64,000 nucleotides of DNA from Blastococcus sp. (lineage in GTDB: Bacteria; Actinomycetota; Actinomycetes; Mycobacteriales; Geodermatophilaceae). The notes beneath the pieces are model-generated. The model was not told the origin of the DNA. It searched no databases and worked only from the letters and a program-made list of their open reading frames with translations. The stretch covers positions 7,780 to 71,779 of the forward strand of contig JBELIQ010000013.1 in NCBI GenBank assembly GCA_042090795.1, in the 5' to 3' direction. The stretch's first letter is position 1. The number at the start of each line of letters is the position of its first letter. The position numbers and the translations under genes were made by a program. This document shows positions 1 through 64,000 of this stretch, in pieces.

Positions 1-14
1 GCAGGCAGGTCCTT

Positions 15-1511
<1,497 letters not shown>

Positions 1512-1683
1512 GAAAGCTCCAGGTGGTGCCCGGCAGCTGGCCGGGCGATGCAGTCGGATGCAGGGTCGCTTCGATCCCCGGAACCGGGGAGAGCGAGCAT
1601 GCCGAGGCTTCGGCGGGGCTCGTGCCGTTCCCCACGATAGGCGCTCACCCGCCGTCCCGTCGCCCTCCGGTCACCCCGGCGGG

Positions 1684-2838
1684 TCAGGACTCGCAGCCGA
1701 CCCCGTCCCCGTCGCGGTCGAACGTGGCCTGGAATCCCGGGTCACCGACCCGGATGGGCGCCGCGCCCGCGGCCTCGACCGCGGTGCAGTTGGCGTACGA
1801 CGCCGACGGGGCAGGTGCGGGAGCCGGGGCCGGTACGGGTGCGGGTGCCGGTGCCGGTGCAGCTCGGGGGGCCGGGGCCGGGGCCGGGGCGGGGGCCGGT
1901 GCAGGGGCAGGGGCAGGGGCCGGCGTCGGCGGGCGCTGCGGCAGGACGGCGACCACTCCCCCGGGCAGCGGCTCGGCCGGGCACGAGCTGAGCACCGTCG
2001 CCATGGAGTTCCGCTCGGCCTCGGTGACCCACGCGCCGTAACGCAGCTTCACGGCGACCTGCCGGGCGACGTAGACGCAGCGGAAGGACCTCGCTGGTGG
2101 CAACCAGGTGGCGGCGTCACCGTCGCCCTTCTGCATGTTGAGCGGGCCGTCGACGGCGAGCAGGTTGAGCGGGTCGTTGGCGAACTGCTCGCGCCGGTCG
2201 TCGTCCCACTGCTGGGCGCCCTTCTGCCAGGCGTCCGACAGCGCGACCACGTGATCGATCTGGACGTCGCTGCTGGTGTCCTGGCCGCGCTGGAAGGCGA
2301 TGGTGCGTCCCGAGTACGGGTCGGCGAGCGTGCCGGTGAGGACCACGCAGTCGCGGGTGCCCGGCTTGAAGGTCTCGGCGGTCAGGTCCCGGGCCAGCAC
2401 GTCGTTCCGGGTGTCGCAGCCGTTGCGGTCCGTGTCCACCCAGCCGCTGCCGAACAGGTCCCGGTCGTACCCGGTGCGCGGCGCCCGGCCCTTGACCTCC
2501 AGCGCGGCGAGGGCGGCCAGAGCGGAGGTCGGCGCGGCGGCGCCGACCACGGCGTCGGCCGACTCGTCGTTCAGCGCGCCGGCGGACCCGGCCATCCGGT
2601 CCGCCTCGAGCTCCGCCTCCGCCGTCTCCTCCTCGGCGAGGGCGGCCTCGGCAGCCGCGGCGGCCGCCTCCGCCTCCGCCGCGCTCAGCGACTCCCCGGC
2701 CCCGTCGACGGCGGCGGCCTCCGACGGTGCAGCCGCCGGGCCCGCCTCGCCGCACCCGGCCAGCAGGGCCACCGCGACCAGCGGGACGAGCGTCGCCCGC
2801 GCGAGCCGACGGGTGCGGACCAACGGGCGAGCGGACAC
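1684..2838 (-). CDS. Lipoprotein: DUF1524/HNH-like nuclease domain, PA linker and Excalibur Ca-binding domain
   Basis: GTG start at 2838 after a G-rich SD; lipobox LLAGC; QIDHVVALSDAW...NDPLNLLAVDG...KGD; C-terminal YANC...DRDGDGVGCE. Confidence 0.85.
   Translation of the reverse strand: MSARPLVRTRRLARATLVPLVAVALLAGCGEAGPAAAPSEAAAVDGAGESLSAAEAEAAAAAAEAALAEEETAEAELEADRMAGSAGALNDESADAVVGAAAPTSALAALAALEVKGRAPRTGYDRDLFGSGWVDTDRNGCDTRNDVLARDLTAETFKPGTRDCVVLTGTLADPYSGRTIAFQRGQDTSSDVQIDHVVALSDAWQKGAQQWDDDRREQFANDPLNLLAVDGPLNMQKGDGDAATWLPPARSFRCVYVARQVAVKLRYGAWVTEAERNSMATVLSSCPAEPLPGGVVAVLPQRPPTPAPAPAPAPAPAPAPAPAPRAAPAPAPAPVPAPAPAPAPSASYANCTAVEAAGAAPIRVGDPGFQATFDRDGDGVGCES
1808..1923 (-). repeat. 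Low-complexity (Pro-Ala)n coding repeat
   Basis: Degenerate 6-bp units encoding PAPAPA... Confidence 0.9.
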
Positions 2839-2972
2839 GACATTTCCCCCAGGGCGAGACGACAGCGCCCGGAACCTAGGCCGGCGCGTCGCTCCCCCGG
2901 TGCCGCGACACGCAGGGCGCGGCCATGCCTCCGGCGGAGGCGTTCGGGTGGAGGGCCGTCGGGTGGTGGCCC

Positions 2973-4148
2973 TCAGGAGAGGTTGGTGGTCACCCGGTAG
3001 AGGACGGCGGGCCCGCGGGCGCTGACCGGGGTGCCCGCCGGCACGAACGCCGACGCCCCCTGGTGCAGGGTCAGCTCCTCCGCGGCGGACGAGACGACGG
3101 CGGTGCCCTCGGTGCACAGCAGCAGCTGCGGCCCCCGGGTGGTGAGCGTGCCCACCTGGTCGCCGAGCCGGCAGTGGGTGAGGTCGAACTCCTCGACCGG
3201 GACCGGGTAGCGCAGGCCGCCGGGGCCGAGGACCGGGTGCAGCACCGGAACGCGCCCGTCGGTGAAGTCGAGCACCTCGATCAGCGCCGCGAGGTCCACG
3301 TGCTTCCCGGTCAGGCCGCCGCGGAGCACGTTGTCGGAGCTGGCCATCACCTCGACGCCGGCGCCGGACAGGTAGGCGTGCAGGTTCCCCGCCGGCAGGA
3401 ACACCGCCTCACCGGGGGCCAGCCTCAGGTGGTTGCACAGCAGCGAGATGACCACGCCCGGATCGCCGGGGTAGGTCTCGGCCAGCGCCGCCGCCCAGCG
3501 GTAGGTGTTGATGAACTCCGGGTCGTGCGCCGCGACGAACCCGGCCGCTGCCCGGGCCACCTCGGTGACCAGGACGTCCCGCTGCTCGGGGGGCAGGGCC
3601 AGCAGCTGCGGGATGGCCGAGCGCAGCCCCCCGCGGGCCAGGGCGGCGATCGTCGGCTTGAGCTCCGGCACCTGCAGCTTGGCCAGGCAGTGCAGGGACT
3701 CCTCCACCGGGCGGAAGCCGCAGAGCGCCTCGACGGGGGTCAGCGCCACGAGCATCTCGGGCTTGTGGAACGGGTCGCGGAAGGTGCGCGTCGGGTCGTC
3801 GCGCGGCACACCGGCCGCCTCCTCGGCGGCGAATCCCGCCTCGGCCTGCGCGGTGGTGGGGTGCGCCTGCAGCGAGACCGGCTTCTCGGCGGCCAGCACC
3901 TTCATCAGGAAGGGCAGGCGGACGCCGAACCGCTCGAGGACATCGGCGCCCAGCAGCAGCTCCGGTTCGGTGGCGATGGCCTTGTCCAGCGGCACGCCGT
4001 CGGAGCGCACGCTGGGCTCGTCGGGGTGGGCGCCCATCCACAGCTCCGCGTGCGGGCGGTCAGCGGGCGAGGGCGCCCCGATCAGCTCCGGAATGACGGT
4101 GTGGGAACCCCACGGGTAGTGACGCACCGCATTCTGAAGCAGCCACAT
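2973..4148 (-). CDS. manA: Mannose-6-phosphate isomerase, class I
   Basis: YPWGS, AELWMGAHP, SLQAHP, HKPEM, HAYLSG and SDNVLRGGLT motifs. Confidence 0.96.
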   Translation of the reverse strand: MWLLQNAVRHYPWGSHTVIPELIGAPSPADRPHAELWMGAHPDEPSVRSDGVPLDKAIATEPELLLGADVLERFGVRLPFLMKVLAAEKPVSLQAHPTTAQAEAGFAAEEAAGVPRDDPTRTFRDPFHKPEMLVALTPVEALCGFRPVEESLHCLAKLQVPELKPTIAALARGGLRSAIPQLLALPPEQRDVLVTEVARAAAGFVAAHDPEFINTYRWAAALAETYPGDPGVVISLLCNHLRLAPGEAVFLPAGNLHAYLSGAGVEVMASSDNVLRGGLTGKHVDLAALIEVLDFTDGRVPVLHPVLGPGGLRYPVPVEEFDLTHCRLGDQVGTLTTRGPQLLLCTEGTAVVSSAAEELTLHQGASAFVPAGTPVSARGPAVLYRVTTNLS

Positions 4149-4157
4149 CGGCTCAGG

Positions 4158-6002
4158 CTAACGCCCCGGTCCTGCCCCCGAACCTCCCGTCGGGACGGCG
4201 AGGTCCTCCCGCTGCCCGGTTTCCCCCCGTCCGGGTGAGGTCACGCCGGCACGCACGTCGGCCGCGCCGAGCCGTGCGGCGTCGGCGGTCCGGTCGTCGG
4301 GCATCCGCTGCGACTCCCGTTCGGCGTCCACCCGGGCGGTGTAGTGGGCGACCTCCCGGGCGGTGCGCTCCTCGTCCCAGCCCAGCTCCCGGCCCATCAG
4401 CGCGGCGACCCGGGGCGCGGTCTCCACGCCACGGTGCGCCGTCTCGATGGAGATCCGGGTGCGCCGGGTCAGCACGTCGTCGAGGTGCAGCGCGCCCTCG
4501 GCGGTGACCGCGTGCACGACCTCCGCGGCGAGGTAGTCCGGAGCGCCGGGCAGCGGCTGCGCCAGCTCGGGGTCGCCGGCGGCGAGGGCCAGCAGGTCCG
4601 GGGTGCGGTCGCCGTGCCGGTGCAGCAGCCGCTCGACCGCCGCGTCGGGCAGCCCGGCGCCGGCCGCCAGCGCGGCGGCGCTGTCGCGCACCTGGTTCCA
4701 GCGGTGCGCCCCGACCAGCGGTAGCCGGGCCGTCCGGGACGCCGGCACCCCGGGCAGCCCCGCCACGGCGGCGTCGACGGCGTCCTCGGCCATGACCCGG
4801 TAGGTCGTGTACTTGCCGCCCGCCACCAGGACCAGGCCCGGCACCGGGGTGACGACGGCGTGCTCGCGGGAGAGCCGGCTGGTCTCGTCGGACTCCCCGG
4901 CCAGCAGCGGCCGCAGCCCGGCGTACACGCCGAGGATCTGGTCGGCGGTGACCGGCCGCACCAGCACCCGGTTGACCTGGTCGAGCAGGTAGGCGATGTC
5001 GGCGCTGCTGGCCGCCGGGTGGTCGCGGTCGAGCTTCCACGGGGTGTCGGTGGTGCCGACGATCCACTGCTCGCCCCACGGGATCACGAACAGCACGCTG
5101 GTCGGGGTGCGCAGGATCAGCCCGTCCGAGGTCCCGCCCGCCGCGGCCAGCGAGCCGCCGTCGATGGCCGAGCGCGGCACGACCAGGTGCACGCCCTTGG
5201 AGGCGCGCACCCGGAGGTCCGGTGCGGCGTCCCCGAGCATGGTGCCGATGTCGTCGCTCCACACGCCCGTGGCCGCCACGACGCTGCGCGCCCGGACCGT
5301 GAACGAGGAGCCGTCGATGAGGTCGGCGACGCGCACTCCCACGACGGCGGCATCCGGCCCGTCTCCGTCGCGCAGCAGGCCGGTGACCCGCGCGCTGGAG
5401 AGGACCCGGGCGCCGTAGCCGGCGGCCGTGCGGACGACGGCCAGCGTGTGCCGGGCGTCGTCGACCTGTGCGTCCCAGTAGCGGATGGCCCCGCGCACGG
5501 CGTCGCGGCGCAGGCCCGGGAACGCCTCCAGGGTCGCGGTGCGGGAGAGGTGCCGGTGCCGGGGTATCGGCCGGTTGCGGGTGAAGGCGGCCCCGAGGAC
5601 GTCGTAGAGCGCGACACCGGCACCGAAGTAGGCGCGCTGCCAGACCGGTGAGGTCAGCGGCAGCAGGAAGGGCAGCGGCCGCACCAGGTGCGGCGCGATC
5701 GTCTGCACCAGCCGGGCGCGCTCGTGCAGGGCCTCGTGCACCAGGGGGAAGGCCAGCTGCTCGAGGTAGCGCAGCCCGCCGTGGATGAGCTTGCTGGAGC
5801 GGCTGGAGGTGCCCGCCGCGAAGTCCCGTGCCTCCAGCAGCGCCACCGTCAGCCCCCGGGCCGCCGCGTCCAGCGCGGCGCCGGCACCGGTGACCCCGCC
5901 ACCGATGACGAGCACGTCGACGACCTCGCCGTCCAGCCGGGCACGGTCGGCACGCCGCCGGGCCGGGGAGAGCAGCGTCCGGTCGGTCATCCCCGCGTCC
6001 AT
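4158..6002 (-). CDS. glpD: FAD-dependent glycerol-3-phosphate dehydrogenase/oxidase
   Basis: VIGGGVTGAG, GTSSRSSKLIHGGLRYLE, GLRPL and GGKYTTYR motifs; start at ATG 6002 (alternative 5990). Confidence 0.93.
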   Translation of the reverse strand: MDAGMTDRTLLSPARRRADRARLDGEVVDVLVIGGGVTGAGAALDAAARGLTVALLEARDFAAGTSSRSSKLIHGGLRYLEQLAFPLVHEALHERARLVQTIAPHLVRPLPFLLPLTSPVWQRAYFGAGVALYDVLGAAFTRNRPIPRHRHLSRTATLEAFPGLRRDAVRGAIRYWDAQVDDARHTLAVVRTAAGYGARVLSSARVTGLLRDGDGPDAAVVGVRVADLIDGSSFTVRARSVVAATGVWSDDIGTMLGDAAPDLRVRASKGVHLVVPRSAIDGGSLAAAGGTSDGLILRTPTSVLFVIPWGEQWIVGTTDTPWKLDRDHPAASSADIAYLLDQVNRVLVRPVTADQILGVYAGLRPLLAGESDETSRLSREHAVVTPVPGLVLVAGGKYTTYRVMAEDAVDAAVAGLPGVPASRTARLPLVGAHRWNQVRDSAAALAAGAGLPDAAVERLLHRHGDRTPDLLALAAGDPELAQPLPGAPDYLAAEVVHAVTAEGALHLDDVLTRRTRISIETAHRGVETAPRVAALMGRELGWDEERTAREVAHYTARVDAERESQRMPDDRTADAARLGAADVRAGVTSPGRGETGQREDLAVPTGGSGAGPGR

Positions 6003-6021
6003 GCCCCCCACTGTCCCCTGC

Positions 6022-6978
6022 TCAGTGCCCTCCGGCACCGCTCCCGGCATCCGCCGTGCGCCGGTGGACCGTGAGGGTCATCACCAGCACCACCACCGCG
6101 CCGACCACCAGCCCCAGCAGCGCGCTGCCCAGCGTGTTGACCAGCCAGCCCACGACCCCGCCGAGGGCACCGGTCGCGTCGTGGGCCGCCTCCTCGAGGT
6201 GGTGCACGAACTCGTAGAGCGGGGAGAACCCCAGCTCGTCGGTGCCCAGCAGGATGATGTGCCCGCCGACCCAGAGCATGGCGGCGGTGCCGACCACGGT
6301 GAGGGCGCTCAGGAGCTTGGGCATCCCCTTGACCAGACCGCGGCCCAGGGCGGCGACGCGCGTGCCGGGGCGCCGGGCGAGACTCAGCCCGATGTCGTCC
6401 ATCTTCACGATCAGGCCGACGACGCCGTACACCAGCACGGTGATGCCCAGCGCGACGACGACCAGGATGACCGCGCGCGACAGGAACGCCTCGTCGGCCA
6501 CCTCGTTGAGGCTGATCACCATGATCTCGGCGGACAGGATGAAGTCGGTGCGCACCGCCCCGCTCACGATGGTCTTCTCGTCGGGCAGCGCGTCCTCCAC
6601 CGTGGCGTGCTGCTCGGCGTGGCCGCTGAAGCGGTGCCAGATCTTCTCCGCTCCCTCGTAGCAGAGGTAGGCGCCGCCGATCATCAGGATCGGGGTGAGC
6701 AGGAAGTCGAGGAACTGGCTGAGCAGCAGGATCGCCGGGACGATGATCAGCAGCTTGTTGCGCAGCGAGCCCAGCGCGATCTTGCGGATGATCGGCAGCT
6801 CGCGGTCGGCGTTGAGCCCGTGCACGTACTGCGGGGTGACCGCGGTGTCGTCGATGACGACGCCGGCGGCCTTCATGCTGGCCCGCCCGGCAGCGGCCCC
6901 GATGTCGTCGATCGACGCGGCGGCGGCTCGCGCCAGCACCGCGACGTCGTCCAGCAGGGCTACGAGTCCACCCGCCAC
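6022..6978 (-). CDS. DUF808 family inner-membrane protein
   Basis: MAGGLVALLDD, GVVIDDTAVTP, RTDFILSAEIM, AMLWVGGHI. Confidence 0.9.
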   Translation of the reverse strand: MAGGLVALLDDVAVLARAAAASIDDIGAAAGRASMKAAGVVIDDTAVTPQYVHGLNADRELPIIRKIALGSLRNKLLIIVPAILLLSQFLDFLLTPILMIGGAYLCYEGAEKIWHRFSGHAEQHATVEDALPDEKTIVSGAVRTDFILSAEIMVISLNEVADEAFLSRAVILVVVALGITVLVYGVVGLIVKMDDIGLSLARRPGTRVAALGRGLVKGMPKLLSALTVVGTAAMLWVGGHIILLGTDELGFSPLYEFVHHLEEAAHDATGALGGVVGWLVNTLGSALLGLVVGAVVVLVMTLTVHRRTADAGSGAGGH

Positions 6979-7047
6979 GGGAGGTCCTTTCCGTCGGTCA
7001 GCACGCGTGCCGTACCCATCATGCCGACGCAGAAGCGCCGGACCCGG

Positions 7048-8190
7048 TCACGGCCGGCGTCCCCGCTCGGTGTCCAGCGCCAGCGCCAGGTAGACGGCGG
7101 TGAAATCGGCGACGGCGAGCTGCCGGGCCAGCCGCGGCAGCCGGTCCGAGGACGCCGCCTCGCCGTGCTCGGCCAGGCGGCTGACCGGGACGTTGTGCCG
7201 CGCGGCGGTGCGCAGCACCTCCTCCATCGCGTCGCCGGCCGACCGGGGCTCCCGCTCGCCGGCGCCGTCGTGCCCACCGGCCACGGCATCCCGGATGGTC
7301 AGCAGCCGGAGCCGCCGGCCGGAGTCGTCGGCCCGGTCGCGGAAGAAGTCGTCGCCGTCCTGCGGCGCCAGCGGGCCACCCAGGACGGCGCAGGCCGCGA
7401 CCCGCTGGTCGGGCAGCCGGAAGTCGGTCGCGGGGAGGCCCGCGAGGGTGGCCAGCTGGTCGGCGATGCGGGTCGCCGCCGCACCGGCGAGCGGGCCCTC
7501 GGCGGCGATGACGGGCAGCGAGTCGAGCAGCTCCAGCGCCAGGGTCTTCGCCGGGTTGACGACGGTCTCCCGCGCCGGGCCGCACTCCTGGGCGCTCGCG
7601 TCGAGCGCTGCCGCGATCGCCTCCGGATCGGCCACGCCGCCTGGCAGCAGACCGAGGTCGGAGGCCAGCAGGAGCATCGGTGTCAGCAGCGACCACAGGG
7701 TGGTGTGCTGCACCCGGGAGGCCGGCAGGGCCACGTAGGGCGAACGGGCGACCGAGCAGGCCGCGTGCAGCGGCGCGTCCTCCGCCCCGATGCCCAGCAG
7801 CGAGATGCCGCGGCGGGCGGCCTCGTAGGCCGGACCGACGGCGTAGGTACCGGCTCCGGTGCGGGTCGCGACCACGACGACGTCGCTCGGCCCGGTCCAG
7901 GCAGGCAGCGCCGGCCCCGGCAGGACGTCGACGGTCACCGGACTGGCCGGTCCGAGGAGGGCGCGCAGCACCGAGGCGGCGACGGCGCCCTCGCGGCGGG
8001 CGACGATGACCAGCCCCCGGGGCCGGCCGCCCCCGGTGATCCGCTCCAGCCCGGTCTCCCGGGTCAGGCGCGCGGTCTCCCGCACCTGCGCACCGGCTCC
8101 TGCGACCGCGGGGAGCAGGCCGCGAGGATCACGGGCCCGCATGACCTCGAGGTCGTCGAGGACCTCCTCGGCGAGCTCGGGCGGGATCAT
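7048..8190 (-). CDS. SIS-domain sugar isomerase-like protein (Rv3256c/TobH-like)
   Basis: SIS-like fold with NPAKTLA and LADFTAVYLAL-like segments; syntenic between pmm and manA. Confidence 0.8.
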   Translation of the reverse strand: MIPPELAEEVLDDLEVMRARDPRGLLPAVAGAGAQVRETARLTRETGLERITGGGRPRGLVIVARREGAVAASVLRALLGPASPVTVDVLPGPALPAWTGPSDVVVVATRTGAGTYAVGPAYEAARRGISLLGIGAEDAPLHAACSVARSPYVALPASRVQHTTLWSLLTPMLLLASDLGLLPGGVADPEAIAAALDASAQECGPARETVVNPAKTLALELLDSLPVIAAEGPLAGAAATRIADQLATLAGLPATDFRLPDQRVAACAVLGGPLAPQDGDDFFRDRADDSGRRLRLLTIRDAVAGGHDGAGEREPRSAGDAMEEVLRTAARHNVPVSRLAEHGEAASSDRLPRLARQLAVADFTAVYLALALDTERGRRP

Positions 8191-8405
8191 GCGCCCGCCC
8201 CACCACCCCGGTGACGCGCCTCGTCCAGGAGCAGCACCGGGATGCCGTCGCGCACGGGGAAGGCCCGGTCGCACGAGGTGCAGTGCAGCTCGCTCGCCGC
8301 CTCGTCGACGGTCAGCGGGCTGTGGTCGGGGCTCGGGCAGGCCAGGATGGCCAGCAGCTCGGGGTCCAGCCCCAGCGGTCCCCCGGTCGTCGCGTCGCTC
8401 GTCAT
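8187..8405 (-). CDS. Trm112 family small protein
   Basis: LDPELLAILACP...C..C.RAFPVRDGIPVLLLDEA. Confidence 0.92.
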   Translation of the reverse strand: MTSDATTGGPLGLDPELLAILACPSPDHSPLTVDEAASELHCTSCDRAFPVRDGIPVLLLDEARHRGGGAGA

Positions 8406-9766
8406 GCCCGCACCATCCCCAGTACCTGGTCCCGAAGTTCGGTCATCCGCGCCTCGTCCGGCGCTTCCACGTTCAGCCGCAGCAGCGGCTCGGTGTTGCT
8501 CGCCCGCAGGTTGAACCAGGCGCCGTCGGGCAGCTCGACGGTGAGGCCGTCCAGCTCGTCGATGCCGGCCCCCTCCTGCTCGGCGAACGCCGCGCGCACG
8601 TCGGCCATCCGCGCCGCCGCGTCGTCCACCGTGGAGTTGATCTCCCCGGAGGCCGCGTAGCGCGAGTAGGCGGCGGTGAGCTCCGACAGCGTGCCGGACT
8701 GCTCGCCGAGCGCGGCGAGCACGTGCATGGCCGCGAGCATCCCGGTGTCGGCGCGCCAGAAGTCGCGGAAGTAGTAGTGCGCCGAGTGCTCCCCGCCGAA
8801 GACGGCGTCGGTGCGGGCCATCTCGGCCTTGATGAACGAGTGGCCGACCCGCGTGCGCACCGGCTCGCCGCCGTGCTCGCGGACGATCTCCGGCACGGCC
8901 TTGGAGGTGATCAGGTTGTGGATGATCGTCGTCCCGCGGCCCTTGGCCAGCTCGCGGACGGCGACCAGCGCGGTGACCGCCGAGGGGCTCACCGGCTCGC
9001 CCCGCTCGTCGATGACGAAGACCCGGTCGGCGTCGCCGTCGAAGGCCAGCCCGATGTCGGCGCCGTGCTCGCGCACCGCTGCCTGCAGGTCGACGAGGTT
9101 CGCCGGGTCGAGCGGGTTCGCCTCGTGGTTGGGGAAGGAGCCGTCGAGCTCGAAGTACATCGGCACGACGTCCAGGGGCAGGTCGGCCAGGACGACCGGC
9201 ACGGTGTGCCCGCCCATGCCGTTGCCGGCGTCGACGACGACCTTCAGCGGCCGGCCACCGGACAGGTCGACCAGGCCGCGCAGGTGCGCGGCGTACTCGT
9301 GGATGACGTCCCGCTGGGTGACCGAGCCGACCCGGCCGGGGTCGCGGTCGTAGCCGTCCCGCTCGGCGGAGGCGCGGATGTCGGCCAGGCCGGAGTCCTG
9401 GCCGATCGGTGCCGCGCCGGCGCGGCACATCTTGATGCCGTTGTAGCGGGCCGGGTTGTGGCTGGCGGTGAACATCGCGCCGGGGATGTCGAGCGAGCCG
9501 GAGGCGAAGTACAGCATGTCGGTCGAGCCCAGGCCTGCCTCGACGACGTCCAGCCCCCGGCTGATCACGCCCTCGGCGAAGGCACGGGACAGGGGGACCG
9601 AGGACTCCCGCATGTCGTGGGCGGTGACCACCGACGTGGCGCCGCTCTCGGCGTGGACGAATTCGGCGAACGCGGCGCCGATGGCCCGGGCCACGACCTC
9701 GTCCCACTCGTCGGGGACCACGCCCCGGACGTCGTAGGCCTTGATGATCGATGAGAGGTCAGCCAC
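8402..9766 (-). CDS. manB: Phosphomannomutase/phosphoglucomutase
   Basis: KAYDVRG, FTASHNP, FDGDADR, GEHSAH, RASNTEP. Confidence 0.96.
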   Translation of the reverse strand: MADLSSIIKAYDVRGVVPDEWDEVVARAIGAAFAEFVHAESGATSVVTAHDMRESSVPLSRAFAEGVISRGLDVVEAGLGSTDMLYFASGSLDIPGAMFTASHNPARYNGIKMCRAGAAPIGQDSGLADIRASAERDGYDRDPGRVGSVTQRDVIHEYAAHLRGLVDLSGGRPLKVVVDAGNGMGGHTVPVVLADLPLDVVPMYFELDGSFPNHEANPLDPANLVDLQAAVREHGADIGLAFDGDADRVFVIDERGEPVSPSAVTALVAVRELAKGRGTTIIHNLITSKAVPEIVREHGGEPVRTRVGHSFIKAEMARTDAVFGGEHSAHYYFRDFWRADTGMLAAMHVLAALGEQSGTLSELTAAYSRYAASGEINSTVDDAAARMADVRAAFAEQEGAGIDELDGLTVELPDGAWFNLRASNTEPLLRLNVEAPDEARMTELRDQVLGMVRA

Positions 9767-9784
9767 GCGGAGACCCTATAAGCA

Positions 9785-9881
9785 GAAGGACCCCGTCGCC
9801 CCCCACCCCTCGCACGCTCGGGGCGGGCCCCTGCGACGGCGCCGCCCTCGCAGGCTCGGGGCGAGCCTCCGGACGGGGCCG
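9785..9881 (+). repeat. Nested palindromic repeat element: one full copy (9785-9844) plus a partial tandem copy (9845-9881)
   Basis: GAAGGA-CCCCGTCG...CCCC-TCGCACGCTC-GGGG...CGACGGCG-CCG, followed by TCGCAGGCTC-GGGG...GGACGGGG-CCG. Confidence 0.85.
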
Positions 9882-9902
9882 CCGGAGCTGGGAGAGAGGG
9901 AC

Positions 9903-10256
9903 CTAGGGCAGGTCGGGGAGGACGCGCAGGTGCCCGCGCCGCGTGCCGCGGCCGTCGTCCAGAGGATCGCGCGGCGGCTCCGGGCGGGCGGCCTCGCGGA
10001 CCGCGTCGGCCAGGGCGAGCAGGTCGTCACCGGTCGGCCCGACGTCGTCGAGGTCGATCTCGTGCCGGACGACCTCCCAGCCACGGGGAACGGTCAGCCG
10101 CTCGGCGTGGAACTCGCAGAGGTCGTAGCTGTGCGGCTCCGAGAAGGTCGCCAACGGCCCGACAACGGCCATCGACTCCGCGTACACGTAGGTCAGAGTC
10201 GCCGCTGCCGGTTGCGCGCAGCCGCTGCGCGAGCAGCGACGTGACTGCCTCACCAC
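9903..10256 (-). CDS. DUF3499 domain protein (Rv3258c-like)
   Basis: RRCSRSGC...ATLTYVY...EPHSYDLCEFHA. Confidence 0.92.
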   Translation of the reverse strand: MVRQSRRCSRSGCAQPAAATLTYVYAESMAVVGPLATFSEPHSYDLCEFHAERLTVPRGWEVVRHEIDLDDVGPTGDDLLALADAVREAARPEPPRDPLDDGRGTRRGHLRVLPDLP

Positions 10257-10355
10257 CGGTTCCTCACGCCAGGCACACTAAACCCGCCTGCGGGCCCACC
10301 GCAGCAGGCGCACCGGGATTTCGAGGGCGGCCGCCCCATCCTGCACGATGACCCC

Positions 10356-11108
10356 GTGGGCATCGACACAGGTCCGGTCCTCCTCCTGGGCGGGCGCAGC
10401 GAGATCGGCGTGGCCGTCGCCGTCCGGCTCGCAGCACTCGGCTGCGGCACGTTCGTGCTGGCTGCGCGCCGGCCCGACCAGCTCGACGGGCAGGAGGCCG
10501 AACTGCGCCGCGCGGGCGCCACGACCGTCGGCCGGGTCGCCTTCGACGCCGACGACCTGGCAGGTCACCGAGCCGTCCTCGCCGAGGTCGAGGAGCGGTT
10601 CGGCGTCCCGGCGACGGTGGTCGTGGCCTTCGGCGTGCTGGGCGACCAGGCGCTCGCCGAACGCGACCCGGCCGCCGCGGTCGCCGTCGTGCACACCGAC
10701 TACACCGCCCAGGTGCACGTCCTCACCCTGCTGGCCGACCGGCTGCGGGCGGCCGGTCGCGGCACGCTGGTCGTCTTCTCCTCGGTGGCCGGGGTGCGGG
10801 TGCGGCGGGCCAACTACGTGTACGGCTCGGCGAAGGCCGGGCTCGACGGGTTCGCCAGCGGCCTGGCCGACGCGCTGGCCGGTTCCGGCGTGCGGCTGCT
10901 GCTGGTCCGCCCCGGCTTCGTGATCGGCCGGATGACCGAGGGCATGTCGCCGGCACCGTTCTCCAGCACGCCGGACCAGGTGGCCGACGCCGTCGTCGCG
11001 GGGCTGCGGGGACGGCGCGGCGAGGTGTGGGTCCCGGGGGTGCTGCGACCGGTCTTCTTCCTCCTGCGACTGCTCCCCCGCGCCCTCTGGCGGCGGATGC
11101 CCCGGTGA
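10356..11108 (+). CDS. SDR oxidoreductase, DprE2 paralogue (Rv2073c/NCgl1429-like)
   Basis: GGRSEIG, HTDYTAQV, SSVAGVRVRRANYVYGSAKAG, GFVIGRMTEGM, C-terminal WRRMPR. Confidence 0.85.
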   Translation: MGIDTGPVLLLGGRSEIGVAVAVRLAALGCGTFVLAARRPDQLDGQEAELRRAGATTVGRVAFDADDLAGHRAVLAEVEERFGVPATVVVAFGVLGDQALAERDPAAAVAVVHTDYTAQVHVLTLLADRLRAAGRGTLVVFSSVAGVRVRRANYVYGSAKAGLDGFASGLADALAGSGVRLLLVRPGFVIGRMTEGMSPAPFSSTPDQVADAVVAGLRGRRGEVWVPGVLRPVFFLLRLLPRALWRRMPR

Positions 11109-11139
11109 CCGCGTCCGCCGCCGTAGGCTCCGGCTCGTC

Positions 11140-11607
11140 ATGACCGGTCCCTCGCGCCGTCCCGCCCGCTCCCGCCGCGACCGCCACGGCCGGGGCCTGC
11201 GCGGCCGCCTGGTGCCGGCGGAGGTGCCCCTGGCGCGCAGCCGCGCCGAGCAGTTCGACGACCTGGTCCTCGATGCGGTCGAGGAACTCGAGCGCCGGTG
11301 GGAGCGCGAGCTCGCCGGCGTGGAGTTCGCCGTCGAGGACGTGCCGTGGGTGGACCACACCAGCCCCGACGACGTCGTGCTCGACGCCGACGTGCTCGAC
11401 GACGCCAGCGTGCCCCTGGCCCGCGTCCTGCCCGCCCACCGGGAGGACGGCCGCGAGGTGCCGCCGCGGATCATCGTCTACCGGCGGCCGCTCGAGCTGC
11501 GCGCCGGCGACCGGGACGACCTCGCCGACCTGGTGCGCGACGTCGTCGTGGACCAGGTGGCCGTGCTGCTCGGCCGCGACCCCGAGGAGATCGACCCCAC
11601 CGGGTGA
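11140..11607 (+). CDS. Zincin-like metallopeptidase family protein (Rv3259-like)
   Basis: RRDRHGRGLRG, RAEQFDDLV, IIVYRRPLELRA, EEIDP. Confidence 0.88.
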   Translation: MTGPSRRPARSRRDRHGRGLRGRLVPAEVPLARSRAEQFDDLVLDAVEELERRWERELAGVEFAVEDVPWVDHTSPDDVVLDADVLDDASVPLARVLPAHREDGREVPPRIIVYRRPLELRAGDRDDLADLVRDVVVDQVAVLLGRDPEEIDPTG

Positions 11608-11645
11608 GCGTGGCCACACCCCGTGCAACTGCGATGCTGGGTGCG

Positions 11646-12635
11646 ATGGACGTCCCCGCCGCGCCGTGGATCGCGCTCGGCGCGGTGCTGGGGATGCTGC
11701 TCCTCCTCGCGGCCGGCGCAGTCGCGCTCCGGCTCCGCTCGCCGTCGGCGACGACGGCACCGCCGCCGCCGGCAGCACCGTTCCGCGACGACCTCGCCGA
11801 CTTCCTCGCCTCCCCGCCGGGCACCCGGGACCGCCCGGACGACGACCGCGATGACGACCACGCCGACGTCTGGGTCCCGCTCGGCCCGGTACCCGCCGGC
11901 CCCGCCGGTCCCGCCGGCCCCGCCGGGGACCGGCCGGCCACGTCCCCAGCGGCGGGCACCTCCCCCGGCACCGTGCTCGCCGGCCTCGCGGTCGCCACCC
12001 TGCTGCTCGTCGGCGCCGCGGCGGCCCTCGCGGCGTCCGCCCGCACCCCGGAGACGGTGCGCGACGCCACGACCGGGGACGCTCCTGCCGGCACGACCGG
12101 CGCCGCCCCCCTCACCCCGACCGGCGACGACCCGGCAGCCACGTCGGCCCCGCCCCCCGTCCCGGGCGACGTCGCCGCCCGGCTGGCCTTCGGCGGCGTC
12201 GTCCTCGAGGAGCACGCCGTCGGCATCACCGCCGCCTATCCGGAGCTCGAGCTCTCCGTCGACGAGGACGGGCGGGCCGTCGCGCAGCTGCGGCTGCCCA
12301 CCGCGAACTGCCTGGCCACCTCGGCGCCCCCCGCGGCCGGCGATCCGGGCTGCCGGAGCGGGCGCACCGAGTACGCCCAGCTGGCCGGCTCCGACCTGCG
12401 GGTGGTCAGCGACGGCGACCGGCTGTCGGTGTCCGGCCGGTTCCCGACCTACCGGCGTCCCCCGGGAGCGCCGGTGGAGTGGACCGGGCGCAGCTACGAG
12501 CTGTCGGCCACGGTCGAGGGCGCCGGTGAGGAGCGCGCGGGGTGGCTCCCGGTCGAGGGCGAGCTGCGCTGGGAGGACCAGCGCACCACCACGCGGACGG
12601 ACGGCCCGCCGAGCGTCCTGAGCCCGGGGCGCTGA
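11646..12635 (+). CDS. Hypothetical membrane protein (two TM segments, extracytoplasmic C-domain)
   Basis: GC3-biased ORF with two hydrophobic stretches; start 11646 (alternative 11634). Confidence 0.7.
   Translation: MDVPAAPWIALGAVLGMLLLLAAGAVALRLRSPSATTAPPPPAAPFRDDLADFLASPPGTRDRPDDDRDDDHADVWVPLGPVPAGPAGPAGPAGDRPATSPAAGTSPGTVLAGLAVATLLLVGAAAALAASARTPETVRDATTGDAPAGTTGAAPLTPTGDDPAATSAPPPVPGDVAARLAFGGVVLEEHAVGITAAYPELELSVDEDGRAVAQLRLPTANCLATSAPPAAGDPGCRSGRTEYAQLAGSDLRVVSDGDRLSVSGRFPTYRRPPGAPVEWTGRSYELSATVEGAGEERAGWLPVEGELRWEDQRTTTRTDGPPSVLSPGR
11892..11927 (+). repeat. 4 x 9-bp tandem repeat (PAG)4
   Basis: CCCGCCGGN x4. Confidence 0.85.
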
Positions 12636-12732
12636 GCCGGCTCGGGTCCGACGACGACCCGGGTGTGCCTGCCCCGGACAGCACCGCAGCCGCCGACGGG
12701 GACGGTCGGCGGCTGCAGGTGACGTGCTGGAA

Positions 12733-12796
12733 CGGCCCCCCTCCGGAGCCCGGGCCGAGAGTGCGAGGGCTGGGGAGGAGGGGTGCCTCCGTCAGA
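12733..12796 (-). repeat. Nested palindromic repeat element at the whiB2 stop codon
   Basis: TCTGACGGAGGCA-CCCCTCC...TCGCACTCTC...GGAGGGG-GGCCG. Confidence 0.8.
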
Positions 12797-13172
12797 CGGC
12801 GCGGCGGCGGAGCCGGCGGCGCTCCCGCTCGGACAGCCCGCCCCAGATGCCGAAGCGCTCGTCGTTGGAGAGCGCGTACTCGAGGCACTCGGCCTTGACC
12901 TCGCAGCCGGTGCAGATCTTCTTCGCCTCCCGGGTGGAGCCGCCCTTCTCGGGGAAGAACGCCTCCGGGTCCGTCTCGGCACACAGGGCGCGCTCCTGCC
13001 AGGACTGCCCCTCGGCCTCCAGGCCGATGCCCAGCAGCCCGCTGATCCCGGTCCCCGTGGGAGCGCCCAGGCCCTGTCCGGCGCCCAGGCCCTGTCCGGC
13101 GCCCGCGCCGAACCGGTCGGTCGTCCGGTCGCTGCCGCTGACGTAATCGCTCAACCACGAGACCTCGGCCAT
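12792..13172 (-). CDS. whiB: WhiB2-type Fe-S transcription regulator
   Basis: WQERALCAETDPEAFFPEKGGSTREAKKIC..CEVKAECLEYAL...GIWGGLSERERR. Confidence 0.97.
   Translation of the reverse strand: MAEVSWLSDYVSGSDRTTDRFGAGAGQGLGAGQGLGAPTGTGISGLLGIGLEAEGQSWQERALCAETDPEAFFPEKGGSTREAKKICTGCEVKAECLEYALSNDERFGIWGGLSERERRRLRRRAV
13063..13104 (-). repeat. 18-bp tandem repeat in the whiB N-terminus (GAGQGL)
   Basis: GCGCCCAGGCCCTGTCCG x2 plus a 6-bp partial copy. Confidence 0.9.
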
Positions 13173-13260
13173 GACGGTGCGTCCCCTCTCGCTCTCGTCC
13201 CGGTGCGCGGCTGTCGAGACGTTCCCGAACCGCTCAGCACCTGATGACGTCCACGGAATT

Positions 13261-13368
13261 ACACGCGTGTCGTTGCCCGGCCGTCAACTTTGCCCGGTGT
13301 AAGCGACACGCCACACGTGCCCCACCCGTCACGCGCCGTTCGTCACATCTCGTCTGCTACCTCGACAC
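13261..13368. promoter_or_regulatory. whiB/cofD divergent control region with ACACGCGTGT palindrome and GACAC boxes
   Basis: Perfect 10-bp palindrome 13261-13270; GTGTC 13267, GACAC 13305 and 13364 (WhiA-type motif). Confidence 0.5.
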
Positions 13369-13413
13369 GCCCGTGGAACAGTCGACAACTGCCTATCGGG
13401 CACGATGTGTTTC

Positions 13414-14364
13414 GTGCAGATCGTGGTGCTGGCTGGTGGGACCGGAGGGGCTCGATTCCTGAGGGGGGTGCGGGCGGCCGCGCCCGACGCGGAGATCACC
13501 GCGGTGGTGAACACCGGGGACGACGTGACCCTGCACGGGCTGCGCATCTGCCCCGACCTGGACACCGTCGTCTACACCCTGGGCGGCGGCATCGACGAGG
13601 ACCGCGGGTGGGGCCGGGCGGGCGAGAGCTGGACGGTCAAGGAGGAGCTCGCCGCCTACGGCGCGGACCCCGACTGGTTCGGCCTCGGCGACCGCGACCT
13701 GGCCACCCACCTCATCCGCACCCGGATGCTCGACGCCGGCTATCCCCTGTCGGCCGTGACCGCTGCGCTCGCCGACCGGTGGCAGCCCGGCGTCACCGTG
13801 CTGCCGATGAGCGACCAGCGGGTCGAGACCCACGTCGTCGTGACCGATCCGGAGAACGGCCGCCCCCGCGCCATCCACTTCCAGGAGTGGTGGGTGCGGC
13901 ACCGCGCCGAGCTGGCGGCGTCGGCCTTCGTGCAGGTCGGTGTCGACGCCGCGCGCCCCGGCCCGGGGGTGACCGAGGCCTTCGCCGGCGCCGACGCCGT
14001 CCTGTTCGCGCCGTCGAACCCGGTCGTGTCGGTCGGGACGATCCTCGGCGTCCCCGGCATGCGCGAGGCGCTGCTGGCCACGCCGGGGCGCATCGCGGGC
14101 GTCTCGCCGATCGTCGGCGGGGCCGTCGTGCGCGGGATGGCCGACCGCTGCCTGCCGGTGCTGGACATCGAGGTCAGCGCCGAAGGGGTGGGCCGGCACT
14201 ACGGCGCGCGGTCCGACGGCGGGCTGCTCGACGCCTGGCTGGTGGCGGCCGACGACCCCGCCGACGTCCCCGGCGTCGACGTCCGGCGGGTCCCGCTGCT
14301 GATGTCCTCCCCCGAGGCGACGACGGCACTGGCCCGCGCCGCCCTGGACGCCGCCGGTGTCTGA
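13414..14364 (+). CDS. cofD: 2-phospho-L-lactate/PEP transferase (F420 biosynthesis)
   Basis: [42 protein letters not shown]; GTG start 13414. Confidence 0.96.
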
Positions 14365-15487
14365 CGAAGGACCCCGTCCTCCTCACGCCTCGCACGCTCG
14401 CCGCGAGCCTCTGGACGGGGCCGTTCCATCGGGGGTCACGGTGCTGCCCGTCGTGGGGCTGCCGGAGTTCGCGCCGGGCGACGACCTCGCCGCCGCGCTG
14501 GCCGCCCGCGCTCCCTGGCTCGCCGACGGCGACGTCGTCGTCGTCACCTCCAAGGTGGTCTCCAAGGTCGAGGGCGCCCTGGTCCGCGTGGAGCCCGGCG
14601 CCGACCGCGAGGCCGCCCGGCAGGCCGCGATCGACGGGCAGACCGTGCGGGTCGTGGCCCGCCGCGGACCGCTGAAGATCGTGCAGACGCCGCACGGCTG
14701 GGTCGTGGCCGCCGCGGGCATCGACGCGTCCAACGTCGACCAGGGCTCGCTGGTCCTGCTCCCGGAGGACTCCGATGCCTCGGCACGCGCGCTGCGAGCC
14801 CGGCTCGCGGACCTGCTCGGCGTCGACGTCGCCGTGGTGGTCAGCGACACGTTCGGCCGCACCTGGCGGGAGGGGCTGACCGACGTCGCCGTCGGATCGG
14901 CCGGGATCACGGCGCTCGTGGACCACCGGGGTGCCGTCGACGCCCACGGCAACCGGCTGGAGACGACGCGGATCGCCCTGGTGGACGAGCTGGCCTCGGC
15001 CGCCGACCTGGTCAAGGGCAAGCTCGCCGGCGTGCCGGTCGCGGTGATCCGCGGTCTCCCGCCGGCCCGGCCCGAGCCGGACGAGGGCACCCGCCCGCTG
15101 GTCCGGCTGCCCTCGGACGACCTGTTCCCCTACGGCTCCCGGGACGTCGTGGGCTCCCGCTCGCCCGCTGCCGACCTGGTGCCGCGGGCCGGCGAGCTCG
15201 ACGCGGTGGCGGCGGCCCTCCGCACCGCCAGCGCGGCGCTGCCGGAGTTCCCGGTCGTGCTGCGCTTCGGCGGGGAGGGCGACGGGGTCGTCGACGTCCA
15301 CCTGACCGACGCGGTGACCACCACCACCGCGGTCAACCTCGGGGCGCTCGTCGGTGCCGCGATCGTGCAGCTCCACGCGGAGGGCTGGTCCACCCGCTGG
15401 GAGCCGGCCGCCACGGCGGGGGGCACCTCACTCGTCGGGAGGCTGTGGCTGGGCGTCCTGCCCACCGGTAGCGGCTCCGGTCGGTAA
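14357..15487 (+). CDS. cofE: Coenzyme F420-0:L-glutamate ligase with a short, degenerate C-terminal domain
   Basis: [51 protein letters not shown]. Confidence 0.93.
14359..14423 (+). repeat. Nested palindromic repeat element at the cofD stop / cofE N-terminus
   Basis: GTCTGACGAAGGA-CCCCGTCC...TCGCACGCTC...GGACGGGG-CCG. Confidence 0.88.
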
Positions 15488-15498
15488 CGTGCCCGCCC

Positions 15499-16368
15499 AT
15501 GCGCGGGATCATCCTGGCCGGGGGCACGGGGAGCCGGCTCTTCCCCATCACCCAGGCAGTGAGCAAGCAGCTCATGCCGGTCTACGACAAGCCGATGATC
15601 TACTACCCGCTCTCGACGCTGATGATGGCCGGCGTCCGCGAGGTGCTGATCATCACCACCCCCGATGACTCCGACGCGTTCCGCGCGCTGCTGGGCGACG
15701 GCAGCCGGCTGGGCATGCGCATCGAGTACGCGGTCCAGCCGCGGCCCGAGGGGCTGGCGCAGGCGTTCCTGATCGGCGCGGAGTTCCTCGACGGCGAGGC
15801 GGCCGCCCTCGTGCTGGGCGACAACATCTTCTACGGCGCCGGCCTGGGCACCGCCCTGGCCCGGCTGCCCGAGCCCGCCGGCGGCCACGTGTTCGCCTAT
15901 CACGTGGCCAACCCGCAGGAGTACGGCGTCGTGGAGTTCGACACCGCCGGCCGCGTGCTGTCCATCGAGGAGAAGCCGGCGAAGCCCAAGAGCTCCTACG
16001 CCGTCCCGGGGCTGTACTTCTACGCGGGCGACGTCGTCGAGGTGGCCCGCGGCATCCGGCCCAGCGAACGCGGCGAGCTGGAGATCACCGCCGTGAACGA
16101 GCACTACCTGCGGGCGGACCGGCTCACCGTCACCGTCCTGGACCGCGGCACCGCCTGGCTGGACACCGGCACGTTCGCCTCGCTGCGCCAGGCCACGGAG
16201 TTCGTCTCGGTGGTCGAGGAACGGCAGGGCCTCAAGATCGGCTGCATCGAGGAGGTCGCCTGGCGCAACGGCTGGCTGGACGACGACGGCCTGGTGCGCG
16301 CGGCCGGGCCGCTGGGCAAGAGCGGCTACGGCGACTACCTGCTCGGGCTGCTCGCCGAGCGGCACTGA
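15499..16368 (+). CDS. rmlA: Glucose-1-phosphate thymidylyltransferase
   Basis: [33 protein letters not shown]; [10 protein letters not shown]. Confidence 0.98.
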
Positions 16369-16520
16369 CGCCGGCAGCGGGGGTGCGCGCGGCCGACGGG
16401 CGCCCTGCCCCGGAGCCGGATCGCGCCTAGGCTGGGACGTCGAACCGCCCGGCCAGGTCGTTGCCGCCGGCGGTGGCCGCCGGGACGACCGTGCACCCAG
16501 CGCAGGACGGACGAACCACC

Positions 16521-18324
16521 GTGCCGAGCACCGCCCAGGACCACCCCGCCGCCGCGCCGACGGAGGCACCACCGGGTCAGGTCCCGGGCCGGCGCGACAC
16601 CCCCGGACCGCCTGCGCACCGTCGAGCGGATCCTCTACGCCGCGGTCCTGCTGGGCGTCCTGGGCGCCGGGTGGGCCCGTCGCTGGACGTCGGACGACGC
16701 GTTCATCAACTTCCGCGTGGTCGAGAACCTCCTCGCCGGCAACGGCCCGGTGTTCTCCGCCGGGGAGCGGACCGAGGTCGCCACGAGCCCGGCCTGGCTC
16801 GCGGTGCTGACCGTCGCCGAATGGCTGGTGCCGGGTGACGCCGTGGCCTGGATCTCCGTGGTGCTCGGGCTGGTCGGGACGGCGACCGGCGTCCTGCTCG
16901 CCATGCTGGGTGCGCGCGCCCTGTTCGGCGGCACGGCGGCACGGCTGTCGGTCCCCTTCGGCGCGGTCGTCTTCCTGGCCCTGCCGCCGACGTGGGACTT
17001 CACCACCTCCGGACTCGAGACGGGCCTGTCCTTCGCCTGGCTGGGCGCGTCCTTCTGGGGGCTCGTGCGCTGGCTGCAGCGCGGGCAGCGGTGCGCCGGC
17101 CGGCCGGTGTGGCTCTACGTGCTGCTGGGCCTCGGCCCGCTCGTCCGGCCCGACTTCGCCCTCGTCGCCGGGGTCCTGCTGCTGTGGATCACCGTGTCCG
17201 CCGTCGGCCCCTGGTGGCGGCGGTTGCTGGGCCTGGCCGCCGCCGGGCTCCTGCCGGTCGCCTACCAGGTCTTCCGGATGGGCTTCTACGGGCTGGTCGT
17301 CCCCAACACCGCCGTGGCCAAGGAGTCCGGCCGCCCGCTCTGGGGGCGCGGCACGGACTACCTGCTGGACCTCGCGGCGCCGCACCTGCTGTGGGTCCCC
17401 GGCCTGCTCCTCGTCGCGATGGTCGCCGTCCTGCTGCCCTCGCCGGCGTGGCGCGCCCGCGAGTGGTCGCTCGCCGGCGCCGTGGTCCTGGCGGCCGTGG
17501 CGCACGGTCTCTACGTGGTGCGGGTCGGCGGCGACTTCATGCACGCCCGCCTGCTGATGCCGAGCCTGTTCCTCCTGCTCTGCCCGCTCGCCGCCGTGCC
17601 GTTCGTCCGGGCCCGCGCCCGGGCCGGCGCCGCCGTCCTCACCGCGACCGCGGTCTGGGCGCTGGCCTCGGCGGCGGTCCTGCGCACCGACTACGAGGGG
17701 AGCGTCTCCGCCGACGGCCTGATCGCCGACGAGCGGGGCTTCTACGCCGGCCTGGCGGGGGTCGCGAACCCGGTCACGCTGGAGGACCACGGCGGCGCCG
17801 GGGTGTCCGGCTACGTCGCCCGGGTCAACCAGCTCGCCGACGACGGGGCGGACCTCGTGGTGCTCCAGGTGACGCCGGTGCGACCCGGCACCGAGGTCGA
17901 GGTGCTCGCGCCCTCGTCGGGCGGCGTGGTGTTCTCCGTCGGCAACGCCGGGTTCTACGGGTACGCCGCCGACCTCGACGTCTTCGTCCTCGACGGCCTG
18001 GGCCTCACCGACACGGTCAACAGCCACATCGAGGCCGGGCCGCCCGGGCGTCCGGGGCACGAGAAGATCTATCCGGCCTGGTACCTGCTCGCCCGCTACG
18101 GCGCGGCCGAGCTCGCCGAACGCCAGGTCGAGGACCTGCCCGCCATCGATCTGGTGGCGGCCTCGCGCACCGCGCTCGCCTGCGGGGACCTCGCCGAGCT
18201 CGTGGCATCGACGACCGAGCCGCTGACCTGGCAGCGCTTCCGTGACAACCTGGTGGGTGCGCCCGATCGCACCTCCCTGCGCATCCCGGCCGACCCGGCC
18301 GAGGCGGTGCAGCAGTTCTGCTGA
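16521..18324 (+). pseudogene. aftB: AftB-like terminal beta(1->2) arabinofuranosyltransferase with an apparent +1 frameshift near 16600 (may be a sequence error)
   Basis: RWTSDDAFINFRVVENLLAGNGPVF...GERTEVATSP, LVPNTAVAK-like, GGDFMHARLL and PGRPGHEK motifs. The frame has no ATG/GTG/TTG between 16369 and 16717. A GTG at 16521 is in another frame. Confidence 0.75.
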
Positions 18325-18331
18325 GCGGTCC

Positions 18332-19252
18332 TCAGATCCGGCGGTGGTCGGTCGGGGCGTTGCGCGGCCCGAACCGCGGCGCCCGCGCCACCCCGTTGAC
18401 CAGCAGCAGCCGGACCACCCGGTGCCGCTGCCCGGTCCAGGGCGCGAGCAGCGCCATCATCGCGTCGTCGTCGGTGCGGGCGGCCCCCGTCAGCGCGAAA
18501 CCGACCTGGTTCTTCAGGTGGAAGTCGCCGTAGCTCACCGTGTCGGGGCAGCCGAAGACCCGCTGCACGACCTCGGCCGCGGTCCAGCGCCCGATGCCGG
18601 GCACCGTCGTCAGCCGGCGCTGCAGGTCTGCCGCGTCGAGGGCCTCGGGCGGCTCCATGCGGGCGGCCACCGACGCGACCGCGCGCAGCGCCCGGCGGCG
18701 GGCGCCGTCCAGGCCGCAGCGGTGCCACTCCCAGTCGGTGATGTCCAGCAGCCGGCGGGGCGAGGGCGGCACCCGCATGCCGTCGGGTGCGGGTCCCGGT
18801 GCCGGGTCCCCCGCCAGCCGCAGCAGCGCCCGCCACACGCGGTTCGCCTCGATCGTGGTCACCTTCTGCTCCAGCACCGCCGGCACGAGCGCGTCCCACG
18901 TCCGCTCGGTGCGGCCCAGCCGCAGCCACGGGGTCGTGCGCTGGAGCCGGGAGAGCAGCGGATGGCCGGCGCAGTCCAGGGCGGCGGCGTCGTCGGCCGC
19001 GCCGAGCCAGCCCGGCACCCGCCGGCCGGCCCACTCCGCCCCCGGCCCCCATGCGGCGACGCGGACCTCCCCGCCGGCAACGGTGATCCGGACGGCCGCC
19101 GCGCCGTCGGGCGTGGTCGTCACCCGCCAGGTCCCGTCCTGCTCGAACCGCAGGGTGGGGTCACCGGCCCCGCGCAGGTGCACCGCCAGCGTGCGCCGGA
19201 CCTCCAGCGGCCAGTCCGGCCGGAAGGCGGACTCGAAGGCAGGTGCGGACAC
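18332..19252 (-). CDS. HhH-GPD DNA-3-methyladenine glycosylase 2 family (AlkA-like)
   Basis: ALVPAVLEQKVT, TVPGIGRWTA, GDFHL. Confidence 0.9.
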   Translation of the reverse strand: MSAPAFESAFRPDWPLEVRRTLAVHLRGAGDPTLRFEQDGTWRVTTTPDGAAAVRITVAGGEVRVAAWGPGAEWAGRRVPGWLGAADDAAALDCAGHPLLSRLQRTTPWLRLGRTERTWDALVPAVLEQKVTTIEANRVWRALLRLAGDPAPGPAPDGMRVPPSPRRLLDITDWEWHRCGLDGARRRALRAVASVAARMEPPEALDAADLQRRLTTVPGIGRWTAAEVVQRVFGCPDTVSYGDFHLKNQVGFALTGAARTDDDAMMALLAPWTGQRHRVVRLLLVNGVARAPRFGPRNAPTDHRRI

Positions 19253-19367
19253 CGGCGTGCCGGCCGGCGTGGTGGTGCTCAGTGCGCGCTCCGGGGTGCG
19301 AGGTGACGGGTGCTGCCCGCCTCGGGTGCGTCAGCGGGGCACGACGGTACCCGGGATCAGCGGGGGG

Positions 19368-20468
19368 TCAGCTGAACCGGTCGCCGTGCCGGGACTCCAC
19401 CGCGGCGAGCAGCTGCTTCACCCGTTCGGCGTCGCCCACCGGGCACACCATGGTCACGTCCGCCGTGTGCACCACGACGCAGTCGCGCACGCCCAGCAGC
19501 GTCACCAGGTGGTCCGGGTCGTCGGAGAGGACGACGTTGCCGGAGCTGTCGAGCAGCACCCGCAGGCCCCGGGCGGCGTTGCCGTCGTCGTCCGCCTCGA
19601 GGGTGTTCGCCAGCGCGGGCCAGGAGCCGATGTCGAGCCACTCGACGTCGAGGTCGACGACGGCGACCCGCCCCGGCTCGGCGGCCGCGGGCTCCAGGAC
19701 GGCGTAGTCGACGCTGATCTTCGGCAGCGTCGGGAAGACCTCCGCCAGGACCGCGTCGCGCTCCGCCCCGGCCGGCGCCGCCACGATGCGGGCCAGGCCG
19801 GCCGCCGACTCCGGGAGGTGGTCGGCCAGGGCGTCCAGCACGGTCTGCGCGCGCCACACGAACATGCCGGAGTTCCAGAGGTACTCGCCCGAGGCGAGGT
19901 AGGCCTCGGCGGTCGCGCAGTCGGGCTTCTCCCGGAAGGACGCCGCCTCGGCCGCTCCGGGCACCTCCGTCGGCGCCCCCTTCTGCACGTAGCCGAAGCC
20001 GGTCGCGGGCGAGGTCGGTGTGACCCCGAGGGTCACCAGCGCCGTCGGCCGCACGCCGAGGAGGTCGTAGGCGGTGGTCAGCGCGGACACGAAGCGCTCG
20101 ACCGGCCGGATGACGTGGTCGGCGCTGACGATGGCGAGCTCGGCGTCCGGGTCCACGTCGGCCACCAGCGCGGCGGCGAGGCCGACGGCGTTCGCGGTGT
20201 CGCGGGCGGTCGGCTCGAGCACCAGCCGGTCGGGGCGCAGCCGCGGCAGCGCGGCGCGGACCAGGTCGGCGTAGCGGGCCGCGGTGCACACCCAGATCCG
20301 GTCGGCCGGCAGCACCGCCTCGAGCCGGGTGAAGGCCTCGGCCAGCAGGCTGTGCGCGCCGCCGTCCTCGTCGGTCACGACGTCGAGCAGCTGCTTGGGG
20401 CGCCGGGCGCGGGACAGCGGCCACAGCCGGGTGCCCGAACCGCCGGCCATGATCACCGCGTGCCGCAC
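19368..20468 (-). CDS. manC: Mannose-1-phosphate guanylyltransferase
   Basis: MAGGSGTRLWPLSR..RPKQLL, EP..RDTA, GFGYV, FREKP, WNSGMF, ISVDYAVLE, WLDIGSW. Confidence 0.95.
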   Translation of the reverse strand: MRHAVIMAGGSGTRLWPLSRARRPKQLLDVVTDEDGGAHSLLAEAFTRLEAVLPADRIWVCTAARYADLVRAALPRLRPDRLVLEPTARDTANAVGLAAALVADVDPDAELAIVSADHVIRPVERFVSALTTAYDLLGVRPTALVTLGVTPTSPATGFGYVQKGAPTEVPGAAEAASFREKPDCATAEAYLASGEYLWNSGMFVWRAQTVLDALADHLPESAAGLARIVAAPAGAERDAVLAEVFPTLPKISVDYAVLEPAAAEPGRVAVVDLDVEWLDIGSWPALANTLEADDDGNAARGLRVLLDSSGNVVLSDDPDHLVTLLGVRDCVVVHTADVTMVCPVGDAERVKQLLAAVESRHGDRFS

Positions 20469-20469
20469 G

Positions 20470-21438
20470 TCAGTCCTCCGTCGGAGCGGTGCCGGCCGGC
20501 GCACCCGGCCGGCGTCCGTCGCCGGCCCCGAGGACGTCGAGGTCCGCGGCGCGGCGCTGGAACCGGGCACCGGCGGCCACCCGGCCGCTGACGTAGGACA
20601 GCAGCATCCGGGCACCCAGGCCACCGCGGAGCGCACCGCGCAGGGGCAGGTGCCTCCGGCCGGGGTACTGCCCGGACATGTAGCGCAGCGCGCTGGCGTG
20701 GTGCACTCGCCGCATGCGGTACGGATCGCGCTGGGTCGCGTGCCCGCCCTCGTGGACGACGACGGCGGAGGGGACGTAGACGTGCAGCCAGCCGCGGTTG
20801 CCCAGCCGTTCGGCGAGGTCGACGTCCTCGAAGTACATGAAGTAGCCCGGGTCGAAGCCACCCACCGACCAGAACGCCTCCAGGTTCACCAGCAGGCAGG
20901 AACCCGACAGCCAGCCGGCCGGCCGCTCCCGCGGCGCCTCCCGCTCGCGCCGGTAGCGCGCCGTCCAGGGGTTGGCCGGCCAGGCCCAGCCCAGCAGTGC
21001 GTGCCCGGCACCGGTGGAGAGCCGGGGCAGGTCACGGGCCGAGGGGTAGAGGTCGCCGTCGGGCGTCTTGATCGCCGGTCCGATGGTGGCCGCCCGGGGC
21101 CAGCGCTCCGCCGCGGCCAGCAGCGCGTCGATGGAGCCGGGCTCGAAGTGCAGGTCGGGGTTGGCCACGATCGCGTAGCCGGTGGACAGCCCGGCCAGAC
21201 CGGCGTTCGCCGCGGCGCCGTAGCCGATGTTGCCCCCGGTGCTGAGCACCCGCACGTTCCCGTGCTCGGCGGCGGTGCGCTCCGGCTCGCCGTCGGTCGA
21301 GCCGTTGTCCGCGAGGACGATCTCCACCGGGCGGGTCGTGGCGGCAGCGATCGACTCGACGAAACCGCGGAGCACCGCGCCGGGCGAGTAGGTGACCGCC
21401 ACCACCCGCAGCGGGGGGTCGGCAGGGACGGATCGCAT
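20470..21438 (-). CDS. wbbL: GT2 rhamnosyltransferase for the AG linker unit (WbbL)
   Basis: VTYSPG, DNGSTDG, GGNIGYGAAAN, NPD, GWLSGSCLL, YFMYFEDVDL; synteny with Rv3265c. Confidence 0.88.
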   Translation of the reverse strand: MRSVPADPPLRVVAVTYSPGAVLRGFVESIAAATTRPVEIVLADNGSTDGEPERTAAEHGNVRVLSTGGNIGYGAAANAGLAGLSTGYAIVANPDLHFEPGSIDALLAAAERWPRAATIGPAIKTPDGDLYPSARDLPRLSTGAGHALLGWAWPANPWTARYRREREAPRERPAGWLSGSCLLVNLEAFWSVGGFDPGYFMYFEDVDLAERLGNRGWLHVYVPSAVVVHEGGHATQRDPYRMRRVHHASALRYMSGQYPGRRHLPLRGALRGGLGARMLLSYVSGRVAAGARFQRRAADLDVLGAGDGRRPGAPAGTAPTED

Positions 21439-21580
21439 GCCGAGAACGTAACGGGCGGGGGAATCGGACAGGTGCGACCGCCCGCGCTCCCCCTCGGGAG
21501 AGGGGGTGGTCGTGTATCCATTGGACCGAAGCCGCGGGCCTCCCGGACCCGCTCTCGCACGACGACTCCCGAGGGCGGAG

Positions 21581-23512
21581 ATGAACACGCAGGTGTCCCC
21601 GAGGACGACCACGACGGACCCGGCCCCGCCGCCGCGCCCGGCCGGCCGGGTCGGCGGACCGCGCGTCCTCCTCCCGTGGGTCCTCGTCCCCCTCGCCGTC
21701 GCCGTGGGGTACCTGGTCCTGCCCCCGGCGGCCGAGCTGCGCAGCCAGTACCAGGCCTCGGCCCTGGTCCTGGTGTCCGCACCGCTGCTCGGCTGGCTGC
21801 TGACCCGCCGCACGCCGGTCGCCCACCACTGGGCGGGGGCGGTGGTGGCCGCGCTGCTGCCCGCGCTGACCCTGATCTCGCTCAACGGCACCGACTGGTT
21901 CTTCTCCGGTCCGCGCGGGGACCAGTCCTTCCGCATGGAGTACGTCGCCCGGTTCGCCGACTCCCTGGCGCTGCAGGACTACACCTACCGGGACGTCCCG
22001 GCGTTCTACTCCCCCGGCTGGTTCTGGCTCCAGGGACTGGTCGCGCAGCTCGCCGACGTCGAGGCGTGGCAGGTCTACAAGTGGGCGTCGATCGTCACGC
22101 TCTACCTCGCGGCCGTCCTGGCCTTCACGCTGTGGCGGCTGACCTGCAGCACCCGGTTGTCGGCCCTGCTCGTCGCGGTGACCGTGGTGGGGCTGCCGGC
22201 CGCCGGGTCCGGCTGGCTGGGCGCGCAGACGCTGATGTTCTCCGGGGCGTACGAGCCCTACGCCTGGTTGGTGGCCCTGCCGCTGCCCGCACTGCTGGCC
22301 TGGTTCGCCGCCGCCCGGGGCCCCTTCTCCTGGGGCCGCGGCCTGGCCCTGGGAGCGGCGCTGGCGGGGGCCGCGTGGCTGTACCTCCTGTACGCGCTCG
22401 TGGCCGTGGTCGGCGTGCTGGTCCTCGTCGCGTGGCGACGGAACTCCGCCCGGCTGCGGGAGGTGGCGGTCGCCGGGGGCACCTCGATCGTGCTGGTCTC
22501 GCCGTGGCTGGGCCGGTTCCTGGTCGAGTACCTGGCCGCCGGGCTCCCGCCTGCGGCGGCGACCACCTGGGTCGAGGACGACTCCTACGTCAACCTGGTG
22601 ACCATCAGCGCCTCCCCCTGGCTGTGGGCGGCGCTGCTGGGCGCCGTCGGGCTGCTGGTGCTCGACGGGGAGCGGCACCCGCGGGTCCGCGGCGTCCAGG
22701 CCCTCGGCGTCGCCGTGCTGCTGCTGGGCGCCGTCCAGCTGGTGGCCGGGCAGGCCTCGGGGGGCGTCCTGTTCCACCGGGTGCTGCTGGTGCTCGGGCT
22801 CTGCCTCCTCGCCGCGGCGACGCTCACGCTCGCGGTGGTCGGCCCGGACCTGGCGGCCCGCGCCGCCGGCGCCTGGCCGAGGGTGCCGCTGCGCCGGCTG
22901 GCCTTCGCCGCGCTCACCGTGCTGCTGTTCCTGAACCTCTCGGCGCACGCCCGCGAGTGGATGAACCGGGACGTCGACCTGAGCCGGCTGGCGCACAACC
23001 ACCCGTATCCCGACGGCAGCCTCCCCGCCCTGGCCTCGACCGAGGGCCGGGAGGTGGCCGAGGACGAGGAGGGCGGCGAGGTGCCCGTGTCCGAGCTGTC
23101 CGAGGCGATCCGCGACTCGGCGCGCGCGGCCGGGCAGGCGGAGACCGGCGTCGTCCTCACCGATCGCATCTCGCTGCTGGCGACCCAGCCCTTCTACGCC
23201 TACCAGCAGTGGTGGGGGCTCTACGCCAACCCGCTGGGCGAGTACGCGGAGCGCCGGGCGTTCCTCGAGTCGCTCGAGGGGCTGCCGGCCGACGCCGTCG
23301 TGGAGCGGCTGCGCGCCGACGACCGGGCGCCCACCGTCTTCGCCCTGGAGGTGGACGACGGGGAGGTGACCTTCGACTCGACCGACCGGGACGCGGGCGG
23401 CGACCGCGGGAGCGCCTGGTCGGTCAGCTTCCCGGTGGAGCTCTTCGAGGGGCCGGACTTCGAGACCACGCGCGCCGGCGACTGGCTCGTGGCAGCCCTC
23501 CGGGAGGGGTGA
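21581..23512 (+). CDS. aftA: AftA-like priming arabinofuranosyltransferase (GT-C)
   Basis: GDQSFRMEYVARF...DYTYRDVPAFYSPGWFWL; C-terminal YANPLGEY; multiple TM segments. Confidence 0.85.
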   Translation: MNTQVSPRTTTTDPAPPPRPAGRVGGPRVLLPWVLVPLAVAVGYLVLPPAAELRSQYQASALVLVSAPLLGWLLTRRTPVAHHWAGAVVAALLPALTLISLNGTDWFFSGPRGDQSFRMEYVARFADSLALQDYTYRDVPAFYSPGWFWLQGLVAQLADVEAWQVYKWASIVTLYLAAVLAFTLWRLTCSTRLSALLVAVTVVGLPAAGSGWLGAQTLMFSGAYEPYAWLVALPLPALLAWFAAARGPFSWGRGLALGAALAGAAWLYLLYALVAVVGVLVLVAWRRNSARLREVAVAGGTSIVLVSPWLGRFLVEYLAAGLPPAAATTWVEDDSYVNLVTISASPWLWAALLGAVGLLVLDGERHPRVRGVQALGVAVLLLGAVQLVAGQASGGVLFHRVLLVLGLCLLAAATLTLAVVGPDLAARAAGAWPRVPLRRLAFAALTVLLFLNLSAHAREWMNRDVDLSRLAHNHPYPDGSLPALASTEGREVAEDEEGGEVPVSELSEAIRDSARAAGQAETGVVLTDRISLLATQPFYAYQQWWGLYANPLGEYAERRAFLESLEGLPADAVVERLRADDRAPTVFALEVDDGEVTFDSTDRDAGGDRGSAWSVSFPVELFEGPDFETTRAGDWLVAALREG

Positions 23513-24754
<1,242 letters not shown>

Positions 24755-24761
24755 CCACCTG

Positions 24762-26669
24762 ATGACGACCACCACCGCGCGACCGGACGTCGCCGCACCG
24801 GCCGGCGCCGCCGGACCGGCCGGCACCCTCCTGCAGCGGGTGCTGATGCCGCGTCCCGAGGACCCGGCGAAGGTGCGCACGCTCTACGTCGAGGAGACCG
24901 CCGACCGGCTGGCCGTGGCCGACCGCGCCGGCGGCTCGCTCGGCGCAGGCACGGAGATCTCGTTCGCGACGTACTTCAACGCGTTCCCGGCGGGCTACTG
25001 GCGGCGCTGGACGACGCTGCCCAGCGTGCTGCTGCGGCTGGAGCTGCGCGGCACGGGGCGGGTGGACGTGCACCGCTCCAAGGCCGACGGCACCGCCGTG
25101 CACGACCGGTCGATCCCGGTCCCGGCGGACGGCACCGTCGAGCTCGAGCTCGACCTCACGCCGTTCGTCGACGGCGGCTGGTACTGGTTCGACCTCGTCG
25201 CCGACGAGGACCTCACCCTGGTGCAGGCCGGCTGGTACGCCACCCGCGCGCCCGAGCGCAAGGGCCGCCTGGCCGTGGGCATCTGCACCTTCAACCGCCC
25301 GGCCGACTGCGTGGCGGCGATGTCGACCATCGCGTCGGACCCCGTCGTCTCCGGCGAGCTCTCCGCCGTCGTCGTCGCCGACCAGGGGAACAAGAAGGTG
25401 CGCGACGACGCCGGGTTCGCCACCACGGCCGACGCGCTCGGCGACCGGCTGCAGCTGGTCGAGCAGGGCAACCTCGGCGGCAGCGGCGGGTTCGCCCGCG
25501 CCATGTACGAGACGCTCGAGCACACCGACGCCACGCACCTGCTCTTCCTCGACGACGACGTGCAGCTCGAGGCCGACAGCCTGCACCGCGCCCTGACGTT
25601 CAGCCGGTACACGACCGACCCGATGCTCGTCGGCGGCCAGATGCTGCACCTGCAGAACCGTTCCGTGCTGCACACGATGGGCGAGGTCGTCGACCGGCAC
25701 GCCTTCCTGTACCGCCCCGCGGCCCACGCGGTGATGCAGCACGACTTCGCCGAGGAGTCGCTGCGGGAGACCCCGGAGCTGCACCGCCGGGTCGACGTGG
25801 ACTACAACGCCTGGTGGATGTGCCTGATCCCCCGCGAGGTGCCCGAGAAGATCGGCCTGCCGCTCCCCCTGTTCATCAAGTGGGACGACGCCGAGTACGG
25901 GCTGCGCGCCAAGGCGGCCGGCTACCGGACGGTGACGCTGCCGGGTGCGGCGATCTGGCACCTCGCCTGGACCGACAAGGACGACGTCAGCGACTGGCAG
26001 GCCTACTTCTTCGCGCGCAACCGGCTGATCGCGGCGGCGCTGCACAGCCCGCACACCGACGGCGGCGGCATCCCGGCCAGCGCGGTGAAGGCCGACCTCA
26101 AGCACCTGCTGAAGCTCGAGTACTCCGCGGTCGCGCTGCACATCAAGGCCTACGAGGACTTCCTGGCCGGCCCCTCGGCGGTGTTCGCGTCGCTGCCCAC
26201 GGCGCTGGCCGACGTCCGCGCGCTGCAGCAGCAGTACCCCGACAGCCGCGTGGTCACCACCGACGTGCCGGACCCGGAGCTGGACGCCGTCGTCGTCGAG
26301 GGCATGGCGGAGCCCCCGGTGGGCAAGGTCGCCGTCGCCAAGGCGCTGGTGCGTGCGGCCCGCCAGGCGGTCCGGCCGGCCCGGCCGGCGGACGAGCGGC
26401 CGCAGCTGCAGGTGCCCGCCCAGGACGCGCAGTGGTTCGTGCTCTCCCGGCTGGACAGCGCCACCGTGGGCACCGCCGACGGCCGCGGTGTCACGTTCCG
26501 GCACCGCGACCCGGCCACCGCCAAGCGGCTCGGGAAGCGGTCACTGGAGCTCAACCGCGAGATCCGCCGCCGTTTCCCGGAGCTGTCGGAGCAGTACCGC
26601 GCGGCCTGGGACGACCTGACCTCCCAGGAGGCCTGGCAGACCGCGTTCGGCCTGCCCAGGGACTCCTGA
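24762..26669 (+). CDS. glfT2: Galactofuranosyltransferase GlfT2
   Basis: TYFNAFPAGYW, GNLGGSGGF, LDDD, FIKWDDAEYGLRA, W..KDD..DWQAYF. Confidence 0.95.
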   Translation: MTTTTARPDVAAPAGAAGPAGTLLQRVLMPRPEDPAKVRTLYVEETADRLAVADRAGGSLGAGTEISFATYFNAFPAGYWRRWTTLPSVLLRLELRGTGRVDVHRSKADGTAVHDRSIPVPADGTVELELDLTPFVDGGWYWFDLVADEDLTLVQAGWYATRAPERKGRLAVGICTFNRPADCVAAMSTIASDPVVSGELSAVVVADQGNKKVRDDAGFATTADALGDRLQLVEQGNLGGSGGFARAMYETLEHTDATHLLFLDDDVQLEADSLHRALTFSRYTTDPMLVGGQMLHLQNRSVLHTMGEVVDRHAFLYRPAAHAVMQHDFAEESLRETPELHRRVDVDYNAWWMCLIPREVPEKIGLPLPLFIKWDDAEYGLRAKAAGYRTVTLPGAAIWHLAWTDKDDVSDWQAYFFARNRLIAAALHSPHTDGGGIPASAVKADLKHLLKLEYSAVALHIKAYEDFLAGPSAVFASLPTALADVRALQQQYPDSRVVTTDVPDPELDAVVVEGMAEPPVGKVAVAKALVRAARQAVRPARPADERPQLQVPAQDAQWFVLSRLDSATVGTADGRGVTFRHRDPATAKRLGKRSLELNREIRRRFPELSEQYRAAWDDLTSQEAWQTAFGLPRDS

Positions 26670-26685
26670 CCGCACGGTCCATCCC

Positions 26686-27609
26686 TCAGGGGCGGGTGAA
26701 CCGCTCCCGGCGCCCCTGCCGGACCAGGCCCAGCCAGGTGCGCAGGCCGGCGAGGTCGCCGCGCGCGAGGAAGAACCAGGAGAACCGCACCAGCTCCAGC
26801 GGGAACAGCCAGCGCATGCCCGGCTGGGCCATCAGGTACCCGCGGTTGCGGTACGTGAAGAAGCGCTTGGTCTCGTCCGCCGGGTACTGCGCCGACAGCC
26901 GCCCGCCCAGGATGGGCCGGAACTCCTCGGTGCCTTCCGGGTGCAGGTAGGCGGCGCGCAGGCAGGTGCCGAACCGCAGGCCGGACCGGACCAGGCGGCG
27001 GTGCACCTCGGTCTCGTCCCCGCGCAGGAAGAGCCGGTAGTCCGGCACGCCCACGGCGTCGAGCGTGTCGGCCCGGAACAGCGCGCCGTTGAACAGCGAC
27101 GCGTACCCGGGCAGCAGGTCCATGCCCGCGAAGTCCGCGCGCGTGCGGCGCCAGCGCAGCCCCCGGCGCAGGGGGAAGGCCAGCCGGTCCGGGTCGGCCT
27201 TGTCGACGACGGCCGGGCTGACCTCGGCCAGGTCGTGGGTGAGCGCGCAGTCGAGCAGGGTGGCCAGGACGGTCTCGTCGGCCGGACGACCGTCGTCGTC
27301 GGCGCACCAGACCCACTCGGCCCCCTGCGCGAGCGCGGTGAGGATGCCCAGCGCGAACCCCCCGGCCCCGCCGAGGTTCCGGTGCGAGGGCAGGTAGACG
27401 GTGGCGACGCCGGCCGCCGCGACCACCGCAGCGGTCTCCTCGTCGGCTCCGTTGTCCACGACGACGACGCAGTCGACGGGCCGGCTCTGCCCGGCCAGGG
27501 CGGCCAGGCTCTCGGCCAGCAGCGCCGGGCGCCGGTGGGTGACGACGACGGCGACGACCGGCCCGGTCGGCTCCGCGCCGGCGGCCGGGACGGGCGCCGG
27601 CGCGCTCAC
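26686..27609 (-). CDS. glfT1: Galactofuranosyltransferase GlfT1
   Basis: NLGGAGGFALG, WCADDDG, LFNGALF, RGDETEVHRR, FTYRNRGY. Confidence 0.92.
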   Translation of the reverse strand: MSAPAPVPAAGAEPTGPVVAVVVTHRRPALLAESLAALAGQSRPVDCVVVVDNGADEETAAVVAAAGVATVYLPSHRNLGGAGGFALGILTALAQGAEWVWCADDDGRPADETVLATLLDCALTHDLAEVSPAVVDKADPDRLAFPLRRGLRWRRTRADFAGMDLLPGYASLFNGALFRADTLDAVGVPDYRLFLRGDETEVHRRLVRSGLRFGTCLRAAYLHPEGTEEFRPILGGRLSAQYPADETKRFFTYRNRGYLMAQPGMRWLFPLELVRFSWFFLARGDLAGLRTWLGLVRQGRRERFTRP

Positions 27610-28379
27610 GTGCGGCTCGCCGCGTCGTCGAGCCAGGGGTCCTTGCCCTTGTAGGCGGTGAGGACCTCCCGCAGGCCGCCGCGCTGCTTGACCTGGCCGT
27701 GCTCCATCCAGATGGCCGAGGTGCACAGCCGGCGGAGGAACTCGTCGGAGTGCGAGGCGAAGACCAGCAGGCCGGCCCGCTTCACCAGCTCCTCCAGGCG
27801 GTCGCGCGCCTTCTCGAGGAAGGCGGCGTCGACGGCGCCGATGCCCTCGTCGAACAGCAGGATCTCCGGGTCGATGCTGGTCACGACGCCCAGGGCCAGC
27901 CGGACCCGCATGCCGGTGGAGTAGGTGCGCAGCGGCATCGCCAGGAAGTCGCCCAGCTCGGTGAAGTCGGCGATCTCGTCGACGCGGGACTCCATCTGCT
28001 TGCGGGTCATGCCCAGGAACAGGCCGCGGATCATGATGTTCTCGTAGCCGGAGATCTCCGGGTCCATCCCGACGCCGAGGTCGAAGACGGGCGCGACCCG
28101 GCCCTCGATGAGCGCCGACCCGCTGGTGGGCGCGTAGATGCCCGAGAGCAGCCGCAGCAGCGTCGACTTGCCCGCGCCGTTGTGGCCCACGAGGGCGACG
28201 CGGTCGCCCTCCTCGATCGTGAGGCTGATGTCGTGCAGGGCCTGGATGACGGGCACCTTGCGGTCGTCGGAGCTGATGTTGCCGCCGACCATGCCGAGGA
28301 CGGCCTTCTTCAGCGACCGGGTCTTGGCGTCGAAGATGGGGAAGTCGACGCTCGCCTGCCGGGTCTCGATGCGGACCAC
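27606..28379 (-). CDS. wzt: ABC exporter ATP-binding subunit for lipid-linked galactan
   Basis: GHNGAGKST, YSTGMRVRL, LFDEGIGAVD; VDFPIFDAKTRSLKK. Confidence 0.95.
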   Translation of the reverse strand: MVRIETRQASVDFPIFDAKTRSLKKAVLGMVGGNISSDDRKVPVIQALHDISLTIEEGDRVALVGHNGAGKSTLLRLLSGIYAPTSGSALIEGRVAPVFDLGVGMDPEISGYENIMIRGLFLGMTRKQMESRVDEIADFTELGDFLAMPLRTYSTGMRVRLALGVVTSIDPEILLFDEGIGAVDAAFLEKARDRLEELVKRAGLLVFASHSDEFLRRLCTSAIWMEHGQVKQRGGLREVLTAYKGKDPWLDDAASRT

Positions 28380-28404
28380 GTGGGAGTTCCTCTCTGCGGG
28401 CGGC

Positions 28405-29238
28405 TCAGACCCAGTAGGGGACGCGCGTGCGGTAGCGGCGCATCGCCCACAGGGTCACCGCCCAGCCGACGAGCGTGATGCCCACGACGACGGCCCAGTG
28501 GTGCCAGACCGTCTCCTGGCCGAGCATCGGCCGCCGGATGATCTCGATGTAGTGCAGGACGGGGTTGATCTCGGCGAGGCGGGCCCGCTCGGCGATGGCC
28601 GGGTTCGGACTGTTGAGGAAGTCCTCGTAGATCCACACGATCGGCGTCAGGAAGAACGTCAGCTGCACGACGCTGCCGACGATCGGGTTGAGGTCGCGGA
28701 ACCGGCTGCTCGCCATGCCGAAGAGCAGCGCGATCCAGGCGCCGTTGACGGCGAGCAGCGCGAAGGCGGGGAACGCCAGCAGGCTCGACCAGTCGAGCGG
28801 CTGCGGGAAGATCACCAGCATCACCGCGTAGACGATGAGGTTGTGCGCGAACAGCAGCGTCTGGCGCCACACCAGCCGGTAGACGTGCACCGAGATCGGG
28901 GCCGGCAGGTGCTTGATCAGCCCCTCGTTCTTGATGAAGACGTCGGCACCCTCGAGGATGCAGCCGGAGATGAAGGCCCAGACGATGAATCCGACGAGGA
29001 TGTAGGGCAGCTGCGTCTCGAGCGGGTTGCCGAACAGGCCCGCGTAGAGGATCCCCAGCGCGATGGCGGTGACCGCCATGCTGATGGTGATCCAGATCGG
29101 GCCGAGCACCGAGCGGCGGTACCGCTGACGGATGTCCTGCCAACCCAGGTGCGCCCACAGCTCGCGGGACCGCCAGCCGGCGACGAGGTCCTTCCTGGCA
29201 CCTCCCCAGGCAGCGTTCGACGACGCGGTGACAGCCAC
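28405..29238 (-). CDS. wzm: ABC exporter permease
   Basis: DIRQRYRRSVLGPIWIT, RFRD, FFLTPIVW, NP; GTG start 29238. Confidence 0.95.
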   Translation of the reverse strand: MAVTASSNAAWGGARKDLVAGWRSRELWAHLGWQDIRQRYRRSVLGPIWITISMAVTAIALGILYAGLFGNPLETQLPYILVGFIVWAFISGCILEGADVFIKNEGLIKHLPAPISVHVYRLVWRQTLLFAHNLIVYAVMLVIFPQPLDWSSLLAFPAFALLAVNGAWIALLFGMASSRFRDLNPIVGSVVQLTFFLTPIVWIYEDFLNSPNPAIAERARLAEINPVLHYIEIIRRPMLGQETVWHHWAVVVGITLVGWAVTLWAMRRYRTRVPYWV

Positions 29239-29383
29239 GTTGGTCGAGGCTACCGGCCGCGGCGCGAGCCCCGGCGCACTCGGTGGTACCAGGGGCGGTC
29301 GGGGCTGACGGGTCCGCAGAGGCGCACCGTCCGCCCGGCGGCGGTCACCCGGGACGCACATCCCCCGCGGCTACCCTCGCCGC

Positions 29384-32300
29384 ATGTCCTCGGCCCGGCC
29401 GGCGCAGGGGCGGGCAGCACACCCACGTCTGCCCCTGATCCTGCTCGCGGCGCTCTCCCTGCTGTCCTCCGTCGCGTTCGTCCTCGCGCCGGTGGAGCGC
29501 CCGGAGGCCGTCTACGGCTGGCCGTCGGCCCCGGGCGACGCGACGTCGGTCGCCATCCCGCTGATGCTGGAGCGGCCCGACCTGGTGCGCGCCGAGTGGG
29601 ACTGCGCCGCGGCACGGGCGGCCGACGACGGCACCGTCCTGCTCGCCACCACCGCCCTGGACCCGCCTCCCGGCGACGCCGGGCTCGCCGGGGGGCTGCG
29701 GGTCGCGGTCGAGGGAGGGGACGTGGTCGTCCGCTCCGGGGGCGCCGACCTCGCCGAGCGGTCGATCCCCGGCTCCGGTGACTGCGCCTGGGAGCTCTCC
29801 TCCACCGCCGGGTCCACGACGCTGCGCCTGGACGGCGAGGTCGTGGCCGAGGAATCCGGCGACGTGCGTCCGGCGGTCGCGGGCGTGTTCAGCGACGTCA
29901 CCGACCCGGCCGGGCTGTCGGTCGCGGTCACCGCCGACACGGTCTTCCAGACCTCCCCCACCCCGCTGAAGCAGGCACTGGCGGTGCTGGCCGTGCTCGC
30001 GCTGGCCGCGGCCGCCGTCCTCGTCGTCCGGACGGGGCGGCGCACCGACCCGGCCGGGACGGGCTCGCCGGCTGCTCCCGCCGCCCGCGCGGGCGGCGGC
30101 GTCCTGCGGCTGGGGGTCGACGCGGTCGTCGTCCTGGGCCTGGCGGTGTGGACCGTCATCGGGCCGATGACCGTCGACGACGGCTACATCTCCGGCATCA
30201 TCCGCAGCCGGGACGAGAACGGCTTCGTCGGCAACGTCTACCGCTGGTTCAACGCCCCCGAGGCGCCGTTCGGCTGGCACTACGAGTTGCTGGACCTGTG
30301 GTCGGAGGTCGGCCAGAGCACCCTCTGGTTGCGGGTGCCCTCGTCCCTGCTGGGGATCGCGACCTGGCTGCTGATCTCCCGGGGGCTCCTGCCGCGGCTG
30401 GGGCGCTTCGCGGCGGCCCGGTCGACCTATGCCGTCGCCGCGGCGACCTTCGCGCTGTGGTGGCTGCCCACCAACCTGGGCCTGCGCCCCGAGGCGTGGG
30501 TCGCCGCCGGACTCGCCGCCGTCATGGTCCTGGTCGAGCGCGGGCTGCGGCTCGGCCGGCCCGCACCGCTGCTGCTCGGGCTGGTGGTCGCCGGGGCGAC
30601 GCTCGCGGTGACCCCCACCGGGGCGGTCGCCTTCCTGCCCTTCCTGGCCGCGGCGGTGCCGATCCTCCGGCTCGCCCGCAGCTTGCCCCTCGGGTTGCCG
30701 GCCCTGACCGTCGTGGCCGTGGCGTCGGCCGGGACGGCCCTGCTGCTGGTGTTCGCCGACCAGAGCCTGGCCTCCCTCGGCGAGGCCAACCGCGTCCGCA
30801 GCGCCCTGCCCGGTTCGCTGCCCTGGTCCGACGAGCCCCAGCGCTGGTACCTGCTGCTGTCCAACGAGGACCTGCAGGGCTCCCTGGGCCGGCGGGTGCC
30901 GGTGCTGCTGGCCGTGGTCGCGGCTCTCGGGGTCGTGTGGCACCGGGTCTCGGCGCGCTGGCCCGGCACCGCGGACCGCGACGTCGCCGGACGCCTGGCC
31001 GCCACGTTCGGCCTGTCCCTGCTGGTCCTCCTGGCGACGCCGACGAAGTGGACGATGCACTTCAGCGCGCTGGTCCCGGTCGGGACCGCGCTCGTCGTGG
31101 TGGCGGTGCACCTCTTCGGCCCGGGGCTGCGCGCCGGATCGGCCGGTGGGCGGATCCCCACGGCGGCCCTCGCCCGGACCGCGGTGCCCCTCGCGATCGT
31201 GCTCCTCGTCGGCGCCCAGTCCTGGGCCGGGCTGAACCGGTGGGCCTACCTGTCCGACCTGGGCGTGCCGTGGAACGACACCCCGCCCGAGGTGCTCGGG
31301 CTGAGCATCTCCTCGATGTTCCTGATCCTCGCCCTGCTGGTGAGCGGAGCAGCCGCCGCGACGGTGATCTGGGCCCGGGCCCGCGACGTCGAGGACGTGC
31401 GCGTGCCGCTGGCCCGGTACCTGCCTTCCCCCGGCCTGGTGGCGGTGGCGCTGATCGTGCTCACGGTCGCGCTCCAGCTGGGCAGCTTCGTCCAGGCCAC
31501 CCGCGCGCAGCAGGGCAGCTACTCCCTGGCGTCCGACGCGGCCGCGACCCTCGGTGGTGAACCGTGCGGGCTGGCCGAGGAGCTGCGGGTGGAGCCCGAC
31601 CCGGCCGAGGGGCTGCTCGCCCCGGCGGAGGGCCTCCCCGGGACCGACGGCGAACCGGTGCTCGACGGGTTCGCCGCGGTGCCCGACGGCCGGGTGCCGA
31701 CCGGCCCGGACCTGACGACGGCCGGCGTCGACCTACCCGGCTGGGCAGCCACCGGCCGCACCGCCGAGGACAGCCGCGAACCCGCCCGCCTGGTCACCGG
31801 GTGGTTCGAGGTCCCGGACGCGTTCCTCGCGGAGGACCGCCCGCTCGTCGTGACGACCAGCGGCGACCGGCCGGCGGGCACGAGCGTGGTGGCCGAGTTC
31901 GGCAGCATCGGCGACGGCGGCGTGCAGGTCGTGGACAGCGTCCCGGTGCCCGACATCGATGGCGCCCCCTCCGCCCGCGACGGCCGGGTGGCCCCGGGCG
32001 CGGTGCCGGCGGAGGCCGGGCTGGTCCGGCTGGTCGCCGAGGACGGCGGAGTCGAGGGCGACGTGCCGCTGGCGGTGTCGGTCCCGAGGGTGCCGGTCAC
32101 GGTGCCGTTCCAGGACGTCGTCGATCCCGGCACGCCGGCGCTGGTCGACTGGCCGGTCGCCTTCGTCTTCCCCTGCCAGTCGCCGGCCGTGCAGCAGAAC
32201 GGCCTCACCGACGTCCCGGAGTGGCGGATCTCCCCCGACCCCGCCGACGCCGGGGACATCGTCGTCCAGGAGGAGCTCGGCGGCCCCTACGCACCTGCCC

Positions 32301-32452
32301 GTTCCCTGGTGGACCAGGAGCAGGTGCCGGTGTACCTCCCCGACCGCCCGCTCGAGCGCCCCGTCTCCCTCTACGCCTGGGAACCCCGGACCGAGCTGGC
32401 CGAGCCGGTGCGCCGGATCACCACGGAGACGGTCGCCGGCTGGGCGGGCTGA
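29384..32452 (+). CDS. emb: Emb-family arabinosyltransferase (GT53)
   Basis: TVDDGY, YRWFNAPEAPFGW, NLGLRPE, PTKWTMHF, DWPVAFVFPCQ. Confidence 0.9.
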   Translation: MSSARPAQGRAAHPRLPLILLAALSLLSSVAFVLAPVERPEAVYGWPSAPGDATSVAIPLMLERPDLVRAEWDCAAARAADDGTVLLATTALDPPPGDAGLAGGLRVAVEGGDVVVRSGGADLAERSIPGSGDCAWELSSTAGSTTLRLDGEVVAEESGDVRPAVAGVFSDVTDPAGLSVAVTADTVFQTSPTPLKQALAVLAVLALAAAAVLVVRTGRRTDPAGTGSPAAPAARAGGGVLRLGVDAVVVLGLAVWTVIGPMTVDDGYISGIIRSRDENGFVGNVYRWFNAPEAPFGWHYELLDLWSEVGQSTLWLRVPSSLLGIATWLLISRGLLPRLGRFAAARSTYAVAAATFALWWLPTNLGLRPEAWVAAGLAAVMVLVERGLRLGRPAPLLLGLVVAGATLAVTPTGAVAFLPFLAAAVPILRLARSLPLGLPALTVVAVASAGTALLLVFADQSLASLGEANRVRSALPGSLPWSDEPQRWYLLLSNEDLQGSLGRRVPVLLAVVAALGVVWHRVSARWPGTADRDVAGRLAATFGLSLLVLLATPTKWTMHFSALVPVGTALVVVAVHLFGPGLRAGSAGGRIPTAALARTAVPLAIVLLVGAQSWAGLNRWAYLSDLGVPWNDTPPEVLGLSISSMFLILALLVSGAAAATVIWARARDVEDVRVPLARYLPSPGLVAVALIVLTVALQLGSFVQATRAQQGSYSLASDAAATLGGEPCGLAEELRVEPDPAEGLLAPAEGLPGTDGEPVLDGFAAVPDGRVPTGPDLTTAGVDLPGWAATGRTAEDSREPARLVTGWFEVPDAFLAEDRPLVVTTSGDRPAGTSVVAEFGSIGDGGVQVVDSVPVPDIDGAPSARDGRVAPGAVPAEAGLVRLVAEDGGVEGDVPLAVSVPRVPVTVPFQDVVDPGTPALVDWPVAFVFPCQSPAVQQNGLTDVPEWRISPDPADAGDIVVQEELGGPYAPARSLVDQEQVPVYLPDRPLERPVSLYAWEPRTELAEPVRRITTETVAGWAG

Positions 32453-32627
32453 TCCTCCGACCGTTCCTCCCCGGTGTGACCAGTGCGACCACGGAGGGCT
32501 CCCGTGACGAGGCGGGCGTGGGCGTCCCCGCCGGGCCGGCTCAACCTGTGTCGGACGACCGATCGGTGCGCCCGTCCGATCTAGCATCGCGTGTACCGCC
32601 GAGCAGCCGCCAGCAGTGAGGACCTCC

Positions 32628-34184
32628 GTGAGCCGAGACCGGAACGAGCCCGACGACCGTCACGGTCGTCCGCTCCCGCCGAGCCTCGACCCGCGAGCCG
32701 GCCGCCCGCCGCGCAGGACGACGGACCGGGGCGCCTCCGCCGCCGGGGGCTCCGGCCGGACCGGTGCCGGTGCCCGCCGTGCCGCCATGGGCGCACGCGC
32801 GGTGGCCACCGTGCTGTCGCTGGTGCTGCTGGTCGCCAGCGGCTGGGGGTGGTACCTCGGCCAGGTGGCGGACGCTTCGGTCAACCGCACCGACGCCATC
32901 CCGTCCGACGGCAACGAGGGCGGCGGCGGCTCGGCGATGAACCTCCTGCTGGTCGGCAACGACAGCCGCACGACGCTGTCCGACGAGCTCAAGTCCCAGC
33001 TGCACACCGGTGGCGACCAGGGTTTCAACACCGACACGATGATCCTCGTCCACGTGCCGGCCGACGGGTCCCGGGCCGCGTTCGTCTCCTTCCCGCGCGA
33101 CTCCTACGTGGAGATCCCGGGCTACGGGAAGGACAAGCTCAACGCGGCCTACGCCTACGGCCGGCAGAACGCCCCGGACGACGCCCCGGAGGAGGAGAAG
33201 TCGGGGCAGGGCGCGCAACTGCTGGTGCAGACCATCAGCGGCCTCACCGGCCTGAAGATCGACCACTACGCCGAGATCGACCTGCTCGGCTTCTTCAACC
33301 TCACCGAGGTCGTGGGCGGGGTCGAGGTCAACCTGTGCGCGCCCGTCGACGACCGCAGGTACTCCGGGGCCGTCTTCCCGGCCGGGCCCCAGGTCATCTC
33401 CGGCGCCGACGCCGTCAAGTTCGTGCGCCAGCGCCACGGGCTGCCCCGGGTCGACCTCGACCGCATCGTCCGCCAGCAGGTCTTCATCGGCGGTGTGCTC
33501 CGCAAGATGCTGTCCGAGGACGTGATGCTGGACCTGGGCCGGCAGCGCGAGCTCGCCGAGGCCGCCTCCAAGGCGCTCACCGTCGACCGGAACCTCGAGC
33601 TGCTCGATCTCGCCCAGCAGATGCAGACGGTCACCGCCGGCAGCATCAAGTTCCAGACCATCCCGATCGTGACCCCCGACGGGCGTGACGAGCAGGGCCG
33701 CTCGATCGTCCAGCTCGAGGACGAGGAGACCCTGCACGCCTTCTTCGCCGACCTCTCGGCGGAGCCGGCGAAGCCCGCGACGACCCCCGCCCCGACCAGC
33801 GAGGCGCCCCCCACGGCGGCGCCGTCGGAGGTCACCGTGGAGGTCTTCAACGGCTCGGGCACCTCCGGCCTCGCGGGCACCGCGGCCGATGCGCTCACCG
33901 AGGCCGGGTACGTCGTCGGCAGCACCGGCAACGCGGACTCGATGGACTACACCCGGACCGAGATCCGCTACGCCACCGCCAGCAAGGCGCAGGCGACGAC
34001 GCTGGCCACCGCGGTCCCGGGCGCGAAGCTCACCGCCGACGAGGACGTGCCGGCCGGCACGACCCACCTGGTGATCGGCTCGGACTTCAACGGCATCGGG
34101 CAGGCGGTGACCCAGCAGCCCGCCCCCGAGAAGACCGAGGGCGCCCCTGCCCGCACCGCCGCCGACTCCTCCTGCATCAACTGA
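32628..34184 (+). CDS. LCP (LytR-CpsA-Psr) glycopolymer-peptidoglycan ligase with LytR_C domain
   Basis: LLVGNDSR, TDTMILVH, SFPRDSYV, KLNAAY, FVRQRH...D.DRIVRQQ; C-terminal VEVFNGSG. Confidence 0.93.
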   Translation: MSRDRNEPDDRHGRPLPPSLDPRAGRPPRRTTDRGASAAGGSGRTGAGARRAAMGARAVATVLSLVLLVASGWGWYLGQVADASVNRTDAIPSDGNEGGGGSAMNLLLVGNDSRTTLSDELKSQLHTGGDQGFNTDTMILVHVPADGSRAAFVSFPRDSYVEIPGYGKDKLNAAYAYGRQNAPDDAPEEEKSGQGAQLLVQTISGLTGLKIDHYAEIDLLGFFNLTEVVGGVEVNLCAPVDDRRYSGAVFPAGPQVISGADAVKFVRQRHGLPRVDLDRIVRQQVFIGGVLRKMLSEDVMLDLGRQRELAEAASKALTVDRNLELLDLAQQMQTVTAGSIKFQTIPIVTPDGRDEQGRSIVQLEDEETLHAFFADLSAEPAKPATTPAPTSEAPPTAAPSEVTVEVFNGSGTSGLAGTAADALTEAGYVVGSTGNADSMDYTRTEIRYATASKAQATTLATAVPGAKLTADEDVPAGTTHLVIGSDFNGIGQAVTQQPAPEKTEGAPARTAADSSCIN

Positions 34185-34231
34185 CGGCGACGCGTCGCCG
34201 CCCGGTTCCCGGCTGTTAACCTCGGCGGACC

Positions 34232-35899
34232 TTGTCCGGCGTCGATGGTCCCGGTGCTCGTGCGCGGCGCCCAGCCCACAGAGGAGACGCGCCCCTGCTG
34301 TCCCACCTGGTCCTGGACGACGACGGCCTCTCCTTCGACGCCTCGCCCGAGGACGACGACCGCGTGCTCGACCTGCTGCTCGCCGGACGGCGGATCTGGT
34401 CGTTCCGCGTCTCGGCGACCGAGCCCGGTACGTCGGGTGAGCCGCACCGCCGCCGGCTGCCGTGGCCGCGGCCGCTGCGGCCGTACCTGACCGGCACCGG
34501 CACGATCGGCCTGCGCCCCATCGACGGCGGCTCGGACGTGCTGACCGCCGCCGCGCGGTTCGGCGACGGCGACCGGCCGCTCCGGTTCGACGACCGCCAC
34601 GGCATCGGGCTGGTCATCAACAAGTTCGGGCGCATCGGCCATGCGCTGGCCGACTACGACCCCGGCATGGTGCCGCGGCTGCTGGACAACCTCGACCGCG
34701 TCCGGGCGGCGCTCGCCGAGCACCGGCCCGACCTGCCCGTCTACGTCATGAGCGGCACCCTGCTCGGCCCCTACCGGGACGGCCGGATCATGCCGCACGA
34801 CGACGACGCCGACCTCGGCTACCTGAGCGCGCACAGCCACCCCGCCGACGTGGTCCGCGAGGCCTTCCAGCTGGGCCGGATCCTGCGCGCCGCCGGGCTG
34901 GACGCCATCCGCGCCTCGGCCGGCCACGTGCAGGTCCACTTCAGCCACGAGGGCCGGCCCGATGCCTACGTCGACCTCTTCACGGGGTTCATCGACGAGC
35001 AGGGCTGGTGGCAGCACACCTTCGCGATCCGGCTGCAGGCGCGCCGCGACCAGGTCGTCCCCACGATCACCGTCGACGTGGAGGGCCGCCCCGAGCCCGC
35101 GCCCCGGGAGCCGGAGCTCATGCTCGAGGCCAACTACGGCCCGGGGTGGAAGGTGCCCGACCCCTCCTACCGGTTCGACATCCCCCGCTCCGTCCAGGAC
35201 CGGTTCTGGGGCTGGTTCTCCGACTACGGCATGGACCGCACCATGTGGGAGGACTTCTACCGCTACGACATCGAGGGCGCCCGCGTGCCGCTGGGCAGCA
35301 CGCCGTCGGGCTACGCCCGCTGGCTGGCCGGCCGGATCCCCCCGGGCAGCCGGGTGCTGGAGCTCGGCACCGGACGGGGTCACGACGCGCTGTGGCTGGC
35401 CGCGCAGGGGTTCGACGTCGAGGCGCTGGACTACGTGCGCTGGCCCGTGCGCGCGGCCACCGAGGCCGCCGAGGAGCAGGGCTCGACGGCCCGTTTCCGG
35501 GTGCTCAACCTCTACGACCTGCGCCGGGTGATCACCCTCGGCGCCGAGCTGGCCGCCCGCCGGGAGCCGCTGGTCGTCTACGGCCGGGGGCTGCTCGGCA
35601 ACTACTGGGACATCGGGCGGCCCATCCTGCTGCGCGGGCTGTCGATGCTGCTGCGCAGCGGCGGGCAGGCGCACCTGGACGTGCCCCGCACCAGCCTGCT
35701 CCCCCAGCCGGGCACCGGCGTCCCGATGCACCGGGCGGTGCCGGTGGACACGCTGCGCGCGGAGCTGGCCCCCTACGGGCTGCGGATCGACGAGGTGCAC
35801 GACGCCGACGAGGTGGACGGGCACACGCCCTGGGAGACGGGCACCGACCCGCTCCCGACGACGAGGATGGTGGTGACATGGCAGCGACCGGTGCGGTGA
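34232..35899 (+). CDS. LicD-like nucleotidyltransferase-fold domain fused to a class I SAM methyltransferase
   Basis: SGTLLGPYRDGRIMPHDDDADLGY (LicD-type GTLLG...DDD.D); VLELGTGRGHDA...EALDY (motif I). Confidence 0.78.
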   Translation: MSGVDGPGARARRPAHRGDAPLLSHLVLDDDGLSFDASPEDDDRVLDLLLAGRRIWSFRVSATEPGTSGEPHRRRLPWPRPLRPYLTGTGTIGLRPIDGGSDVLTAAARFGDGDRPLRFDDRHGIGLVINKFGRIGHALADYDPGMVPRLLDNLDRVRAALAEHRPDLPVYVMSGTLLGPYRDGRIMPHDDDADLGYLSAHSHPADVVREAFQLGRILRAAGLDAIRASAGHVQVHFSHEGRPDAYVDLFTGFIDEQGWWQHTFAIRLQARRDQVVPTITVDVEGRPEPAPREPELMLEANYGPGWKVPDPSYRFDIPRSVQDRFWGWFSDYGMDRTMWEDFYRYDIEGARVPLGSTPSGYARWLAGRIPPGSRVLELGTGRGHDALWLAAQGFDVEALDYVRWPVRAATEAAEEQGSTARFRVLNLYDLRRVITLGAELAARREPLVVYGRGLLGNYWDIGRPILLRGLSMLLRSGGQAHLDVPRTSLLPQPGTGVPMHRAVPVDTLRAELAPYGLRIDEVHDADEVDGHTPWETGTDPLPTTRMVVTWQRPVR

Positions 35900-36243
35900 A
35901 GCGGCTGGTGCGGGCCCCGGCGAAGGCGTTCCGGAAGGCCCTCTTCCCGGACTACGAGGCAGTGCTCCGCGACATCCGGCTGGCCTTCGACTCCCTCAAG
36001 GCCGCGCACCGCGGCATCGCCGACCTGCAGGTGGAGAACGCCGCGCTGCGGTCCCGCCTGGACGAGGCGTACGGACGCCTGGACGAGGCGCTGCCGCGAC
36101 TGGCCGAGGGCCTGCTCGAGGAGCGCCGGCTCAACCTGCGCATCGCCGAGCTGACCGACCTGGTGACCGAGGTCGTGCTGCCGCTGCACGACCGGGACAT
36201 CGACCCCGGGCAGCTGCAGAGGCTGGCTCCGGACACCCTCTGA
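35896..36243 (+). CDS. Small coiled-coil protein (DUF6752-like), coupled to the upstream gene
   Basis: GTGA overlap; heptad pattern ending EERRLNLRIAELTDLVTEVVLP. Confidence 0.75.
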   Translation: MKRLVRAPAKAFRKALFPDYEAVLRDIRLAFDSLKAAHRGIADLQVENAALRSRLDEAYGRLDEALPRLAEGLLEERRLNLRIAELTDLVTEVVLPLHDRDIDPGQLQRLAPDTL

Positions 36244-36262
36244 GACGTCCGCACCCGCGGCC

Positions 36263-36287
36263 ACCCCCGTCCGCCGGGGACGGGGGT
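36263..36287. terminator. Hairpin between convergent genes
   Basis: ACCCCCGTCC-GCCGG-GGACGGGGGT, perfect 10-bp stem. Confidence 0.75.
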
Positions 36288-36291
36288 CGGC

Positions 36292-37047
36292 TCAGAAGGG
36301 CAGCCGGCGGAACACCGCGCGCGGCGTGTGGCGCAGGCCGCTCATCACCCAGCGCATCGCGCCGGGGACCCACACGGTGTGCCGGCCCTTGCGGACGCCG
36401 GTGACGATCGCCTCGGCCACGGCCTCCGGCGTCGTGGACAGCGGCGCCTCGGCCATGCCCTCGGTCATCTTCGACCGCACGAAACCGGGCCGGACGACCA
36501 GCACCGACACCCCGGTGCCCACGAGGGAGTCGGCCAGGCCCGAGTAGAACGCGTCCACACCGGCCTTGGTGGAGCCGTAGACGTAGTTGGACCGCCGGGC
36601 CCGCTCCCCGGCCACGGACGACAGCACGACGATCGCCCCGTGGCCCTGGCTGCGCATCCGGTTGGCCAGGGCCGTGCCGACGACCACCGGGGCCACGTAG
36701 TTCACCTGCCCGAGCGCACCGGCCGCACCGGGGTCGGCGGCGAGCTGCTCCTGGTCGCCGAGCTGACCGAAGGCGACCACCGCGACGTCGATGTCCGCAC
36801 CGGCCGCGGCGGCGGCGACCATGCGCTCGGGCGAACCCGGGTCGTCGGCGTCGAAGTCGACGACGTCGACGTCGGCACCGGCGGCTCGGAGCTCGTCGGC
36901 CACGGCGGCCCGGCGCGGGGAGTTCCGCGCCGCGACGACGACGCGCAGCGGCCGCTCGGCCAGGTAGCGGCGGGCGGTGGCCACGGCGATGTCGGAGGTT
37001 CCGCCGACGAGCAGCAGCGAGCTCGGGGATCCGAGGGCGTCGATCAC
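36292..37047 (-). CDS. dprE2: Decaprenylphospho-2-keto-erythropentose reductase
   Basis: IDALGSPSSLLLVGGTSDI, AFGQLGD, RRSNYVYGSTKAG; directly downstream of dprE1. Confidence 0.93.
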   Translation of the reverse strand: MIDALGSPSSLLLVGGTSDIAVATARRYLAERPLRVVVAARNSPRRAAVADELRAAGADVDVVDFDADDPGSPERMVAAAAAGADIDVAVVAFGQLGDQEQLAADPGAAGALGQVNYVAPVVVGTALANRMRSQGHGAIVVLSSVAGERARRSNYVYGSTKAGVDAFYSGLADSLVGTGVSVLVVRPGFVRSKMTEGMAEAPLSTTPEAVAEAIVTGVRKGRHTVWVPGAMRWVMSGLRHTPRAVFRRLPF

Positions 37048-38456
37048 AGCGAGAGCCTCCTGGCCAGGTCGGACGTGAACACACCGTCGGGGTCCACCCG
37101 CTCGCGGACCGCGCGGAACTCCTCGAGCCGCGGGTACATCCGCGCGAAGGTCTCCGGGCGGACCCGGGAGTCCTTGGCCAGGTAGGTCCGTCCCTCGGCG
37201 GCGACGACGACCTCGTCCAGGGAGTCGAGCAGACCGGCCAGCCCCTTCATCACGGGGATGTCCAGCGCCAGCGTCCACCCCGGCGACGGGTAGGACAGCA
37301 TGCCGGGGTTGCCGGGGCCGAAGCGCTTGAGCACGGCGAGGAAGGACGCCGTCCCGAACGAGCTGAGCCGGTCCAGCACCTCGCGCATGGCCTCCTCCTG
37401 CCCGAAGGGCACGGTGACCTGGTACTGCACGAAGCCGCGCGGGCCGTAGATGCGGTTCCAGCCGCCCACGGCGTCGAGCGGGTGGAAGAAGGTCGGGATG
37501 CTCTGCAGCTGGTCGCGCTTCTTCTTGGGCGACTTGCGGTACCAGAGCTCGTTGAACGCCGCGACCGTGGCCAGGTTCAGCAGCCCGGGCGGGAAGACGT
37601 CGGGGACCGACACCTTGATCGAGCCGTGGTAGGCCAGCGGGTCGGCCTTCCGCTTCTCCGGCAGCTCGTCGAGCGTGGCGAAGCGGCCGCGGGTGACCAC
37701 CGAGCGGCCCATGCGCCGCCCCTTGGCCAGCGTGTCGATCCAGGCGACCGAGTACTCGTAGAGGTGGTCGGTCTCGGCCAGCAGCGTCATGAGCGAGTCG
37801 AGGTCGGGCGTGCGGTCGGTGTCGACCAGGCAGCGCGAGGACTCGATCCGCTTCAGCTGCACCTGCGCGCGCAGGATCACCCCGGTCAGGCCCATGCCGC
37901 CGGCGGTGGCCCAGAAGAGGTCCGGGTCCTGCTCGGGGCTGACCCGCCGCACCTCGCCGTCGGCGGTGAGCAGGTCCAGCCACCGGACGTGCTGGGCGAA
38001 GCTGCCCGCGACGTGGTGGTTCTTGCCGTGGATGTCCGCCCCGATGGCCCCCCCGACGGTCACCAGGCGGGTGCCCGGCGTCACGGGCACGAAGAAGCCC
38101 TGCGGGACGAAGCGGTTCATCAGCTCGTCCAGCGAGATGCCGGCCTCGACGTCGACCAGACCGGTCTCCGGGTCGAAGGACAGCACGCGGGCGGCCGCGG
38201 TCATGTCCAGCACGTGGCCACCGGCGTTCTGCGCCGCGTCGCCGTAGCTGCGGGCCAGACCGCGGGCCACCACACCACGACCGCCGGCGGCGGCGAGCAC
38301 CGCACGCACCTCGGCGTCGTCGTGGACGGGGGTGAGCACCGCCGGCGTCGGCGCGGTGCGGCCCCAGCCGTGGAGAGCCACGGCTTCGCCGGCCCCGTCC
38401 AGGGGCCCGCGCCGAGCCTGCGAGGCGTGGGGGGGACGGGGTGTTTCGTCAGACAT
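37044..38456 (-). CDS. dprE1: Decaprenylphosphoryl-ribose 2'-oxidase (FAD)
   Basis: GWGRTAP, RGLARSYGDAAQN, PVTPGTR.VTVGGAIGADIHGKNHH, SFLAVLKRFG, YLAKDSR. Confidence 0.95.
   Translation of the reverse strand: MSDETPRPPHASQARRGPLDGAGEAVALHGWGRTAPTPAVLTPVHDDAEVRAVLAAAGGRGVVARGLARSYGDAAQNAGGHVLDMTAAARVLSFDPETGLVDVEAGISLDELMNRFVPQGFFVPVTPGTRLVTVGGAIGADIHGKNHHVAGSFAQHVRWLDLLTADGEVRRVSPEQDPDLFWATAGGMGLTGVILRAQVQLKRIESSRCLVDTDRTPDLDSLMTLLAETDHLYEYSVAWIDTLAKGRRMGRSVVTRGRFATLDELPEKRKADPLAYHGSIKVSVPDVFPPGLLNLATVAAFNELWYRKSPKKKRDQLQSIPTFFHPLDAVGGWNRIYGPRGFVQYQVTVPFGQEEAMREVLDRLSSFGTASFLAVLKRFGPGNPGMLSYPSPGWTLALDIPVMKGLAGLLDSLDEVVVAAEGRTYLAKDSRVRPETFARMYPRLEEFRAVRERVDPDGVFTSDLARRLSL
38390..38453 (-). 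repeat. Nested palindromic repeat element at the ubiA stop / dprE1 N-terminus
   Basis: GTCTGACGAAACA-CCCCGTCC...CGCC-TCGCAGGCTC-GGCG...GGACGGGG-CCG. Confidence 0.88.
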
Positions 38457-39435
38457 CGAAGACTCCCAACGCCATGGTGCCCACCCAGAGCACACCGAGG
38501 CAGAGCAGCACGCGGTCGTGCAGGACGATCTCCTCGGGTGCGCCGGCGGAGCCCTTGTCCACGTCCACCGCGTACCTGAGGATCGCCATGACGAACGGGG
38601 CGATGGAGATGGTCGACCACGGGATGCCCTCCTGCGTCTCCCCCATCTCGAAGGCCCACAGGCTGTAGGCGGTGACCGCCACGCCGGCCGAGAGGCTCCA
38701 CACGAACCGCAGGTAGCTCGCCGAGTACTCCTTCAGCGTCTTGCGCGTCGCGGCGGCGTCGCCGACCAGGACCAGCTCGGAGTAGCGCTTGCCGGCGACC
38801 ATGAACAGCGAGCCGAAGGCGGCGACGAGCAGGAACCACTGCGACAGCACCAGCCCGGCCGCCACGCCCCCGGCGATGCCGCGGAGCAGGAAGCCCGAGG
38901 CGACGACGGCGAGGTCGATGACCGGCTGGTTCTTGAGGAACACGCAGTAGGCCAGCTGGATGACCACGTAGCTGGTCAGCACCCACGCCAGCTCGGGACG
39001 GGTGAGCAGCACGGCGGCCACCAGCGCGACGGTGAACAGCACGGCGGCCATGACCAGGGCGAGCCAGCGCGGCACGATGCCGGCGGCGATCGGCCGGAAC
39101 CGCTTGCGCGGGTGCCGACGGTCCTCCTCGACGTCGATCGTGTCGTTGACCAGGTAGACGGCGGACGCGGCGAGGCAGAAGAGCACGAACGCGGCGGCGG
39201 TCGGCCCCATGACGTCGGGGTTGAAGATCTCCCCCGCGGCCAGCGGGGCGGCCAGGACCAGCACGTTCTTGACCCACTGGCGGGGTCGCAGCGCCCGCAC
39301 CAGGCCCCAGGCGAAGCTCCCCCGGAAGCCGGGGAGGCGGGGGGCCGGCTCCGGAGCGGACGAGGTCTCGTCGGGAACCGGCGCCGTCGTGGCCTCCGGC
39401 GCCAGTGCGGGGCTCGACTGGGGATGCACGGTCAC
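38449..39435 (-). CDS. ubiA: Decaprenyl-phosphate phosphoribosyltransferase (DPPR synthase)
   Basis: RPRQWVKNVLV, YLVND..D...DR.HPRKR.RPIAAG, GKRY.E, GAPEE. Confidence 0.94.
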   Translation of the reverse strand: MTVHPQSSPALAPEATTAPVPDETSSAPEPAPRLPGFRGSFAWGLVRALRPRQWVKNVLVLAAPLAAGEIFNPDVMGPTAAAFVLFCLAASAVYLVNDTIDVEEDRRHPRKRFRPIAAGIVPRWLALVMAAVLFTVALVAAVLLTRPELAWVLTSYVVIQLAYCVFLKNQPVIDLAVVASGFLLRGIAGGVAAGLVLSQWFLLVAAFGSLFMVAGKRYSELVLVGDAAATRKTLKEYSASYLRFVWSLSAGVAVTAYSLWAFEMGETQEGIPWSTISIAPFVMAILRYAVDVDKGSAGAPEEIVLHDRVLLCLGVLWVGTMALGVFDV

Positions 39436-39965
39436 GCCTTCCTGCCTGGGTGTCTGGTCATGCGGCGCCGCACGGCCGTGGCCACGCCCGCGCCGAGCAC
39501 GGCGCCGGACACCACGTCCGAGGGGTAGTGGACGCCCAGGAGCACCCGGGAGACCAGCATGACGCCGGTCAGCGCCACCATGGGGGGACGCCCGACCATG
39601 GGTCCGAAACCGACGGCGGCCGCCGCCGTCGAGCAGCTGTGCGCGCTGGGGAAGGACAGCCGGCTCGGCGTCCCCACCAGCGCCGGGACGTCCTCCAGCG
39701 CGGGCCGCACCCGGCGGACCACGCGCTTGACCGCCACACCCGCGGCGTGCGCGGCGACGACGCCGGTGATGCCGGCCGCCCACTCCTCGCGCCGGCGGCC
39801 GGCGGCCCACCCGGCCGCGCCGAGGGCCAGCCAGCCGAGCGCGTGCTCGCCGAAGTGCGACAGACCACGGGCGACGGGGACGGCCGGGGTGCTCCCGAGC
39901 GCGCGGCGCGTGGAGCGGAGCACCGCGTGGTCGATCCGGATCAGGGCAGCGCTCGGTGCGGTCAT
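39432..39965 (-). CDS. PAP2 phosphatase (Rv3807c-like DPPR phosphatase)
   Basis: K..VRRVRP, SFPSAH, SRVLLGVHYPSDV; overlaps the ubiA start. Confidence 0.9.
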   Translation of the reverse strand: MTAPSAALIRIDHAVLRSTRRALGSTPAVPVARGLSHFGEHALGWLALGAAGWAAGRRREEWAAGITGVVAAHAAGVAVKRVVRRVRPALEDVPALVGTPSRLSFPSAHSCSTAAAAVGFGPMVGRPPMVALTGVMLVSRVLLGVHYPSDVVSGAVLGAGVATAVRRRMTRHPGRKA

Positions 39966-40056
39966 CGAGTGACGACTGTAGACGGGCAGCCGCGCCGTTG
40001 CCGGGACCACGCGGGGCGGACCGATCCGTCGCAACACTGCCTGCCACTCTTGACCC

Positions 40057-40893
40057 GTGTCCACCACCCGACCCGCGCCGTCCGGCGCCGGGCTGCCGGA
40101 GCTGCCGGGCGAGCTGCTCGCCGCGGTCGTCCGCAGGAACGCCGCCGCCCCCCTGCTCACCGCCTACGACGACGCGACCGGCGACCGCGTGGAGCTGTCC
40201 GCGGCCACGCTGGCCAACTGGGTGGCCAAGACCGCGAACCTGCTGCAGGACGAGTTCGACGTCGGGCCGGGCAGCACGGTGGCCCTGGCGCTGCCCGTCC
40301 ACTGGCAGACCGCAGCGGTGCTGCTGGCCACGTGGAGCTGCGGTGCCGCGGTGCTGGACACCGCCGCCGAGGACGACGACCGGCTCGCCGACGCCGCCGT
40401 CGTCCTCGCCGACCGGGACCGGCTGCCGGCCCTGGAGGACGTGCTCGGGGCCGACGGGGCGGAACTGCTCGGGCTCTCGCTGCACCCGCTCGGGATGGGC
40501 ATGACCGACTACGTGGGACCGGCCCGGGACTTCGCCCTGGAGGTGCGGGCGCACGGCGACTTCTTCGCGCCGTGGCAGCCGCCGGACCCGGCCGCACCGG
40601 GTCTGGTGACCGGCGGGCTGACGCTGGCCCTCGGCGGCCTGGTCGCCGCGGCCGGCGAGCTCGCCACCCGGCTCGGCATCCGGTCCGACGACCGGGTGCT
40701 GGTCGATGCCGACACCGCGGCGGAGGCCGGGCCCGTGGCGTGGCTGCTCGCGCCGCTCGTCGCGGGCGCGTCCACGGTGCTGGTCCGCCATCCCGCCGTC
40801 GACGGCCTCGCACACCGAGCGGCCACCGAGCGCGTGACCGCCACCCTGGGCCCGAGGATCGAGGGGGTCCGCGCGCTCGGCGCACCGGCCTGA
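40057..40893 (+). CDS. TIGR03089 family protein (Rv3268-like)
   Basis: PLLTAYDDATGDRVELSAATLANWVAKTANLL, LPVHWQ. Confidence 0.9.
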   Translation: MSTTRPAPSGAGLPELPGELLAAVVRRNAAAPLLTAYDDATGDRVELSAATLANWVAKTANLLQDEFDVGPGSTVALALPVHWQTAAVLLATWSCGAAVLDTAAEDDDRLADAAVVLADRDRLPALEDVLGADGAELLGLSLHPLGMGMTDYVGPARDFALEVRAHGDFFAPWQPPDPAAPGLVTGGLTLALGGLVAAAGELATRLGIRSDDRVLVDADTAAEAGPVAWLLAPLVAGASTVLVRHPAVDGLAHRAATERVTATLGPRIEGVRALGAPA

Positions 40894-41079
40894 GGCGCTT
40901 CGCGGCCGGCGCGTTCCGCGACGCGCCGTGATCGGGCGGTTACTGGACGCGGACGGTCGGTTCTTGGTGTGCTGCACGCGCTCCACCTGTTCCGACCCGC
41001 TGCTCAGCCGCCTTCGGATGCGACGGCTCAGCCGTCCGTCCACTTCCGGCGCTGGGCTCCACACCACTGAGGTGTTGCT

Positions 41080-41670
41080 GTGCCTTCCCGCTCCCGCCCG
41101 TCCGGCCGCCGCCGCACCCTGCTGTTCCTCCTGCTCGCGGTGGCGCTCGTCGCCGCGGCCGGCTTCTGGCTGACGACCCGTGCGGACGACGACCGCGACA
41201 CGACCGCGGCGAACAGCACGCCCACGGCGGCACCGACGACCTCGCCGCCGGTCACGGACAGCGAGGAGCTGGCCAGCCTCGGGCCCGACCGCACCGACGG
41301 TGTTCCCGTCCCGACCGAGCCGACCGCCGAGGTCGCCACCGACACCCCCGCGCCGACGGAGGAGGCCGGTGACGAGGTGACCCCGCAGCTGACCTACTAC
41401 GGCTGGAACCCCGACCTCGAGGCGGTCGAGGCCGCCGGCATCGTCCTGGGCCTCGTCGAGTCCGGCGGCACCTGCACGCTGACGCTGAGCCAGGGCCAGG
41501 CCGCGGTGGCGGTCTCCGCGACGGCCGTCGACAACGTGACCTCCACGTCGTGCCCGGCGATGACCGTCCCCGGGGCCCGGTTGACGCCGGGCACCTGGCA
41601 GGCCGTCCTCTCCTACGAGTCCGGGACGTCGCAGGGCGTCGCGGAAGCCGCGGAGGTCGAGATCCCGTGA
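41080..41670 (+). CDS. Hypothetical membrane-anchored protein
   Basis: N-terminal TM segment, T/P-rich linker, C-terminal domain with two Cys; overlaps the next gene. Confidence 0.7.
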   Translation: MPSRSRPSGRRRTLLFLLLAVALVAAAGFWLTTRADDDRDTTAANSTPTAAPTTSPPVTDSEELASLGPDRTDGVPVPTEPTAEVATDTPAPTEEAGDEVTPQLTYYGWNPDLEAVEAAGIVLGLVESGGTCTLTLSQGQAAVAVSATAVDNVTSTSCPAMTVPGARLTPGTWQAVLSYESGTSQGVAEAAEVEIP

Positions 41671-43775
41671 CGCGCCCCCTGCTGCGCGCCCTCGCCGTCC
41701 TCACCGTCGTCGCCGCCTCGCTGCTGAGCCCGGTCGCCACGAGCACCCCTGCCCAGCAGGCCGACGCCGCCGACGCCCGGCAGTTCGACCCGGGCAACAT
41801 CATCTCCGACGCCGTCTTCTTCGACGGGCGCGCGATGAACGCCACCCAGATCCAGGACTTCCTCATCAGCAAGAGCCCGAGCTCCTGCCCGGACCCCGCG
41901 CAGGACACCAGCCCGTGCCTCGAGGACTTCCGGATGAACACGGCCTCCCAGCCCGCGGACAGCCTCTGCGCCGGCTACGAGGGCGCGACGCGGGAGAGCG
42001 CCGCGCAGATCATCGCCAAGGTCTCGGTCTCCTGCCGGGTCAGCCCGCGGGTCATCCTGGTGCTGCTGCAGAAGGAGATGGGTTTCATCACCAGCAGCAA
42101 CCCGACGGCCAAGATGTACGACCGGGCAGCCGGCTACTACTGCCCCGACATCGGTACCGGCTGGTGCCACCCCGACTACGCCGGGCTGCAGAAGCAGCTG
42201 TACAACTCGGCCCGGCAGTACCAGCGGTACGCCGCCATGCCGACGAAGTACAGCTACCGGGCGGGGTACACCAACACCATCCAGTGGAGCGTCCCGATCT
42301 CCTGCGGGACGTCCCGGGTGTACATCGACAACCAGGCGACGGCGGGCCTGTACAACTACACCCCCTACCGCCCGAACCAGGCAGCACTGAACGCCGGCTA
42401 CGGCACGGGCGACACGTGCTCGGCCTACGGCAACCGCAACTTCTGGCTGTACTTCACCGACTGGTTCGGCTCCACCCAGTCCTCCGGGGGCGGCGCCATC
42501 GCCGCCCGGGCCGCCCAGCCCGACGCCGCCGCGATCGGCCGGGCCACCTCCGGGATCATCTGCGGGCTGGCCGACCGCGGCTGCTTCCGCGCCCACGAGG
42601 CCGGTGCCATCTACTGGTCGCCGACCACGGGCGCCCGCCTGATGTGGGGCGGCATCCACGCCCGCTGGGCCGCACTGGGCTGGGAGAAGAGCCGGTTGGG
42701 CTACCCGACCACCGAGCAGATGTGCGGCCTGCCCGGGGGCGGGTGCTTCCAGGAGTACCAGGACGGGGCCATCTACTGGTCACCGGTCGGGGGGCCCCAG
42801 CCGCTGTACGGGGCGATCCGGACGAAGTGGAACAGCACCGGGTGGGAGGCCGGGCCTCTCGGGTACCCGATCTCCGGCGAGTGGTGCGGACTGGCCGGCC
42901 GCGGCTGCGTGCAGAAGTTCGAGCGCGGCAACGTCTACTGGTCCTCCGCCAGCGGCGCGCGCATGATGCTGCCGGGGGCCGTGTTCGACATCTGGCGGGC
43001 ACGCGGCGCCGACAGGGGCACCCTCGGGTACCCCGACGGCGACGAGGCGTGCGGCCACCCGGACGGCGGATGCCTGCAGTCGTTCCAGCAGGGCGCCGTC
43101 TACACCTCGGCGTCGCAGCCCCCCCGGATCGTCGTCGGCGCCGTGGCGACGAAGTACGCCGCGGCGAAGGCCCACGGCGGCGCGCTGGGCTACCCCACGA
43201 ACAGCACGGCGTGCGGCCTCCGGGACAGCGGGTGCTTCCAGGAGTTCGAACGCGGCGTCATCTACAGCTCCGCTGCTGGGGGCGCGCGCATGGTCCTCGA
43301 CGGAGCGATCCGCCGGACCTGGGCGGCCTACCGCCTCGAGGCCGGCCAGCTCGGCTACCCGGCCGGCGATCAGCGGTGCCAGCACTGGGGCTGCTCCCAG
43401 CAGTTCACCGGCGGCGCCGTCTACCTCACCAAGGACGGCACGAAGGTCGTCTGGGGGGCGATCTATGCGGCGTGGACCCGCGAGCGCCAGGAGCGCGGCC
43501 CGCTGGGCCTCCCGGTCCGCGGTGAGGTCTGCGGCCTGGTCAAGCGCGGCTGCTTCCAGGAGTTCCAGCGGGGCAGCATGTACTGGTCGCCCACCACGGG
43601 TGCCCACCGGGTCAGCGGGAAGATCTTCGCCGCCTGGGGCAACCAGGGCTACGAGCGGGGCACGCTGGGCTACCCGACGTCGGCCCCGTCGGTCTCCGCC
43701 AAGGGGATCACCCAGCGGTTCCAGGGCGGGACGCTCGTGCAGGCCAGCGGCACCGGCACGGTCACCCGGAAGTAG
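41667..43775 (+). CDS. Secreted LGFP-repeat cell-surface protein with an N-terminal putative hydrolase-like domain
   Basis: Signal peptide; FDPGNIISD...LLQKE...LYNYTP domain; seven LG[YL]P repeats. Confidence 0.85.
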   Translation: MTRPLLRALAVLTVVAASLLSPVATSTPAQQADAADARQFDPGNIISDAVFFDGRAMNATQIQDFLISKSPSSCPDPAQDTSPCLEDFRMNTASQPADSLCAGYEGATRESAAQIIAKVSVSCRVSPRVILVLLQKEMGFITSSNPTAKMYDRAAGYYCPDIGTGWCHPDYAGLQKQLYNSARQYQRYAAMPTKYSYRAGYTNTIQWSVPISCGTSRVYIDNQATAGLYNYTPYRPNQAALNAGYGTGDTCSAYGNRNFWLYFTDWFGSTQSSGGGAIAARAAQPDAAAIGRATSGIICGLADRGCFRAHEAGAIYWSPTTGARLMWGGIHARWAALGWEKSRLGYPTTEQMCGLPGGGCFQEYQDGAIYWSPVGGPQPLYGAIRTKWNSTGWEAGPLGYPISGEWCGLAGRGCVQKFERGNVYWSSASGARMMLPGAVFDIWRARGADRGTLGYPDGDEACGHPDGGCLQSFQQGAVYTSASQPPRIVVGAVATKYAAAKAHGGALGYPTNSTACGLRDSGCFQEFERGVIYSSAAGGARMVLDGAIRRTWAAYRLEAGQLGYPAGDQRCQHWGCSQQFTGGAVYLTKDGTKVVWGAIYAAWTRERQERGPLGLPVRGEVCGLVKRGCFQEFQRGSMYWSPTTGAHRVSGKIFAAWGNQGYERGTLGYPTSAPSVSAKGITQRFQGGTLVQASGTGTVTRK

Positions 43776-43789
43776 CGCGATCGGAGTTC

Positions 43790-43828
43790 GCGGGCGGCCG
43801 GAGGGGACGAACCCCTCCGGCCGCTCGC
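43790..43828 (+). terminator. Hairpin downstream of the LGFP gene
   Basis: GCGGGCGGCCGGAGGGG-ACGAA-CCCCTCCGGCCGCTCGC, 17-bp stem with one G-U pair. Confidence 0.8.
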
Positions 43829-43886
43829 AGGTCCGGAAAGTAGGCTCCCGCCCGATGACGACCGCTCCGCAGGGTCCGGCCCGCCG

Positions 43887-46800
43887 GTGACCGGTCAGCC
43901 GCCACCGCCCCCGGACGACGTCACCGCCGACGTCACCGCCGACGTCACCGCCGGCGCGACCGAGGCCCCGACGGGTACCGACTCCTCCTCCGCCGGCCGG
44001 CCGTGGGTACGGCGGCGGGCAGCCTGGGTGCTCGCACTGCTCGCCCTGGCACTGGCCTTCTCCCTGCCGCTGGCACCCGTGTCGGTCGACACCCCCGAGG
44101 TCCAGTGGCCGCTGGACCCGGCCGACCCGCAGCCCACGACGGCGCTGTTCATGCCCTACCGCCCGATCGACGTCACGGCCACGGCCCCGTGTGCCACCGT
44201 CCGCGCACTCGCCGGCGGCCTGCAGGAGGGGGACGCCCCCGCCGTCCTCGTCGCGACCGCGCTGCCCAGTTCCACCCGGGGCAACGAGCGGTCCCTGTCG
44301 ATCGGCGTCGACCGCGACATGGTCCGCATCGTCTCCTCGGGCGCCCTGCTGTGGCAGGGGCCCGTGCCCGAGGAGGACGACTGCGAGCTCGTCGTCCGGG
44401 CCGATCAGGAGGGCACGCAGGCCTCGCTGGAATCCCCTGGGCAGGAGCCGCAGGTCCTGGCGGACGACCCCGGCGCCCGGGTCCCCGAGGTGACGGCGTT
44501 CACCACCGACGTCACCGCCGGTGCCGGGCCCTCCCCCACCGTCGTCGCGCACCCCGATGCCCGTTTCCAGACCTCGCCGACGGCCGGCAAGCTCGTCCTC
44601 GTCGCGCTGCACGTGCTCGCGGTGCTGGCCTGCCTCTGGCTGCTGTGGCGGGCCGGGCCCCCGGCCCTGCGCCGCCGCGACCGGGCGACGACGGCCGGCA
44701 CGACGGCCGGCACGACGGCCGGAGCGACGGCCGGAGCCACGGCCGTCGCCGAGCCGGTGCGGGCCGACCTCGGCTATGCCCGGGCGCCGTGGGGACGGGC
44801 GATGACCGTCGTCGCCGACGTCGGGGTGGTCCTGACCCTGGTCGCGTGGACCGTCATCGGTTTCCTCAACACCGACGACTACTACTACAGCCTCGAGGCG
44901 CGCACCCTGGACGACGCGGGCCTGGTCGGGAACCAGTTCCGGTTCTTCAACGTGCCCGAGGTGCCCTTCGTCCTGCTCCAGACGCTGCTCGCGCCGCTGA
45001 CCGAGCTGTCCACCCAGCCCGTCGTGCTGCGGTTGCCCTCGCTGGCCGCGGGCCTGCTGGTGTGGTGGCTGCTCACCCGGCAGCTCATCCCGCTGCTCGT
45101 GGAGCGCCCCCACCCCTCGCTGCGGCTCGTGGCCGGAGTGGCGCTGCTCGCCTGGTGGCTGCCCTGGAACATCGGCGTCCGGCCGGAGTTCCTCGTCACG
45201 CTGGCGTGGACGGTCACCGTCACCCTCGCCCTGCAGGCCATCCGCCTGCAACGGGCGTGGCTGATCGGCCTGGCCGCCGCGGTCGCCGGTACGGCGGTCA
45301 CGATCACCGCCTCCGGGCTGGCCTGCGTGGCGACGCTGCTCGTCCTGCTGCCGCGGATGTGGCCCACCCTGCGCCGGTCGACGCTGGGCGCGTGGGCGTC
45401 GGTCGCACTCGTGACGGCCTGCGCCAGCCTGCCCGCCACCGTGGTGTTCTCCGACGCGACCCTGGCCACCGCCCGCACGGCCCTGCGCGTGCACCAGGAG
45501 GTCGGTCCGGCCGAGTCCTGGGACATGGAGATCATGCGGTACTGGTACCTGACCCTGGGTCCGGACGAGAACATGCGGACCTTCGCCAAGCAGCTGATCG
45601 TGATCCTCACGATCGTGGTGGTCATCGCCGTCTCGATCAGCCTGCTGCGCATGACCCGCACCCGCGGTGGGCGCACCAGCTGGCTGGTGCCGGCCCTCGG
45701 CTTCCTCATCACCGTCGTCGCGCTGGTGCCCTCCCCCACGAAGTGGACCCACCACTTCGGTGCCCTGGCCGCGCCCGGCGCGCTCGCCCTGACCGTCGCC
45801 GTGGCGCTGCTCGTGCGCCGGCGCCCGGACACCTGGGCCTCCGCAGGGATCCTCGGCGCGGTGGCCTTCACCGCCGCGCTGGCCTTCCACGCCGGGAACC
45901 AGCAGGTGGAGTCCTCCGCCTACGGCGTCACCCCCGTGCTCCCCGACAGCCTGGGCAACCCCTTCCTGTGGCTGGCCGCCGGCCTGCTCGTGGCGGCGGT
46001 GGCCTGGTGGGTGCGCCGCCGGGCCGGATCGACCCACCAGCCGTGGCCGGAGGCGGCCGTCGGCACGCTGGTCGCGGCGCTGGTGATGTCCGTGCTCATC
46101 CAGACGGCGAGCGCGGGGCTGGCCACCTGGCGGTACCGCGACTCCTTCTCGCTGGCCGCGAGCGCGGCCGACGCACTCACCGGGGAGGACGACTGCGGCT
46201 TCGCCGACCACGCCGTCGCCCTGACCGATCCCGCGGTCCTGCGTGCGGTGCCCGGTGCCGACGCGGAGCGCGCGGGAGCTCCGGAGGACGCCTTCCCGGG
46301 GGTGGGCAGCTCCGTGGGCGCCCTGGCCCCCGATGACGTGCGCCGGTATTCGACCTGGGCGGCGGAGCCTCCGGTCGGGCCCACGACGATCACGACGCCG
46401 TGGCTGGAGATCGGCGACCTCACCGAGCGCGACGTCCTCGCCGTCTCGGTGACCGGGGACCTCGACTCCGGCACCGAGGTGACCGTGCAGTACGGGACGG
46501 GCGGGCCGGGAGAGGAGCCCACCGTGCTCCAGGAGGTGCCGGTCGAGTTCCCCGAAGGGGACGAGCCCGACGGCTCCTGGGAGCAGGAGCGGCTCGGCTC
46601 CACCACCCATCTCCCCGCCGGGGCCACGCTCGTCCGCGTCGAGGCGATCGACCGCAACTTCACCGGGAGCGGCTGGCTCGGCGTCACCGACCCCTACCGG
46701 GTCGACGGGCGGCTCCTCCGCGAGCTGTTCGAGGGTGAGGACGTCGTCCTCGACTGGCCGGTCGGGTTCACCCTGCCCTGCATCGACCCGCCGCGCATCG

Positions 46801-47114
46801 CCGACGGCCTGGTCCCGCCGGTGGACTGGATCATGCTGAGCGAGAAGTACGCCGACGCGCCGGAACTGCTCGTCATCGACGAACGCGGCGGCAGCTACTC
46901 GACCCTGACCGAGGTGGCCGACGCGACCACCTACCCCGGCTTCTCCCCCGGCGTCGGGCCGGAGTACACCGAGTGGGGCCGGGTCATCCGCTACGACCGG
47001 GAGCTGCCGGCCGACGCCTACCGGATGGTCGAGGACGAGCGGGTCATCCCCGGCTGGGGCTGGTGGCCCGGCGCCGGCGAGGGCCCGGTGCCCGACGGTG
47101 ACAAGCCCGACTGA
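43887..47114 (+). CDS. emb: Second, divergent Emb-family arabinosyltransferase
   Basis: TDDYYY, NIGVRPE, SPTKWTHHFGA, LDWPVGFTLPC. Confidence 0.82.
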   Translation: MTGQPPPPPDDVTADVTADVTAGATEAPTGTDSSSAGRPWVRRRAAWVLALLALALAFSLPLAPVSVDTPEVQWPLDPADPQPTTALFMPYRPIDVTATAPCATVRALAGGLQEGDAPAVLVATALPSSTRGNERSLSIGVDRDMVRIVSSGALLWQGPVPEEDDCELVVRADQEGTQASLESPGQEPQVLADDPGARVPEVTAFTTDVTAGAGPSPTVVAHPDARFQTSPTAGKLVLVALHVLAVLACLWLLWRAGPPALRRRDRATTAGTTAGTTAGATAGATAVAEPVRADLGYARAPWGRAMTVVADVGVVLTLVAWTVIGFLNTDDYYYSLEARTLDDAGLVGNQFRFFNVPEVPFVLLQTLLAPLTELSTQPVVLRLPSLAAGLLVWWLLTRQLIPLLVERPHPSLRLVAGVALLAWWLPWNIGVRPEFLVTLAWTVTVTLALQAIRLQRAWLIGLAAAVAGTAVTITASGLACVATLLVLLPRMWPTLRRSTLGAWASVALVTACASLPATVVFSDATLATARTALRVHQEVGPAESWDMEIMRYWYLTLGPDENMRTFAKQLIVILTIVVVIAVSISLLRMTRTRGGRTSWLVPALGFLITVVALVPSPTKWTHHFGALAAPGALALTVAVALLVRRRPDTWASAGILGAVAFTAALAFHAGNQQVESSAYGVTPVLPDSLGNPFLWLAAGLLVAAVAWWVRRRAGSTHQPWPEAAVGTLVAALVMSVLIQTASAGLATWRYRDSFSLAASAADALTGEDDCGFADHAVALTDPAVLRAVPGADAERAGAPEDAFPGVGSSVGALAPDDVRRYSTWAAEPPVGPTTITTPWLEIGDLTERDVLAVSVTGDLDSGTEVTVQYGTGGPGEEPTVLQEVPVEFPEGDEPDGSWEQERLGSTTHLPAGATLVRVEAIDRNFTGSGWLGVTDPYRVDGRLLRELFEGEDVVLDWPVGFTLPCIDPPRIADGLVPPVDWIMLSEKYADAPELLVIDERGGSYSTLTEVADATTYPGFSPGVGPEYTEWGRVIRYDRELPADAYRMVEDERVIPGWGWWPGAGEGPVPDGDKPD
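43917..43952 (+). repeat. 3 x 12-bp perfect tandem repeat (DVTA)
   Basis: GACGTCACCGCC x3. Confidence 0.95.
44688..44747 (+). repeat. 5 x 12-bp degenerate tandem repeat (TTAG/ATAG)
   Basis: ACGACGGCCGGC-like units. Confidence 0.9.
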
Positions 47115-47222
47115 CCGGTCCCGTGTCCGTCGGTGGCCGGTCGCCGGAGGCGGTGTGGCGAGCAGGTGCCGGCCGGCGCCGGCCACGGTTCCGCACCGGA
47201 CGTGACGAACCACTCATCGTCC

Positions 47223-47242
47223 CGACCCTGACGTGAGGGTCG
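47223..47242. promoter_or_regulatory. Candidate MerR operator palindrome upstream of sulP-merR
   Basis: CGACCCT-GACGTG-AGGGTCG, 18 of 20 positions self-complementary. Confidence 0.6.
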
Positions 47243-47423
47243 ACTTCCGGCAGGCTGTGCTCGACGCCCGGCGCACCGATCCGGCCGGGACGGCGAGCGC
47301 GACCTCCCGTGTCGCGACCCCGGCTCGGAGCGCTCCCGGGTGCGGACCGCACCCCTCCCTCCCAGGCATCGCTCCCGGCGCCTGCCGCCCGCGCCCCGAC
47401 GGCGCACCGAACGAGACGGACCC

Positions 47424-48911
47424 ATGCCTGCACCCCCGAGCACCACCCCCCGGTCGAGCGTGCGCCGACCCTCCTGGCTCACCCCCTCGGTCGCCCGCAC
47501 CGAGGTCCTCGCCGGCCTCGTGGTCGCCCTGGCGCTCATCCCCGAGGCGATCAGCTTCTCGATCCTGGCCGGGGTCGACCCGCAGGTGGGCCTGTTCTCC
47601 TCCTTCGTGATGGCCGTGGTCATCTCCTTCACCGGCGGCCGCCCGGCGATGATCACCGCCGCGACCGGCGCGATCGCCCTCGTGGTGGCCCCGCTGACGC
47701 TGGAGTACGGCGTCCAGTACCTGTTCGCCGCGGTGATCCTGGGCGGCGTCTTCCAGGTGCTCCTCGGACTGGCGGGGTTCGCCCGGCTCATGCGCTTCAT
47801 CCCGCGCAGCGTCATGGTCGGCTTCGTCAACGCACTGGCGATCCTCATCTTCACCGCGCAGCTGCCCCAGCTGGTCGACGTGCCGTGGCTGGTCTACCCG
47901 CTGGTCGCCGCGGGCCTGGCGATCATCTTCCTGCTGCCGCGGATCACCGCGGCCGTTCCCGCGCCACTGGTCGCGATCGTCGTTCTCACCACCCTCGTGG
48001 TCACGGTCGGCTGGGAGATCCCCGACGTCGGCGGCGAGGGGCAGCTCCCCGACAGCCTGCCGTTCTTCCTGCTGCCGGACGTGCCGTTCACGTGGGAGAC
48101 GCTGACGATCATCGCGCCGTTCGCCCTGGGCGTCGCCTTCGTCGGGCTGATGGAGTCGCTGATGACGGCCAAGCTCGTCGACGACATCACCGACAGCCAC
48201 TCGGACAAGACCCGCGAGTCCTGGGGCCAGGGCACGGCCAACATGGCCTCGGGCTTCTTCGGCGGCATGGGCGGCTGCGCCATGATCGGCCAGACGATGA
48301 TCAACGTGAAGGCCTCGGGCGCCCGCACCCGGCTGTCGACCTTCCTGTCCGGCGTCTTCCTGCTGGTCCTCGTCGTCGCCCTCGGCGACGTCGTCAGCAT
48401 CATCCCGATGGCCGCCCTCGTCGCGGTCATGATCTTCGTGTCGATCGCGACGTTCGACTGGCACAGCCTGCAGACCATCCACCGGATGCCCAAGAGCGAG
48501 ACCACGGTGATGCTCGCGACGGTCGCCGTCACCCTCATCACGCACAACCTCGCGATCGGCGTGGGCGTCGGCGTCCTGACGGCCTGCGTGCTGTTCGCCC
48601 AGCGGATCGCCCACCTCGTCGACGTGGCGCGCGTGGTGGACGGCGACACGGCGCGCTACACCGTCGACGGCGCCCTGTTCTTCGCCTCCAGCAACGACCT
48701 CTACACCCAGTTCGAGTACGCCGAGGATCCGGCGGACGTGGTCATCGACCTGTCCCGGGCCCACGTCTGGGACGCCTCCACCGTCGCCGCGCTGGACGCC
48801 ATCTCGCACAAGTACGAGACGCGCGGCAAGAAGGTCGAGATCGTCGGGCTGCAGGGCCACTCCGCGGACCGCTTCGACCGCCACACCGGACAGCTGGCGG
48901 GTGGGCACTGA
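47424..48911 (+). CDS. sulP: SulP family anion permease with STAS domain
   Basis: EVLAGLVVALALIPEAISF, GGRPAMIT, GCAMIGQT, GALFFASS. Confidence 0.94.
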   Translation: MPAPPSTTPRSSVRRPSWLTPSVARTEVLAGLVVALALIPEAISFSILAGVDPQVGLFSSFVMAVVISFTGGRPAMITAATGAIALVVAPLTLEYGVQYLFAAVILGGVFQVLLGLAGFARLMRFIPRSVMVGFVNALAILIFTAQLPQLVDVPWLVYPLVAAGLAIIFLLPRITAAVPAPLVAIVVLTTLVVTVGWEIPDVGGEGQLPDSLPFFLLPDVPFTWETLTIIAPFALGVAFVGLMESLMTAKLVDDITDSHSDKTRESWGQGTANMASGFFGGMGGCAMIGQTMINVKASGARTRLSTFLSGVFLLVLVVALGDVVSIIPMAALVAVMIFVSIATFDWHSLQTIHRMPKSETTVMLATVAVTLITHNLAIGVGVGVLTACVLFAQRIAHLVDVARVVDGDTARYTVDGALFFASSNDLYTQFEYAEDPADVVIDLSRAHVWDASTVAALDAISHKYETRGKKVEIVGLQGHSADRFDRHTGQLAGGH

Positions 48912-48976
48912 TGGCCACGCCGGCGATCCGCGGCGGCCGCGCAGACGGCCACCGAGGCATGCCCTGTGGAGAGGGC

Positions 48977-49375
48977 GTGACCGACACCCCCCGCGGCGAG
49001 CTGATGCAGATCGGTCAGGTCGCCGAGCGCACCGGCCTGAGCCTGCGGACCATCCGCTTCTACGAGGAGAACGGGCTGGTGATCCCGACCGCCCGCTCCG
49101 AGGGGGGCTTCCGCCTGTACAGCGAGCACGCCGTCTCCCGCCTCGAGGTCATCAAGCGCATGAAGCCGCTCGGCTTCACGCTCGAGGAGATGCAGGAGCT
49201 GCTGACCCTGCTGGCCGATCTGGAGTCCGGTAGCGGCGACCGGGAGCAGCTGGCGGACCGGCTGCGGACCTTCCACGCAGCAGCCACGGCACGGGTGACC
49301 GCGCTCAGGGACCAGCTGGCGGTGGCGGAGGGATTCGCCGAGACCCTCGCCGGACAGCTCCGCACCCGGGGCTGA
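48977..49375 (+). CDS. MerR family transcriptional regulator
   Basis: MQIGQVAERTGLSLRTIRFYEE.GL...RSEGGFRLY; SD-led GTG 48977 (alternative ATG 48911). Confidence 0.93.
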   Translation: MTDTPRGELMQIGQVAERTGLSLRTIRFYEENGLVIPTARSEGGFRLYSEHAVSRLEVIKRMKPLGFTLEEMQELLTLLADLESGSGDREQLADRLRTFHAAATARVTALRDQLAVAEGFAETLAGQLRTRG

Positions 49376-49380
49376 GCTCC

Positions 49381-49416
49381 GCTGCTCCCCGCCCCGGGCA
49401 ACCGGGCGGGGGCAGC
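49381..49416. terminator. GCAA-tetraloop hairpin between convergent merR and tagF-like genes
   Basis: GCTGCTCCCCGCCCCGG-GCAA-CCGGGCGGGGGCAGC. Confidence 0.7.
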
Positions 49417-49417
49417 G

Positions 49418-50479
49418 TCACCGACCGGGGCCCAGGAGCTCGATCGCCCGGTCCGTGGCGCCGCCGTCGTCCAGGTGGCAGTACCGCTCGCGGAAACGGT
49501 CGTACCGGTCGCGGTACGAGTCGCGCATCGCCTCGGGCCGGGACAGCGCGTCGAGGAGTGCCGGCAGTGACTCCACCACCGGACCCGGAGCTTCGGTCAG
49601 GAAGTCGAAGTAGAAGCCCCGCAACGAGTCGCGGTAGTGGGCGAGGTCGTAGGCGTAGAAGATCATCGGCTTCCCGGTGATCGCGAAGTCGAACATCACC
49701 GACGAGTAGTCGGTCACCAGCACGTCCGCGGCGAGGTAGAGGTCGCGGATGTCGGGATACCCGGAGACGTCCAGGACCCCTGGCCGCTCCTGCCACGACG
49801 TCCGGCCGGCCATGTAGTAGTGCGTCCGGACCAGCAACGAGCAGCCCTCACCCATACCCGTGACGAAGGAGTCGACGTCCAGGCCCAGCGGGACGTCGAC
49901 GGCGTCGCGCTCGTCGTCGCGCCAGGTCGGTGCGTAGAGAACCGCCCGCGTGCCGTCGTCGAGGCCGAGACGGGCGCGCACCGCCCTCCGGTGCAGCTCC
50001 CGGTCACCCGACGACAGCACGTCGTTCCGCGGGTAGCCGGTCTCCACGACCCTGCCGCCGAACCGGAACGCACTCCGGAGCCGTTCGGTGCTGGGACGGT
50101 TCGGGGAGAGCAGCAGGTCCCAGCGGGCGACGTCCCGTCCCAGGCGTTCCTCGTCGGCCGGGCCCACCGAGGGCTCGTCGTAGTGGATCCGCTTCAGGGG
50201 CGTCCCGTGCCACGTCTGCAGGTACACCGCCCCCGGTCGTTTCGTCCACGACCCGCCGAGGCAGCTGTTGCTGACGACGACGTCGGCGGACTCCAGGACC
50301 GCGACGGCCTCCGGAGTGCCCAGCGCGACGGTGTCGACCCCCTCCGGGAAGGCGGGGTCGTAGCCCTCCCCCCTCAACCACACGTGGGCATGACCCGTCT
50401 CGGCGTCGAGCAGGCGCTCGTAGATGGCCCGTGGACTGTCGGAGTACTGGCCGAGGAAGGAGTTGTAGACGAAGAGCAC
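49418..50479 (-). CDS. CDP-glycerol glycerophosphotransferase (TagF/TagB family)
   Basis: YSDSPRAIY, LQTWHGTPLKRI, TGYPRND, LYAPTWRD, LVTDYSSVMFDF. Confidence 0.92.
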   Translation of the reverse strand: MLFVYNSFLGQYSDSPRAIYERLLDAETGHAHVWLRGEGYDPAFPEGVDTVALGTPEAVAVLESADVVVSNSCLGGSWTKRPGAVYLQTWHGTPLKRIHYDEPSVGPADEERLGRDVARWDLLLSPNRPSTERLRSAFRFGGRVVETGYPRNDVLSSGDRELHRRAVRARLGLDDGTRAVLYAPTWRDDERDAVDVPLGLDVDSFVTGMGEGCSLLVRTHYYMAGRTSWQERPGVLDVSGYPDIRDLYLAADVLVTDYSSVMFDFAITGKPMIFYAYDLAHYRDSLRGFYFDFLTEAPGPVVESLPALLDALSRPEAMRDSYRDRYDRFRERYCHLDDGGATDRAIELLGPGR

Positions 50480-50762
50480 GAGCGGGTCATCCTGTTCGGC
50501 AGCGGGCCAGCGCCGGAGGAACCCGGTACTGCTGGAGGGTCACGGGCGTGCGTCCGCCGCACCGCGCGTCGGGGCGTCCGGAGGCCGTCCGGTCACGTCG
50601 CGAGGGAGGTGGTGGCAGCCCTGTCCGGAGGTGGGACCGGAGGGTTCGGCCCGTCGCACCGTGACGTGGCTCGATCGTCGCACCCCGGCCGCGGGGCGAT
50701 CGACCCCGGTCGCCCACTGTTCGGACGTAGGCAGGACGGTGTTCACCGGGCGGTCCGGTCGC

Positions 50763-51920
50763 TTATCTCAGGAGGCTCCGTGCGATCACCATGCGCTGCA
50801 CCTGGTTGGTGCCCTCGTAGATCTGGGTGATCTTGGCGTCGCGCATCATGCGCTCGACCGGGAAGTCCTGGGTGTAGCCGGCGCCCCCGAACAGCTGGAC
50901 GGCGTCGGTGGTCACCTGCATGGCCACGTCGGAGGCGAACGCCTTGGCCGAGGCGGAGATCCGGGTGACGTCCGGGCGGCCGGCCTCACCGGCGGCGGCC
51001 GCGACGTAGACGAGGTGCCGGGCGGCCTCGATCTTCATCTGCATGTCGGCGAGCATGAACTGGACGCCCTGGAAGCTGCCGATGCTGCTGCCGAACTGCC
51101 TGCGCTCCTTGACGTAGGCCACGGCGGCGTCGAGCGCGCCCTGCGCGACACCGACCGCCTGCGCGCCGATGGTCGGTCGGGTGAAGTCCAGCGTCCGCAA
51201 CGCGGTCTTGAAGCCGGTGCCGGGGGCGCCGATGATCCGGTCAGCCGGGATGGTGCACCCGGTGAACCAGAGCTCGCAGGTGGGCGAGCCCTTGATGCCC
51301 ATCTTGCGTTCCTTCGGGCCGACGGCGAAGCCCGGGTCGTCGCGGTGGACGGCGAAGGCGGAGATGCCGTTGGCACCGGCGTCCGGGTCGGTGACGGCCA
51401 TGACCGTGTACCACTCGGAGACCCCGGCGTTCGTGATCCACGCCTTGGCGCCGTCGAGCACCCAGCTGTCGCCGTCGCGGCGCGCGCGGGTGCGCATCGC
51501 GGCGGCGTCGGAGCCGGCCTCGCGCTCCGAGAGGCCGTAGCTGATCATCGCCTCGCCGGAGGCGACCGACGGCAGGACCGTCCGCTTCACGTCGTCGGAC
51601 GCGGACAGCATGATCGGCATCGAGCCCAGCTTGTTCACCGCCGGGATGAGCGAGGCGCTGACGTCGACCCGCGCCACCTCCTCGATCACGATGCACGTGG
51701 CGATCGCGTCGGCACCCTCGCCGCCGTACTCCTCGGGGACGTGCGTGGCGTGGAAGCCGGCCGCCGTCAGGGCCTTCTGCGCCTCGGCCGGGAAGCGGGC
51801 GTCGGCGTCCACCTCGGCGGCAAACGGCGCGATCTCGCGCTCGGCGATGTCCCGCACCGCCTCGCGGATCGCGTCGTGTTCCTCGGTCAGCGCGTAGAGC
51901 CCGGCGGCGTTGTTACCCAC
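50763..51920 (-). CDS. Acyl-CoA dehydrogenase (FadE25-like)
   Basis: [35 protein letters not shown]. Confidence 0.95.
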
Positions 51921-51942
51921 GAGTAGATCGTAGGACGCCCGA

Positions 51943-52449
51943 CTACCGCTCGGAAGCGAGCCGCTCCTGGAGGGTGAGGTCCCGCGCGACGACGGACTCC
52001 GCCAGCTCGGCCTGGAACCGGCCGACCGCGGCCAGCAGGGTGGGATCGCCCGCCGCGAGGATGCGGACGGCCAGCAGCCCGGCGTTGCGCCCGCCGCCGA
52101 TGCCCACCGTCGCCACGGGCACCCCCGCCGGCATCTGCACGATCGAGAGCAGGCTGTCCAGCCCGTCGAGCCGGTCCAGCGGCCGCGGGACGCCGATGAC
52201 CGGCAGCGGCGTCGCGGCGGCGACCATGCCGGGCAGATGGGCCGCTCCCCCGGCGCCGGCGATGACGACCCGCAGGCCCCGGCCGGCGGCCGCCTCCGCG
52301 TAGTCCAGCATCCGGCGCGGCGTCCGGTGGGCGGACAGGACGTGCGCCTCGTAGGGGACGCCGAACTCCTCGAGCGCCCGGGCGGCGGGTTCCATCACCG
52401 GCCAGTCCGAGTCACTGCCCATCACGATGCCGACGACCGGGTCGCTCAT
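51943..52449 (-). CDS. purE: N5-CAIR mutase
   Basis: [36 protein letters not shown]. Confidence 0.97.
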
Positions 52450-52459
52450 GCCCTGCTCC

Positions 52460-53677
52460 TCAGTGCTCGGGGTCGTGCGGGAAGGCGAAGGCGGGGTCGA
52501 CGACGCCGTCGGCGAGGTACCGGGCGGCGGCCACCGCGCGGGCACGGACCTCGGTGACGTCCTCGCCGAGCGCGGTGAGGTGGCCGAGCTTGCGGCCGGG
52601 CCGCTGGCTCTTGCCGTACCAGTGCAGCTTCACGTCGGGCCAGTGCGCCATCAGGTGGTGGATGCGCTCGTCCAGCCCCGGGCCGGTCCAGTCCGGCGAC
52701 GACGCCGCGCCGCCCAGCACGTTGGCCATCACCGCGACGGGGGCGGTCATGGCGGTCGAGCCGAGCGGGTAGTCGAGGACGGCGCGCAGGTGCTGCTCGA
52801 ACTGACTGGTGCGGGCGCCCTCGATGGTCCAGTGCCCGGAGTTGTGCGGCCGCATGGCCAGCTCGTTGACCAGCACGCCGTCGGCGGTCTCGAACAGCTC
52901 GACGGCGAGCATCCCGACCACGCCGAGCCGGTCGGCGATCCGCACGGCCAGCTCCTGGGCCGCCGCCGCCAGCTCCTCCGACAGGCCGGGCGCGGGCGCG
53001 AGGACCTCCGCGCAGACGCCGTCGCGCTGCACCGTCTCGACCACCGGCCAGACCGCGACCTGACCGAAGGGCGAGCGGGCCACCTGCGCGGAGAGCTCGC
53101 GGCGCATCGCCACCTTCTGCTCGGCCAGCAGGGGCCCGTGCCGCTCGACCAGCTCGGTGGCCGCTGCGGCGTCCTCCACCACGAAGACGCCCTTGCCGTC
53201 GTAGCCGCCGCGCGGGGTCTTGAGGATCACCGGCCAGCCGTGCCGGTCGGCGAAGGCGGTCACGTCGTCGGCGCCGGTGACCCGCGCCCACGGCGGCTGG
53301 GGTTCACCCGCTTCGGCCAGTGACGCACGCAGCACGAGCTTGTCCTGGGCGTGCACGAGGGCCGCCGGGCCCGGGGCCACGCGGTGGCCGGCCAGCTCCA
53401 GCGCGCGCAGGTGCTCGGTGGGCACGTGCTCGTGGTCGAAGGTGAGCACGGTGGCCCCCTCGACGAGCTCCCGCAGGGCGGCGAGGTCGCCGTGGTCGCC
53501 GATCCGCACGTCCGCCGTGACCAGTGCCGCCGACTCCTCGGGCCCGGCGGAGAGCACCCGCAGGGTCTGGCCGAGGGCGATGGCGGCCTGGTGCGTCATG
53601 CGGGCGAGCTGCCCGCCGCCGACCATCGCCACCACGGGGAGCCCGGTGACGGCGGAGAGGGGCGCGGGACCTGACAT
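52460..53677 (-). CDS. purK: N5-CAIR synthetase
   Basis: [34 protein letters not shown]. Confidence 0.97.
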
Positions 53678-53733
53678 GGCCCGACGAGCCTAGCGGGCCG
53701 CGAACCGGCACCCCGATGCCTAGAATCGGCCGG

Positions 53734-54330
53734 GTGCCTTCCCCCCGCGACCGAACCGTCCCGATCGCGGAACGGGTGCGCCGTCGGCTCCGGGAGCTCG
53801 GCGCCTTCGGGGTCGTCGGCGGGATCGCCTTCGTGGTCGACATCAGCCTGTTCCAGCTGCTGTACGGATACCTCGACGTCGGCGCCGTCACCGCCAAGAC
53901 GCTGGCCACGCTGGTCTCCATGTGCGTGGCGTTCCTGGGGCACCGGAACTGGGCCTTCGCCCACCGGGACAGGACCACGATCCGTCGCTCGTTCGCGCTG
54001 TTCGCGCTCGTCAACGTGGGCACCCTCGTGCTGGGCGCGGCCATCATCTGGTTCGTGCGCTACCCGCTCGACCAGGAGCGCCTGCTGATCATCCAGGCCG
54101 CGAACATCGCCTCGATCGGGCTCAACAGCGTGGTGCGCTACCTGGCCTACCGGCGGTGGGTGTTCCCCGCTGTGGCCGGCCCGGACGCCGGCGGGGTCAC
54201 GGAGCCGCGACCCGACACCACCCGTCCCGCCGGCCCGCACACGGATGGTCCGCTCGGCGACGGCACGTCGACGACCCCGGCGTCGGCCGGCGGCGGGGAC
54301 GCGGTCCCGGCGGCCACCCGCGCCGTCTGA
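53734..54330 (+). CDS. GtrA family membrane protein (Rv3277-like)
   Basis: Four TM segments, FGVVGG, NWAF, RRWVF; TAGAAT -10 box 7 nt before GTG. Confidence 0.88.
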   Translation: MPSPRDRTVPIAERVRRRLRELGAFGVVGGIAFVVDISLFQLLYGYLDVGAVTAKTLATLVSMCVAFLGHRNWAFAHRDRTTIRRSFALFALVNVGTLVLGAAIIWFVRYPLDQERLLIIQAANIASIGLNSVVRYLAYRRWVFPAVAGPDAGGVTEPRPDTTRPAGPHTDGPLGDGTSTTPASAGGGDAVPAATRAV

Positions 54331-54363
54331 CCCGCCTCACCGCGCCCGGGTCCCGCGCCCCGC

Positions 54364-57324
54364 TCAGCCCGCGAGCCGGGAGCCGCTCCGGCCGGGGACG
54401 ACCTCCAGACGGCTGGTGATGCGGGTCCGCAGCTCCTCCACGTGGCTGATGACCCCGACCGTCCGCCCGCCCCGGCGGAGCTCGTCGAGCACGTTCATCA
54501 CCGCGTCCAGCGCCTGCGGGTCGAGCGTGCCGAACCCCTCGTCGACGAAGAGGCTGTCGATCTGCACACCACCGCTCTCCGCGGTGACCACGTCGGCCAG
54601 ACCCAGCGCCAGGGCGAGCGAGGCCATGAAGCTCTCCCCGCCGGACAGCGTCTTGGTGGGCCGCCGGGTGCCCGTGTACTCGTCGAGCACCTCCAGACCG
54701 AGGCCGCCGCGCGCGCCGTGGCGCCCCTGCGCGTCGCTGTGCAGGAACGTGTAGCGGCCACCGGACATGTCCTGCAGCCGCCGGCTGGCGACCTCGGAGA
54801 CCTGCTCGAGGCGCGCGGCCAGCACGAAGGACTGCAGGCGCATCTTCAGGCGATTGGCGCCGCGGCCGGTGGCGAGGTCGGCCAGCGCGGTGATCCGCTC
54901 CGTCCGGGCGCGCTGCTCGTCGAGCTCGACCGCGACCGCGGTGAGCTCGCCGGCGAGGTCGTCGAGCCGGGTGATCCGGCGGTGGGCGTCCTGCTGCACG
55001 GCCACGGCGGACTCCCGCTCGGCCGTCGCCGAGCGGCAGGCAGCCGCCAGGCTCTCGAGGTCGGGACGGGCACCGAGGTCGGTCAGCTGCGGCTCGGCCA
55101 GGACACCGGCGACGACGGCCCGTGCCCGGTCGTGCTCCTCGACCTGGCGGCTCAGTCCGGCGGCGCGGTCGGGCGGGAGCAGGGCCTGCGCGGCCGCGGC
55201 GGGATCGGGGAACCCGGCCGCCTCCACCCGGGCGAGCGCGACCGCCAGCGCCCCCTCCTCCGCCAGCCGGGCCCGGTTCTCGGCGGCGGCGGCCTCGACC
55301 TGCGCCTCGCAGCGCTCGGCCTCGGCGGTGAGCCGGGCGATGCGTGCGGGCAGGTCCGGGTCGTCCCCGCGGGCCGCGGCCAGCTGACCGGTCACCTCGG
55401 CCAGAGCCGCGCCCAGGGCGGCGACGGCGGCCTCCTGGCGGCCGACCTCCTCCCGGTCGGCGGCGAGTGCTGCGGACTCCGCCTCCCGCTGCGCGCGCGA
55501 CCGGTCGAGGTCCGTGCGGGCGGTGTCCAGGCCGGCGGCCAGGGCGTGGGCCGCCTCGTGCTCGGCGACGAGTCCGGCCAGCGCGGCCTCCTGCTCGGGC
55601 AGCGGTCCGGTGCCGGCCCGGGCCCTGCTGGCGGCGAGCTCCCGCTCGGTGGCGGAGCAGGCGTCGCGGGCGCCGGTCCACCGCACCTCGGCCCGCTCGG
55701 CCGCCAGGCGGGCGGCCTCTTCGTCGTCCCGGGTGACGAGCGGGCCCCCGGGCTGGGCGGGTGCGGGGTGGTCGAGCGATCCGCACACCCCGCAGGCGGA
55801 TCCCGGGGACAGCCCGGCGGCGAGCTCCGCGGCCATGCCGTCGAGCCGCTGCGTGCGCACGTCGTTCCAGCGCTCGCGCGCGTCCAGCCAGGCCTCTCGC
55901 GCGGCGTCGGCCGCCGCTCCCTCGCCGGTCAGCTGAATCTCCAGCGCGGCTGCACGGCGGGCCGCCTCGAGCGCCGTCCGCCGGGACTCCACGGTAGCCG
56001 CCAGGCCGGGCAGCCGGGCGCCGGCCGCCGCGGCGGCGTCCACCGCCTCCTCGAGCGCCAGGATGCGGGCCGGCCACCCGGCCATGGCGGACTCGGCTGC
56101 GGAGCACCGGTCGGCCAGCCGGGCGACCGTCTTCTCGCCGGCCACCAGGTCCCGTGCCAGCCGCTCGGCGCGCTCCACCTCCGGCAGCAGCGCACGCAGG
56201 GCGGCCGCCTCGTCCCGCAGCGTGCGGGCCAGCAGCGCGTCGGCCTCCCGATCGGCGGCGACCTCGGCCCAGGCGCCGCGCGCGGCTCCGAGCGCGGCCG
56301 CGGCCCGCTCGGCCTCGAGCGCGGCGCGGCCGGCGGCCTCGAGGACGTCGCGCACCGGCTCGGCGCGGCGGGCGGCGTCCAGCCGGGCGCGCAGCGGCTC
56401 GAGCGCCGGGGCCGCCGCGTCGAGGCGGCCGAGCTCGGCGACCGCCCGGTCGCGGCGGGCATGGCACTCGTCCTGCGCGCGAGCCTCGGCGAGAGCCGCC
56501 TCCTGGACGCGGGCGCGGTCGCCCGCGGCGTCCGCAGCGGTGTCGGCCAGCGCCGCGGCCTCCGCGGCCTGCGCGCGGATGCGGCGCACCCAGGAGGTGA
56601 GCGGCGACCCCGGCGCGGCGCCCACCAGTTCGGGGGCGAACTCCTCGGGGACCGTGACGTCGGCGGCCTGGGCCACGAGGGAGACGAGCGTCCCGGTGCG
56701 TGCGCGGATCCGGTCCAGCTCCTCCCGGGCCGTCGTCCGCTCCCCCGCGAGCCAGTCCTCCACCCGGGCGAAGCGGCCGACGTCGAACAGCGTGCGGAGC
56801 AGCCGGCCCCGGTCCTCGGGCTCGGCACGCAGGAACCGCGCGAAGTCCCCCTGCGGGAGGAGGACGACCTGGCAGAACTGCTCGGCCGACAGGCCCAGCC
56901 GCGTCCGGAGGTACTCCGACCCCTCGTCGATGCGCGTGCTGACCGGCTCCCACGCGTCGCCGGACCAGCGCTGCAGGATGAGGCGGGCCTGCTCGGTCGT
57001 GACGCCCTCGCCGCGGCGCTTCGGGCGCTGCTGCTCGGGGCGGCGGGTCACCCGGAGCCGCTCGGCACCGAGGCTCAGCTCGAGCTCGACCTCGGTGCGC
57101 ACGTCGTCCGCGGCGTGATCGCTGCGCAGCCGCTTCTCCTCGCCGCGGGCTCCCGGCACGGTGCCGTAGAGGGCGAAGACCACGGCGTCGAGCAGCGTCG
57201 TCTTGCCGGCGCCGGTAGGCCCCCAGAGCAGGAAGAGCCCGTCGCGGCCGACGTCGTCCAGGTCGACGTCGACGCGGGTGGCGAAGGGACCGAAGGCGGT
57301 GACCGCGAGCTGGTGGACCCTCAC
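54364..57324 (-). CDS. sbcC: SMC-like nuclease ATPase subunit
   Basis: GPTGAGKTT, QVVLLPQGDF, zinc hook CGVCG, LSGGE, FVDEGFGTLD. Confidence 0.95.
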   Translation of the reverse strand: MRVHQLAVTAFGPFATRVDVDLDDVGRDGLFLLWGPTGAGKTTLLDAVVFALYGTVPGARGEEKRLRSDHAADDVRTEVELELSLGAERLRVTRRPEQQRPKRRGEGVTTEQARLILQRWSGDAWEPVSTRIDEGSEYLRTRLGLSAEQFCQVVLLPQGDFARFLRAEPEDRGRLLRTLFDVGRFARVEDWLAGERTTAREELDRIRARTGTLVSLVAQAADVTVPEEFAPELVGAAPGSPLTSWVRRIRAQAAEAAALADTAADAAGDRARVQEAALAEARAQDECHARRDRAVAELGRLDAAAPALEPLRARLDAARRAEPVRDVLEAAGRAALEAERAAAALGAARGAWAEVAADREADALLARTLRDEAAALRALLPEVERAERLARDLVAGEKTVARLADRCSAAESAMAGWPARILALEEAVDAAAAAGARLPGLAATVESRRTALEAARRAAALEIQLTGEGAAADAAREAWLDARERWNDVRTQRLDGMAAELAAGLSPGSACGVCGSLDHPAPAQPGGPLVTRDDEEAARLAAERAEVRWTGARDACSATERELAASRARAGTGPLPEQEAALAGLVAEHEAAHALAAGLDTARTDLDRSRAQREAESAALAADREEVGRQEAAVAALGAALAEVTGQLAAARGDDPDLPARIARLTAEAERCEAQVEAAAAENRARLAEEGALAVALARVEAAGFPDPAAAAQALLPPDRAAGLSRQVEEHDRARAVVAGVLAEPQLTDLGARPDLESLAAACRSATAERESAVAVQQDAHRRITRLDDLAGELTAVAVELDEQRARTERITALADLATGRGANRLKMRLQSFVLAARLEQVSEVASRRLQDMSGGRYTFLHSDAQGRHGARGGLGLEVLDEYTGTRRPTKTLSGGESFMASLALALGLADVVTAESGGVQIDSLFVDEGFGTLDPQALDAVMNVLDELRRGGRTVGVISHVEELRTRITSRLEVVPGRSGSRLAG

Positions 57325-58481
57325 GCGGCATCCTCGCCGGCCGCGGCGGTCAGGGCGCGGGCGAGGAGCTCCCGCTCGGCGTCGGTCGCGCCGGCACCAC
57401 GCACGTGGTCGACGAACTGCTCGGCCACCTCCAGATCGCTGCGCCCGCGCAGCCGGTCCTGGTAGCTGAGGCCGTCGGCCGAGGCACCCGCACCGGTCCA
57501 CTCCAGGTGCACGCAGTGCGGGAAGCGCTCGCGCAGCTGCCGCATCGGGTCGGCCGGGCGGACGGTGTCGGTGAGGCGAGCCGACACGAAGTGGTCCTCG
57601 GCCGCCGCGTGCTCCGGTGCGGCCAGGAGATCGGCGAGCTCGCCGGTGAGGATGCTGAGCTGCCGGGGCGCCGGCAGCGGCACCGCCCGGACCTCTCCCA
57701 GGCCCGTGGCGTCGAGCTCCACCAGCCAGGCCTGCTTCTGCTGACCCGCCTCGCCGAAGGAGTACGCCAGCGGGGAGCCGCTGTAGCGCAGCCGAGGGCT
57801 CAGGGACTGCGGTCGGTGCAGGTGCCCCAGCGCCACGTAGTCGACGCCGTCGAACACTCCGGCGGGCACCAGGTCCACGCCGCCGACGCAGATGTCGCGC
57901 TCGCTCTCGGTCGGGACGCCCCCGCCCACGAACGCGTGCGCCAGCACCACCGACCGGACGCCGGGACGGAGGAACAGGTCGGCGCGGATGCGGTCCATCG
58001 CCGCGGTCAGCACGCCCTCGTGCCCGCGCACGGCGTCCTCCCCGCGGCCGGTGAGCCCGAGTTCGTGCCGGGCCACCTCCGGCTCCAGGTACGGGATGCC
58101 GTAGACGGCCACCTCGCCGTGCTCGTCGGCCACCAGCACCGGTTCGTCGAGGGCGGGCGTCACGGCGCGGACGTGCAGCCCGGCCGCGGAGAGCAGCCCG
58201 GAGAAGGTGCCCAGCCGGCGCGCCGAGTCGTGGTTGCCGGGCGTGAGGACCACCTGCGCACCGGCGCGCAGCAGCCGCGCGACCACCCGGTCGAGCACGG
58301 CGGTCGCGTCGGCGGAGGGCACCGCCCGGTCGTAGATGTCGCCGGCCACGACCACCAGGTCGACCGCCTCGGCCGTCACCACCGCGGCCAGCCCGCCGAG
58401 CACGGCCTCCTGCTCGGCGAGCAGGTCGGTGCCGTGCAACGTCCGGCCGATGTGCCAGTCGGAGGTGTGCAGGAGGCGCAT
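57321..58481 (-). CDS. sbcD: Nuclease subunit (Mre11-like)
   Basis: LHTSDWHIG, AGDIYD, GNHD, ALGHLH, YSGSPL.YSFGE. Confidence 0.96.
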   Translation of the reverse strand: MRLLHTSDWHIGRTLHGTDLLAEQEAVLGGLAAVVTAEAVDLVVVAGDIYDRAVPSADATAVLDRVVARLLRAGAQVVLTPGNHDSARRLGTFSGLLSAAGLHVRAVTPALDEPVLVADEHGEVAVYGIPYLEPEVARHELGLTGRGEDAVRGHEGVLTAAMDRIRADLFLRPGVRSVVLAHAFVGGGVPTESERDICVGGVDLVPAGVFDGVDYVALGHLHRPQSLSPRLRYSGSPLAYSFGEAGQQKQAWLVELDATGLGEVRAVPLPAPRQLSILTGELADLLAAPEHAAAEDHFVSARLTDTVRPADPMRQLRERFPHCVHLEWTGAGASADGLSYQDRLRGRSDLEVAEQFVDHVRGAGATDAERELLARALTAAAGEDAA

Positions 58482-58487
58482 GGCCGG

Positions 58488-58509
58488 AACGTAAGCGGGG
58501 GGTCCGACA
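58488..58509 (-). promoter_or_regulatory. PafBC-type (RecA-NDp) DNA-damage promoter of leaderless sbcD
   Basis: TGTCGG-N10-TACGTT, then 6 nt to ATG. Confidence 0.75.
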
Positions 58510-58520
58510 GAACCGCCCAG

Positions 58521-58550
58521 GCGCGCCGTGACGGAACCGTCACAACGCGC
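58521..58550 (-). terminator. Hairpin after the PH-domain gene
   Basis: GTGACGG-AA-CCGTCAC core flanked by GCGCG/CGCGC. Confidence 0.55.
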
Positions 58551-58562
58551 TGCGCGGCCGGC

Positions 58563-59237
58563 TCAGAGCACCGTCGTGGGCCGGCCGCCGCGCCCGTCCC
58601 GTGCGCCGCGCCAGTCGCCGTCCCAGTCGTCCTCGCCGGAGTCCCGGACGTAGCCCAGGTCCCGGATGTCGCCGGAGTCCCGGATGTCGCCGGGGTCGCG
58701 GACGTAGCCGGAGTCGCGGATGTAGCCGGCGTTCTCCTGCGCCCGCCGGTCGGCGTCCTCCTCGACCATGTGGTTGAGCAGCTGCTGCACGCCGTCGCTG
58801 TCCGGGATCTGCCGGAGGACCGTCGCGCCGCCGTCACCCGCCGTCTCGATGGTCAGCGTGCCGGAGCTGATCAGCCGCTCCCACAGCGTCTGCGTGTAGG
58901 AGACGTCGGTGATCCGGGCCAGACCCAGGTCGCGGCCGCGCCGGGCGAGGATCCCCTCGCGGAACAGCAGCCGGTGGGTGGTGATCACGTAGTGCGTCGC
59001 CCGCCAGCGGGCCAGCGGCACGACGACGGTCAGCAGCAGCAGGACGACGGCGACCGCGAGGAGCAGCAGCCGGTAGATGCCCTGCTGGCGCCCGTCGGGG
59101 ATCATCGCCGCCCCGAAGGAGGTCGCGCCGACGATCAGCAGGAAGCGCACGACCGGCCAGAACACCGTCAGCCAGTGCGGGTGCAGGTGCCGGACGACGT
59201 CTTCGTCCTCGGCGAGCAGCTTGTCCGGGTACGACAT
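58563..59237 (-). CDS. Membrane PH-domain (bPH_2) protein (Rv3278c-like)
   Basis: MSYPDKLL..DE.V..HLHPHW, YVITTHRL, SGTLTIETAG. Confidence 0.9.
   Translation of the reverse strand: MSYPDKLLAEDEDVVRHLHPHWLTVFWPVVRFLLIVGATSFGAAMIPDGRQQGIYRLLLLAVAVVLLLLTVVVPLARWRATHYVITTHRLLFREGILARRGRDLGLARITDVSYTQTLWERLISSGTLTIETAGDGGATVLRQIPDSDGVQQLLNHMVEEDADRRAQENAGYIRDSGYVRDPGDIRDSGDIRDLGYVRDSGEDDWDGDWRGARDGRGGRPTTVL
58638..58727 (-). repeat. 5 x 18-bp tandem repeat encoding G[YD][IV]RD[SPL]
   Basis: GYIRDS GYVRDP GDIRDS GDIRDL GYVRDS. Confidence 0.92.
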
Positions 59238-59431
59238 CCGCCCAGGATGACGGAGCGACCCACGGAAGCGGCGCTACCGATCGCGGTGTCGCGCCGAGTG
59301 GGCCCCGGAGGGGTCCCGCAGGCGTGATGGGACACGCTCTGCCGGATGCGACGCCTCGCTGGCTGCGGTGCGATCCGGAGGGTCGCGGTGTTACGGCTAC
59401 TGGCCGCGGTGTCGGCCGGAGGCCGACGATG

Positions 59432-60259
59432 TCACCGTGTCCTGACGTGCTGCACGTCGCCGCTGGCCAGCTCCACCGTGCCGGCCGGGGTGCGCACCAC
59501 CAGCCGCCCGTCCCAGTCGACCGCCTCGGCGACGCCGTCCAGCGACGAACCGTCGGGCATCTGCACCCGGACCTCCGTGCCGACCGTCGACGACCAGCGC
59601 AGGTAGTCCGTCGCCAGGCCGGAGGCCACGGGGTCGCCCAGGTGCTCCACCCAGCGCAGGTAGCGCCGCTCCAGAGCGCGCAGGAAGGCCAGCAGCACCG
59701 GTGCCCGGTCGACCGTCCCGCCGGTCACCCCGGCCAGCGAGGTGGCGGTGTCGGGCAGCTCCGCGGCGGTCGTGGAGACGTTCAACCCGGTGCCGACGAC
59801 GACGGCCCTTCCCGAGCTCTCCGCCAGGATCCCGGCCAGCTTGCGCCCGTCGCGGGCGAGCAGGTCGTTGGGCCACTTCACCGAGGCCAGCACCCCGGTC
59901 GACTCACCCACCGCCTCGGCCAGCGCGACACCGGTCAGCAGCGGCAGCCAGCCCCGGCGCGCGGCGGGGACGTCGGGGCGCAGGAGCACCGAGACGGTGA
60001 GCCCGGCCCGGGGCGGGGAGGTCCAGACGCGGTCGAGGCGTCCACGCCCGGCGACCTGGTGCTCGGCGACCAGCACCGTGCCCTCGGGCGCGTCCCGCCC
60101 GGCGGCCGCCACCAGATCGGCGTTGGTCGAGCCGGCCTCGGGGACCACCTCCAGCGACCGCCAGAGCGCGCTGTCGCGGACGAGAGCGGCCTCCAGCGCT
60201 GCGCCGTCGAGCGGTGGACGCCCGAGATCCGACCATCGGGGTGAGGAGTCTCCGGGCAC
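59432..60259 (-). CDS. birA: Biotin-[acetyl-CoA carboxylase] ligase
   Basis: [35 protein letters not shown]. Confidence 0.95.
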
Positions 60260-60357
60260 TCCCCTACGCTACGGAACCCGTGGCCGGGCGTGCGCGGTCA
60301 CCGGATGTGCACCGACGGCCCGACCCTGCGGCCGAGGTGCGTCGGCGAGGAGGAAAC

Positions 60358-61986
60358 GTGAGCGCGGCTGAACTCGAGAGCGCCGGGGAGCAGATCCCCG
60401 AGGACATCGACATCCACACCACCGCCGGCAAGCTGGCCGACTTCGAGCGGCGCGTGCAGGAGGCGCAGCACGCGGGCTCCGAGCGGGCGGTCGAGAAGCA
60501 GCACGCCGCCGGCAAGATGACCGCCCGCGAGCGCATCGAGGCGCTGGTGGACCCGGGCTCGTTCACCGAGTTCGACGAGTTCGCCCGCCACCGGTCCACC
60601 AACTTCGGCATGGACGCCAAGCGGCCTTTCGGCGACGGCGTCGTCACCGGCTACGGCACCGTCGACGGCCGGCCGGTCGCGATCTTCTCCCAGGACGTGA
60701 CCGTGTTCGGCGGCGCGCTCGGCGAGGTCTACGGCGAGAAGATCGTCAAGGTCCAGGACTTCGCCATCAAGAACGGCTGTCCGGTCGTCGGCATCAACGA
60801 GGGCGGTGGCGCCCGGATCCAGGAGGGCGTGGTCTCCCTCGGCCTCTACGGCGAGATCTTCCAGCGCAACGTGCACGCCTCGGGCGTCATCCCGCAGATC
60901 TCGCTGATCATGGGCCCGGCCGCCGGTGGGCACGTCTACTCCCCGGCGCTCACCGACTTCATCGTCATGGTCGACAAGACCAGCCAGATGTTCATCACCG
61001 GGCCAGACGTGGTGAAGACCGTGACCGGTGAGGAGGTCACCCTCGAGGAGCTCGGCGGCGCGCGCACGCACAACACCAAGTCCGGCGTGGCCCACTACCT
61101 GGCCGAGGACGAGGCCGACGCCCTCGACTACGTCAAGGCGCTGCTGTCCTACCTGCCGAGCAACAACCTGGACCCGCTGCCGGCGCTGGACGTGCCGCCG
61201 GTCGACGTCGTCCTCCCCGAGGCGCTGACCGACGAGGACCTGGAGCTCGACACCTTCATCCCGGACTCGGCGAACACGCCCTACGACATGCACACCGTCA
61301 TCGAGCACGTGCTCGACGACGGCGAGTTCCTCGAGGTGCAGCCGCTGTTCGCGCCCAACCTGCTCATCGGCTTCGGCCGGGTCGAGGGCCGGCCGGTCGG
61401 CGTCGTGGCCAACCAGCCCACCCAGTTCGCCGGCACGCTGGACATCGACGCCAGCGAGAAGGCCGCGCGCTTCGTGCGCACCTGCGACGCCTTCAACATC
61501 CCGGTGCTCACCTTCGTCGACGTCCCGGGCTTCCTGCCGGGCACCTCGCAGGAGTGGGACGGCATCATCCGCCGCGGCGCCAAGCTCATCTACGCCTACG
61601 CCGAGGCGACCGTCCCGCTGATCACGGTGATCACCCGCAAGGCCTACGGCGGCGCCTACGACGTCATGGGCTCCAAGCACCTCGGGGCCGACGTCAACCT
61701 GGCCTGGCCCTCGGCGCAGATCGCCGTCGTCGGCGCACAGGGCGCGGTCGGCATCCTGTACCGCAAGGAGCTCGCCCAGGCCGAGGACCCCGACACCCGC
61801 CGCGCCGAGCTGATCGCGGAGTACGAGGACACCCTCGCCAACCCCTACATCGCCGCCGACCGGGGGTACGTGGACGCGGTCATCCCGCCGTCGCACACCC
61901 GGGTGCAGGTGACCAAGGCGCTGCGCGTGCTGGCCAACAAGCGCCAGACCCTGCCGCCGAAGAAGCACGGGAACATCCCCCTGTGA
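60358..61986 (+). CDS. pccB: Acyl-CoA carboxylase carboxyltransferase (beta) subunit, AccD5/PccB-like
   Basis: [33 protein letters not shown]-terminal KKHGNIPL. Confidence 0.95.
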
Positions 61987-62318
61987 CAGTGACACCGTCG
62001 TCCTCCGGACGACCACCGCAGCCAGGAGCCGTCCCCGGCACGAGCGGAGCCGGTTCGTCGCTCGATCGCGAGGACCCTCCGGGCCCTCACTCCTCACGAC
62101 AGGACGACCTTCCGACCGTCCCCCTCCTGCGGGTGCTGTCCGGCTCCCCCACCGACGAGGAGCTCGCCGCCCTGACCGTCGTCGTCGCGGCGATGTCGCA
62201 GCGCCGCGAGCGCCGCCGGCCGACGCCGGTCGGCGCCTGGGCGTCCTACGGCCGCGGCCACCGCGGCGCGCTGCAGACCGGTCCGGGCGGCTGGCGCGCG
62301 GCAGGGGGCCCGGCGTGA
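61983..62318 (+). CDS. accE: Acyl-CoA carboxylase epsilon subunit with N-terminal extension
   Basis: [18 protein letters not shown]...W...GPGGW; overlaps both flanking genes by 4 nt. Confidence 0.85.
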
Positions 62319-62923
62319 CCGTGGACCGCAGGCTCGTGCTCGCCTCGGCGTCCCCGGCCCGCCTCTCGCTGCTGCGCCAGGCCGGGCTGTCGCCCGAGGT
62401 CGTGGTGAGCGACGTCGACGAGTCGGCGCACTCCGCTCCCCGCGTGGCCGAGCAGGTCGCGCTGCTGGCGGCGGCCAAGGCCGCCGCCGTCGCGAAGCGG
62501 GAGACCGACGCGCTGGTGATCGGCGCCGACTCGCTGCTCGAGTTCGGTGGCAAGCCGCTGGGCAAGCCCGCCGACGCCGCCGACGCGCGTGACCGCTGGC
62601 GCCGGATGGCCGGCCGGTCGGGCGTCCTGCACACCGGCCAGGCACTGTTCGACGTCCGTGACGGCGGGGTCGCCAGCCGGGACATCGCCGTCGCCTCGAC
62701 CGTCGTGTACTTCGCCGAGCCGACGCCGTCCGAGATCGAGGCCTACCTCGCCACGGGTGAACCACTGGCGGTGGCCGGCGCGTTCACCCTCGACGGCCTC
62801 GGGGCACCCTTCGTCCGTCGCGTCGAGGGCGACCCCGCCGCCGTCGTCGGGCTCTCGCTCACCGTGCTGCGTACCCAGCTCGGCAGGCGCGGCCTGGCCA
62901 TCACCGATCTGTGGCGGCGCTGA
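62315..62923 (+). CDS. maf: Maf family nucleotide pyrophosphatase
   Basis: [31 protein letters not shown]. Confidence 0.93.
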
Positions 62924-63011
62924 CCGCCGTCCCACCCCCCGCAACCTCACCCGGACGGGCCGGCCGGCCCTCGTTACAGTCCGACCGGTCCACAGCAGAA
63001 GGAGAGCCCCG

Positions 63012-64000
63012 GTGCAGAAGGTCCTGATCGCCAACCGCGGTGAGATCGCGGTGCGAGTGGCGCGAGCGTGCAAGGACGCCGGTCTCACCAGCGTGGCCGT
63101 CTACGCCGAGCCGGACCGCGATGCGCTGCACGTGCGCGTCGCGGACGAGGCGTTCGCCCTGGGCGGCACCACGCCCGGCGACTCCTACCTCGTCATCGAC
63201 AAGATCCTGGACGCCGCGAAGCAGTCCGGCGCGGATGCCATCCACCCCGGCTACGGATTCCTCTCCGAGAACGCCGACTTCGCCCAGGCCGTCATCGACG
63301 CCGGGCTCACCTGGATCGGCCCGTCGCCCCAGGCGATCATCGACCTCGGCGACAAGGTGGCCGCCCGCCACATCGCGATGAAGGCCGGCGCCCCGCTGGT
63401 GCCGGGCACCAAGGACCCGGTCGGCGGCGCCGACGAGGTCGTCGCGTTCGCGGAGGAGCACGGCCTCCCCGTCGCGATCAAGGCAGCGTTCGGCGGCGGA
63501 GGTCGCGGGCTGAAGGTGGCCCGCACCCTCGAGGAGATCCCCGAGCTGTTCGACTCGGCCGTCCGCGAGGCCGTGTCGGCCTTCGGGCGCGGAGAGTGCT
63601 TCGTCGAGCGCTTCCTGGACAAGCCCCGGCACGTCGAGGCCCAGGTGCTCGCCGACACCCACGGCAACGTGATCGTCGTCGGCACCCGTGACTGCTCGCT
63701 GCAGCGGCGCAACCAGAAGCTGGTCGAGGAGGCGCCCGCACCGTTCCTCACCGACGACCAGCGGGCCCGGATCCACTCCTCCGCCAAGGCCATCTGCAAG
63801 GGCGCCGGTTACCACGGCGCCGGCACGGTCGAGTACCTCGTGGGCGTCGACGGCTCGATCTCCTTCCTCGAGGTCAACACCCGGCTGCAGGTCGAGCACC
63901 CGGTGTCCGAGGAGACCAGCGGCCTGGACCTCGTGCGCCAGCAGTTCCGCATCGCCGACGGCCTGCCGCTGGAGATCACCGAGGACCCCGAGCCGCGCGG
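63012..64000 (+). CDS. accA3: Biotin carboxylase / BCCP alpha subunit (AccA3-like), truncated by the window end
   Basis: [53 protein letters not shown]. Confidence 0.95.

Follow-up and report, generated by a model that had tools for sequence, protein, structure and literature searches.

About half of the E. coli REPs reportedly lie no more than 15 nt from a stop codon, a figure attributed to Liang, Rudd and Deutscher in 2015. Ogata et al. are said to have described, in 2000, Rickettsia palindromic elements (RPE) that sit in frame inside protein-coding genes and are translated. RPE have been cited as CGTC REPs (PMC3733652), and the REP literature, which distinguishes GTAG- and CGTC-tagged superfamilies and describes RAYT transposases and REPtrons, lists no Actinobacteria in its surveys (PMC2817692, PMC3733652). 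Within Mycobacterium, TRIT, the ‘Tuberculosis Rho-independent terminator’, is present in 147 copies with strong sequence conservation and a narrow range of positions relative to stops (Gardner et al. 2011, PMC3152330), and processing by RNase III has been proposed (PMC13714241). MIRUs, the interspersed repetitive units of mycobacteria, have start codons as their insertion sites and contain a coupled ORF of their own (PMC12548453). Here we describe a family of about 190–215 hairpin repeats in the 4.6-Mb genome of a Blastococcus species, starting from five copies and part of a sixth in a 64,000-nucleotide stretch of this genome (the window).

Architecture of the repeat and its copies in the window

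The element is 60–75 bp long and consists of a purine-rich head, an outer stem of 8–10 bp, a 2×5 internal loop, an inner stem of 8 bp with one conserved A·C mismatch, and a loop of ten nucleotides, TCGCAsGCTC (the decaloop). In about a quarter of the copies the palindrome is lengthened by a 3′ tail, TTCCAGCACGTCAC. The core CTCGCANNCTCG occurs five times in the window as against 0.59 expected, a count that none of 100 shuffles reached. An earlier note on this DNA had assigned four loci to a single nested-palindrome family; all four align together at the coordinates it claimed (Table 1). Its invariant loop is nearly so, no more than one of 110 copies departing from it at eight of the ten positions, and the covariation that it described in the stems holds across 110 genomic copies. 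In these, 92.3% of stem cells are paired, compared with 75.5% in shuffles and 43–52% (~47%) when the partners are slid; both sides have changed in 260 cells, compared with 86 in shuffles, and double changes occur in 12 of the 15 stem pairs. RNAalifold independently predicted the same outer and inner helices. Palindrome correction at the DNA level could yield such compensatory changes equally well as selection on RNA.

A scan of the genome with the covariance model of the repeat returned 192 copies at E<1e-3 and 230 matches at E<10. Rfam gave no match at the gathering threshold in the window and, at E≤5 over positions 9700–14500, two chance-level matches, both away from the copies. Information in the 5′ flank is at background level beyond −4, and CGTC/GACG is present in just a subset of heads and tails. 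Pairwise identity among copies averages 73%, rising to 91% between nearest neighbours, and 15 pairs reach at least 96%; the copies are old, and hence no recent burst is visible. The same genome harbours a MIRU-like family (F2), which targets start codons and contains the loop motif of the hairpin family.

Three of the window copies had been placed at the TGA stops of WhiB, CofD/FbiA and a UbiA-family ORF; these contexts are right, and Pfam confirms the genes. Copy B lies between the whiB stop codon and the native hairpin of whiB, which is kept in relatives with and without the repeat. Copy C follows the cofD/fbiA stop TGA (14362–14364) and falls, in frame, within the first 25 codons of cofE/fbiB, the GTG start of which (14357) overlaps the fbiA stop. 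Copy D has an equivalent position: it follows the stop of the UbiA-family ORF (38449–38451, minus strand) and lies in frame in the first codons of a DprE1-like FAD oxidase, with the ATG (38454–38456) overlapping that stop. Copy A, in the spacer from the DUF3499 stop (9903) to the manB/pmm start (9766), runs antisense to the genes beside it, and its head adjoins the −10-like hexamer of manB, TATAGGGT, on the minus strand.

Table 1 Copies of the hairpin repeat, and one neighbouring hairpin, in the window
Feature	Position	Strand	Details
Copy A, composite	9785..9881	+	head GAAGGAC; outer stem CCCCGTCG ... GGACGGGG; two inner hairpins enclosed
Copy A, inner hairpins	9784-9835 and 9845-9880		each with loop TCGCAsGCTC
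Copy B with 3′ tail	12720..12796	-	order on minus strand: whiB stop TGA 12792-12794, then CGGAGGCACCCC...GGGGGGCCG 12733-12790, then tail
Copy B, tail	12720-12732	-	TTCCAGCACGTCA
Native whiB terminator-like hairpin	12687..12716	-	CAGCCGCCGAC-N-GTCGGCGGCTG; not part of the repeat
Copy C	14359..14430	+	core 14366-14423; short tail TTCCATC
Copy D	38390..38453	-	
Sixth copy, 5′ part	1..16	-	window edge cuts a full copy (contig C6:7736-7795)

Placement, alleles and the search for a mobilising enzyme

Genome-wide, 103 of the 176 intergenic copies have a same-strand stop within −6 to +10 of their start, compared with about 1.5% expected; gene calls were made with a crude GC3-based caller, and all placement counts are approximate. 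The commonest register, seen in 48 copies, puts model position 1 on the final base of the stop. The stop may stand 3, 4, 6 or 7 nt ahead of AGGAC, and this variation is loose for a sequence-specific target. Copies run along the gene in 140 cases and opposite to it in 36. Among 17 copies that face an opposite-strand start, 11 adjoin a reverse −10 hexamer (background 0.17%), and in ten of these 11 the triplet next to the head is TAG; away from stops, TGG is also common beside the head. In the DUF3499-manB spacer the element follows the stop in some genomes and abuts the −10 box in others.

Scanning relatives with the covariance model revealed many further copies. The repeat is present in 30 of 41 Geodermatophilaceae genomes, representing 11 of the 15 genera sampled, and in all 24 other Blastococcus genomes, where copies number from 2 to at least 133; the range within one genus is 0 to at least 133. 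The same model (R1) found no match in 16 genomes representing other families of the order, and by this measure the family is confined to Geodermatophilaceae. Orthologous sites are filled, empty or occupied by deletion remnants, among them head-only footprints, mini-hairpins and half elements, and new copies adjoin old head remnants. In clean filled/empty pairs (L033/L037, L029/L009, L011/L048, L036/L023, and the window against L003) the insertion lies directly after the stop triplet, and there is no target-site duplication. L041 carries a tandem array of six units. When genera are compared, copies that share an orthologous site show no greater similarity than unrelated ones (0.75 versus 0.74). 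Much of the variation in copy number could reflect loss.

The earlier note had likened the family to REP/MITE elements driven by a RAYT/TnpA-type enzyme. The likeness stands insofar as the repeat is dispersed, high-copy, palindromic, mostly intergenic and variable in copy number, but the proposed driver finds no support. A six-frame search for Y1/RAYT (PF01797) gave no hit in the 99.7%-complete genome itself, nor in the 41 Geodermatophilaceae genomes, whether among the 30 that have the repeat or among the others, and the same search detected its positive controls; TnpB (PF07282) is present in just two of the 41, unrelated to repeat copy number. Nor is any transposase gene, RAYT/IS200-like or other, flanked by the element: the genes between inverted copies are housekeeping genes. 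Self-BLAST of the assembly, a draft of contigs of at least 8 kb that may hide collapsed IS, revealed no multi-copy repeat of IS size. No parental autonomous IS with matching terminal inverted repeats came to light in this draft, and no copy in the genome is split or interrupted by an IS. A MITE would have a target-site duplication and a parental IS, and the repeat showed neither in these comparisons. IS200/IS605-derived (PATE-like) elements resemble the repeat in their oriented insertion 3′ of a short target, the lack of duplication and the better folding of one strand; such an origin is not supported, with TnpA(Y1) and TnpB distributed as above. Since Y1/RAYT is missing from the family genomes and TnpB is nearly so, we conclude that the element is REP-like in form and is not a REP/RAYT system.

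Origin and possible role of the repeat

On balance, we consider it probable that the repeat is a non-autonomous element that inserts beside stop-like triplets, and that the host tolerates it or makes use of it as an mRNA hairpin. New copies would enter the DNA head-first, immediately 3′ of TGA, TAG or TAA, with no target duplication; in a genome of 73% G+C, these triplets would mostly be real stops and the TA of −10 boxes. Insertions would survive at gene 3′ ends, at operon junctions and beside promoters, and would be purged from coding sequence unless in frame. A fixed copy would become part of the upstream gene's transcript, in which it would form a long bulged hairpin. In the gene direction this hairpin is no canonical terminator; as has been proposed for REP and TRIT, it would most likely serve as a 3′-end or intercistronic stability or processing site, with the loop as the recognition site of a putative trans-acting factor; copies would decay by internal palindrome deletions. 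Selection filters the insertions: at the fbiA/fbiB junction all 17 filled alleles, arrays of 289 and 430 nt among them, preserve the frame without a stop. A role of the sense RNA is poorly matched by the strand asymmetry and the mismatch spectrum, because the more stable hairpin is that of the complementary strand in 147 of 159 copies (−35.1 versus −29.6 kcal/mol), because mismatches are A·C rather than G·U by 69 to 31, and because a U/C-rich run follows the hairpin on the complementary strand only. The conserved A·C position alternates with G-C and A-T.

It is also conceivable, if unlikely, that the palindromes are selfish or fossil DNA with no RNA or host function, their stems kept by quasi-palindrome correction (that is, intrastrand template switching during replication) and their placement marking harmless sites. 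The spread in copy number among congeners, down to zero, indicates that the element is dispensable; decay products are frequent, whiB already has a native terminator, with copy B upstream of it, the spectrum of mismatches does not point to the mRNA-sense strand, and copies at orthologous sites across genera resemble one another no more than unrelated ones. However, an invariant 10-nt loop in about 200 diverged copies and across genera is beyond palindrome correction, since loops are not templated. In addition, the internal loop and the A·C mismatch are conserved and have not been corrected to a perfect palindrome, and the 140:36 orientation bias requires an oriented target or selection.

A host-evolved, TRIT-like terminator, possibly bidirectional, appears still less likely. 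Such a terminator would take effect on the complement of the upstream gene's strand, where UCCUUCU comes after the hairpin. Consistent with this, gene 3′ ends and convergent spacers are rich in copies (convergent spacers hold 34% of copies and make up 20% of spacers), and divergent spacers, likewise 20% of the total, are poor in them (just seven copies). The complementary strand, moreover, is the one that folds better and bears the pyrimidine/U-rich tail, and between tandem genes 29 copies have the suitable, complementary-strand orientation, directly ahead of the next promoter or RBS. Against these stand 78 tandem-gene copies in the gene, non-terminating orientation, many of them within operons. 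The UCCUUCU tract, found on the complementary strand only, is imperfect and weak, congeners with 0–2 copies manage without the element, and few of the termination sites mapped in Mycobacterium are overlapped by a TRIT (bioRxiv 10.1101/2022.06.01.494293). Termination in the gene direction we rejected: there is no U-tract 3′ of the hairpin in that direction, where the downstream positions hold little information (T at +1 in 32% of copies and at +2 in 25%), and copies are found within the junctions of fbiA-fbiB and ubiA-dprE1 and, at whiB, upstream of the native terminator.

More speculative is an extension of the insertion model in which machinery other than Y1/HUH reads the decaloop and sets the element head-first at stop-type triplets. 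Because the loop motif is common to the start-targeting MIRU-like family, a single system of Mycobacteriales-type actinobacteria may write both gene boundaries, and TRIT and MIRU would be its mycobacterial counterparts. We consider this doubtful. The same motif has a bearing on a DNA-level site, at which a protein would bind or recombine the extruded hairpin or the duplex CTCGCAsGCTCG, as in BIME-gyrase/IHF or attC-like sites. The unrelated MIRU-like family has this 12-mer too, in the same two variants and on the other strand with respect to transcription, which favours strand-independent recognition of DNA, and the better folding of one strand recalls attC bottom strands. Nevertheless, we think such a site very unlikely: duplex recognition has no need of covarying stems, the genes on either side are core genes of conserved synteny rather than cassettes, and no candidate protein was identified. 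An integron attC was rejected on inspection of the consensus, which has no R″/R′ core sites (RYYYAAC ... GTTRRRY), and for want of a cassette context.

Among 88 stop-abutting copies, six are read through, and in-frame copies occur only where the start codon overlaps the upstream stop; the hairpin element has no internal start codon. That it is a coding module adding a Pro/Gly/Arg-rich peptide to protein N-termini is barely credible: all filled fbiA/fbiB junctions are read in frame from a start overlapping the fbiA stop, and five of the six genes read through a copy use one frame, but the remaining copies are non-coding, the peptide varies with stem subfamily and with the length of the array (from 19 to over 140 residues), the same genes commonly have empty alleles, and purifying selection would leave any insertion into an essential N-terminus in frame. 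For annotation, the element marks operon junctions and creates N-terminal extensions, spurious or real, in FbiB and DprE1.

Comparison with known repeats

The family offers a large, clean data set, with about 200 copies per genome in dozens of genomes and copy-number states that span 0 to more than 133. Two questions can be approached with it, namely how hairpin repeats of the REP/TRIT type spread without RAYT, and what role is played by hairpins at mRNA 3′ ends in high-GC actinobacteria without canonical terminators. With a stop-triplet rule, an invariant loop and sister species with and without the family, a trans-acting factor should be findable by comparative genomics or pull-downs. The family also provides a non-pathogenic comparative system for TRIT, the function of which is debated.

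Canonical intrinsic terminators are likewise GC-rich hairpins at gene 3′ ends, but the element has no gene-direction U-tract, its sequence is common to many loci, it occurs inside operons and it is dispensable in congeners. RPE share with it the ability of a palindromic repeat to sit in frame in coding genes, although there is no sequence similarity and in-frame copies of the element are a small minority (6/88). MIRUs resemble it in lying at gene boundaries in operons, preserving frames and forming tandem, VNTR-like arrays; their description fits the co-resident family F2 and not the hairpin family, which has no internal start codon.

REP/BIME repeats are similarly high-copy extragenic palindromes, associated with co-directional and convergent genes and depleted between divergent ones, with stem subfamilies, occasional dimers or clusters and occasional intragenic copies; CGTC-type REPs, like the element, have no dedicated transposase. 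However, REPs are 20–40 bp long, whereas the element has 60–75 bp with an internal loop and a decaloop. A fixed terminal GTAG or CGTC tag is absent from the element, which has instead a stop-like triplet in variable register. REPs form head-to-head dimers, while copies of the element are mostly singletons or head-to-tail pairs, and REP/RAYT systems have a Y1/RAYT gene that the 41 family genomes are without.

The closest analogue appears, from its description, to be TRIT. Both families number about 150–200 copies per genome, with a hairpin conserved in sequence and structure; both are palindromic and two-sided without a canonical U-tract, have a very narrow distribution of positions at annotated stops, and are lineage-restricted within Mycobacteriales (in the GTDB sense) with no known transposase. 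TRIT has no Rfam entry, and the two are compared here by description rather than by sequence model. They differ in that TRIT is reported in Mycobacterium only and the element in Geodermatophilaceae, that TRIT centres about −8, inside the CDS, whereas the element begins just after the stop, and that the element has a nested two-helix architecture with an invariant 10-nt loop. We conclude that the family is a lineage-specific, so far undescribed counterpart of the REP and TRIT repeats.

Architecture and genomic copies of the hairpin repeat

The earlier note had claimed that four loci in the window share one architecture, and this was borne out: the sequences are as described and can be aligned as a single family. 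Read 5′ to 3′ on the strand of the upstream gene, the unit consists of a stop codon; a spacer of 0-3 nt; a purine-rich head, RAAGGAC; the 5′ arm of the outer stem, CCCC-N2-4-SC; CC or TC, forming the short strand of an internal loop; the 5′ arm of the inner stem, C[C/T]C-A-CSSC; the loop, TCGCAsGCTC (s, C or G); the 3′ arm of the inner stem; CCCCT or CCTCT, forming the long strand of the internal loop; the 3′ arm of the outer stem; and a final CCG. In about one-quarter of copies, a 3′ extension, TTCCAGCACGTCAC, pairs with TGACGAAGGAC, making the rod longer. The loop core occurs five times in the window, versus 0.59 occurrences expected. Flank information falls to background from 4 nt upstream and ~11 nt downstream of the copies; hence, their borders are sharp.

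Compensatory changes in the stems, likewise proposed from the initial reading, were confirmed. Among 110 distinct copies, 92.3% of stem pairs are standard; shuffles give 75.5%, and slid controls 43-52%. Changes on both sides of a pair account for 260 cells, compared to 86 in shuffles. RNAalifold, run independently, yields the same outer and inner helices. Self-correction of the palindrome could account for the covariation of the stems. It cannot account for the conservation of the internal loop, of the A.C mismatch or of the loop itself, where eight of the ten positions are conserved in ≥109 of the 110 copies. No Rfam family matches the repeat. Resemblances to CRISPR repeats and to attC sites were rejected on inspection, the repeat lacking what defines an attC site.

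The host genome is a 99.7%-complete, 4.6-Mb draft with 73% G+C; related loci retrieved with the CofD protein place it in Blastococcus (Geodermatophilaceae), the best match being B. goldschmidtiae, with 95% identity. An iterated nhmmer profile detected 192 copies in the genome at E<1e-3. With a mean pairwise identity of 73%, a nearest-neighbour identity of 91% and only 15 pairs that are ≥96% identical, the copies are not young. Two contig segments, C13 and C41, share 50.9 kb at 100% identity; this duplicate is assembly redundancy, and a few repeat copies are counted twice.

Coordinates of the hairpin-family copies and of other features described in the text
Feature	Sequence	Coordinates	Strand	Remark
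Copy A	window	9785-9881	+	composite: two inner hairpins within one outer stem
Copy B	window	12720-12796	-	
Copy C	window	14359-14430	+	
Copy D	window	38390-38453	-	
Phosphomannomutase gene	window	8402-9766	-	
-10-like sequence of that gene	window	9767-9785	-	
Terminator-like hairpin downstream of whiB	window	12687-12716	-	CAGCCGCCGAC-N5-GTCGGCGGCTG, then T-containing run
UbiA-family ORF ending at copy D	window	38449-41067	-	open for 872 codons; UbiA domain at residues 605-835 only
Weak F2 copy	window	60280-60363	+	
Best F2 copies in host genome	contig C10	66464-66550		
	contig C32	48354-48438		
	contig C27	78976-79059		
Duplicate segments	contig C13	243633-294573		
	contig C41	14-50954		
fbiA-fbiB array, Geodermatophilus sp. 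DF01-2	locus L041	6960-7266		six units, two stem subtypes alternating, period ~99 nt
Modestobacter copies inside apparent coding sequence	locus L044	1216-1276		
	locus L043	1222-1282		

Placement, distribution and turnover

Genes were called with a crude GC3-based caller (3,794 calls; 83% coding), so the placement counts are approximate. With these calls, 176 of the 192 copies are intergenic, and the upstream gene is on the same strand for 140 and on the opposite strand for 36. Tandem, convergent and divergent spacers hold 62%, 34% and 4% of copies, respectively, compared to 60%, 20% and 20% of all spacers. For 103 copies, the start lies within -6 to +10 of a same-strand stop codon, versus ~1.5% under random intergenic insertion in random orientation; in the commonest register, model position 1 coincides with the A of TGA. 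Of the 17 copies with the head towards an opposite-strand gene's start, 11 have it against a reverse-complemented -10 hexamer (ANNNTA; background, 0.17%); in 10 of these 11, the triplet next to the head is TAG.

Pfam assigns the neighbouring genes in the window to WhiB, CofD/FbiA, the F420 ligase CofE/FbiB, a UbiA-family ORF, a DprE1-like FAD oxidase, DUF3499 and phosphomannomutase. In the DUF3499-manB spacer, some genomes carry the element in gene orientation, 3′ of the DUF3499 stop codon; in others, including the window, it is inverted, with its head against the conserved manB TA(TA)GGGT. Both modes at this site indicate that the head adjoins a T-R-R triplet, whether or not the triplet is a functional stop codon. 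Since the register of the stop-like triplet is variable (3, 4, 6 or 7 nt before AGGAC), we infer, rather than conclude, that this adjacency reflects an insertion-site preference and not selection for proximity to stop codons. A model in which a Shine-Dalgarno-like head and the hairpin bridge to the downstream start, as in the split ribosome binding site of T4 gene 38, was dropped, the distances from element end to start being broad, with no peak.

The -10-like TA(TA)GGGT lies ~6-8 nt before the GTG of the phosphomannomutase gene in most relatives, and is abutted by repeat copies in several genera; its position suggests a leaderless or near-leaderless transcript. The true start of the UbiA-family ORF is probably far downstream of the open frame's beginning; otherwise, the ORF is a fusion or an overlap.

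A scan of relatives with R1, a covariance model of the family, detected it in all 24 other Blastococcus genomes sampled, at copy numbers between 2 and at least 133 (counts of 133 are lower bounds). R1 matched 30 of 41 Geodermatophilaceae genomes, representing 11 of 15 genera; the 16 genomes sampled from elsewhere in the order gave no match. Four genomes of one genus carry at least 133, at least 133, 0 and at least 133 copies. The whiB site of low-copy genomes contains remnants of the element, indicating that the copy-number variation is due, at least in part, to loss.

We compared site states at 55 Geodermatophilaceae loci around cofD. The states comprise full copies; a different stem subfamily at the orthologous site (closest relative); a copy displaced by a few bases and read as the FbiA C-terminus (L001, L012); a tandem array of six units (L041); an extra, inverted copy (L031); a head-only footprint, GAAGGACCCC (L017); head and left arm only (L038); a mini-hairpin with the outer stem as sole survivor (L005, L007, L008); and the empty site. 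Filled and empty orthologous sites both exist and, in clean pairs, the insertion point is directly 3′ of the stop triplet and no bases are duplicated. Same-site copies from different genera resemble each other no more than unrelated copies do (0.75 versus 0.74), a pattern that either turnover or saturation at variable positions could produce. The six-unit array is a VNTR-like locus, in frame with fbiB. At the Modestobacter site in apparent coding sequence, four 'empty' relatives (L051, L052, L026, L035) carry a 13-nt sequence, GGCCCTGCAGG, that resembles the right arm of the element, either because it derives from a deletion or by chance.

Strand preference, transcription and translation

In the direction of the gene, the hairpin lacks a U-tract. 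Moreover, copies lie within the operon junctions fbiA-fbiB and ubiA-dprE1, and the copy at whiB precedes a native terminator hairpin that is conserved. We conclude that the element does not serve the gene upstream of it as a canonical terminator. Relatives in Blastococcus and Geodermatophilus have the terminator-like hairpin downstream of whiB both with and without an inserted repeat.

The complementary strand folds more stably in 147 of 159 copies (-35.1 versus -29.6 kcal/mol), and there the hairpin is followed by UCCUUCU. A.C mismatches, which are G.U pairs on the other strand, outnumber G.U pairs by 69 to 31, and the alternatives to A.C at its conserved position are G-C and A-T, the pattern expected of a G.U pair. 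The better fold of this strand could mean that the element acts against antisense or convergent transcription, that the relevant single strand is DNA, or that the orientation found within operons is simply the non-terminating one. Local GC skew was uninformative about a link to the replication strand.

Where the site is empty, the start codon of fbiB overlaps the stop codon of fbiA (GTGTCTGA). Read from this start, each of the 17 filled or remnant alleles stays open across 49-430 nt of element sequence and enters the conserved LPVxGLPEF in frame; by chance, each independent event would preserve the frame one time in three. In the genome as a whole, such read-through affects only 6 of the 88 copies that abut a stop codon. 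We therefore conclude that the element is translated because it has landed where genes overlap, with selection as the filter, and that translation is not its purpose.

Our preferred reading, by analogy with REP elements and with TRIT ('Tuberculosis Rho-independent terminator') of Mycobacterium, is of a tolerated insertion through which the mRNA would acquire a long, bulged hairpin. Such a hairpin may influence 3′-end stability or processing, and the invariant loop may be the recognition site of a putative factor. RNase III processing has recently been proposed for TRIT (PMC13714241).

Mobilisation and relation to known repeats

Mobilisation by a RAYT/TnpA-type enzyme, the driver suggested from the initial reading, was not supported: PF01797 (Y1_Tnp, which includes RAYTs) was detected in control genomes, but in none of 41 family genomes, and is absent from the host. 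As far as these tools reach, a RAYT/IS200 driver is excluded. No transposase gene flanked by copies was found; the ORFs between inverted copies are housekeeping genes (purU-like, msrA, quinone oxidoreductase, pyrE-like and glgC-like). TnpB-only IS605 relatives were rejected as drivers, TnpB occurring in only two of the 41 genomes, as was IS110/IS1111-type insertion into the repeat, since no copy was found split. We found no IS-sized multi-copy repeats in the assembly, and no plasmid-borne copies of the family. Oriented insertion 3′ of a short motif, lack of duplication and one better-folding strand are all shared with single-strand 'peel and paste' HUH elements; however, the enzyme of such elements is absent here. 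A dedicated transposase is also missing for CGTC-tagged REPs (PMC3733652).

A second dispersed repeat, F2, has a unit of about 88 nt, CGTGAGCGAGCsTGCGAGC...GACGAGCGCCAGCGAGGAGnnCnCGTGAGC, with no Rfam match. F2 has at least 20 copies in the host genome and occurs in 33 of 41 Geodermatophilaceae genomes (0-71 copies per genome), with 77-nt tandem arrays in two of them (G074 and G067). A 26-codon ORF (V[ST]E[LR]A[SR]..TSASEE..) is present in 14-15 of 20 copies, and the TGA that ends it overlaps an RTG start codon, that of the next gene; these genes are unrelated (rapZ-like, trpC, hiuH-like and others). MIRUs have this arrangement (PMC12548453). F2 and the hairpin-family loop have a 12-mer in common, CTCGCAsGCTCG/CTCGCGAGCTCG, on opposite strands relative to transcription. 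The copy numbers of the two families, compared as a sign of a shared factor, do not co-vary.

Literature searches gave no account of repeats in Geodermatophilaceae. Unlike intrinsic terminators, it has no U-tract, and unlike MITEs, it has neither a target-site duplication nor a parental IS. Its form and distribution are REP-like, but it differs from REP/RAYT systems in the defining enzyme, tag and size. R1 matched none of the genomes sampled outside Geodermatophilaceae. The family's closest analogue is TRIT: TRIT has 147 copies with conserved sequence and structure, in a very narrow position relative to stop codons, and is confined to one lineage (PMC3152330).

Follow-up and report, generated by a model that had tools for sequence, protein, structure and literature searches.

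A hairpin-forming repeat at start/stop overlaps in Blastococcus is probably translated as the N terminus of CofE and DprE1

In the genome of a Blastococcus sp. (G000), the genes of two unrelated enzymes, CofE and DprE1, each carry just behind an overlapped start codon a copy of a hairpin-forming repeat that is probably translated, judging from the sequence and its relatives, as the N-terminal peptide of CofE, DprE1 and several other enzymes. The two copies lie on opposite strands of the 64,000-nucleotide stretch analyzed (hereafter the window), at 14355-14423 (plus strand) and 38390-38458 (minus strand). These 69-nt arms are 87% identical and are the best-matching pair of members in a family of 199 copies, in agreement with an initial annotation of this DNA that had proposed a common repeat at the two N termini. 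The account as a whole, insertion of the repeat at the junction followed by a long N-terminal fusion, is one that we consider rather likely.

The repeat family and its placement next to stop codons

By nhmmer searches of the 4.6 Mb, 73.4% GC genome we found 199 copies of the repeat, with E-values down to 7.7e-20. The copies are 58-80 nt in length and form a GC-rich nested hairpin with two stems. The consensus, aGAAGGACCCCcTcCCCCCCACCcCTCGCAcGCTCGcGGCGGGCCCCTGgAcGGGG, is 56-58 nt and because of its GC content lacks stops in all three frames. In the long form, the inverted match between its two ends, GGAAGGACCCC and GGGGCCGTTCC, is imperfect; the tail consensus of this form (GTTCCAGCACGTCACC) is present in 30 of the 199 copies. 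Over the 199 copies the outer and inner stems are 88-99% paired, with a single inner pair at 76%, and both stems covary. Model pair 12-52 of the outer stem is GC in 79 copies and CG in 75, pair 14-50 is CG in 87, GC in 59 and TA in 12, and positions 24-37 of the inner stem are CG in 70 and GC in 45. RNAalifold on the nhmmer alignment gave the inner stem only and thus the outer-stem pairs were counted by hand. The apical loop of 10-12 nt, CTCGCAnGCTCG, is conserved.

The family was seen only in the Geodermatophilaceae and is undescribed until now; a literature search on repeats of this family of bacteria found no description of it. Rfam gave no matches at the gathering score across the window and none at E<=1 for 12650-14500. 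About 10% of the copies fall within predicted ORFs. Most copies are single, with a few loci having approximately 1.5-2 tandem copies (for example, C23:42495/42580), one of which lies in the window:

9785..9888, plus strand: approximately 1.5 tandem repeat copies, recognized by inverted-repeat arms and the family matches C6:17562 and C6:17601

In 123 of the 199 copies the reading frame of a co-oriented gene ends, stop codon included, between -9 and +5 nt from model position 1, hence at least 62% of the copies adjoin a stop codon, and in 71 copies the stop occupies one exact position relative to the repeat. A stop triplet is found at the equivalent place in 37 further copies and is lacking in 39. 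The stops beside the repeat are TGA (82%), TAG (10%) and TAA (8%), versus 87%, 11% and 2% genome-wide, and C before the stop is mildly enriched (79% versus 61%). Given stop usage close to the genome-wide figures and only this mild preference for a preceding C, a strict sequence target for the repeat was rejected. Terminal inverted repeats with a target-site duplication are the marks of a MITE. A comparison of filled and empty sites at three loci shows insertion immediately behind the TGA, with no clear duplication. By eye there is a candidate CGAA repeat around the dprE1 copy, with nothing comparable at cofE or at the SDR gene described below.

The cofD-cofE and prenyltransferase-dprE1 junctions

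The features of the cofD-cofE junction are as follows:

13405..14364, plus strand: cofD, a 2-phospho-L-lactate transferase-like ORF taken from the ORF list, with its TGA stop at 14362-14364
14357..14359, plus strand: GTG, the ancestral coupled cofE start, within GTGTCTGA at 14357-14364, an 8-nt overlap with the cofD stop
14365..14440, plus strand: the repeat in its long form, identified by the nhmmer family, covariation, tail consensus and minimum free energy (MFE)
14441..14443, plus strand: alternative in-frame GTG of cofE (V29), directly 3' of the repeat
14357..15487, plus strand: cofE, F420-0:gamma-glutamyl ligase, long form of 376 aa, with Pfam PF01996 (E=1.1e-50) at residues 35-233

The name CofD was given from position and from the 'cofD_c' anchor, which is conserved in all relatives. 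The cofE copy of the repeat is composed of a 5' CGAAGGA, an outer stem of CCCCGTCC (14372-14379) and GGACGGGG (14413-14420), an inner stem, the conserved apical loop CTCGCAcGCTCG and the tail GTTCCATCGGGGGTCACG (14423-14440). Its MFE is -35.2 kcal/mol with flanks, and when read from 14357 it gives a 26-residue peptide.

The corresponding features of the prenyltransferase-dprE1 junction are:

38449..38456, minus strand: ancestral dprE1 start ATG (38456-38454) and TGA of the prenyltransferase-like gene (38451-38449), ATGTCTGA, an 8-nt overlap
38392..38448, minus strand: repeat core of 57 nt, which read from ATG 38456 gives DETPRPPHASQARRGPLDGA
38379..38381, minus strand: alternative in-frame GTG of dprE1 (V26), just 3' of the repeat, which would give MALHGWGRTAP
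37044..38456, minus strand: dprE1-like FAD oxidoreductase, long form of 470 aa, with Pfam FAD_binding_4 (from residue 40) and ALO

This copy has an MFE of -33.9 kcal/mol with flanks. The minus-strand ORF from ATG 38456 begins MSDETPRPPHASQARRGPLDGA, and (M)SDETPRPPHASQAR is the predicted N-terminal peptide of the DprE1 long form. The 470-aa long form is that annotated by NCBI (exact sequence match). ATG 38456 has a Shine-Dalgarno (SD) sequence, GGGAG at 38467-38463 (-6.8 kcal/mol), at the correct spacing, and the ORF is open further upstream, as far as GTG 38495.

The 8-nt start/stop overlaps noted in the initial annotation, GTGTCTGA and ATGTCTGA, are present at both genes, as is the stop-free, in-frame reading through the repeat into the conserved domain (F420_ligase from residue 35, FAD_binding_4 from residue 40). 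However, the motif RTGTCTGA, which that annotation had noted at both starts, is the ancestral junction and was rejected as a part of the repeat, since other copies differ there and element-free orthologues keep the overlap. Among relatives lacking the repeat, the cofD/cofE overlap is GTGTCTGA in L006, GTGTCTAG in L003 and GTGA in L017, and the cofE start is an RTG that overlaps the cofD stop in the element-free L003, L006, L008, L010, L016 and L017 as well as in outgroups L026-L030. The cofD-cofE overlap is found in four of the five other families examined (GTGGCTGA in L026 and GTGTCTGA in L029). Likewise, the dprE1 orthologues without the repeat (L034-L038) keep ATGTCTGA, and throughout L034-L046 an RTGnCTGA start is followed by MSDQV/MSETT-LLNGWGRT. 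In G000, RTGnnTGA precedes five copies of the repeat, all five of which are open, share the phase of a gene that follows closely and yield the same peptide. The peptides of CofE and DprE1 are near-identical because the repeat sits in a fixed register behind the TGA and the overlap measures 8 nt at either junction.

Reading-frame constraint and the choice of start codon

The comparative data indicate a reading-frame constraint on the copies at coding junctions. At the cofE, dprE1 and SDR junctions nearly all insertion and indel variants found across Blastococcus species keep the frame. Forward-oriented cofE copies occur in G000, G006, G007, G017 and G018, with 3-nt indels and changed overlap type, whereas in G009 the repeat is reversed and in G004 it lies inside the end of cofD; all element-bearing cofE genes are in frame. 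In the SDR gene that follows pheT, the overlapped start lies 23, 27, 29, 29, 30 and 30 codons before the Rossmann motif in the six element-bearing orthologues, all in frame, versus 4-7 codons in those without the repeat. A non-coding copy in the window served as the control:

12728..12797, minus strand: non-coding repeat copy, after the TGA of a whiB-like gene and before a conserved terminator-like hairpin

The spacers at this whiB 3'UTR are 73, 75, 76, 77, 78, 81 and 82 nt, thus representing all three residue classes. The number of independent frame-preserving events is an estimate of approximately 8-13, as several of the element-bearing orthologues share ancestry. An open frame is by itself weak support for translation, the GC-rich consensus being stop-free in every frame.

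These patterns give the following course of events. The RTGnCTGA start/stop overlap, and with it translational coupling, predates the repeat at both junctions. The repeat inserted immediately behind the TGA and so came to sit in codon 3 of the downstream ORF, where only frame-preserving, stop-free copies survive. We infer that ribosomes terminating on the upstream gene re-initiate at the overlapped start and read through the hairpin, by which the enzyme would gain a Pro-, Gly- and Arg-rich N-terminal peptide about 20 residues long. Lineages can escape through a new start downstream, an in-frame deletion of the hairpin or conversion to a relay ORF. One point against the fusion is that initiation could be impeded by the hairpin, which has approximately -30 kcal/mol and starts 16 nt downstream of the start codon. 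If the long forms are made, ribosomes would routinely re-initiate 16 nt before a very stable hairpin, and if true this would be a useful test case for models of termination-reinitiation.

The competing explanation that fares best, although we think it unlikely, is that in G000 the repeat is an intercistronic spacer, untranslated or only incidentally translated, with CofE starting at GTG 14441 and DprE1 at GTG 38381 and the open frame being a by-product of 73% GC. Both G000 genes do have an in-frame GTG immediately 3' of the repeat. GTG 14441 is the start of the 348-aa CofE in the NCBI record, the codon-usage score of cofE begins only after the repeat, at 14435, and an SD-like GGGGGU 5 nt upstream gives -9.8 kcal/mol against the anti-SD, compared with -3.0 kcal/mol and no SD at the ancestral GTG 14357. 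The assertion of the initial annotation that the next in-frame starts lack an SD thus fails at cofE, as does its statement that the next start cuts into the first conserved segment, since GTG 14441 lies three residues before Pfam profile position 1. In the sister species G010 the downstream GTG is the only possible start of dprE1 and therefore can serve as a start, and in G004 dprE1 has GTG-ATG directly after the repeat. There is also a precedent, in that REPs at predicted N termini may be extragenic, translation possibly starting downstream (Di Nocera et al. 2013, PMC3733652).

Several observations argue against such a spacer. In 18 of the 29 relatives examined, GTC, ATC or CTG stands in place of the V29 codon, which is thus not a conserved start, and the ancestral cofE start lies upstream. 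In the element-bearing cofE genes of G006 and G009 the next in-frame ATG, GTG or TTG is found only 19 and 32 codons, respectively, into the conserved domain. Four of the six element-bearing SDR orthologues, including that of G000, have no alternative start before VALVTGASSGIG, and in the other two (G022 and G007) the first codon of VALVTGASSGIG is itself GTG. Moreover, where the junction is coding the length variants preserve the frame, which those of the non-coding control do not, and the only SD match of GTG 38381 is poorly spaced. Finally, the upstream starts are undamaged and still coupled, and any ribosome that re-initiates at them would produce the long form. Hence, of the proposal that the repeat is translated in both genes, its in-frame position between the overlapping start and the domain stands, whereas in G000 translation may start downstream of it, as seen from GTG 14441 and from dprE1 of G010.

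A different idea, which we regard as improbable, is that the repeat is a functional stop-anchored RNA structure rather than merely selfish DNA. The spacing of about 7 nt from stop to hairpin, the conserved loop and the retention of the repeat at orthologous Blastococcus sites through compensatory stem changes would then reflect a role in tuning termination, re-initiation or mRNA processing at approximately 150 gene ends. The copies within ORFs would be built-in attenuators determining the stoichiometry between coupled genes, and N-terminal fusion, C-terminal fusion and relay ORF would be interchangeable states.

Very unlikely for G000 is a MIRU-like relay, in which a short ORF within the repeat would run from the upstream stop to the downstream start and hand on ribosomes while remaining outside the enzyme. 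In the published description of MIRUs, an internal ORF is coupled at -4 nt to the target gene (PMC12548453), and dprE1 of G010 has exactly the relay layout. There, a 1-nt deletion in the C-run of the repeat copy breaks the fusion, such that ATGTCTGA is followed by a 25-codon ORF (MSDETPRPPTPRRLGAGPWTGPAKP*), the TGA of which overlaps the dprE1 GTG as GTGA. However, this state depends on a single base of a homopolymer run in a draft assembly, and both G000 copies are read without a stop from the upstream start into the enzyme domain, which makes them fusions. That the CofE and DprE1 N termini resemble one another by chance, both being Pro/Arg/Gly-rich as GC-rich DNA would give, is refuted for practical purposes by their nucleotide identity and by the size, E-values, common structure and covariation of the repeat family.

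Comparison with known repeat systems

If the repeat is translated from the overlapped starts as we favor, its closest parallel in behavior is with the Rickettsia palindromic elements (RPEs), dispersed palindromic repeats that lie in frame in unrelated genes and add a conserved peptide while the gene is kept (PMC10969869). This parallel, drawn in the initial annotation, is apt. Like an RPE in its behavior, the Blastococcus repeat is a multi-copy palindrome that is in frame and stop-free, here behind the start codon and ahead of the conserved domain of unrelated genes. RPEs are approximately 150 bp, occur in Rickettsia and are mostly internal in ORFs, whereas the present repeat is 58-80 nt and belongs to the Geodermatophilaceae. 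Unlike RPEs, some 60-80% of its copies are extragenic and adjoin a stop codon, and it enters ORFs mainly by way of start/stop overlaps (N-terminal) or at the extreme C terminus. The further suggestion that the repeat donates peptide modules lacks support. The peptide varies along with the compensatory changes of the stems, and in relatives it is shortened by in-frame deletions. It seems to be a passenger that is tolerated, and less a module with a function. The argument made from the essentiality of dprE1 in mycobacteria is likewise weakened, because DprE1 is absent (no match at E<=1e-30) from 9 of 24 genomes of the same genus and so is not universal there.

MIRUs are actinobacterial repeats at intra-operon junctions that overlap the flanking stop and start codons and keep translational coupling (PMC12548453). 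The relay-ORF layout of the G010 dprE1 copy is MIRU-like, and among the orthologues of that copy only G010 has it. A short ORF of their own and tandem VNTR arrays are MIRU features, whereas the cofE and dprE1 copies of G000 are fused to the downstream ORF and are single. Also unlike MIRUs, the Blastococcus repeat is defined by a covarying nested hairpin.

REPs (GTAG/CGTC-tagged) are short palindromes found mostly downstream of genes, the termini of which often supply or adjoin the stop codon, with some lying wholly inside ORFs (Di Nocera et al. 2013, PMC3733652). The Blastococcus repeat is similarly a short palindrome that adjoins stop codons and has some copies within ORFs. It differs from REPs, which are palindromes of 20-40 nt with a GTAG or CGTC head, in having no terminal GTAG, in having CGTC only inside one stem variant and in its greater length, its two stems and its conserved 10-12 nt loop at the apex. 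A REPtron origin was rejected, as the RAYT/Y1 transposase family PF01797 had no matches in the Blastococcus genome, although the control genomes did match.

In-frame palindromic repeats (RPEs and REPs in ORFs) and coupling-preserving repeats (MIRUs) are thus already known, and the repeat at cofE and dprE1 is another case of these known events, not a new kind of system. What the genus offers is a natural series of the fates of a structured repeat that lands in an overlapped start/stop junction: N-terminal fusion to the downstream gene, C-terminal fusion to the upstream gene, reversed insertion, in-frame hairpin decay, a new start downstream of the repeat and a MIRU-like relay ORF. Public annotation treats the two junctions inconsistently, in that CofE is called in its short form and DprE1 in its long form.

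Overlapped junctions at cofE and dprE1

The two focal copies of the repeat, at 14355-14423 (+) and 38390-38458 (-), match at 87% over 69 nt. The start codons of both cofE and dprE1 overlap the upstream TGA by 8 nt in the form RTGTCTGA. The initial annotation had described the repeat at the two sites, the in-frame N-terminal readings and the 8-nt overlaps, and all were confirmed. The two open reading frames are:

14357-15487, +, cofE, long form, start GTG 14357; Pfam PF01996 F420-0:gamma-glutamyl ligase domain at residues 35-233
37044-38456, -, dprE1, long form, start ATG 38456; N-terminus MSDETPRPPHASQARRGPLDGA; FAD_binding_4/ALO oxidoreductase, DprE1-like

The cofD-cofE junction was compared in 24 same-genus genomes and five genomes from other families. 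When the element is absent the cofE start is an RTG overlapping the cofD stop (GTGTCTGA-gcccggc in locus L006; GTGTCTAG in L003, L008 and L010; GTGA in L016 and L017), and the outgroup junctions are likewise overlapped (GTGGCTGA in L026 and L027, GTGCCTGA in L028, GTGTCTGA in L029 and ATGA in L030). This RTG is the sole in-frame start ahead of the conserved VxPVxGLPEF strand in most elementless cofE relatives, and the codon equivalent to GTG 14441, the candidate start 3' of the element, is GTC, ATC or CTG in 18 of the 29 relatives. Elementless dprE1 loci (L034-L038) have ATGTCTGA followed by MSDQV/MSETT-LLNGWGRT, the junction being GTGGCTGA in more distant species. Because elementless relatives keep the RTG/stop overlap, RTGTCTGA is the ancestral coupled junction and is older than the repeat. 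The element inserted exactly 3' of the TGA, within codon 3 of the downstream gene.

Reading-frame constraint among relatives

Forward-orientation elements at cofE are found in this genome (G000) and in four relatives (G006, G007, G017 and G018); among these copies there is a 3-nt indel, as well as a 4-nt change that goes along with the overlap switching from 4 nt to 8 nt. Relative G009 (L007, C12:374138-375229) has a reverse-orientation element at cofD-cofE that is also in frame and gives a CofE N-terminus of MVDRRPPPEARPERARAEGEGVLLLPVPGLPEF with no alternative start. Relative G004 (L002, C1:893241-894368) has the element two codons ahead of the cofD stop, which yields a 21-codon CofD C-terminal extension, VEGPPGPPPLASSRRDPAGRP, with an intact ATGCCTGA junction 3' of the extended cofD. 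All seven element-bearing cofD-cofE junctions keep the relevant frame. The next in-frame ATG, GTG or TTG of cofE lies 19 (G006) and 32 (G009) codons into the conserved domain and therefore CofE of these two strains, having no usable downstream start, must contain the element-encoded peptide.

A third junction, outside the window, behaves in the same manner and is the cleanest case of fusion:

G000 C38:11203-12072, -, SDR (short-chain dehydrogenase) gene after pheT

In the G000 gene the GTGGCTGA start leads into the element and on to GQALLSG-VALVTGASSGIG, and no second in-frame start is present. In 19 elementless orthologues the RTG that overlaps the stop of pheT stands 4-7 codons ahead of VALVTGASSGIG (usually GTGsCTGA, then MPELSG), whereas in the element-bearing orthologues of six Blastococcus species the distance from overlapped start to motif is 23, 27, 29, 29, 30 and 30 codons. 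These elements include a 9-nt internal duplication and one copy of the other stem subfamily, and 6 of 6 are in frame. There is no alternative start ahead of the Rossmann motif in G000, G004, G001 and G020; in G022 and G007 a GTG is the first codon of the motif itself.

As a control we used the non-coding copy 3' of a whiB-like gene (12728..12797, -). The distance from stop codon to conserved terminator stem is 73, 75, 76, 77, 78, 81 or 82 nt, values that fall in all three residue classes among 13 element-bearing species (the G000 distance was counted by hand, as the script's motif flag missed that genome). At the coding junctions the frame is kept in 12 of about 13 length-changing events (p ~2e-5 if neutral, one third each) or, by a conservative count, in 7 of 8 (p ~0.003); the probabilities were calculated by hand from an estimated number of independent events.

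The central inference of the initial annotation, N-terminal translation of the repeat, has good comparative support; in this strain the peptide is a predicted one. The near-identity of the CofE and DprE1 peptides needs no special explanation. Nothing suggests a function for the peptide; its sequence tracks compensatory stem changes (PRPP...LDGA vs PPAP...LQGA) and in-frame deletions shorten it in relatives. The closest known elements are RPEs (PMC10969869), REPs adjoining stop codons or within ORFs (PMC3733652) and MIRUs (PMC12548453), and we classify the repeat among such cases.

The exception to frame preservation is at dprE1. In G010 (L032, C4:581542-582936) the C-run of the copy has 6 C rather than 7, a 1-nt difference that could be a homopolymer assembly error. 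Reading from ATGTCTGA then gives a 25-codon ORF, MSDETPRPPTPRRLGAGPWTGPAKP, the TGA of which overlaps a dprE1 GTG (GTGAAC, giving MNLHGWGRT). This relay ORF has the MIRU layout (PMC12548453), and the G010 sequence shows that the GTG downstream of the element can act as a dprE1 start. G004 dprE1 has an in-frame copy of the other stem subfamily with GTG-ATG directly 3' of it. Since a DprE1-like match at E<=1e-30 is missing from 9 of the 24 same-genus genomes, the dprE1 block is not universal in Blastococcus.

Candidate starts and fusions in this genome

ATG 38456 of dprE1 is preceded by a GGGAG SD at suitable spacing (-6.8 kcal/mol); GTG 38381, 3' of the element, has a distant match only. The cofE GTG 14357 lacks an SD (-3.0) and a start there would rely on coupling, whereas GTG 14441 has GGGGGU 5 nt away (-9.8). 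The NCBI record is inconsistent across the junctions, giving a short CofE (348 aa, start 14441) and a long DprE1 (470 aa, start 38456). The choice of start is less clear-cut for cofE than for dprE1, and both CofE forms may be made.

RTGnnTGA precedes five copies of the repeat, those at dprE1, cofE, the SDR gene, a 4HBT thioesterase gene and a TRAM-methyltransferase gene. In each case the frame is open and matches that of the next gene, with predicted peptides of the form (M)[SA][DE][ER]GPRPP... A CbiX gene is fused to the element in another frame via TGATG. By our own gene calls, which have predicted starts, coding sequence holds about 10% of the family.

Further G000 copies within predicted ORFs (apparent fusions)
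C-terminal: C26:176172, C6:115464, C27:158132
N-terminal: C33:54975, C44:197969, C40:343
Internal: C46:73348, C13:126684

An example of the C-terminal type is a predicted 1203-aa protein ending in GEGPPAPHHSLARGGTLQGA; one of the N-terminal type is a ThiG-like protein (named by eye) with predicted start MEKDPRSPHHSQARGGPLHEG.

The repeat family

Iterated nhmmer searches of the whole 4.6 Mb genome (73.4% GC) gave 199 copies with a core of 56-58 nt, aGAAGGACCCCcTcCCCCCCACCcCTCGCAcGCTCGcGGCGGGCCCCTGgAcGGGG, extended in 30 copies by a 16-nt tail, GTTCCAGCACGTCACC. Two nested stems make up the fold of the core; the outer one pairs 8-15 with 49-56 and the inner one 19-25 with 36-42. Pairing is 88-99%, except for one inner pair at 76%, and compensatory changes are found at pairs 12-52 (GC 79, CG 75), 14-50 (CG 87, GC 59, TA 12) and, in the inner stem, 24-37 (CG 70, GC 45; model positions). 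The apical loop, CTCGCAnGCTCG, has almost no variation. The unpaired 5' end has a conserved, SD-like AAGGA. No Rfam family matched the repeat and no Y1/RAYT transposase was found in this genome. When one genome per species was scanned for the exact pattern, the element occurred only in Blastococcus, Geodermatophilus, Modestobacter, Goekera, actinobacterial MAGs and one further record, labelled Bacillus and flagged UNVERIFIED_ORG. The window itself is assigned to Blastococcus by the names of its protein clusters.

Placement was counted with our own codon-usage gene calls. A co-oriented gene lies upstream of 153 of the 199 copies, and in 123 of these its stop ends -9 to +5 nt from model position 1 (at one identical position in 71). 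A stop triplet occupies the same place in 37 of the 76 copies outside these 123, and several of those triplets close long ORFs missed by the gene caller. At least 62% of copies start a few nt past TGA, TAG or TAA, or about 80% if the missed triplets are counted. Stop-codon usage and the preceding base depart only mildly from the genome average, and no strong added target sequence besides the stop codon was found across the 199 copies. The adjacency may reflect an insertion target or selection.

At the whiB-like 3' region (12650-12800, -; orthologues L130-L155) a terminator-like hairpin that is conserved, CAGCCGCCGAC..GTCGGCGGCTG plus TGGTTCTGTTC, lies 3' of the repeat. Outer-stem compensatory variants between species at this site are CCCCTCC/GGAGGGG, CCCCGTCC/GGACGGGG, CCCTTCGCC/GCGAAGGG and CCCCCTGC/GCAGGGGG, and in some species a mini-hairpin and the tail are all that remains.

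Follow-up and report, generated by a model that had tools for sequence, protein, structure and literature searches.

A modular, variable locus for a putative mycolate-free arabinogalactan-type wall polysaccharide in Blastococcus

In a genome of Blastococcus sp. (Geodermatophilaceae), we found nearly all of the arabinogalactan genes together in one block, which runs from the start of RmlA (15499) to the stop of Emb2 (47114) in the 64,000-nucleotide stretch analyzed here (the window). The block contains RmlA, an AftB-like gene, ManC, WbbL, AftA, Glf, GlfT2, GlfT1, Wzt, Wzm, two Emb genes, LCP, DprE1, DprE2, UbiA, PAP2, and a gene for an LGFP-repeat protein (Table 1). We propose, with a probability of about 0.8, that it is a chromosomal locus for a peptidoglycan-linked arabinogalactan-type wall polysaccharide without mycolic acids. 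Mycolate-free arabinogalactan is already known elsewhere; what is noteworthy here is the modularity and variability of the locus. Across Geodermatophilaceae, conserved housekeeping genes flank a polymorphic wall-glycopolymer site, of which this locus is one state.

Gene content and setting of the block

Gene identities, gene order, the absence of Pks13-type genes, and distribution were read directly, and gene calls were judged by NCBIfam equivalog cut-offs (in bits) or Pfam gathering scores. The latter were passed by AftA_N and AftA_C, three GlfT2 domains, all three Emb domains in both Emb proteins, LytR_cpsA_psr and LytR_C, PAP2, and the seven LGFP repeats. All block genes except the AftB-like one are intact long frames with a strong coding signal (GC3 of 0.9 to 0.98), ManC and WbbL being shorter than their longest open reading frames (ORFs). 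A minus-strand ORF between the LicD-methyltransferase gene and dprE2 was rejected; the real gene there is the plus-strand DUF6752 gene, the start of which overlaps the stop codon of the LicD-methyltransferase gene.

Table 1. Features of the block, with window coordinates and supporting matches
Feature	Position	Strand	Evidence
RmlA, glucose-1-phosphate thymidylyltransferase (dTDP-rhamnose for linker)	15499..16368	+	TIGR01207 447 bits, cut-off 361
AftB-like GT-C arabinofuranosyltransferase	16369..18324	+	NF041481 262 bits, under equivalog cut-off 1050; solved AftB, PDB 9dlf, E=9.5e-77
Conserved backbone protein, weak AlkA-like match	18332..19252	-	NF007641, only 31 bits
ManC-type mannose-1-phosphate guanylyltransferase (backbone), upper end approximate	19368..20465	-	NTP_transferase, ManC_GMP_beta-helix; TIGR01479 254 bits
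WbbL-type GT2 rhamnosyltransferase, candidate, linker unit (backbone), upper end approximate	20470..21414	-	Glycos_transf_2; adjoins ManC
AftA, priming galactan 5-O-arabinofuranosyltransferase, divergent	21506..23512	+	PF12250 112 bits; PF12249 43 bits; PDB 8if8 E=1e-15
Glf, UDP-galactopyranose mutase	23567..24754	+	TIGR00031 350 bits, cut-off 304
GlfT2, galactan polymerase, start approximate	24750..26669	+	Glft2_N 172 bits; Glyco_tranf_2_3; GlfT2_domain3 235 bits
GlfT1, upper end approximate	26686..27558	-	NF050113 490 bits, cut-off 330
Wzt, ATPase of galactan export ABC transporter	27606..28379	-	NF050108 458 bits, cut-off 400
Wzm, permease of galactan export ABC transporter	28405..29361	-	NF050109 417 bits, cut-off 380
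Emb1, arabinosyltransferase, paralogue class B	29384..32452	+	PF04602 358 bits; PF14896; PF17689; tree; EmbB 7bvf E=2e-103
LCP-family glycopolymer-to-peptidoglycan ligase with LytR_C (backbone)	32616..34184	+	PF03816 135 bits; PF13399 71 bits; TIGR00350 110 bits
LicD-like domain fused to SAM methyltransferase	34232..35899	+	PF04991 25 bits; PF13489 32 bits
DUF6752 coiled-coil protein, 115 aa	35896..36243	+	PF20537 45 bits; GC3 0.96 vs 0.85 for antisense ORF
DprE2	36292..37083	-	NF053786 366 bits, cut-off 250
DprE1	37044..38495	-	NF053785 699 bits, cut-off 500; PDB 4aut E=2e-142
UbiA-family decaprenyl-phosphate phosphoribosyltransferase	38449..39450	-	NF008978 430 bits, cut-off 207; PF01040
PAP2 phosphatase, candidate decaprenylphosphoryl-5-phosphoribose phosphatase	39432..40160	-	PF01569 49 bits
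TIGR03089-family protein (backbone anchor)	40057..40893	+	TIGR03089 250 bits, cut-off 85
Small membrane-anchored protein	41080..41670	+	One predicted transmembrane segment; homologues adjoin LGFP genes in relatives; Pfam search, no match
Secreted protein, seven LGFP repeats (wall-binding module)	41550..43775	+	PF08310 369 bits
Emb2, divergent arabinosyltransferase, paralogue class C	43887..47114	+	PF04602 215 bits; PF14896; PF17689; tree; EmbB E=1e-66

The arabinogalactan genes are enclosed by a conserved housekeeping backbone, fbiAB-manC-wbbL-LCP-TIGR03089, which we take to be equivalent to Rv3261-Rv3268 of M. tuberculosis. The TIGR03089 gene was found in all 15 relatives tested and RmlA, also a backbone gene, in all relatives compared, and the conserved protein at 18332..19252 occurs in relatives both with and without arabinogalactan genes. 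The candidate assignment of WbbL draws on gene order and on the JGI/NCBI name of its homologues (∼80% identical, ∼310 aa), N-acetylglucosaminyl-diphospho-decaprenol L-rhamnosyltransferase. A preliminary description of this DNA had proposed an arabinogalactan-type pathway merged at the wbbL-LCP site; every gene class that it named was found within the block, gene identities above curated cut-offs support the pathway, and the backbone confirms the site. It had also placed rmlBCD, wecA, aftC, and aftD outside the window, correctly.

Predicted assembly of the polymer

The chemistry, peptidoglycan linkage, and enzyme specificities given here follow by homology from the mycobacterial pathway. A WecA-like enzyme, encoded away from the block (contig C47), and WbbL would build GlcNAc-Rha on polyprenyl phosphate, with dTDP-rhamnose made by RmlA together with RmlC and an RmlD-like protein (212 bits, slightly under the cut-off of 224) encoded on other contigs. 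Glf would provide UDP-galactofuranose, GlfT1 and GlfT2 would polymerize the galactan, and Wzm and Wzt would export it in lipid-linked form, while UbiA, PAP2 (the gene for which adjoins UbiA here as in Pseudonocardia loci), DprE1, and DprE2 would supply decaprenyl-phospho-arabinose. Outside the membrane, AftA, which is very divergent from the M. tuberculosis enzyme (60 bits) and is missing from galactan-only relatives in the locus comparison, would prime arabinan on the galactan, and Emb1 would then extend it. Branches may come from AftD (780 bits, contig C20) and possibly from a GT87 enzyme; two GT87 genes lie on contigs other than that of the block, neither is named by NCBIfam, and no AftC was identified. 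The AftB-like enzyme, if intact, could add beta-1,2 caps, and the LCP enzyme would ligate the polymer to peptidoglycan. Catalytic DD motifs are retained in Emb1 (DDGY), Emb2 (DDYYY), and the AftB-like gene (RWTSDD); Emb2 is missing from another genome compared, G120. In a genome without Pks13, the arabinan ends would be free or bear other groups, and the adjacent LicD-methyltransferase, the gene for which accompanies the arabinan module in relatives, is a candidate polymer-modifying or capping enzyme that might add them.

Arabinose and galactose have been reported for most Blastococcus strains, and specifically for B. aurantiacus DSM 44268 and Trujillonella endophytica (PMC9686282), both of which carry the cluster (loci L020 and L017, respectively). 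For Geodermatophilus obscurus, the locus of which is galactan-only, galactose was reported without arabinose (PMC5742155). Genotype thus agrees with published chemotaxonomy in these three organisms.

Absence of mycolate genes

A genome-wide ketosynthase search of this 99.7%-complete genome found a single true ketosynthase, within a 487-aa frame, and none of the Pks13 type. With only one real ketosynthase, the genome would have neither Pks13 nor FAS-I; it lacks a mycolic-acid synthase and is predicted to be mycolate-free. The block itself (15499 to 47114) has no pks13, fadD32, accD4, or antigen 85 genes. The preliminary description had noted this absence, which the genome-wide result extends, and had proposed the pks13 search as a check. 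Its placement of the organism outside Mycobacteriales depends on the taxonomy used: it stands under NCBI, where the order is Geodermatophilales and Blastococcus therefore falls outside the mycolate producers, but not under GTDB, which places Geodermatophilaceae, Pseudonocardiaceae, and the mycolate-producing family in a single order. Within that GTDB order, Emb is confined to Geodermatophilaceae and two other families, presumably Pseudonocardiaceae and the mycolate producers. Emb1 shares 85% identity with its B. goldschmidtiae counterpart. Blastococcus is described here as a dweller of rock and soil.

A polymorphic site

Gene order is conserved across Blastococcus, Modestobacter, and Trujillonella, and from ManC to TIGR03089 the order is the same in G120 and in eight Geodermatophilaceae loci from named organisms or MAGs. 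Since at least nine genomes from three or more genera share this order, the clustering is not due to chance. The locus varies among members of Geodermatophilaceae and even within the genus. Emb and GlfT2 occur together in 34 of 121 genomes of the family; a further 40 carry GlfT2 without Emb, 4 carry Emb without GlfT2, and 43 lack both. At the same chromosomal site, relatives carry other versions, e.g., galactan only or a different polysaccharide. GlfT2 alleles cluster by locus type and not by genus, and LCP, Wzm, and GlfT2 are 57 to 67% identical to those of galactan-only congeners, versus ∼90% for flank genes. Such covariation of LCP, Wzm, and GlfT2 with locus type suggests that they handle an arabinogalactan-type polymer.

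Alternative readings

These genes might instead build another arabinose- and galactose-containing polymer, such as a membrane-anchored lipoglycan, a capsule, or an exopolysaccharide, with LCP serving a different product. LCP, WbbL, and ManC are backbone genes that occur irrespective of the variable gene content, and their adjacency is therefore no proof of action on arabinogalactan; in addition, Emb2 is of a divergent class, and inositol-mannoside polar lipids are reported for Geodermatophilaceae. We nevertheless consider this unlikely, given that AftA, which primes arabinan on galactan, strictly co-occurs with Emb1 in arabinogalactan-type loci, that GlfT1 of the known pathway acts on the Rha-GlcNAc linker, and that the LCP, Wzm, and GlfT2 alleles covary with locus type.

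A second alternative is that the cluster in this strain is decaying or only partly functional. In this assembly the AftB-like gene has an apparent 1-nt frameshift near a C5 run (16600 to 16604): its frame is open from 16369, yet the first canonical start comes only at 16717, no canonical start precedes the DD motif in that frame, and, compared with relatives, the homologous N-terminus lies in a different frame. The position of the frameshift upstream of the DD motif, the lack of an AftB-like gene at the same site in B. goldschmidtiae (the closest named relative), and the existence of galactan-only congeners would fit a first loss toward a galactan-only wall. However, in a draft assembly of 74% G+C, single-base sequencing errors are common at a C5 run, the remaining genes are intact, and loss of AftB alone would remove caps and leave the arabinan, so that decay is improbable. 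Still less credible is a recently acquired or mobilizable island bearing the whole pathway, as the preliminary description had considered. The pathway is contiguous, Emb is patchily distributed (38 of 121 family genomes), and the relationships among GlfT2 alleles conflict with those of flank genes, but the block showed no integrase, no transposase, and no tRNA, its G+C is uniform (0.70 to 0.77), the arabinan genes occupy four or more separate positions among backbone genes and not one insert, and gene order is inherited throughout the family. The family's DprE1 sequences form a single clade on a long stem, as do its Emb1 sequences, with grouping within clades largely by genus. The arrangement may or may not be ancestral, as was also suggested: in the tree, the family's genes branch on a long stem that lies outside every Pseudonocardiaceae and Mycobacteriaceae sequence sampled.

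Comparison with known systems

Mycolate-free arabinogalactan walls are already textbook knowledge for Pseudonocardiales and Actinopolysporales in a review that does not name Geodermatophilales (PMC6194230), and our literature search found no paper tying Geodermatophilaceae to these genes. The chemotype IV group (Pseudonocardiaceae and Actinopolysporales) likewise has arabinogalactan genes without mycolate genes and contains the closest sequences from outside the family (DprE1, 52 to 58%; DprE2, 51 to 62%; Wzt, ∼76%). Emb classes B and C are common to Pseudonocardiaceae and Blastococcus, the former having class A in addition. The Pseudonocardia order is M. tuberculosis-like (DprE1-DprE2-Emb-AftB-Emb ... 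GlfT2-Glf-UbiA-PAP2) and, in the stretches compared, lies outside the manC-wbbL-LCP backbone, unlike that of Blastococcus.

M. tuberculosis and C. glutamicum (Rv3782-Rv3809c and Rv3264c-Rv3267) use the same families for linker, galactan, export, decaprenyl-phospho-arabinose, arabinan, and ligation, and there too AftD lies away from the main cluster. Their genes form two distant loci, whereas Blastococcus has one block inside the manC-wbbL-LCP backbone, and this block contains no pks13, fadD32, accD4, or antigen 85 genes and adds the LicD-methyltransferase and DUF6752 pair. DprE1 and DprE2 are only 43 to 50% identical to their counterparts, and Emb and AftA only ∼30%; no Emb here falls in the paralogue class of mycobacterial EmbA/B/C in the tree, and DprE1, aligned with PDB 4aut, has Ala at the position of M. 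smegmatis Cys394, the benzothiazinone-binding cysteine. Corynebacterium (Turicella) otitidis, which lacks mycolates although it belongs to the mycolate-producing group, also retains arabinogalactan (PMC6194230); it represents a recent loss of mycolate genes among producers, whereas nothing suggests that the Blastococcus lineage ever had them.

There is finally an apparent resemblance, population-genetic in kind, to Gram-negative ABC-transporter-dependent O-antigen or capsule loci (for example, E. coli O8/O9a, with the WbdD terminator). The Blastococcus product would differ in being a Gram-positive wall glycopolymer that LCP attaches, but both systems combine conserved flanks with a variable center, Wzm/Wzt export, alleles that follow polymer type rather than species, and a methyltransferase-containing enzyme that has a coiled-coil partner and is encoded beside the transporter genes.

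Gene content and pathway completeness

As the G+C content of the window is about 74%, genes were called by third-position G+C and named with NCBIfam and Pfam. Eight genes of the block at 15499-47114 passed NCBIfam equivalog cutoffs and its GT-C enzymes passed Pfam gathering scores, which confirms the gene inventory and coordinates of the preliminary description; no NCBIfam family matched AftA, the two Emb arabinosyltransferases (Emb1 and the divergent Emb2), the LGFP protein, or the two GT87 genes of the genome. The arabinogalactan (AG) genes are interleaved with the manC-wbbL-LCP-TIGR03089 part of a conserved housekeeping backbone, which we take to correspond to M. tuberculosis Rv3248c to Rv3285.

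Features of the block and its flanks (coordinates are window positions)
Order	Feature	Strand	Coordinates
Left flank	sahH, manA, glpD, DUF808, SIS protein, pmmA, DUF3499, whiB, fbiA, fbiB		
1	RmlA	+	
2	AftB-like GT-C	+	16369-18324
	C5 run near the putative frameshift		16600-16604
3	Conserved unknown	-	
4	ManC	-	
5	WbbL-type GT2	-	
6	AftA	+	
7	Glf	+	
8	GlfT2	+	
9	GlfT1	-	
10	Wzt	-	
11	Wzm	-	
12	Emb1	+	29384-32452
13	LCP	+	
14	LicD-methyltransferase fusion	+	34232-36243 (with 15)
15	DUF6752 protein, 115 aa	+	34232-36243 (with 14)
	Rejected ORF	-	35773-36264
16	DprE2	-	
17	DprE1	-	37044-38495
18	UbiA-type decaprenyl-phosphate phosphoribosyltransferase	-	
19	PAP2	-	
20	TIGR03089 protein	+	
	Second variable segment		40900-50700
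21	Small anchored protein	+	
22	Protein with seven LGFP repeats	+	
23	Emb2	+	
Right flank	sulP, TagF-like glycerophosphotransferase, acyl-CoA dehydrogenase, purE, purK, gtrA, sbcD, birA		
Right flank, further	acyl-CoA carboxylase beta subunit, biotin carboxylase		

The galactan module is complete, with Glf (TIGR00031, 350 bits versus a cutoff of 304), GlfT1 (NF050113, 490 versus 330), and GlfT2, for which the specific Pfam domains score 172 and 235 bits. Genes for galactan export (Wzt, NF050108, 458 versus 400; Wzm, NF050109, 417 versus 380) are present, as is the decaprenyl-phospho-arabinose donor set, comprising UbiA (NF008978, 430 versus 207), DprE1 (NF053785, 699 versus 500), DprE2 (NF053786, 366 versus 250), and, as the phosphatase of the set, a PAP2 Pfam match adjoining UbiA. 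The priming enzyme AftA has both AftA_N and AftA_C above gathering scores. For the linker and ligation set, in which all specificities are predictions from sequence, RmlA and LCP domains lie in the window, and the identity of WbbL rests on gene order and on names given by other sources. Other contigs of the genome carry a WecA-like GT4 (C47), MraY (C4), RmlC (C11 and C22), and an RmlD-like gene (C22, 212 bits versus a cutoff of 224) with an epimerase-type frame beside it. The segment C22:49000-62000, which holds the second RmlC together with GT2 genes and has a G+C content of 68%, about six points below that of the window, is possibly another polysaccharide cluster, which may have been acquired. 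AftC and AftD, which the preliminary description placed outside the window, were also sought in the genome: AftD was found on contig C20 (PF11847, 780 bits, 1462-aa ORF), and for AftC there were only the two GT87 genes as candidates.

The LicD-like domain and the methyltransferase are fused in a single gene, the stop codon of which is overlapped by the start of the DUF6752 coiled-coil gene, and this pair accompanies the arabinan module in relatives. A longer minus-strand ORF at this place was rejected as an artifact, being the antisense of the plus-strand DUF6752 gene.

Absence of mycolate genes

The condensase Pks13 is a multidomain protein of about 1,700 aa that contains a ketosynthase domain. 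A PF00109 ketosynthase scan of the 99.7%-complete genome returned one strong match, in a 487-aa frame, and three further weak matches in frames of 445 to 511 aa; frames this short could not encode Pks13 or a type I fatty-acid synthase. In M. tuberculosis, accD4, pks13, fadD32, and the antigen 85 genes lie between embB and aftB, and none of these genes was found between the Emb and AftB-like genes within the window. MMPL genes, present in nine or so copies of 720 to 820 aa in the genome, were set aside as a mycolate marker because the family is widespread and hence not diagnostic. At the level of genes there is good support for the proposal that the block would specify a mycolate-free AG-type wall in an organism outside the mycolate producers.

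Residue-level features of the arabinan enzymes

DprE1 aligns end to end with M. smegmatis DprE1, with PGWTLALD here versus PGWNVCVD there, so that Ala replaces Cys394, the residue which we take to be equivalent to M. tuberculosis Cys387, the covalent target of benzothiazinones. Given this Ala, natural insensitivity of the enzyme to benzothiazinones is expected. When aligned to EmbB, Emb1 keeps the catalytic DDGY (DDGYISGI here versus DDGYILGM in EmbB) and has Ile at the position of EmbB Met306, a position associated with resistance of M. tuberculosis to ethambutol, and Emb2 retains the Asp pair as DDYYY.

The AftB-like protein matches the solved AftB over nearly its whole length (E = 9.5e-77) and keeps RWTSDD; its gene scores below the NCBIfam equivalog cutoff and is frameshifted in the assembly. 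In the window the reading frame of RWTSDD has its first ATG, GTG, or TTG downstream of the motif, and a peptide homologous to the N terminus of the relatives' AftB-like proteins sits in another frame; in the relatives, a GTG start lies about 50 codons upstream of RWTSDD in the same frame. This arrangement implies a 1-nt frameshift in the assembly near the C5 run, arising either from a sequencing error or from a real mutation. Blastococcus goldschmidtiae has no AftB-like gene at this site.

A conserved arrangement at a polymorphic site

The nearest named relatives of Emb1 are from B. goldschmidtiae (85% identity) and Blastococcus sp. TF02-09 (73%), followed by other Blastococcus, Modestobacter, and Trujillonella (51 to 59%) and by Pseudonocardia and Actinomycetospora (about 40%). 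The gene order ManC, WbbL, AftA, Glf, GlfT2, GlfT1, Wzt, Wzm, Emb1, LCP, LicD-methyltransferase, DprE2, DprE1, UbiA, PAP2, TIGR03089 is shared, as far as the fetched stretches reach, by eight named or MAG loci of the Geodermatophilaceae (four Blastococcus, two Modestobacter, Trujillonella endophytica, and one MAG) and was found again in G120, which belongs to a different genus. The single supercluster noted in the preliminary description is therefore real, and it is a trait of the family rather than a peculiarity of this genome. Blastococcus belongs to the order Geodermatophilales in NCBI; the GTDB grouping places Geodermatophilaceae in one order with two other Emb-bearing families (f12 and f15), which from trees and genome features we infer to be mycolate producers and Pseudonocardiaceae, respectively. 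Across this GTDB order, Emb occurs in 127 of 401 genomes and is confined to these three families.

Within the family the trait is variable. Among 121 evenly sampled Geodermatophilaceae genomes, Emb was found in 38, from 8 of 15 genera, and GlfT2 in 74; 34 genomes have both genes, 40 have GlfT2 only, 4 have Emb only, and 43 have neither. Five genera or more, the window's own among them, contain both genomes with Emb and genomes without it; in the window's genus 11 genomes have Emb and at least 10 do not, nearly all of the set being close to complete.

We compared the locus in ten family genomes anchored on TIGR03089 (40 to 60 kb each) and in two named genomes anchored on WbbL. The congeners G086, G098, and G031 retain the backbone and the Glf, GlfT1, Wzt, Wzm, and LGFP genes and lack the AftB-like gene, AftA, Emb, the LicD-methyltransferase, DprE1, DprE2, UbiA, and PAP2; in G086, LCP lies immediately beside TIGR03089. 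In another congener, G110, Glf is displaced and the site is occupied by other genes. In two of the ten genomes a different Emb module, located downstream of TIGR03089, accompanies a galactan core; three (from other genera) have unrelated polysaccharide genes, and G120 matches the window. In Geodermatophilus obscurus the locus is galactan-only, and Blastococcus saxobsidens (L100, SHKV01000001.1) has a galactan core without AftA or Emb1 in it. The site thus specifies full AG in some genomes, galactan only in others, and elsewhere either galactan plus a different Emb module or unrelated polysaccharides, and the comparison shows that arabinan genes fill at least four separate positions between backbone genes.

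Some further variation was seen at these loci. The G. obscurus locus (L099, CP001867.1) contains two GlfT2-type genes, at 2161-4023 and 6719-8638. In B. saxobsidens an AftB_C-domain gene (L100, 13874-15616) adjoins RmlA, and as AftA and Emb1 are missing from that core, AftB-like genes are not strictly tied to the other arabinan genes. Genome G017 (L064-L065) has UbiA (82%) and PAP2 (61%) beside TIGR03089 and lacks Emb, Glf, DprE1, and DprE2 at the site, which hints that decaprenyl-phosphoribose is used outside arabinan synthesis. A second variable segment lies between TIGR03089 and the acyl-CoA dehydrogenase gene; here it holds the small anchored protein, the LGFP protein, Emb2, SulP, and the TagF-like CDP-glycerol glycerophosphotransferase, and in G086 the gap is only 0.6 kb.

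Origin and history of the locus types

The suggestion that the block might be mobilizable did not hold up: no ORF scanned in the window gave an integrase or transposase Pfam match, no tRNA was found in the window, and composition is even across it (G+C 0.70 to 0.77), so that a genomic island or mobile element is not supported. The site instead has the features of a polymorphic surface-glycan locus, with the same flanks, differing content, and alleles incongruent with the flank-gene tree in a small sample. Glf, at 93% identity between the window and the galactan-only congener G086, is as close as the flank proteins FbiA (91%), RmlA (91%), acyl-CoA dehydrogenase (90%), and PurE (89%). The other locus proteins compared are far more divergent (GlfT2, 57%; Wzm, 65%; LCP, 67%), and the window's GlfT2 is 72% identical to that of AG-type G120 from another genus. 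In the GlfT2 tree, every AG-type copy, from three genera, falls in one clade (support, 100), and the galactan-type copies of two Blastococcus genomes cluster with a third genus; GlfT2 in the tested genomes thus splits by locus type, not by genus. In a tree of four linked flank genes, the window instead clusters with these galactan-only congeners, and the partner of G120 is a genome from its own genus without AG genes. On this small sample and these linked flank genes, the pattern agrees better with allele lineages of long standing, or with exchange of the complete site, than with recent deletions.

Deeper in the history, recent transfer from Pseudonocardiaceae or mycolate producers was rejected for DprE1 and Emb1, since both form their own clade on a long stem, which rules out recent import from the sampled lineages. 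The family's DprE1 copies make up one clade (support, 100), whose stem measures 0.8 changes per site and which excludes every Pseudonocardiaceae and mycolate-producer copy sampled. Emb falls into three deep classes: class A comprises every mycolate-producer copy and one Pseudonocardiaceae set; class B contains the family's Emb1, whose sister group is a second paralogue from Pseudonocardia and Actinomycetospora; and class C comprises Emb2, additional copies from Pseudonocardiaceae, and the unusual Emb genes found in G046 and G002. Older events may account for the distribution, either vertical descent from an ancient ancestor followed by many losses or a transfer at an early date. As a side observation, in two f15 genomes (G410 and G450; loci L087 and L088) two tandem DprE1 copies precede DprE2.

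Taken together, we hypothesize that the AG pathway is not fixed in Geodermatophilaceae and is one of several wall-glycopolymer types occupying a single polymorphic locus, with allele lineages older than the genera, a reading to which we give a probability of about one half.

Wall chemistry and comparison with known systems

Whole-cell arabinose and galactose have been reported for most Blastococcus strains and Trujillonella, with strain-to-strain differences, and for Geodermatophilus and Klenkia most reports do not include arabinose (PMC9686282, PMC5742155). Both sugars are reported for the cluster carriers B. aurantiacus and T. endophytica (PMC9686282), and galactose without arabinose is reported for G. 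obscurus, which has the galactan-only locus (PMC5742155). The locus types offer a genetic basis for the differing arabinose and galactose contents that taxonomists describe across Blastococcus, Modestobacter, and Geodermatophilus. If our hypothesis is true, these harmless, culturable bacteria include naturally occurring forms of the tuberculosis-type wall that lack arabinan or galactan, and a core of linker and galactan acquired arabinan through modules that can be separated (aftB, aftA, emb, and the decaprenyl-phospho-arabinose operon). Because close relatives share the site with or without arabinan genes, they could serve as natural comparison sets for the contribution of arabinan to a mycolate-free wall and for the adaptation of GlfT2, Wzm, and LCP to the polymer. 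For the history of the mycobacterial envelope, the results favor an origin of galactan and arabinan before that of mycolates, with the components separable; the gene arrangement seen here is at most a candidate for the ancestral one that had been suggested.

Vincent et al. (2018) described AG as confined to Corynebacteriales and to some Pseudonocardiales and Actinopolysporales and left Geodermatophilales unmentioned (PMC6194230); tuberculosis-type AG machinery is now documented in a further actinobacterial family, one not listed there. Our literature search, with subscription journals outside its coverage, returned only incidental mentions pairing Geodermatophilaceae, Blastococcus, or Modestobacter with AG or its enzymes. 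The kind of system is already known and the sugars were already reported for Blastococcus; the polymorphic, modular site is the more interesting result. The Pseudonocardia cluster, likewise without mycolate genes, has an M. tuberculosis-like gene order, unlike the order found in Geodermatophilaceae.

Follow-up and report, generated by a model that had tools for sequence, protein, structure and literature searches.

What role does a pair of overlapping genes, one encoding a fused enzyme and the other a small coiled-coil protein, play in the wall-glycan locus of a Blastococcus species? We analyzed a 64,000-nucleotide stretch of the genome (the window) in which this pair, hereafter the module, lies between the gene for an LCP glycopolymer ligase and the dprE2-dprE1-ubiA genes, 5 kb from wzm/wzt. 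LicD-family proteins, to which the fused enzyme appears to belong, have demonstrated or proposed roles in the decoration of wall polysaccharides, for which they draw on CDP donors (PMC9574508, PMC4873967). The literature that we searched contained nothing specific on LicD-methyltransferase fusions, Micrococcales galactofuranan chemistry, or Geodermatophilaceae arabinogalactan, and no wall chemistry for the organisms that carry the module.

Predicted architecture of the fusion protein

GC3 frame analysis resolves the module into two real coding frames, at positions 34220-35899 and 35896-36243, both on the forward strand. The first holds the fusion gene (34232-35899, +; GC3 0.96), which encodes 555 residues from a TTG codon at 34232 and matches both LicD and Methyltransf_23 in Pfam. 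The true start is uncertain by ≈10 to 25 codons, as pLDDT is low over residues 1-19 and the homologues start further in. The AlphaFold2 model of the whole protein is compact (pLDDT 84.9, pTM 0.81) and divides into three domains.

The N-terminal domain (≈residues 20-135; 34289-34640, +), overlooked in an initial annotation of this DNA, is conserved and β-rich, with eight predicted strands (pLDDT 85-95), a size of ≈110 to 140 residues, and the motifs WP...L..G and VNKWG. No Pfam family matches it, even at E ≤ 10. Among 28 homologues, Asn130 and Lys131 are invariant, and Gly133 is present in at least 90% of the sequences.

The second domain (≈residues 145-345; 34664-35266, +) is predicted to adopt the LicD nucleotidyltransferase fold and carries GTLLG, DDDxD, and DxF motifs. 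Pfam LicD (PF04991) scores 24.6 bits against the whole protein and 28.2 bits against the excised domain, above the gathering cutoff of 22.6. This alignment covers only 30 residues, the GTLLG...DDD stretch, suggesting that the domain represents a distant branch of the family. The motifs G175-T-L-L-G179, R182, D190-D-D-A-D194, and D248-L-F250 are invariant in the 28 homologues as well as in a set of 36, and they align to GGSLLGAARHG...DYDVDL and HVDLW of FKRP. A profile of the 36 homologues matches the FKRP catalytic domain (281-436) with an E value of 8.5e-9. When a model of the N-terminal and LicD parts was submitted to Foldseek, FKRP accounted for each of the 13 best matches (E 2.4e-7 to 1.4e-6), with other nucleotidyltransferase folds appearing only at E ≥ 4e-4; the full-length model returned methyltransferases only. 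Among solved proteins, FKRP alone is significantly related to this domain, by sequence profile and by fold. The Pfam score, the motifs, and the FKRP-like predicted fold together point to membership in the LicD family.

The third domain (≈residues 352-555; 35285-35896, +) resembles TehB and TPMT and matches the Pfam families Methyltransf_23, TehB, and TPMT. Methyltransf_23 scores 31.6 bits in the whole protein and 33.9 bits in the excised domain (cutoff 27). Motif I reads VLELGTGRGHD (GxGxG), and Gly379, Gly381, and Asp400 are invariant in the 28 homologues. PDB entries including 8gdu, 6mro, and TehB match in sequence and fold, and Foldseek assigns a probability of 1.0 to many class I methyltransferases. 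The domain is most similar to small-molecule enzymes (TehB, TPMT, and halide/thiol methyltransferases) rather than to known sugar O-methyltransferases. Fold and motifs thus identify the C-terminal part as a predicted class I S-adenosylmethionine (SAM)-dependent methyltransferase. With both profile scores above their cutoffs and the motifs intact, the initial description of a LicD domain fused to such a methyltransferase holds.

Neither the fusion protein nor its coiled-coil partner has a predicted signal peptide or membrane helix. Their highest 19-residue hydropathy values are 0.81 and 1.06, as compared with 2.0 to 2.2 for the LCP and Wzm controls, so both are predicted to act in the cytoplasm.

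An obligate gene pair in many actinobacteria

The second gene of the module (35878-36243, +; GC3 0.94-0.98) begins within the 3' end of the fusion gene and encodes a coiled-coil protein of the DUF6752 family (PF20537, 44.8 bits; gathering cutoff 27), a family of which we found no mention in the literature searched. There are two candidate starts, a GTG at 35896 that gives a GTGA overlap and 115 residues, and an ATG at 35878 that gives a 22-nt overlap and 121 residues. The ATG has GAGGA 10 nt upstream, and this Shine-Dalgarno/ATG arrangement is kept in related loci L001-L008. The protein has an unbroken heptad register over ≈85 residues, a basic N-terminal motif, and a conserved C-terminal helix. 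Across the family, conserved N- and C-terminal motifs flank a coiled coil whose length varies by lineage from ≈64 to 163 residues.

We compared neighbors within 8 kb in 66 related loci, which span three actinobacterial orders, using phmmer on all open frames because GC3 gene calling missed small genes. A DUF6752 homologue lies directly downstream of the fusion gene in all 66, with no further DUF6752 match elsewhere in those loci. The translational coupling proposed initially was borne out, as the stop and start overlap both here and in 60 of the 66 loci. Of 401 evenly sampled Actinomycetota genomes, three contain DUF6752, each time beside a LicD gene. The fusion family comprises 424 clusters at 50% identity (E ≤ 1e-30); of its 148 best representatives, 134 have the methyltransferase domain. 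The fusion and DUF6752 genes are an obligate pair, conserved across many actinobacteria.

The initial annotation had also set co-occurrence with glycan loci as its test, and the related loci bear this out. At least one wall-glycan marker (TarI/TarJ, Wzm, GlfT2, LCP, Emb, DprE1, RmlA, GT2, or GT4) lies within 8 kb of the module in 55 of the 66 loci; Wzm is found in 17, Emb in 13, and GlfT2 and LCP in nine each, alongside Glf, Rml, GT2, and GT4 genes. An Arthrobacter-type operon, which consists of TarI/TarJ-like, LicD-methyltransferase, DUF6752, GH1-like, GT4, and phosphoesterase genes, has no exporter or LCP gene within 8 kb. In three other lineages, the module sits inside Wzm/Wzt, GlfT2, Glf, Rml, or LCP clusters. 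It is common in Micrococcales, and the Micrococcales and Aeromicrobium loci have no Emb or DprE1 gene nearby.

The module is an optional addition to the arabinogalactan gene cluster

In the window, Pfam and NCBIfam calls agree with the position first assigned to the module, between the LCP ligase and the DPA operon and near wzm/wzt. Upstream is a block of aftA, glf, glfT2, and embC-like genes (21452-32452, +; Pfam), with wzt and wzm inside it on the reverse strand; a second Emb is present as well. The embC-like gene (29384-32452, +; Pfam) is preceded by wzm (28405-29361, -; Pfam ABC2_membrane), for an ABC-2 exporter, and by wzt (27606-28379, -), whose 257-residue product has Pfam ABC_tran at 48-178 and no other Pfam match, including to a C-terminal carbohydrate-binding domain. 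The LCP ligase gene (32616-34184, +; LytR-CpsA-Psr and LytR_C, 134.8 and 71 bits in Pfam) ends 48 nt upstream of the fusion gene on the same strand and probably shares its operon; an LCP gene likewise precedes the module in related loci L001-L004 and L006-L008.

On the other side, the convergent dprE2-dprE1-ubiA genes (36292-39528, -) consist of dprE2 (36292-37059, -; NCBIfam DprE2, 365.7 bits, cutoff 250), dprE1 (37044-38495, -; FAD_binding_4 and ALO), and ubiA (38449-39528, -; NCBIfam DPPR synthase, 429 bits), which encodes decaprenyl-phosphate phosphoribosyltransferase. Between the convergent DUF6752 and dprE2 genes is a 9-bp G+C-rich hairpin (36264-36286), the single such locus in the window, where 0.05 would be expected by chance; it is a probable bidirectional terminator lacking a T-tail. 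A scan for T-tail terminators did not call this hairpin, and a consensus promoter and terminator scan over 32400-36400 returned nothing.

By a first-look filter, 25 of 121 Geodermatophilaceae genomes carry the module. With the same filter, and with kinship ignored, GlfT2 is present in 23 of these 25 carriers versus 51 of 96 noncarriers (Fisher p = 4e-4), whereas an Emb match is absent from 11 of the 25. GlfT2 in the carriers is usually on the same contig as the module, at a distance of 8 to 70 kb. Genomes of the same genus that lack the module have LCP right beside dprE2, at a distance of ≈88 bp, and carry a different GT4/GDP-sugar/ABC cluster upstream. Within the arabinogalactan gene cluster, the module is not a core step but an accessory, present in some lineages and absent from others.

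Cytidylyltransferase genes beside the module

To consider which donor the LicD domain may use, we looked at cytidylyltransferase genes, which occur in 33 of the 66 related loci, mostly in the same operon as the module. Twenty-nine are of the IspD type, including fused IspD-SDR (TarI/TarJ-like) forms, and six are of the TagD type; the Geodermatophilus aquaeductus locus has separate TarI and TarJ genes, and in three Geodermatophilaceae loci a TagD-type gene directly follows DUF6752. Five Cellulosimicrobium loci have another NTP-transferase. The cytidylyltransferase neighbors suggest, indirectly, that the LicD domain may use a CDP-activated phospho-alcohol donor.

In the window itself, no cytidylyltransferase gene adjoins the module, and tblastn of this 99.7%-complete genome found neither fused nor split TarI/TarJ. 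The one IspD-like gene, on contig C27, is presumably the MEP-pathway copy. A single TagD-like gene is present, on a different contig (C26:172020-172517) and beside a Wzy/Wzz cluster. A MobA-like NTP-transferase on contig C16, 60% identical to the Cellulosimicrobium copy that neighbors the module there, was considered as a donor synthase and rejected, as it adjoins copCD and an M23 peptidase gene here.

Discussion

The interpretation that we favor, and consider reasonably probable, is that the pair modifies a polyprenol-linked wall glycan in the cytoplasm, before ABC export, by attaching a polyol phosphate and a methyl group. This scheme builds on the domain identities, intact motifs, gene pairing, genomic association, accessory distribution, and lack of membrane segments described above; for the donor, acceptor, methylation target, and complex of the two proteins, we infer the following. 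The module would work at the cytoplasmic face of the membrane while the glycan is still on polyprenyl phosphate, and its tailoring would precede Wzm/Wzt export and then LCP ligation to peptidoglycan. The LicD domain would draw a phospho-alcohol from a CDP-activated donor and place it on a sugar hydroxyl; the likeliest donors, which would differ by lineage, are glycerol phosphate and ribitol phosphate. The fused methyltransferase would methylate the added group or a neighboring sugar in a 1:1 ratio. The N-terminal β domain probably holds the glycan acceptor; in this Blastococcus, the likely acceptor is the galactan that GlfT2 makes for an arabinogalactan-like polymer. The DUF6752 protein, which would be made in fixed proportion through the stop/start overlap, probably oligomerizes or positions the enzyme. 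Weighing against this interpretation are the lack of TarI/TarJ in this genome, the location of its TagD-like gene away from the module, the Arthrobacter-type operon with no exporter within 8 kb, and the resemblance of the methyltransferase to small-molecule enzymes.

Several known systems share parts of this scheme. The mammalian ribitol-5-phosphate transferases FKRP and fukutin, which are LicD-family proteins that act with ISPD, have the catalytic fold and motifs of the fusion in common, and the ISPD-FKTN/FKRP pathway (PMC4873967) has its parallel in the IspD-type or TagD-type cytidylyltransferases found at half of the related loci. Unlike FKRP, the fusion is bacterial and predicted to be cytoplasmic, has a different N-terminal domain, lacks the FKRP stem domain and any evident zinc finger, and has in addition a SAM methyltransferase domain and a coiled-coil protein as its obligate partner. 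The bacterial phosphocholine transferases LicD1 and LicD2, and the candidate YcbG with TagD1 in the Lactococcus cwps locus, likewise place LicD proteins in strain-variable wall-polysaccharide loci together with a CDP-alcohol synthase (PMC9574508; bioRxiv 10.1101/2025.05.13.653012), but these are single-domain proteins with neither a methyltransferase nor DUF6752. The donor-making enzymes that adjoin the module in 33 of 66 loci are those of the TarI/TarJ and TagD teichoic acid pathways; here, in contrast, the transferase is of the LicD and not the TagB/TagF type, there is no polymerase signature, and a methyltransferase is fused.

The initial annotation likened the module to E. coli O9a WbdD, in which a kinase, a methyltransferase, and a coiled-coil ruler cap an ABC-exported glycan. 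By that logic, the LicD-methyltransferase protein would cap the nonreducing end of an ABC-exported glycan with a methylated phospho-group and stop polymerization, while DUF6752, which would use its basic N-terminal motif as a membrane-proximal anchor, would set the distance and hence the chain length. We regard this as possible but unlikely. A phospho-transfer domain, a SAM methyltransferase, and a coiled coil occur together in a locus dependent on an ABC transporter, with wzm/wzt 5 kb upstream in the same cluster and Wzm in 17 related loci, and the proposed cytoplasmic action on a polyprenol-linked, Wzm/Wzt-exported glycan would be the same. A methyltransferase fused 1:1 suits a blocking cap, terminal motifs that stay conserved while the coiled coil between them varies in length suit a ruler, and coupled translation suggests a complex of fixed ratio. 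The differences are substantial, however. The fusion has no kinase match in Pfam or NCBIfam and a predicted LicD fold instead, and its match to the WbdD methyltransferase is generic, at 21.7 bits and approximately rank 55, covering the SAM motif only (profile positions 341-404). The long C-terminal coiled coil of WbdD belongs to the same polypeptide, whereas here it is a separate, much shorter protein of 115 to 121 residues, and many lineages have only a short coiled coil. The Wzt partner of WbdD has a C-terminal carbohydrate-binding domain, as does, in the form of a cap-reading domain, the Wzt of all capping systems known to us; Wzt here and in related loci (248-279 residues) lacks it. Unlike WbdD, moreover, the module is accessory in its family. 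GlfT2 persists in 51 of 96 Geodermatophilaceae genomes that lack the module, indicating that the polymerase does not need it as a terminator. A polyol phosphodiester, if that is what is added, would also leave no free phosphate for O9a-style methylation. What stands of the WbdD comparison is a functional analogy only. A modified version seems to us slightly less likely still. In it, the pair would be a new kind of device that caps the ABC-exported wall glycans of Gram-positive actinobacteria with a methylated polyol phosphate and sets their length through a trans-acting DUF6752 ruler of lineage-specific length, with no cap-reading Wzt domain.

It is also conceivable, though rather improbable, that the product is not part of the wall, being instead a phospho-alcohol glycolipid or a soluble methylated polyol-phosphate, as for Mf1, a LicD-family enzyme of phosphocholine glycolipid. 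The self-contained Arthrobacter-type operon would fit such a product, as would the likeness of the methyltransferase to small-molecule enzymes and a weak NCBIfam match to Mf1 (20.6 bits), but this score is far under the cutoff of 225, the GT4 of that same operon is similar to TuaH, a teichuronic-acid protein (79.5 bits, itself well under a cutoff of 550), and in three other lineages the module is embedded in Wzm/Wzt, GlfT2, Glf, Rml, or LCP clusters.

Arabinan is built outside the membrane by Emb/Aft enzymes, and mycolates attach at its termini. That the module stands in for mycolylation of these termini in a mycolate-free relative of mycobacteria, as was initially suggested, is very improbable, being contradicted by both topology and distribution: its position inside an arabinogalactan-type cluster, in a host presumed to lack mycolic acids, is the only point in its favor, but both proteins are predicted to be cytoplasmic, Micrococcales and Aeromicrobium carry the module at loci with no Emb or DprE1 nearby, no Emb match is found in 11 of 25 Geodermatophilaceae carriers, and only about one-fifth of the genomes of that family carry the module. 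Overall, the initial interpretation is partly supported.

LicD-type decoration of wall polysaccharides is already known; what is new is the combination of the N-terminal domain, LicD, and a methyltransferase, always with a coupled DUF6752 gene, in a large family that spans several actinobacterial orders. Our analysis gives DUF6752 its first functional context, and the favored interpretation predicts that actinobacterial wall glycans bear a methylated polyol-phosphate group not described before. Among Geodermatophilaceae, the module marks a variable wall-glycan locus beside the conserved DPA genes, and variable loci of this kind usually matter for phage adsorption and surface properties. Were the capping and ruler function to prove true, the module would be the first device of its kind outside S-layer glycans and Gram-negative O-antigens, and the control of galactan length would be open to experiment.

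Results

The LicD-methyltransferase fusion and its DUF6752 partner

At the window's G+C content of 74%, open reading frames by themselves carry little meaning; the real coding frames, as judged by third-position G+C, are 34220–35899 and 35896–36243, both on the forward strand. The first holds a LicD-methyltransferase fusion gene that starts at TTG 34232 and encodes 555 aa, an enzyme that public annotations label either "LicD family protein" or "class I SAM-dependent methyltransferase" and nothing more specific. In the second gene, Pfam recognizes DUF6752 (44.8 bits against a cut-off of 27), a domain unmentioned in the literature searched. One possible start of this gene, GTG 35896, overlaps the stop codon (TGA) of the fusion gene; another, an in-frame ATG at 35878 with GAGGA 5′ of it, is kept among close relatives and is perhaps the true one. 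The pair, hereafter the module, is single-copy in the source genome, and its closest relatives, at ≈90% identity, are found in Blastococcus species.

Pfam detects LicD in the fusion protein at 24.6 bits, or 28.2 bits with the excised domain (cut-off 22.6), in an alignment limited to the GTLLG...DDD motif, and its Methyltransf_23 model, for class I methyltransferases, scores 31.6 bits (cut-off 27). The AlphaFold2 model is confident and compact (pLDDT 84.9, pTM 0.81) and comprises three domains, the first of which, at residues ≈20 to 135, is β-rich and remains without a Pfam match at a threshold as loose as E ≤ 10. The initial annotation had named the LicD and methyltransferase domains correctly and overlooked this N-terminal one. 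The LicD middle domain has a single significant solved relative, the human ribitol-5-phosphate transferase FKRP: a profile of 36 sequences reaches it at E 8.5e-9 and aligns the catalytic motifs, and the best 13 Foldseek matches to the LicD-containing model are all FKRP. The C-terminal domain is most like TehB/TPMT-like small-molecule methyltransferases. An alignment of 28 homologues reveals invariant residues in both the LicD domain (G175-T-L-L-G179, R182, D190-D-D-A-D194, and D248-x-F250) and the methyltransferase (G379, G381, and D400).

The DUF6752 protein maintains one heptad register across ≈85 residues. Its homologues span 64 to 163 aa, with a basic N-terminal motif (hydrophobic-R-R-x-A/S-P), a central coiled coil of lineage-dependent length, and a conserved C-terminal helix (E-S-R-R-L-N-L-R-x-A-E-L-x-D). 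Neither module protein contains a membrane-spanning hydrophobic stretch, a feature present in the LCP and Wzm controls.

Conservation of the pair

Scanning one genome per species yielded 66 related loci, from the Geodermatophilaceae (Blastococcus, Geodermatophilus, Modestobacter, and Klenkia), the Micrococcales (Arthrobacter, Cellulosimicrobium, Microbacterium, Leucobacter, Agromyces, Cryobacterium, and Herbiconiux), and Aeromicrobium. Iterative HMM searching that began with the DUF6752 protein of the window places a homologue directly 3′ of the fusion gene in every one of the 66, with no further homologue elsewhere in these 17-kb loci, and the DUF6752 start codon overlaps the fusion-gene stop codon in 60. 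Three of 401 evenly sampled Actinomycetota genomes encode DUF6752, always adjoining the LicD gene. HMMER, run in full against 1.84 billion representatives, returned 424 clusters at E ≤ 1e-30; the methyltransferase domain is present in 134 of the best 148, the remainder being mostly short fragments.

Two individual loci stand out. One Geodermatophilaceae genome (G445:C1:911644-918096) carries two LicD gene copies ≈5 kb apart on opposite strands. A contig labelled Vibrio cholerae strain 35D (WNZI01000007.1, locus L045) has 69% G+C, a gene order of the Arthrobacter type, and 92% nucleotide identity across 7.7 kb to an Arthrobacter MAG, and is almost certainly a contaminant or mislabelled in its assembly.

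Wall-glycan neighbors and candidate CDP-donor enzymes

The initial annotation had placed the module between an LCP ligase and the DPA genes, near wzm/wzt, and the genes found match that description. The LCP ligase and an Emb-type arabinosyltransferase lie 5′ on the same strand, with wzm/wzt farther 5′ on the opposite strand; dprE2 (365.7 bits), dprE1, and the decaprenyl-phosphate phosphoribosyltransferase gene ubiA (429 bits) converge from the 3′ side, and aftA, glf, glfT2, and a second emb round out an arabinogalactan-type cluster. Where DUF6752 and dprE2 converge, positions 36264–36286 form a perfect 9-bp G+C hairpin (CCCCCGTCC gccgg GGACGGGGG) without a T-tail, at this one locus only in the window. 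A gene of ≈280 aa at 40057–40893 (+), which matches the AMP-binding model over just its first 70 positions and has the same length beside the DPA genes in 12 related loci, could encode a vestige of a FadD-type ligase or a shorter relative.

Of the 66 related loci, 55 have one or more wall-glycan markers inside 8 kb and 33 encode an IspD-type or TagD-type cytidylyltransferase, a pattern that would follow from a LicD domain modifying a wall glycan with CDP-polyol donors. In Microbacterium and Leucobacter loci, TarI/TarJ-like genes and wzm/wzt accompany the module, and glf adjoins it in one Leucobacter locus. In Cellulosimicrobium, wzt-wzm-glfT2 diverge from the module, followed by GT2, NTP-transferase, and rml genes, while the Aeromicrobium order is wzm/wzt, module, GT2, and a TagD-like cytidylyltransferase. 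Among the Geodermatophilaceae, G. aquaeductus encodes TarI and TarJ separately, directly 3′ of DUF6752, a position taken by a TagD-like gene in three loci of a second positional group. The Arthrobacter-type order is a fused IspD-SDR (TarI/TarJ-like; its score against the ribitol-5-phosphate cytidylyltransferase subfamily is 153 bits, slightly below the cut-off of 166), LicD-methyltransferase, DUF6752, GH1-like, TuaH-like GT4, and phosphoesterase.

Within 18 Arthrobacter-type loci (L020, L036, and 16 more, at ≈9950–13200), the GH1-like TIM-barrel protein, conserved and far under family cut-offs, and the TuaH-like GT4 are encoded 3′ of the module, and a calcineurin-like phosphoesterase is present in about half. 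Together with the module, these genes form a compact operon.

A search of the source genome found no TarI/TarJ and one IspD-like gene only, presumably the MEP-pathway copy. Its only other candidate CDP-alcohol synthase is a TagD-like gene with HxGH and ...T-S-S-T... signatures at contig C26:172020-172517 (locus L068, 8021–8518), directly upstream of mfd at the edge of a Wzy/Wzz/BY-kinase polysaccharide cluster; its product could supply CDP-glycerol.

A variable locus beside the DPA genes

The LicD profile matches 25 of 121 Geodermatophilaceae genomes. Arabinogalactan-type genes also appear patchy, with Emb matching 38 and GlfT2 74 of the 121, all tallies resting on a pre-filter of uncertain sensitivity. 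Both are commoner in module carriers, GlfT2 at 23/25 versus 51/96 in non-carriers (Fisher p = 4e-4) and Emb at 14/25 versus 24/96 (p = 0.007), with relatedness ignored.

In same-genus genomes that lack the module, the LCP gene ends ≈88 bp from the dprE2 stop, an empty site exactly at the module's position. When the window (32616–36292 and the adjoining DPA genes) is compared with loci L069 (G514:C8:462000-478000) and L070 (G439:C2:367500-383500), protein identity is 88 to 96% for dprE2, dprE1, and ubiA and 58 to 60% for LCP, the drop falling at that site. Upstream of LCP, the module-free congeners have another ABC-transporter glycan cluster, one that includes genes for GDP-mannose dehydratase and GT4; one of these genomes also has an FkbM methyltransferase there. 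Wall-glycan genes 3′ of dprE2 thus vary within the genus, and the module belongs to a variable block flanking the conserved DPA genes.

Discussion

The best-supported reading of these sequence data is that the module performs a cytoplasmic tailoring step on a polyprenol-linked wall glycan. The proposal that it replaces mycolylation conflicts with its topology, which lacks a membrane stretch, and with its distribution (the 66-locus spread; 25/121 Geodermatophilaceae). The parallel drawn with WbdD, the kinase, methyltransferase, and coiled-coil ruler of E. coli O9a, would make the module a chain terminator and ruler; a methyltransferase fused at a 1:1 ratio and a coiled coil that varies in length between conserved end motifs both fit. 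We nevertheless consider this unlikely, as the module has no kinase, a cap-binding domain is absent from the window's Wzt, GlfT2 occurs in many module-free genomes, and the resemblance of the methyltransferase to WbdD is generic, at just 21.7 bits across the SAM motif.

In the tailoring step that we favor, the LicD domain would add a polyol phosphate from a CDP donor onto the polyprenol-linked glycan, most likely galactan in this Blastococcus, and the fused methyltransferase would then methylate the product, with DUF6752 as a partner in fixed ratio. Export by Wzm/Wzt and LCP ligation would follow, and the added substituent may be either a terminal cap or a side-chain decoration. We class the module as a form of LicD-type wall-glycan decoration.
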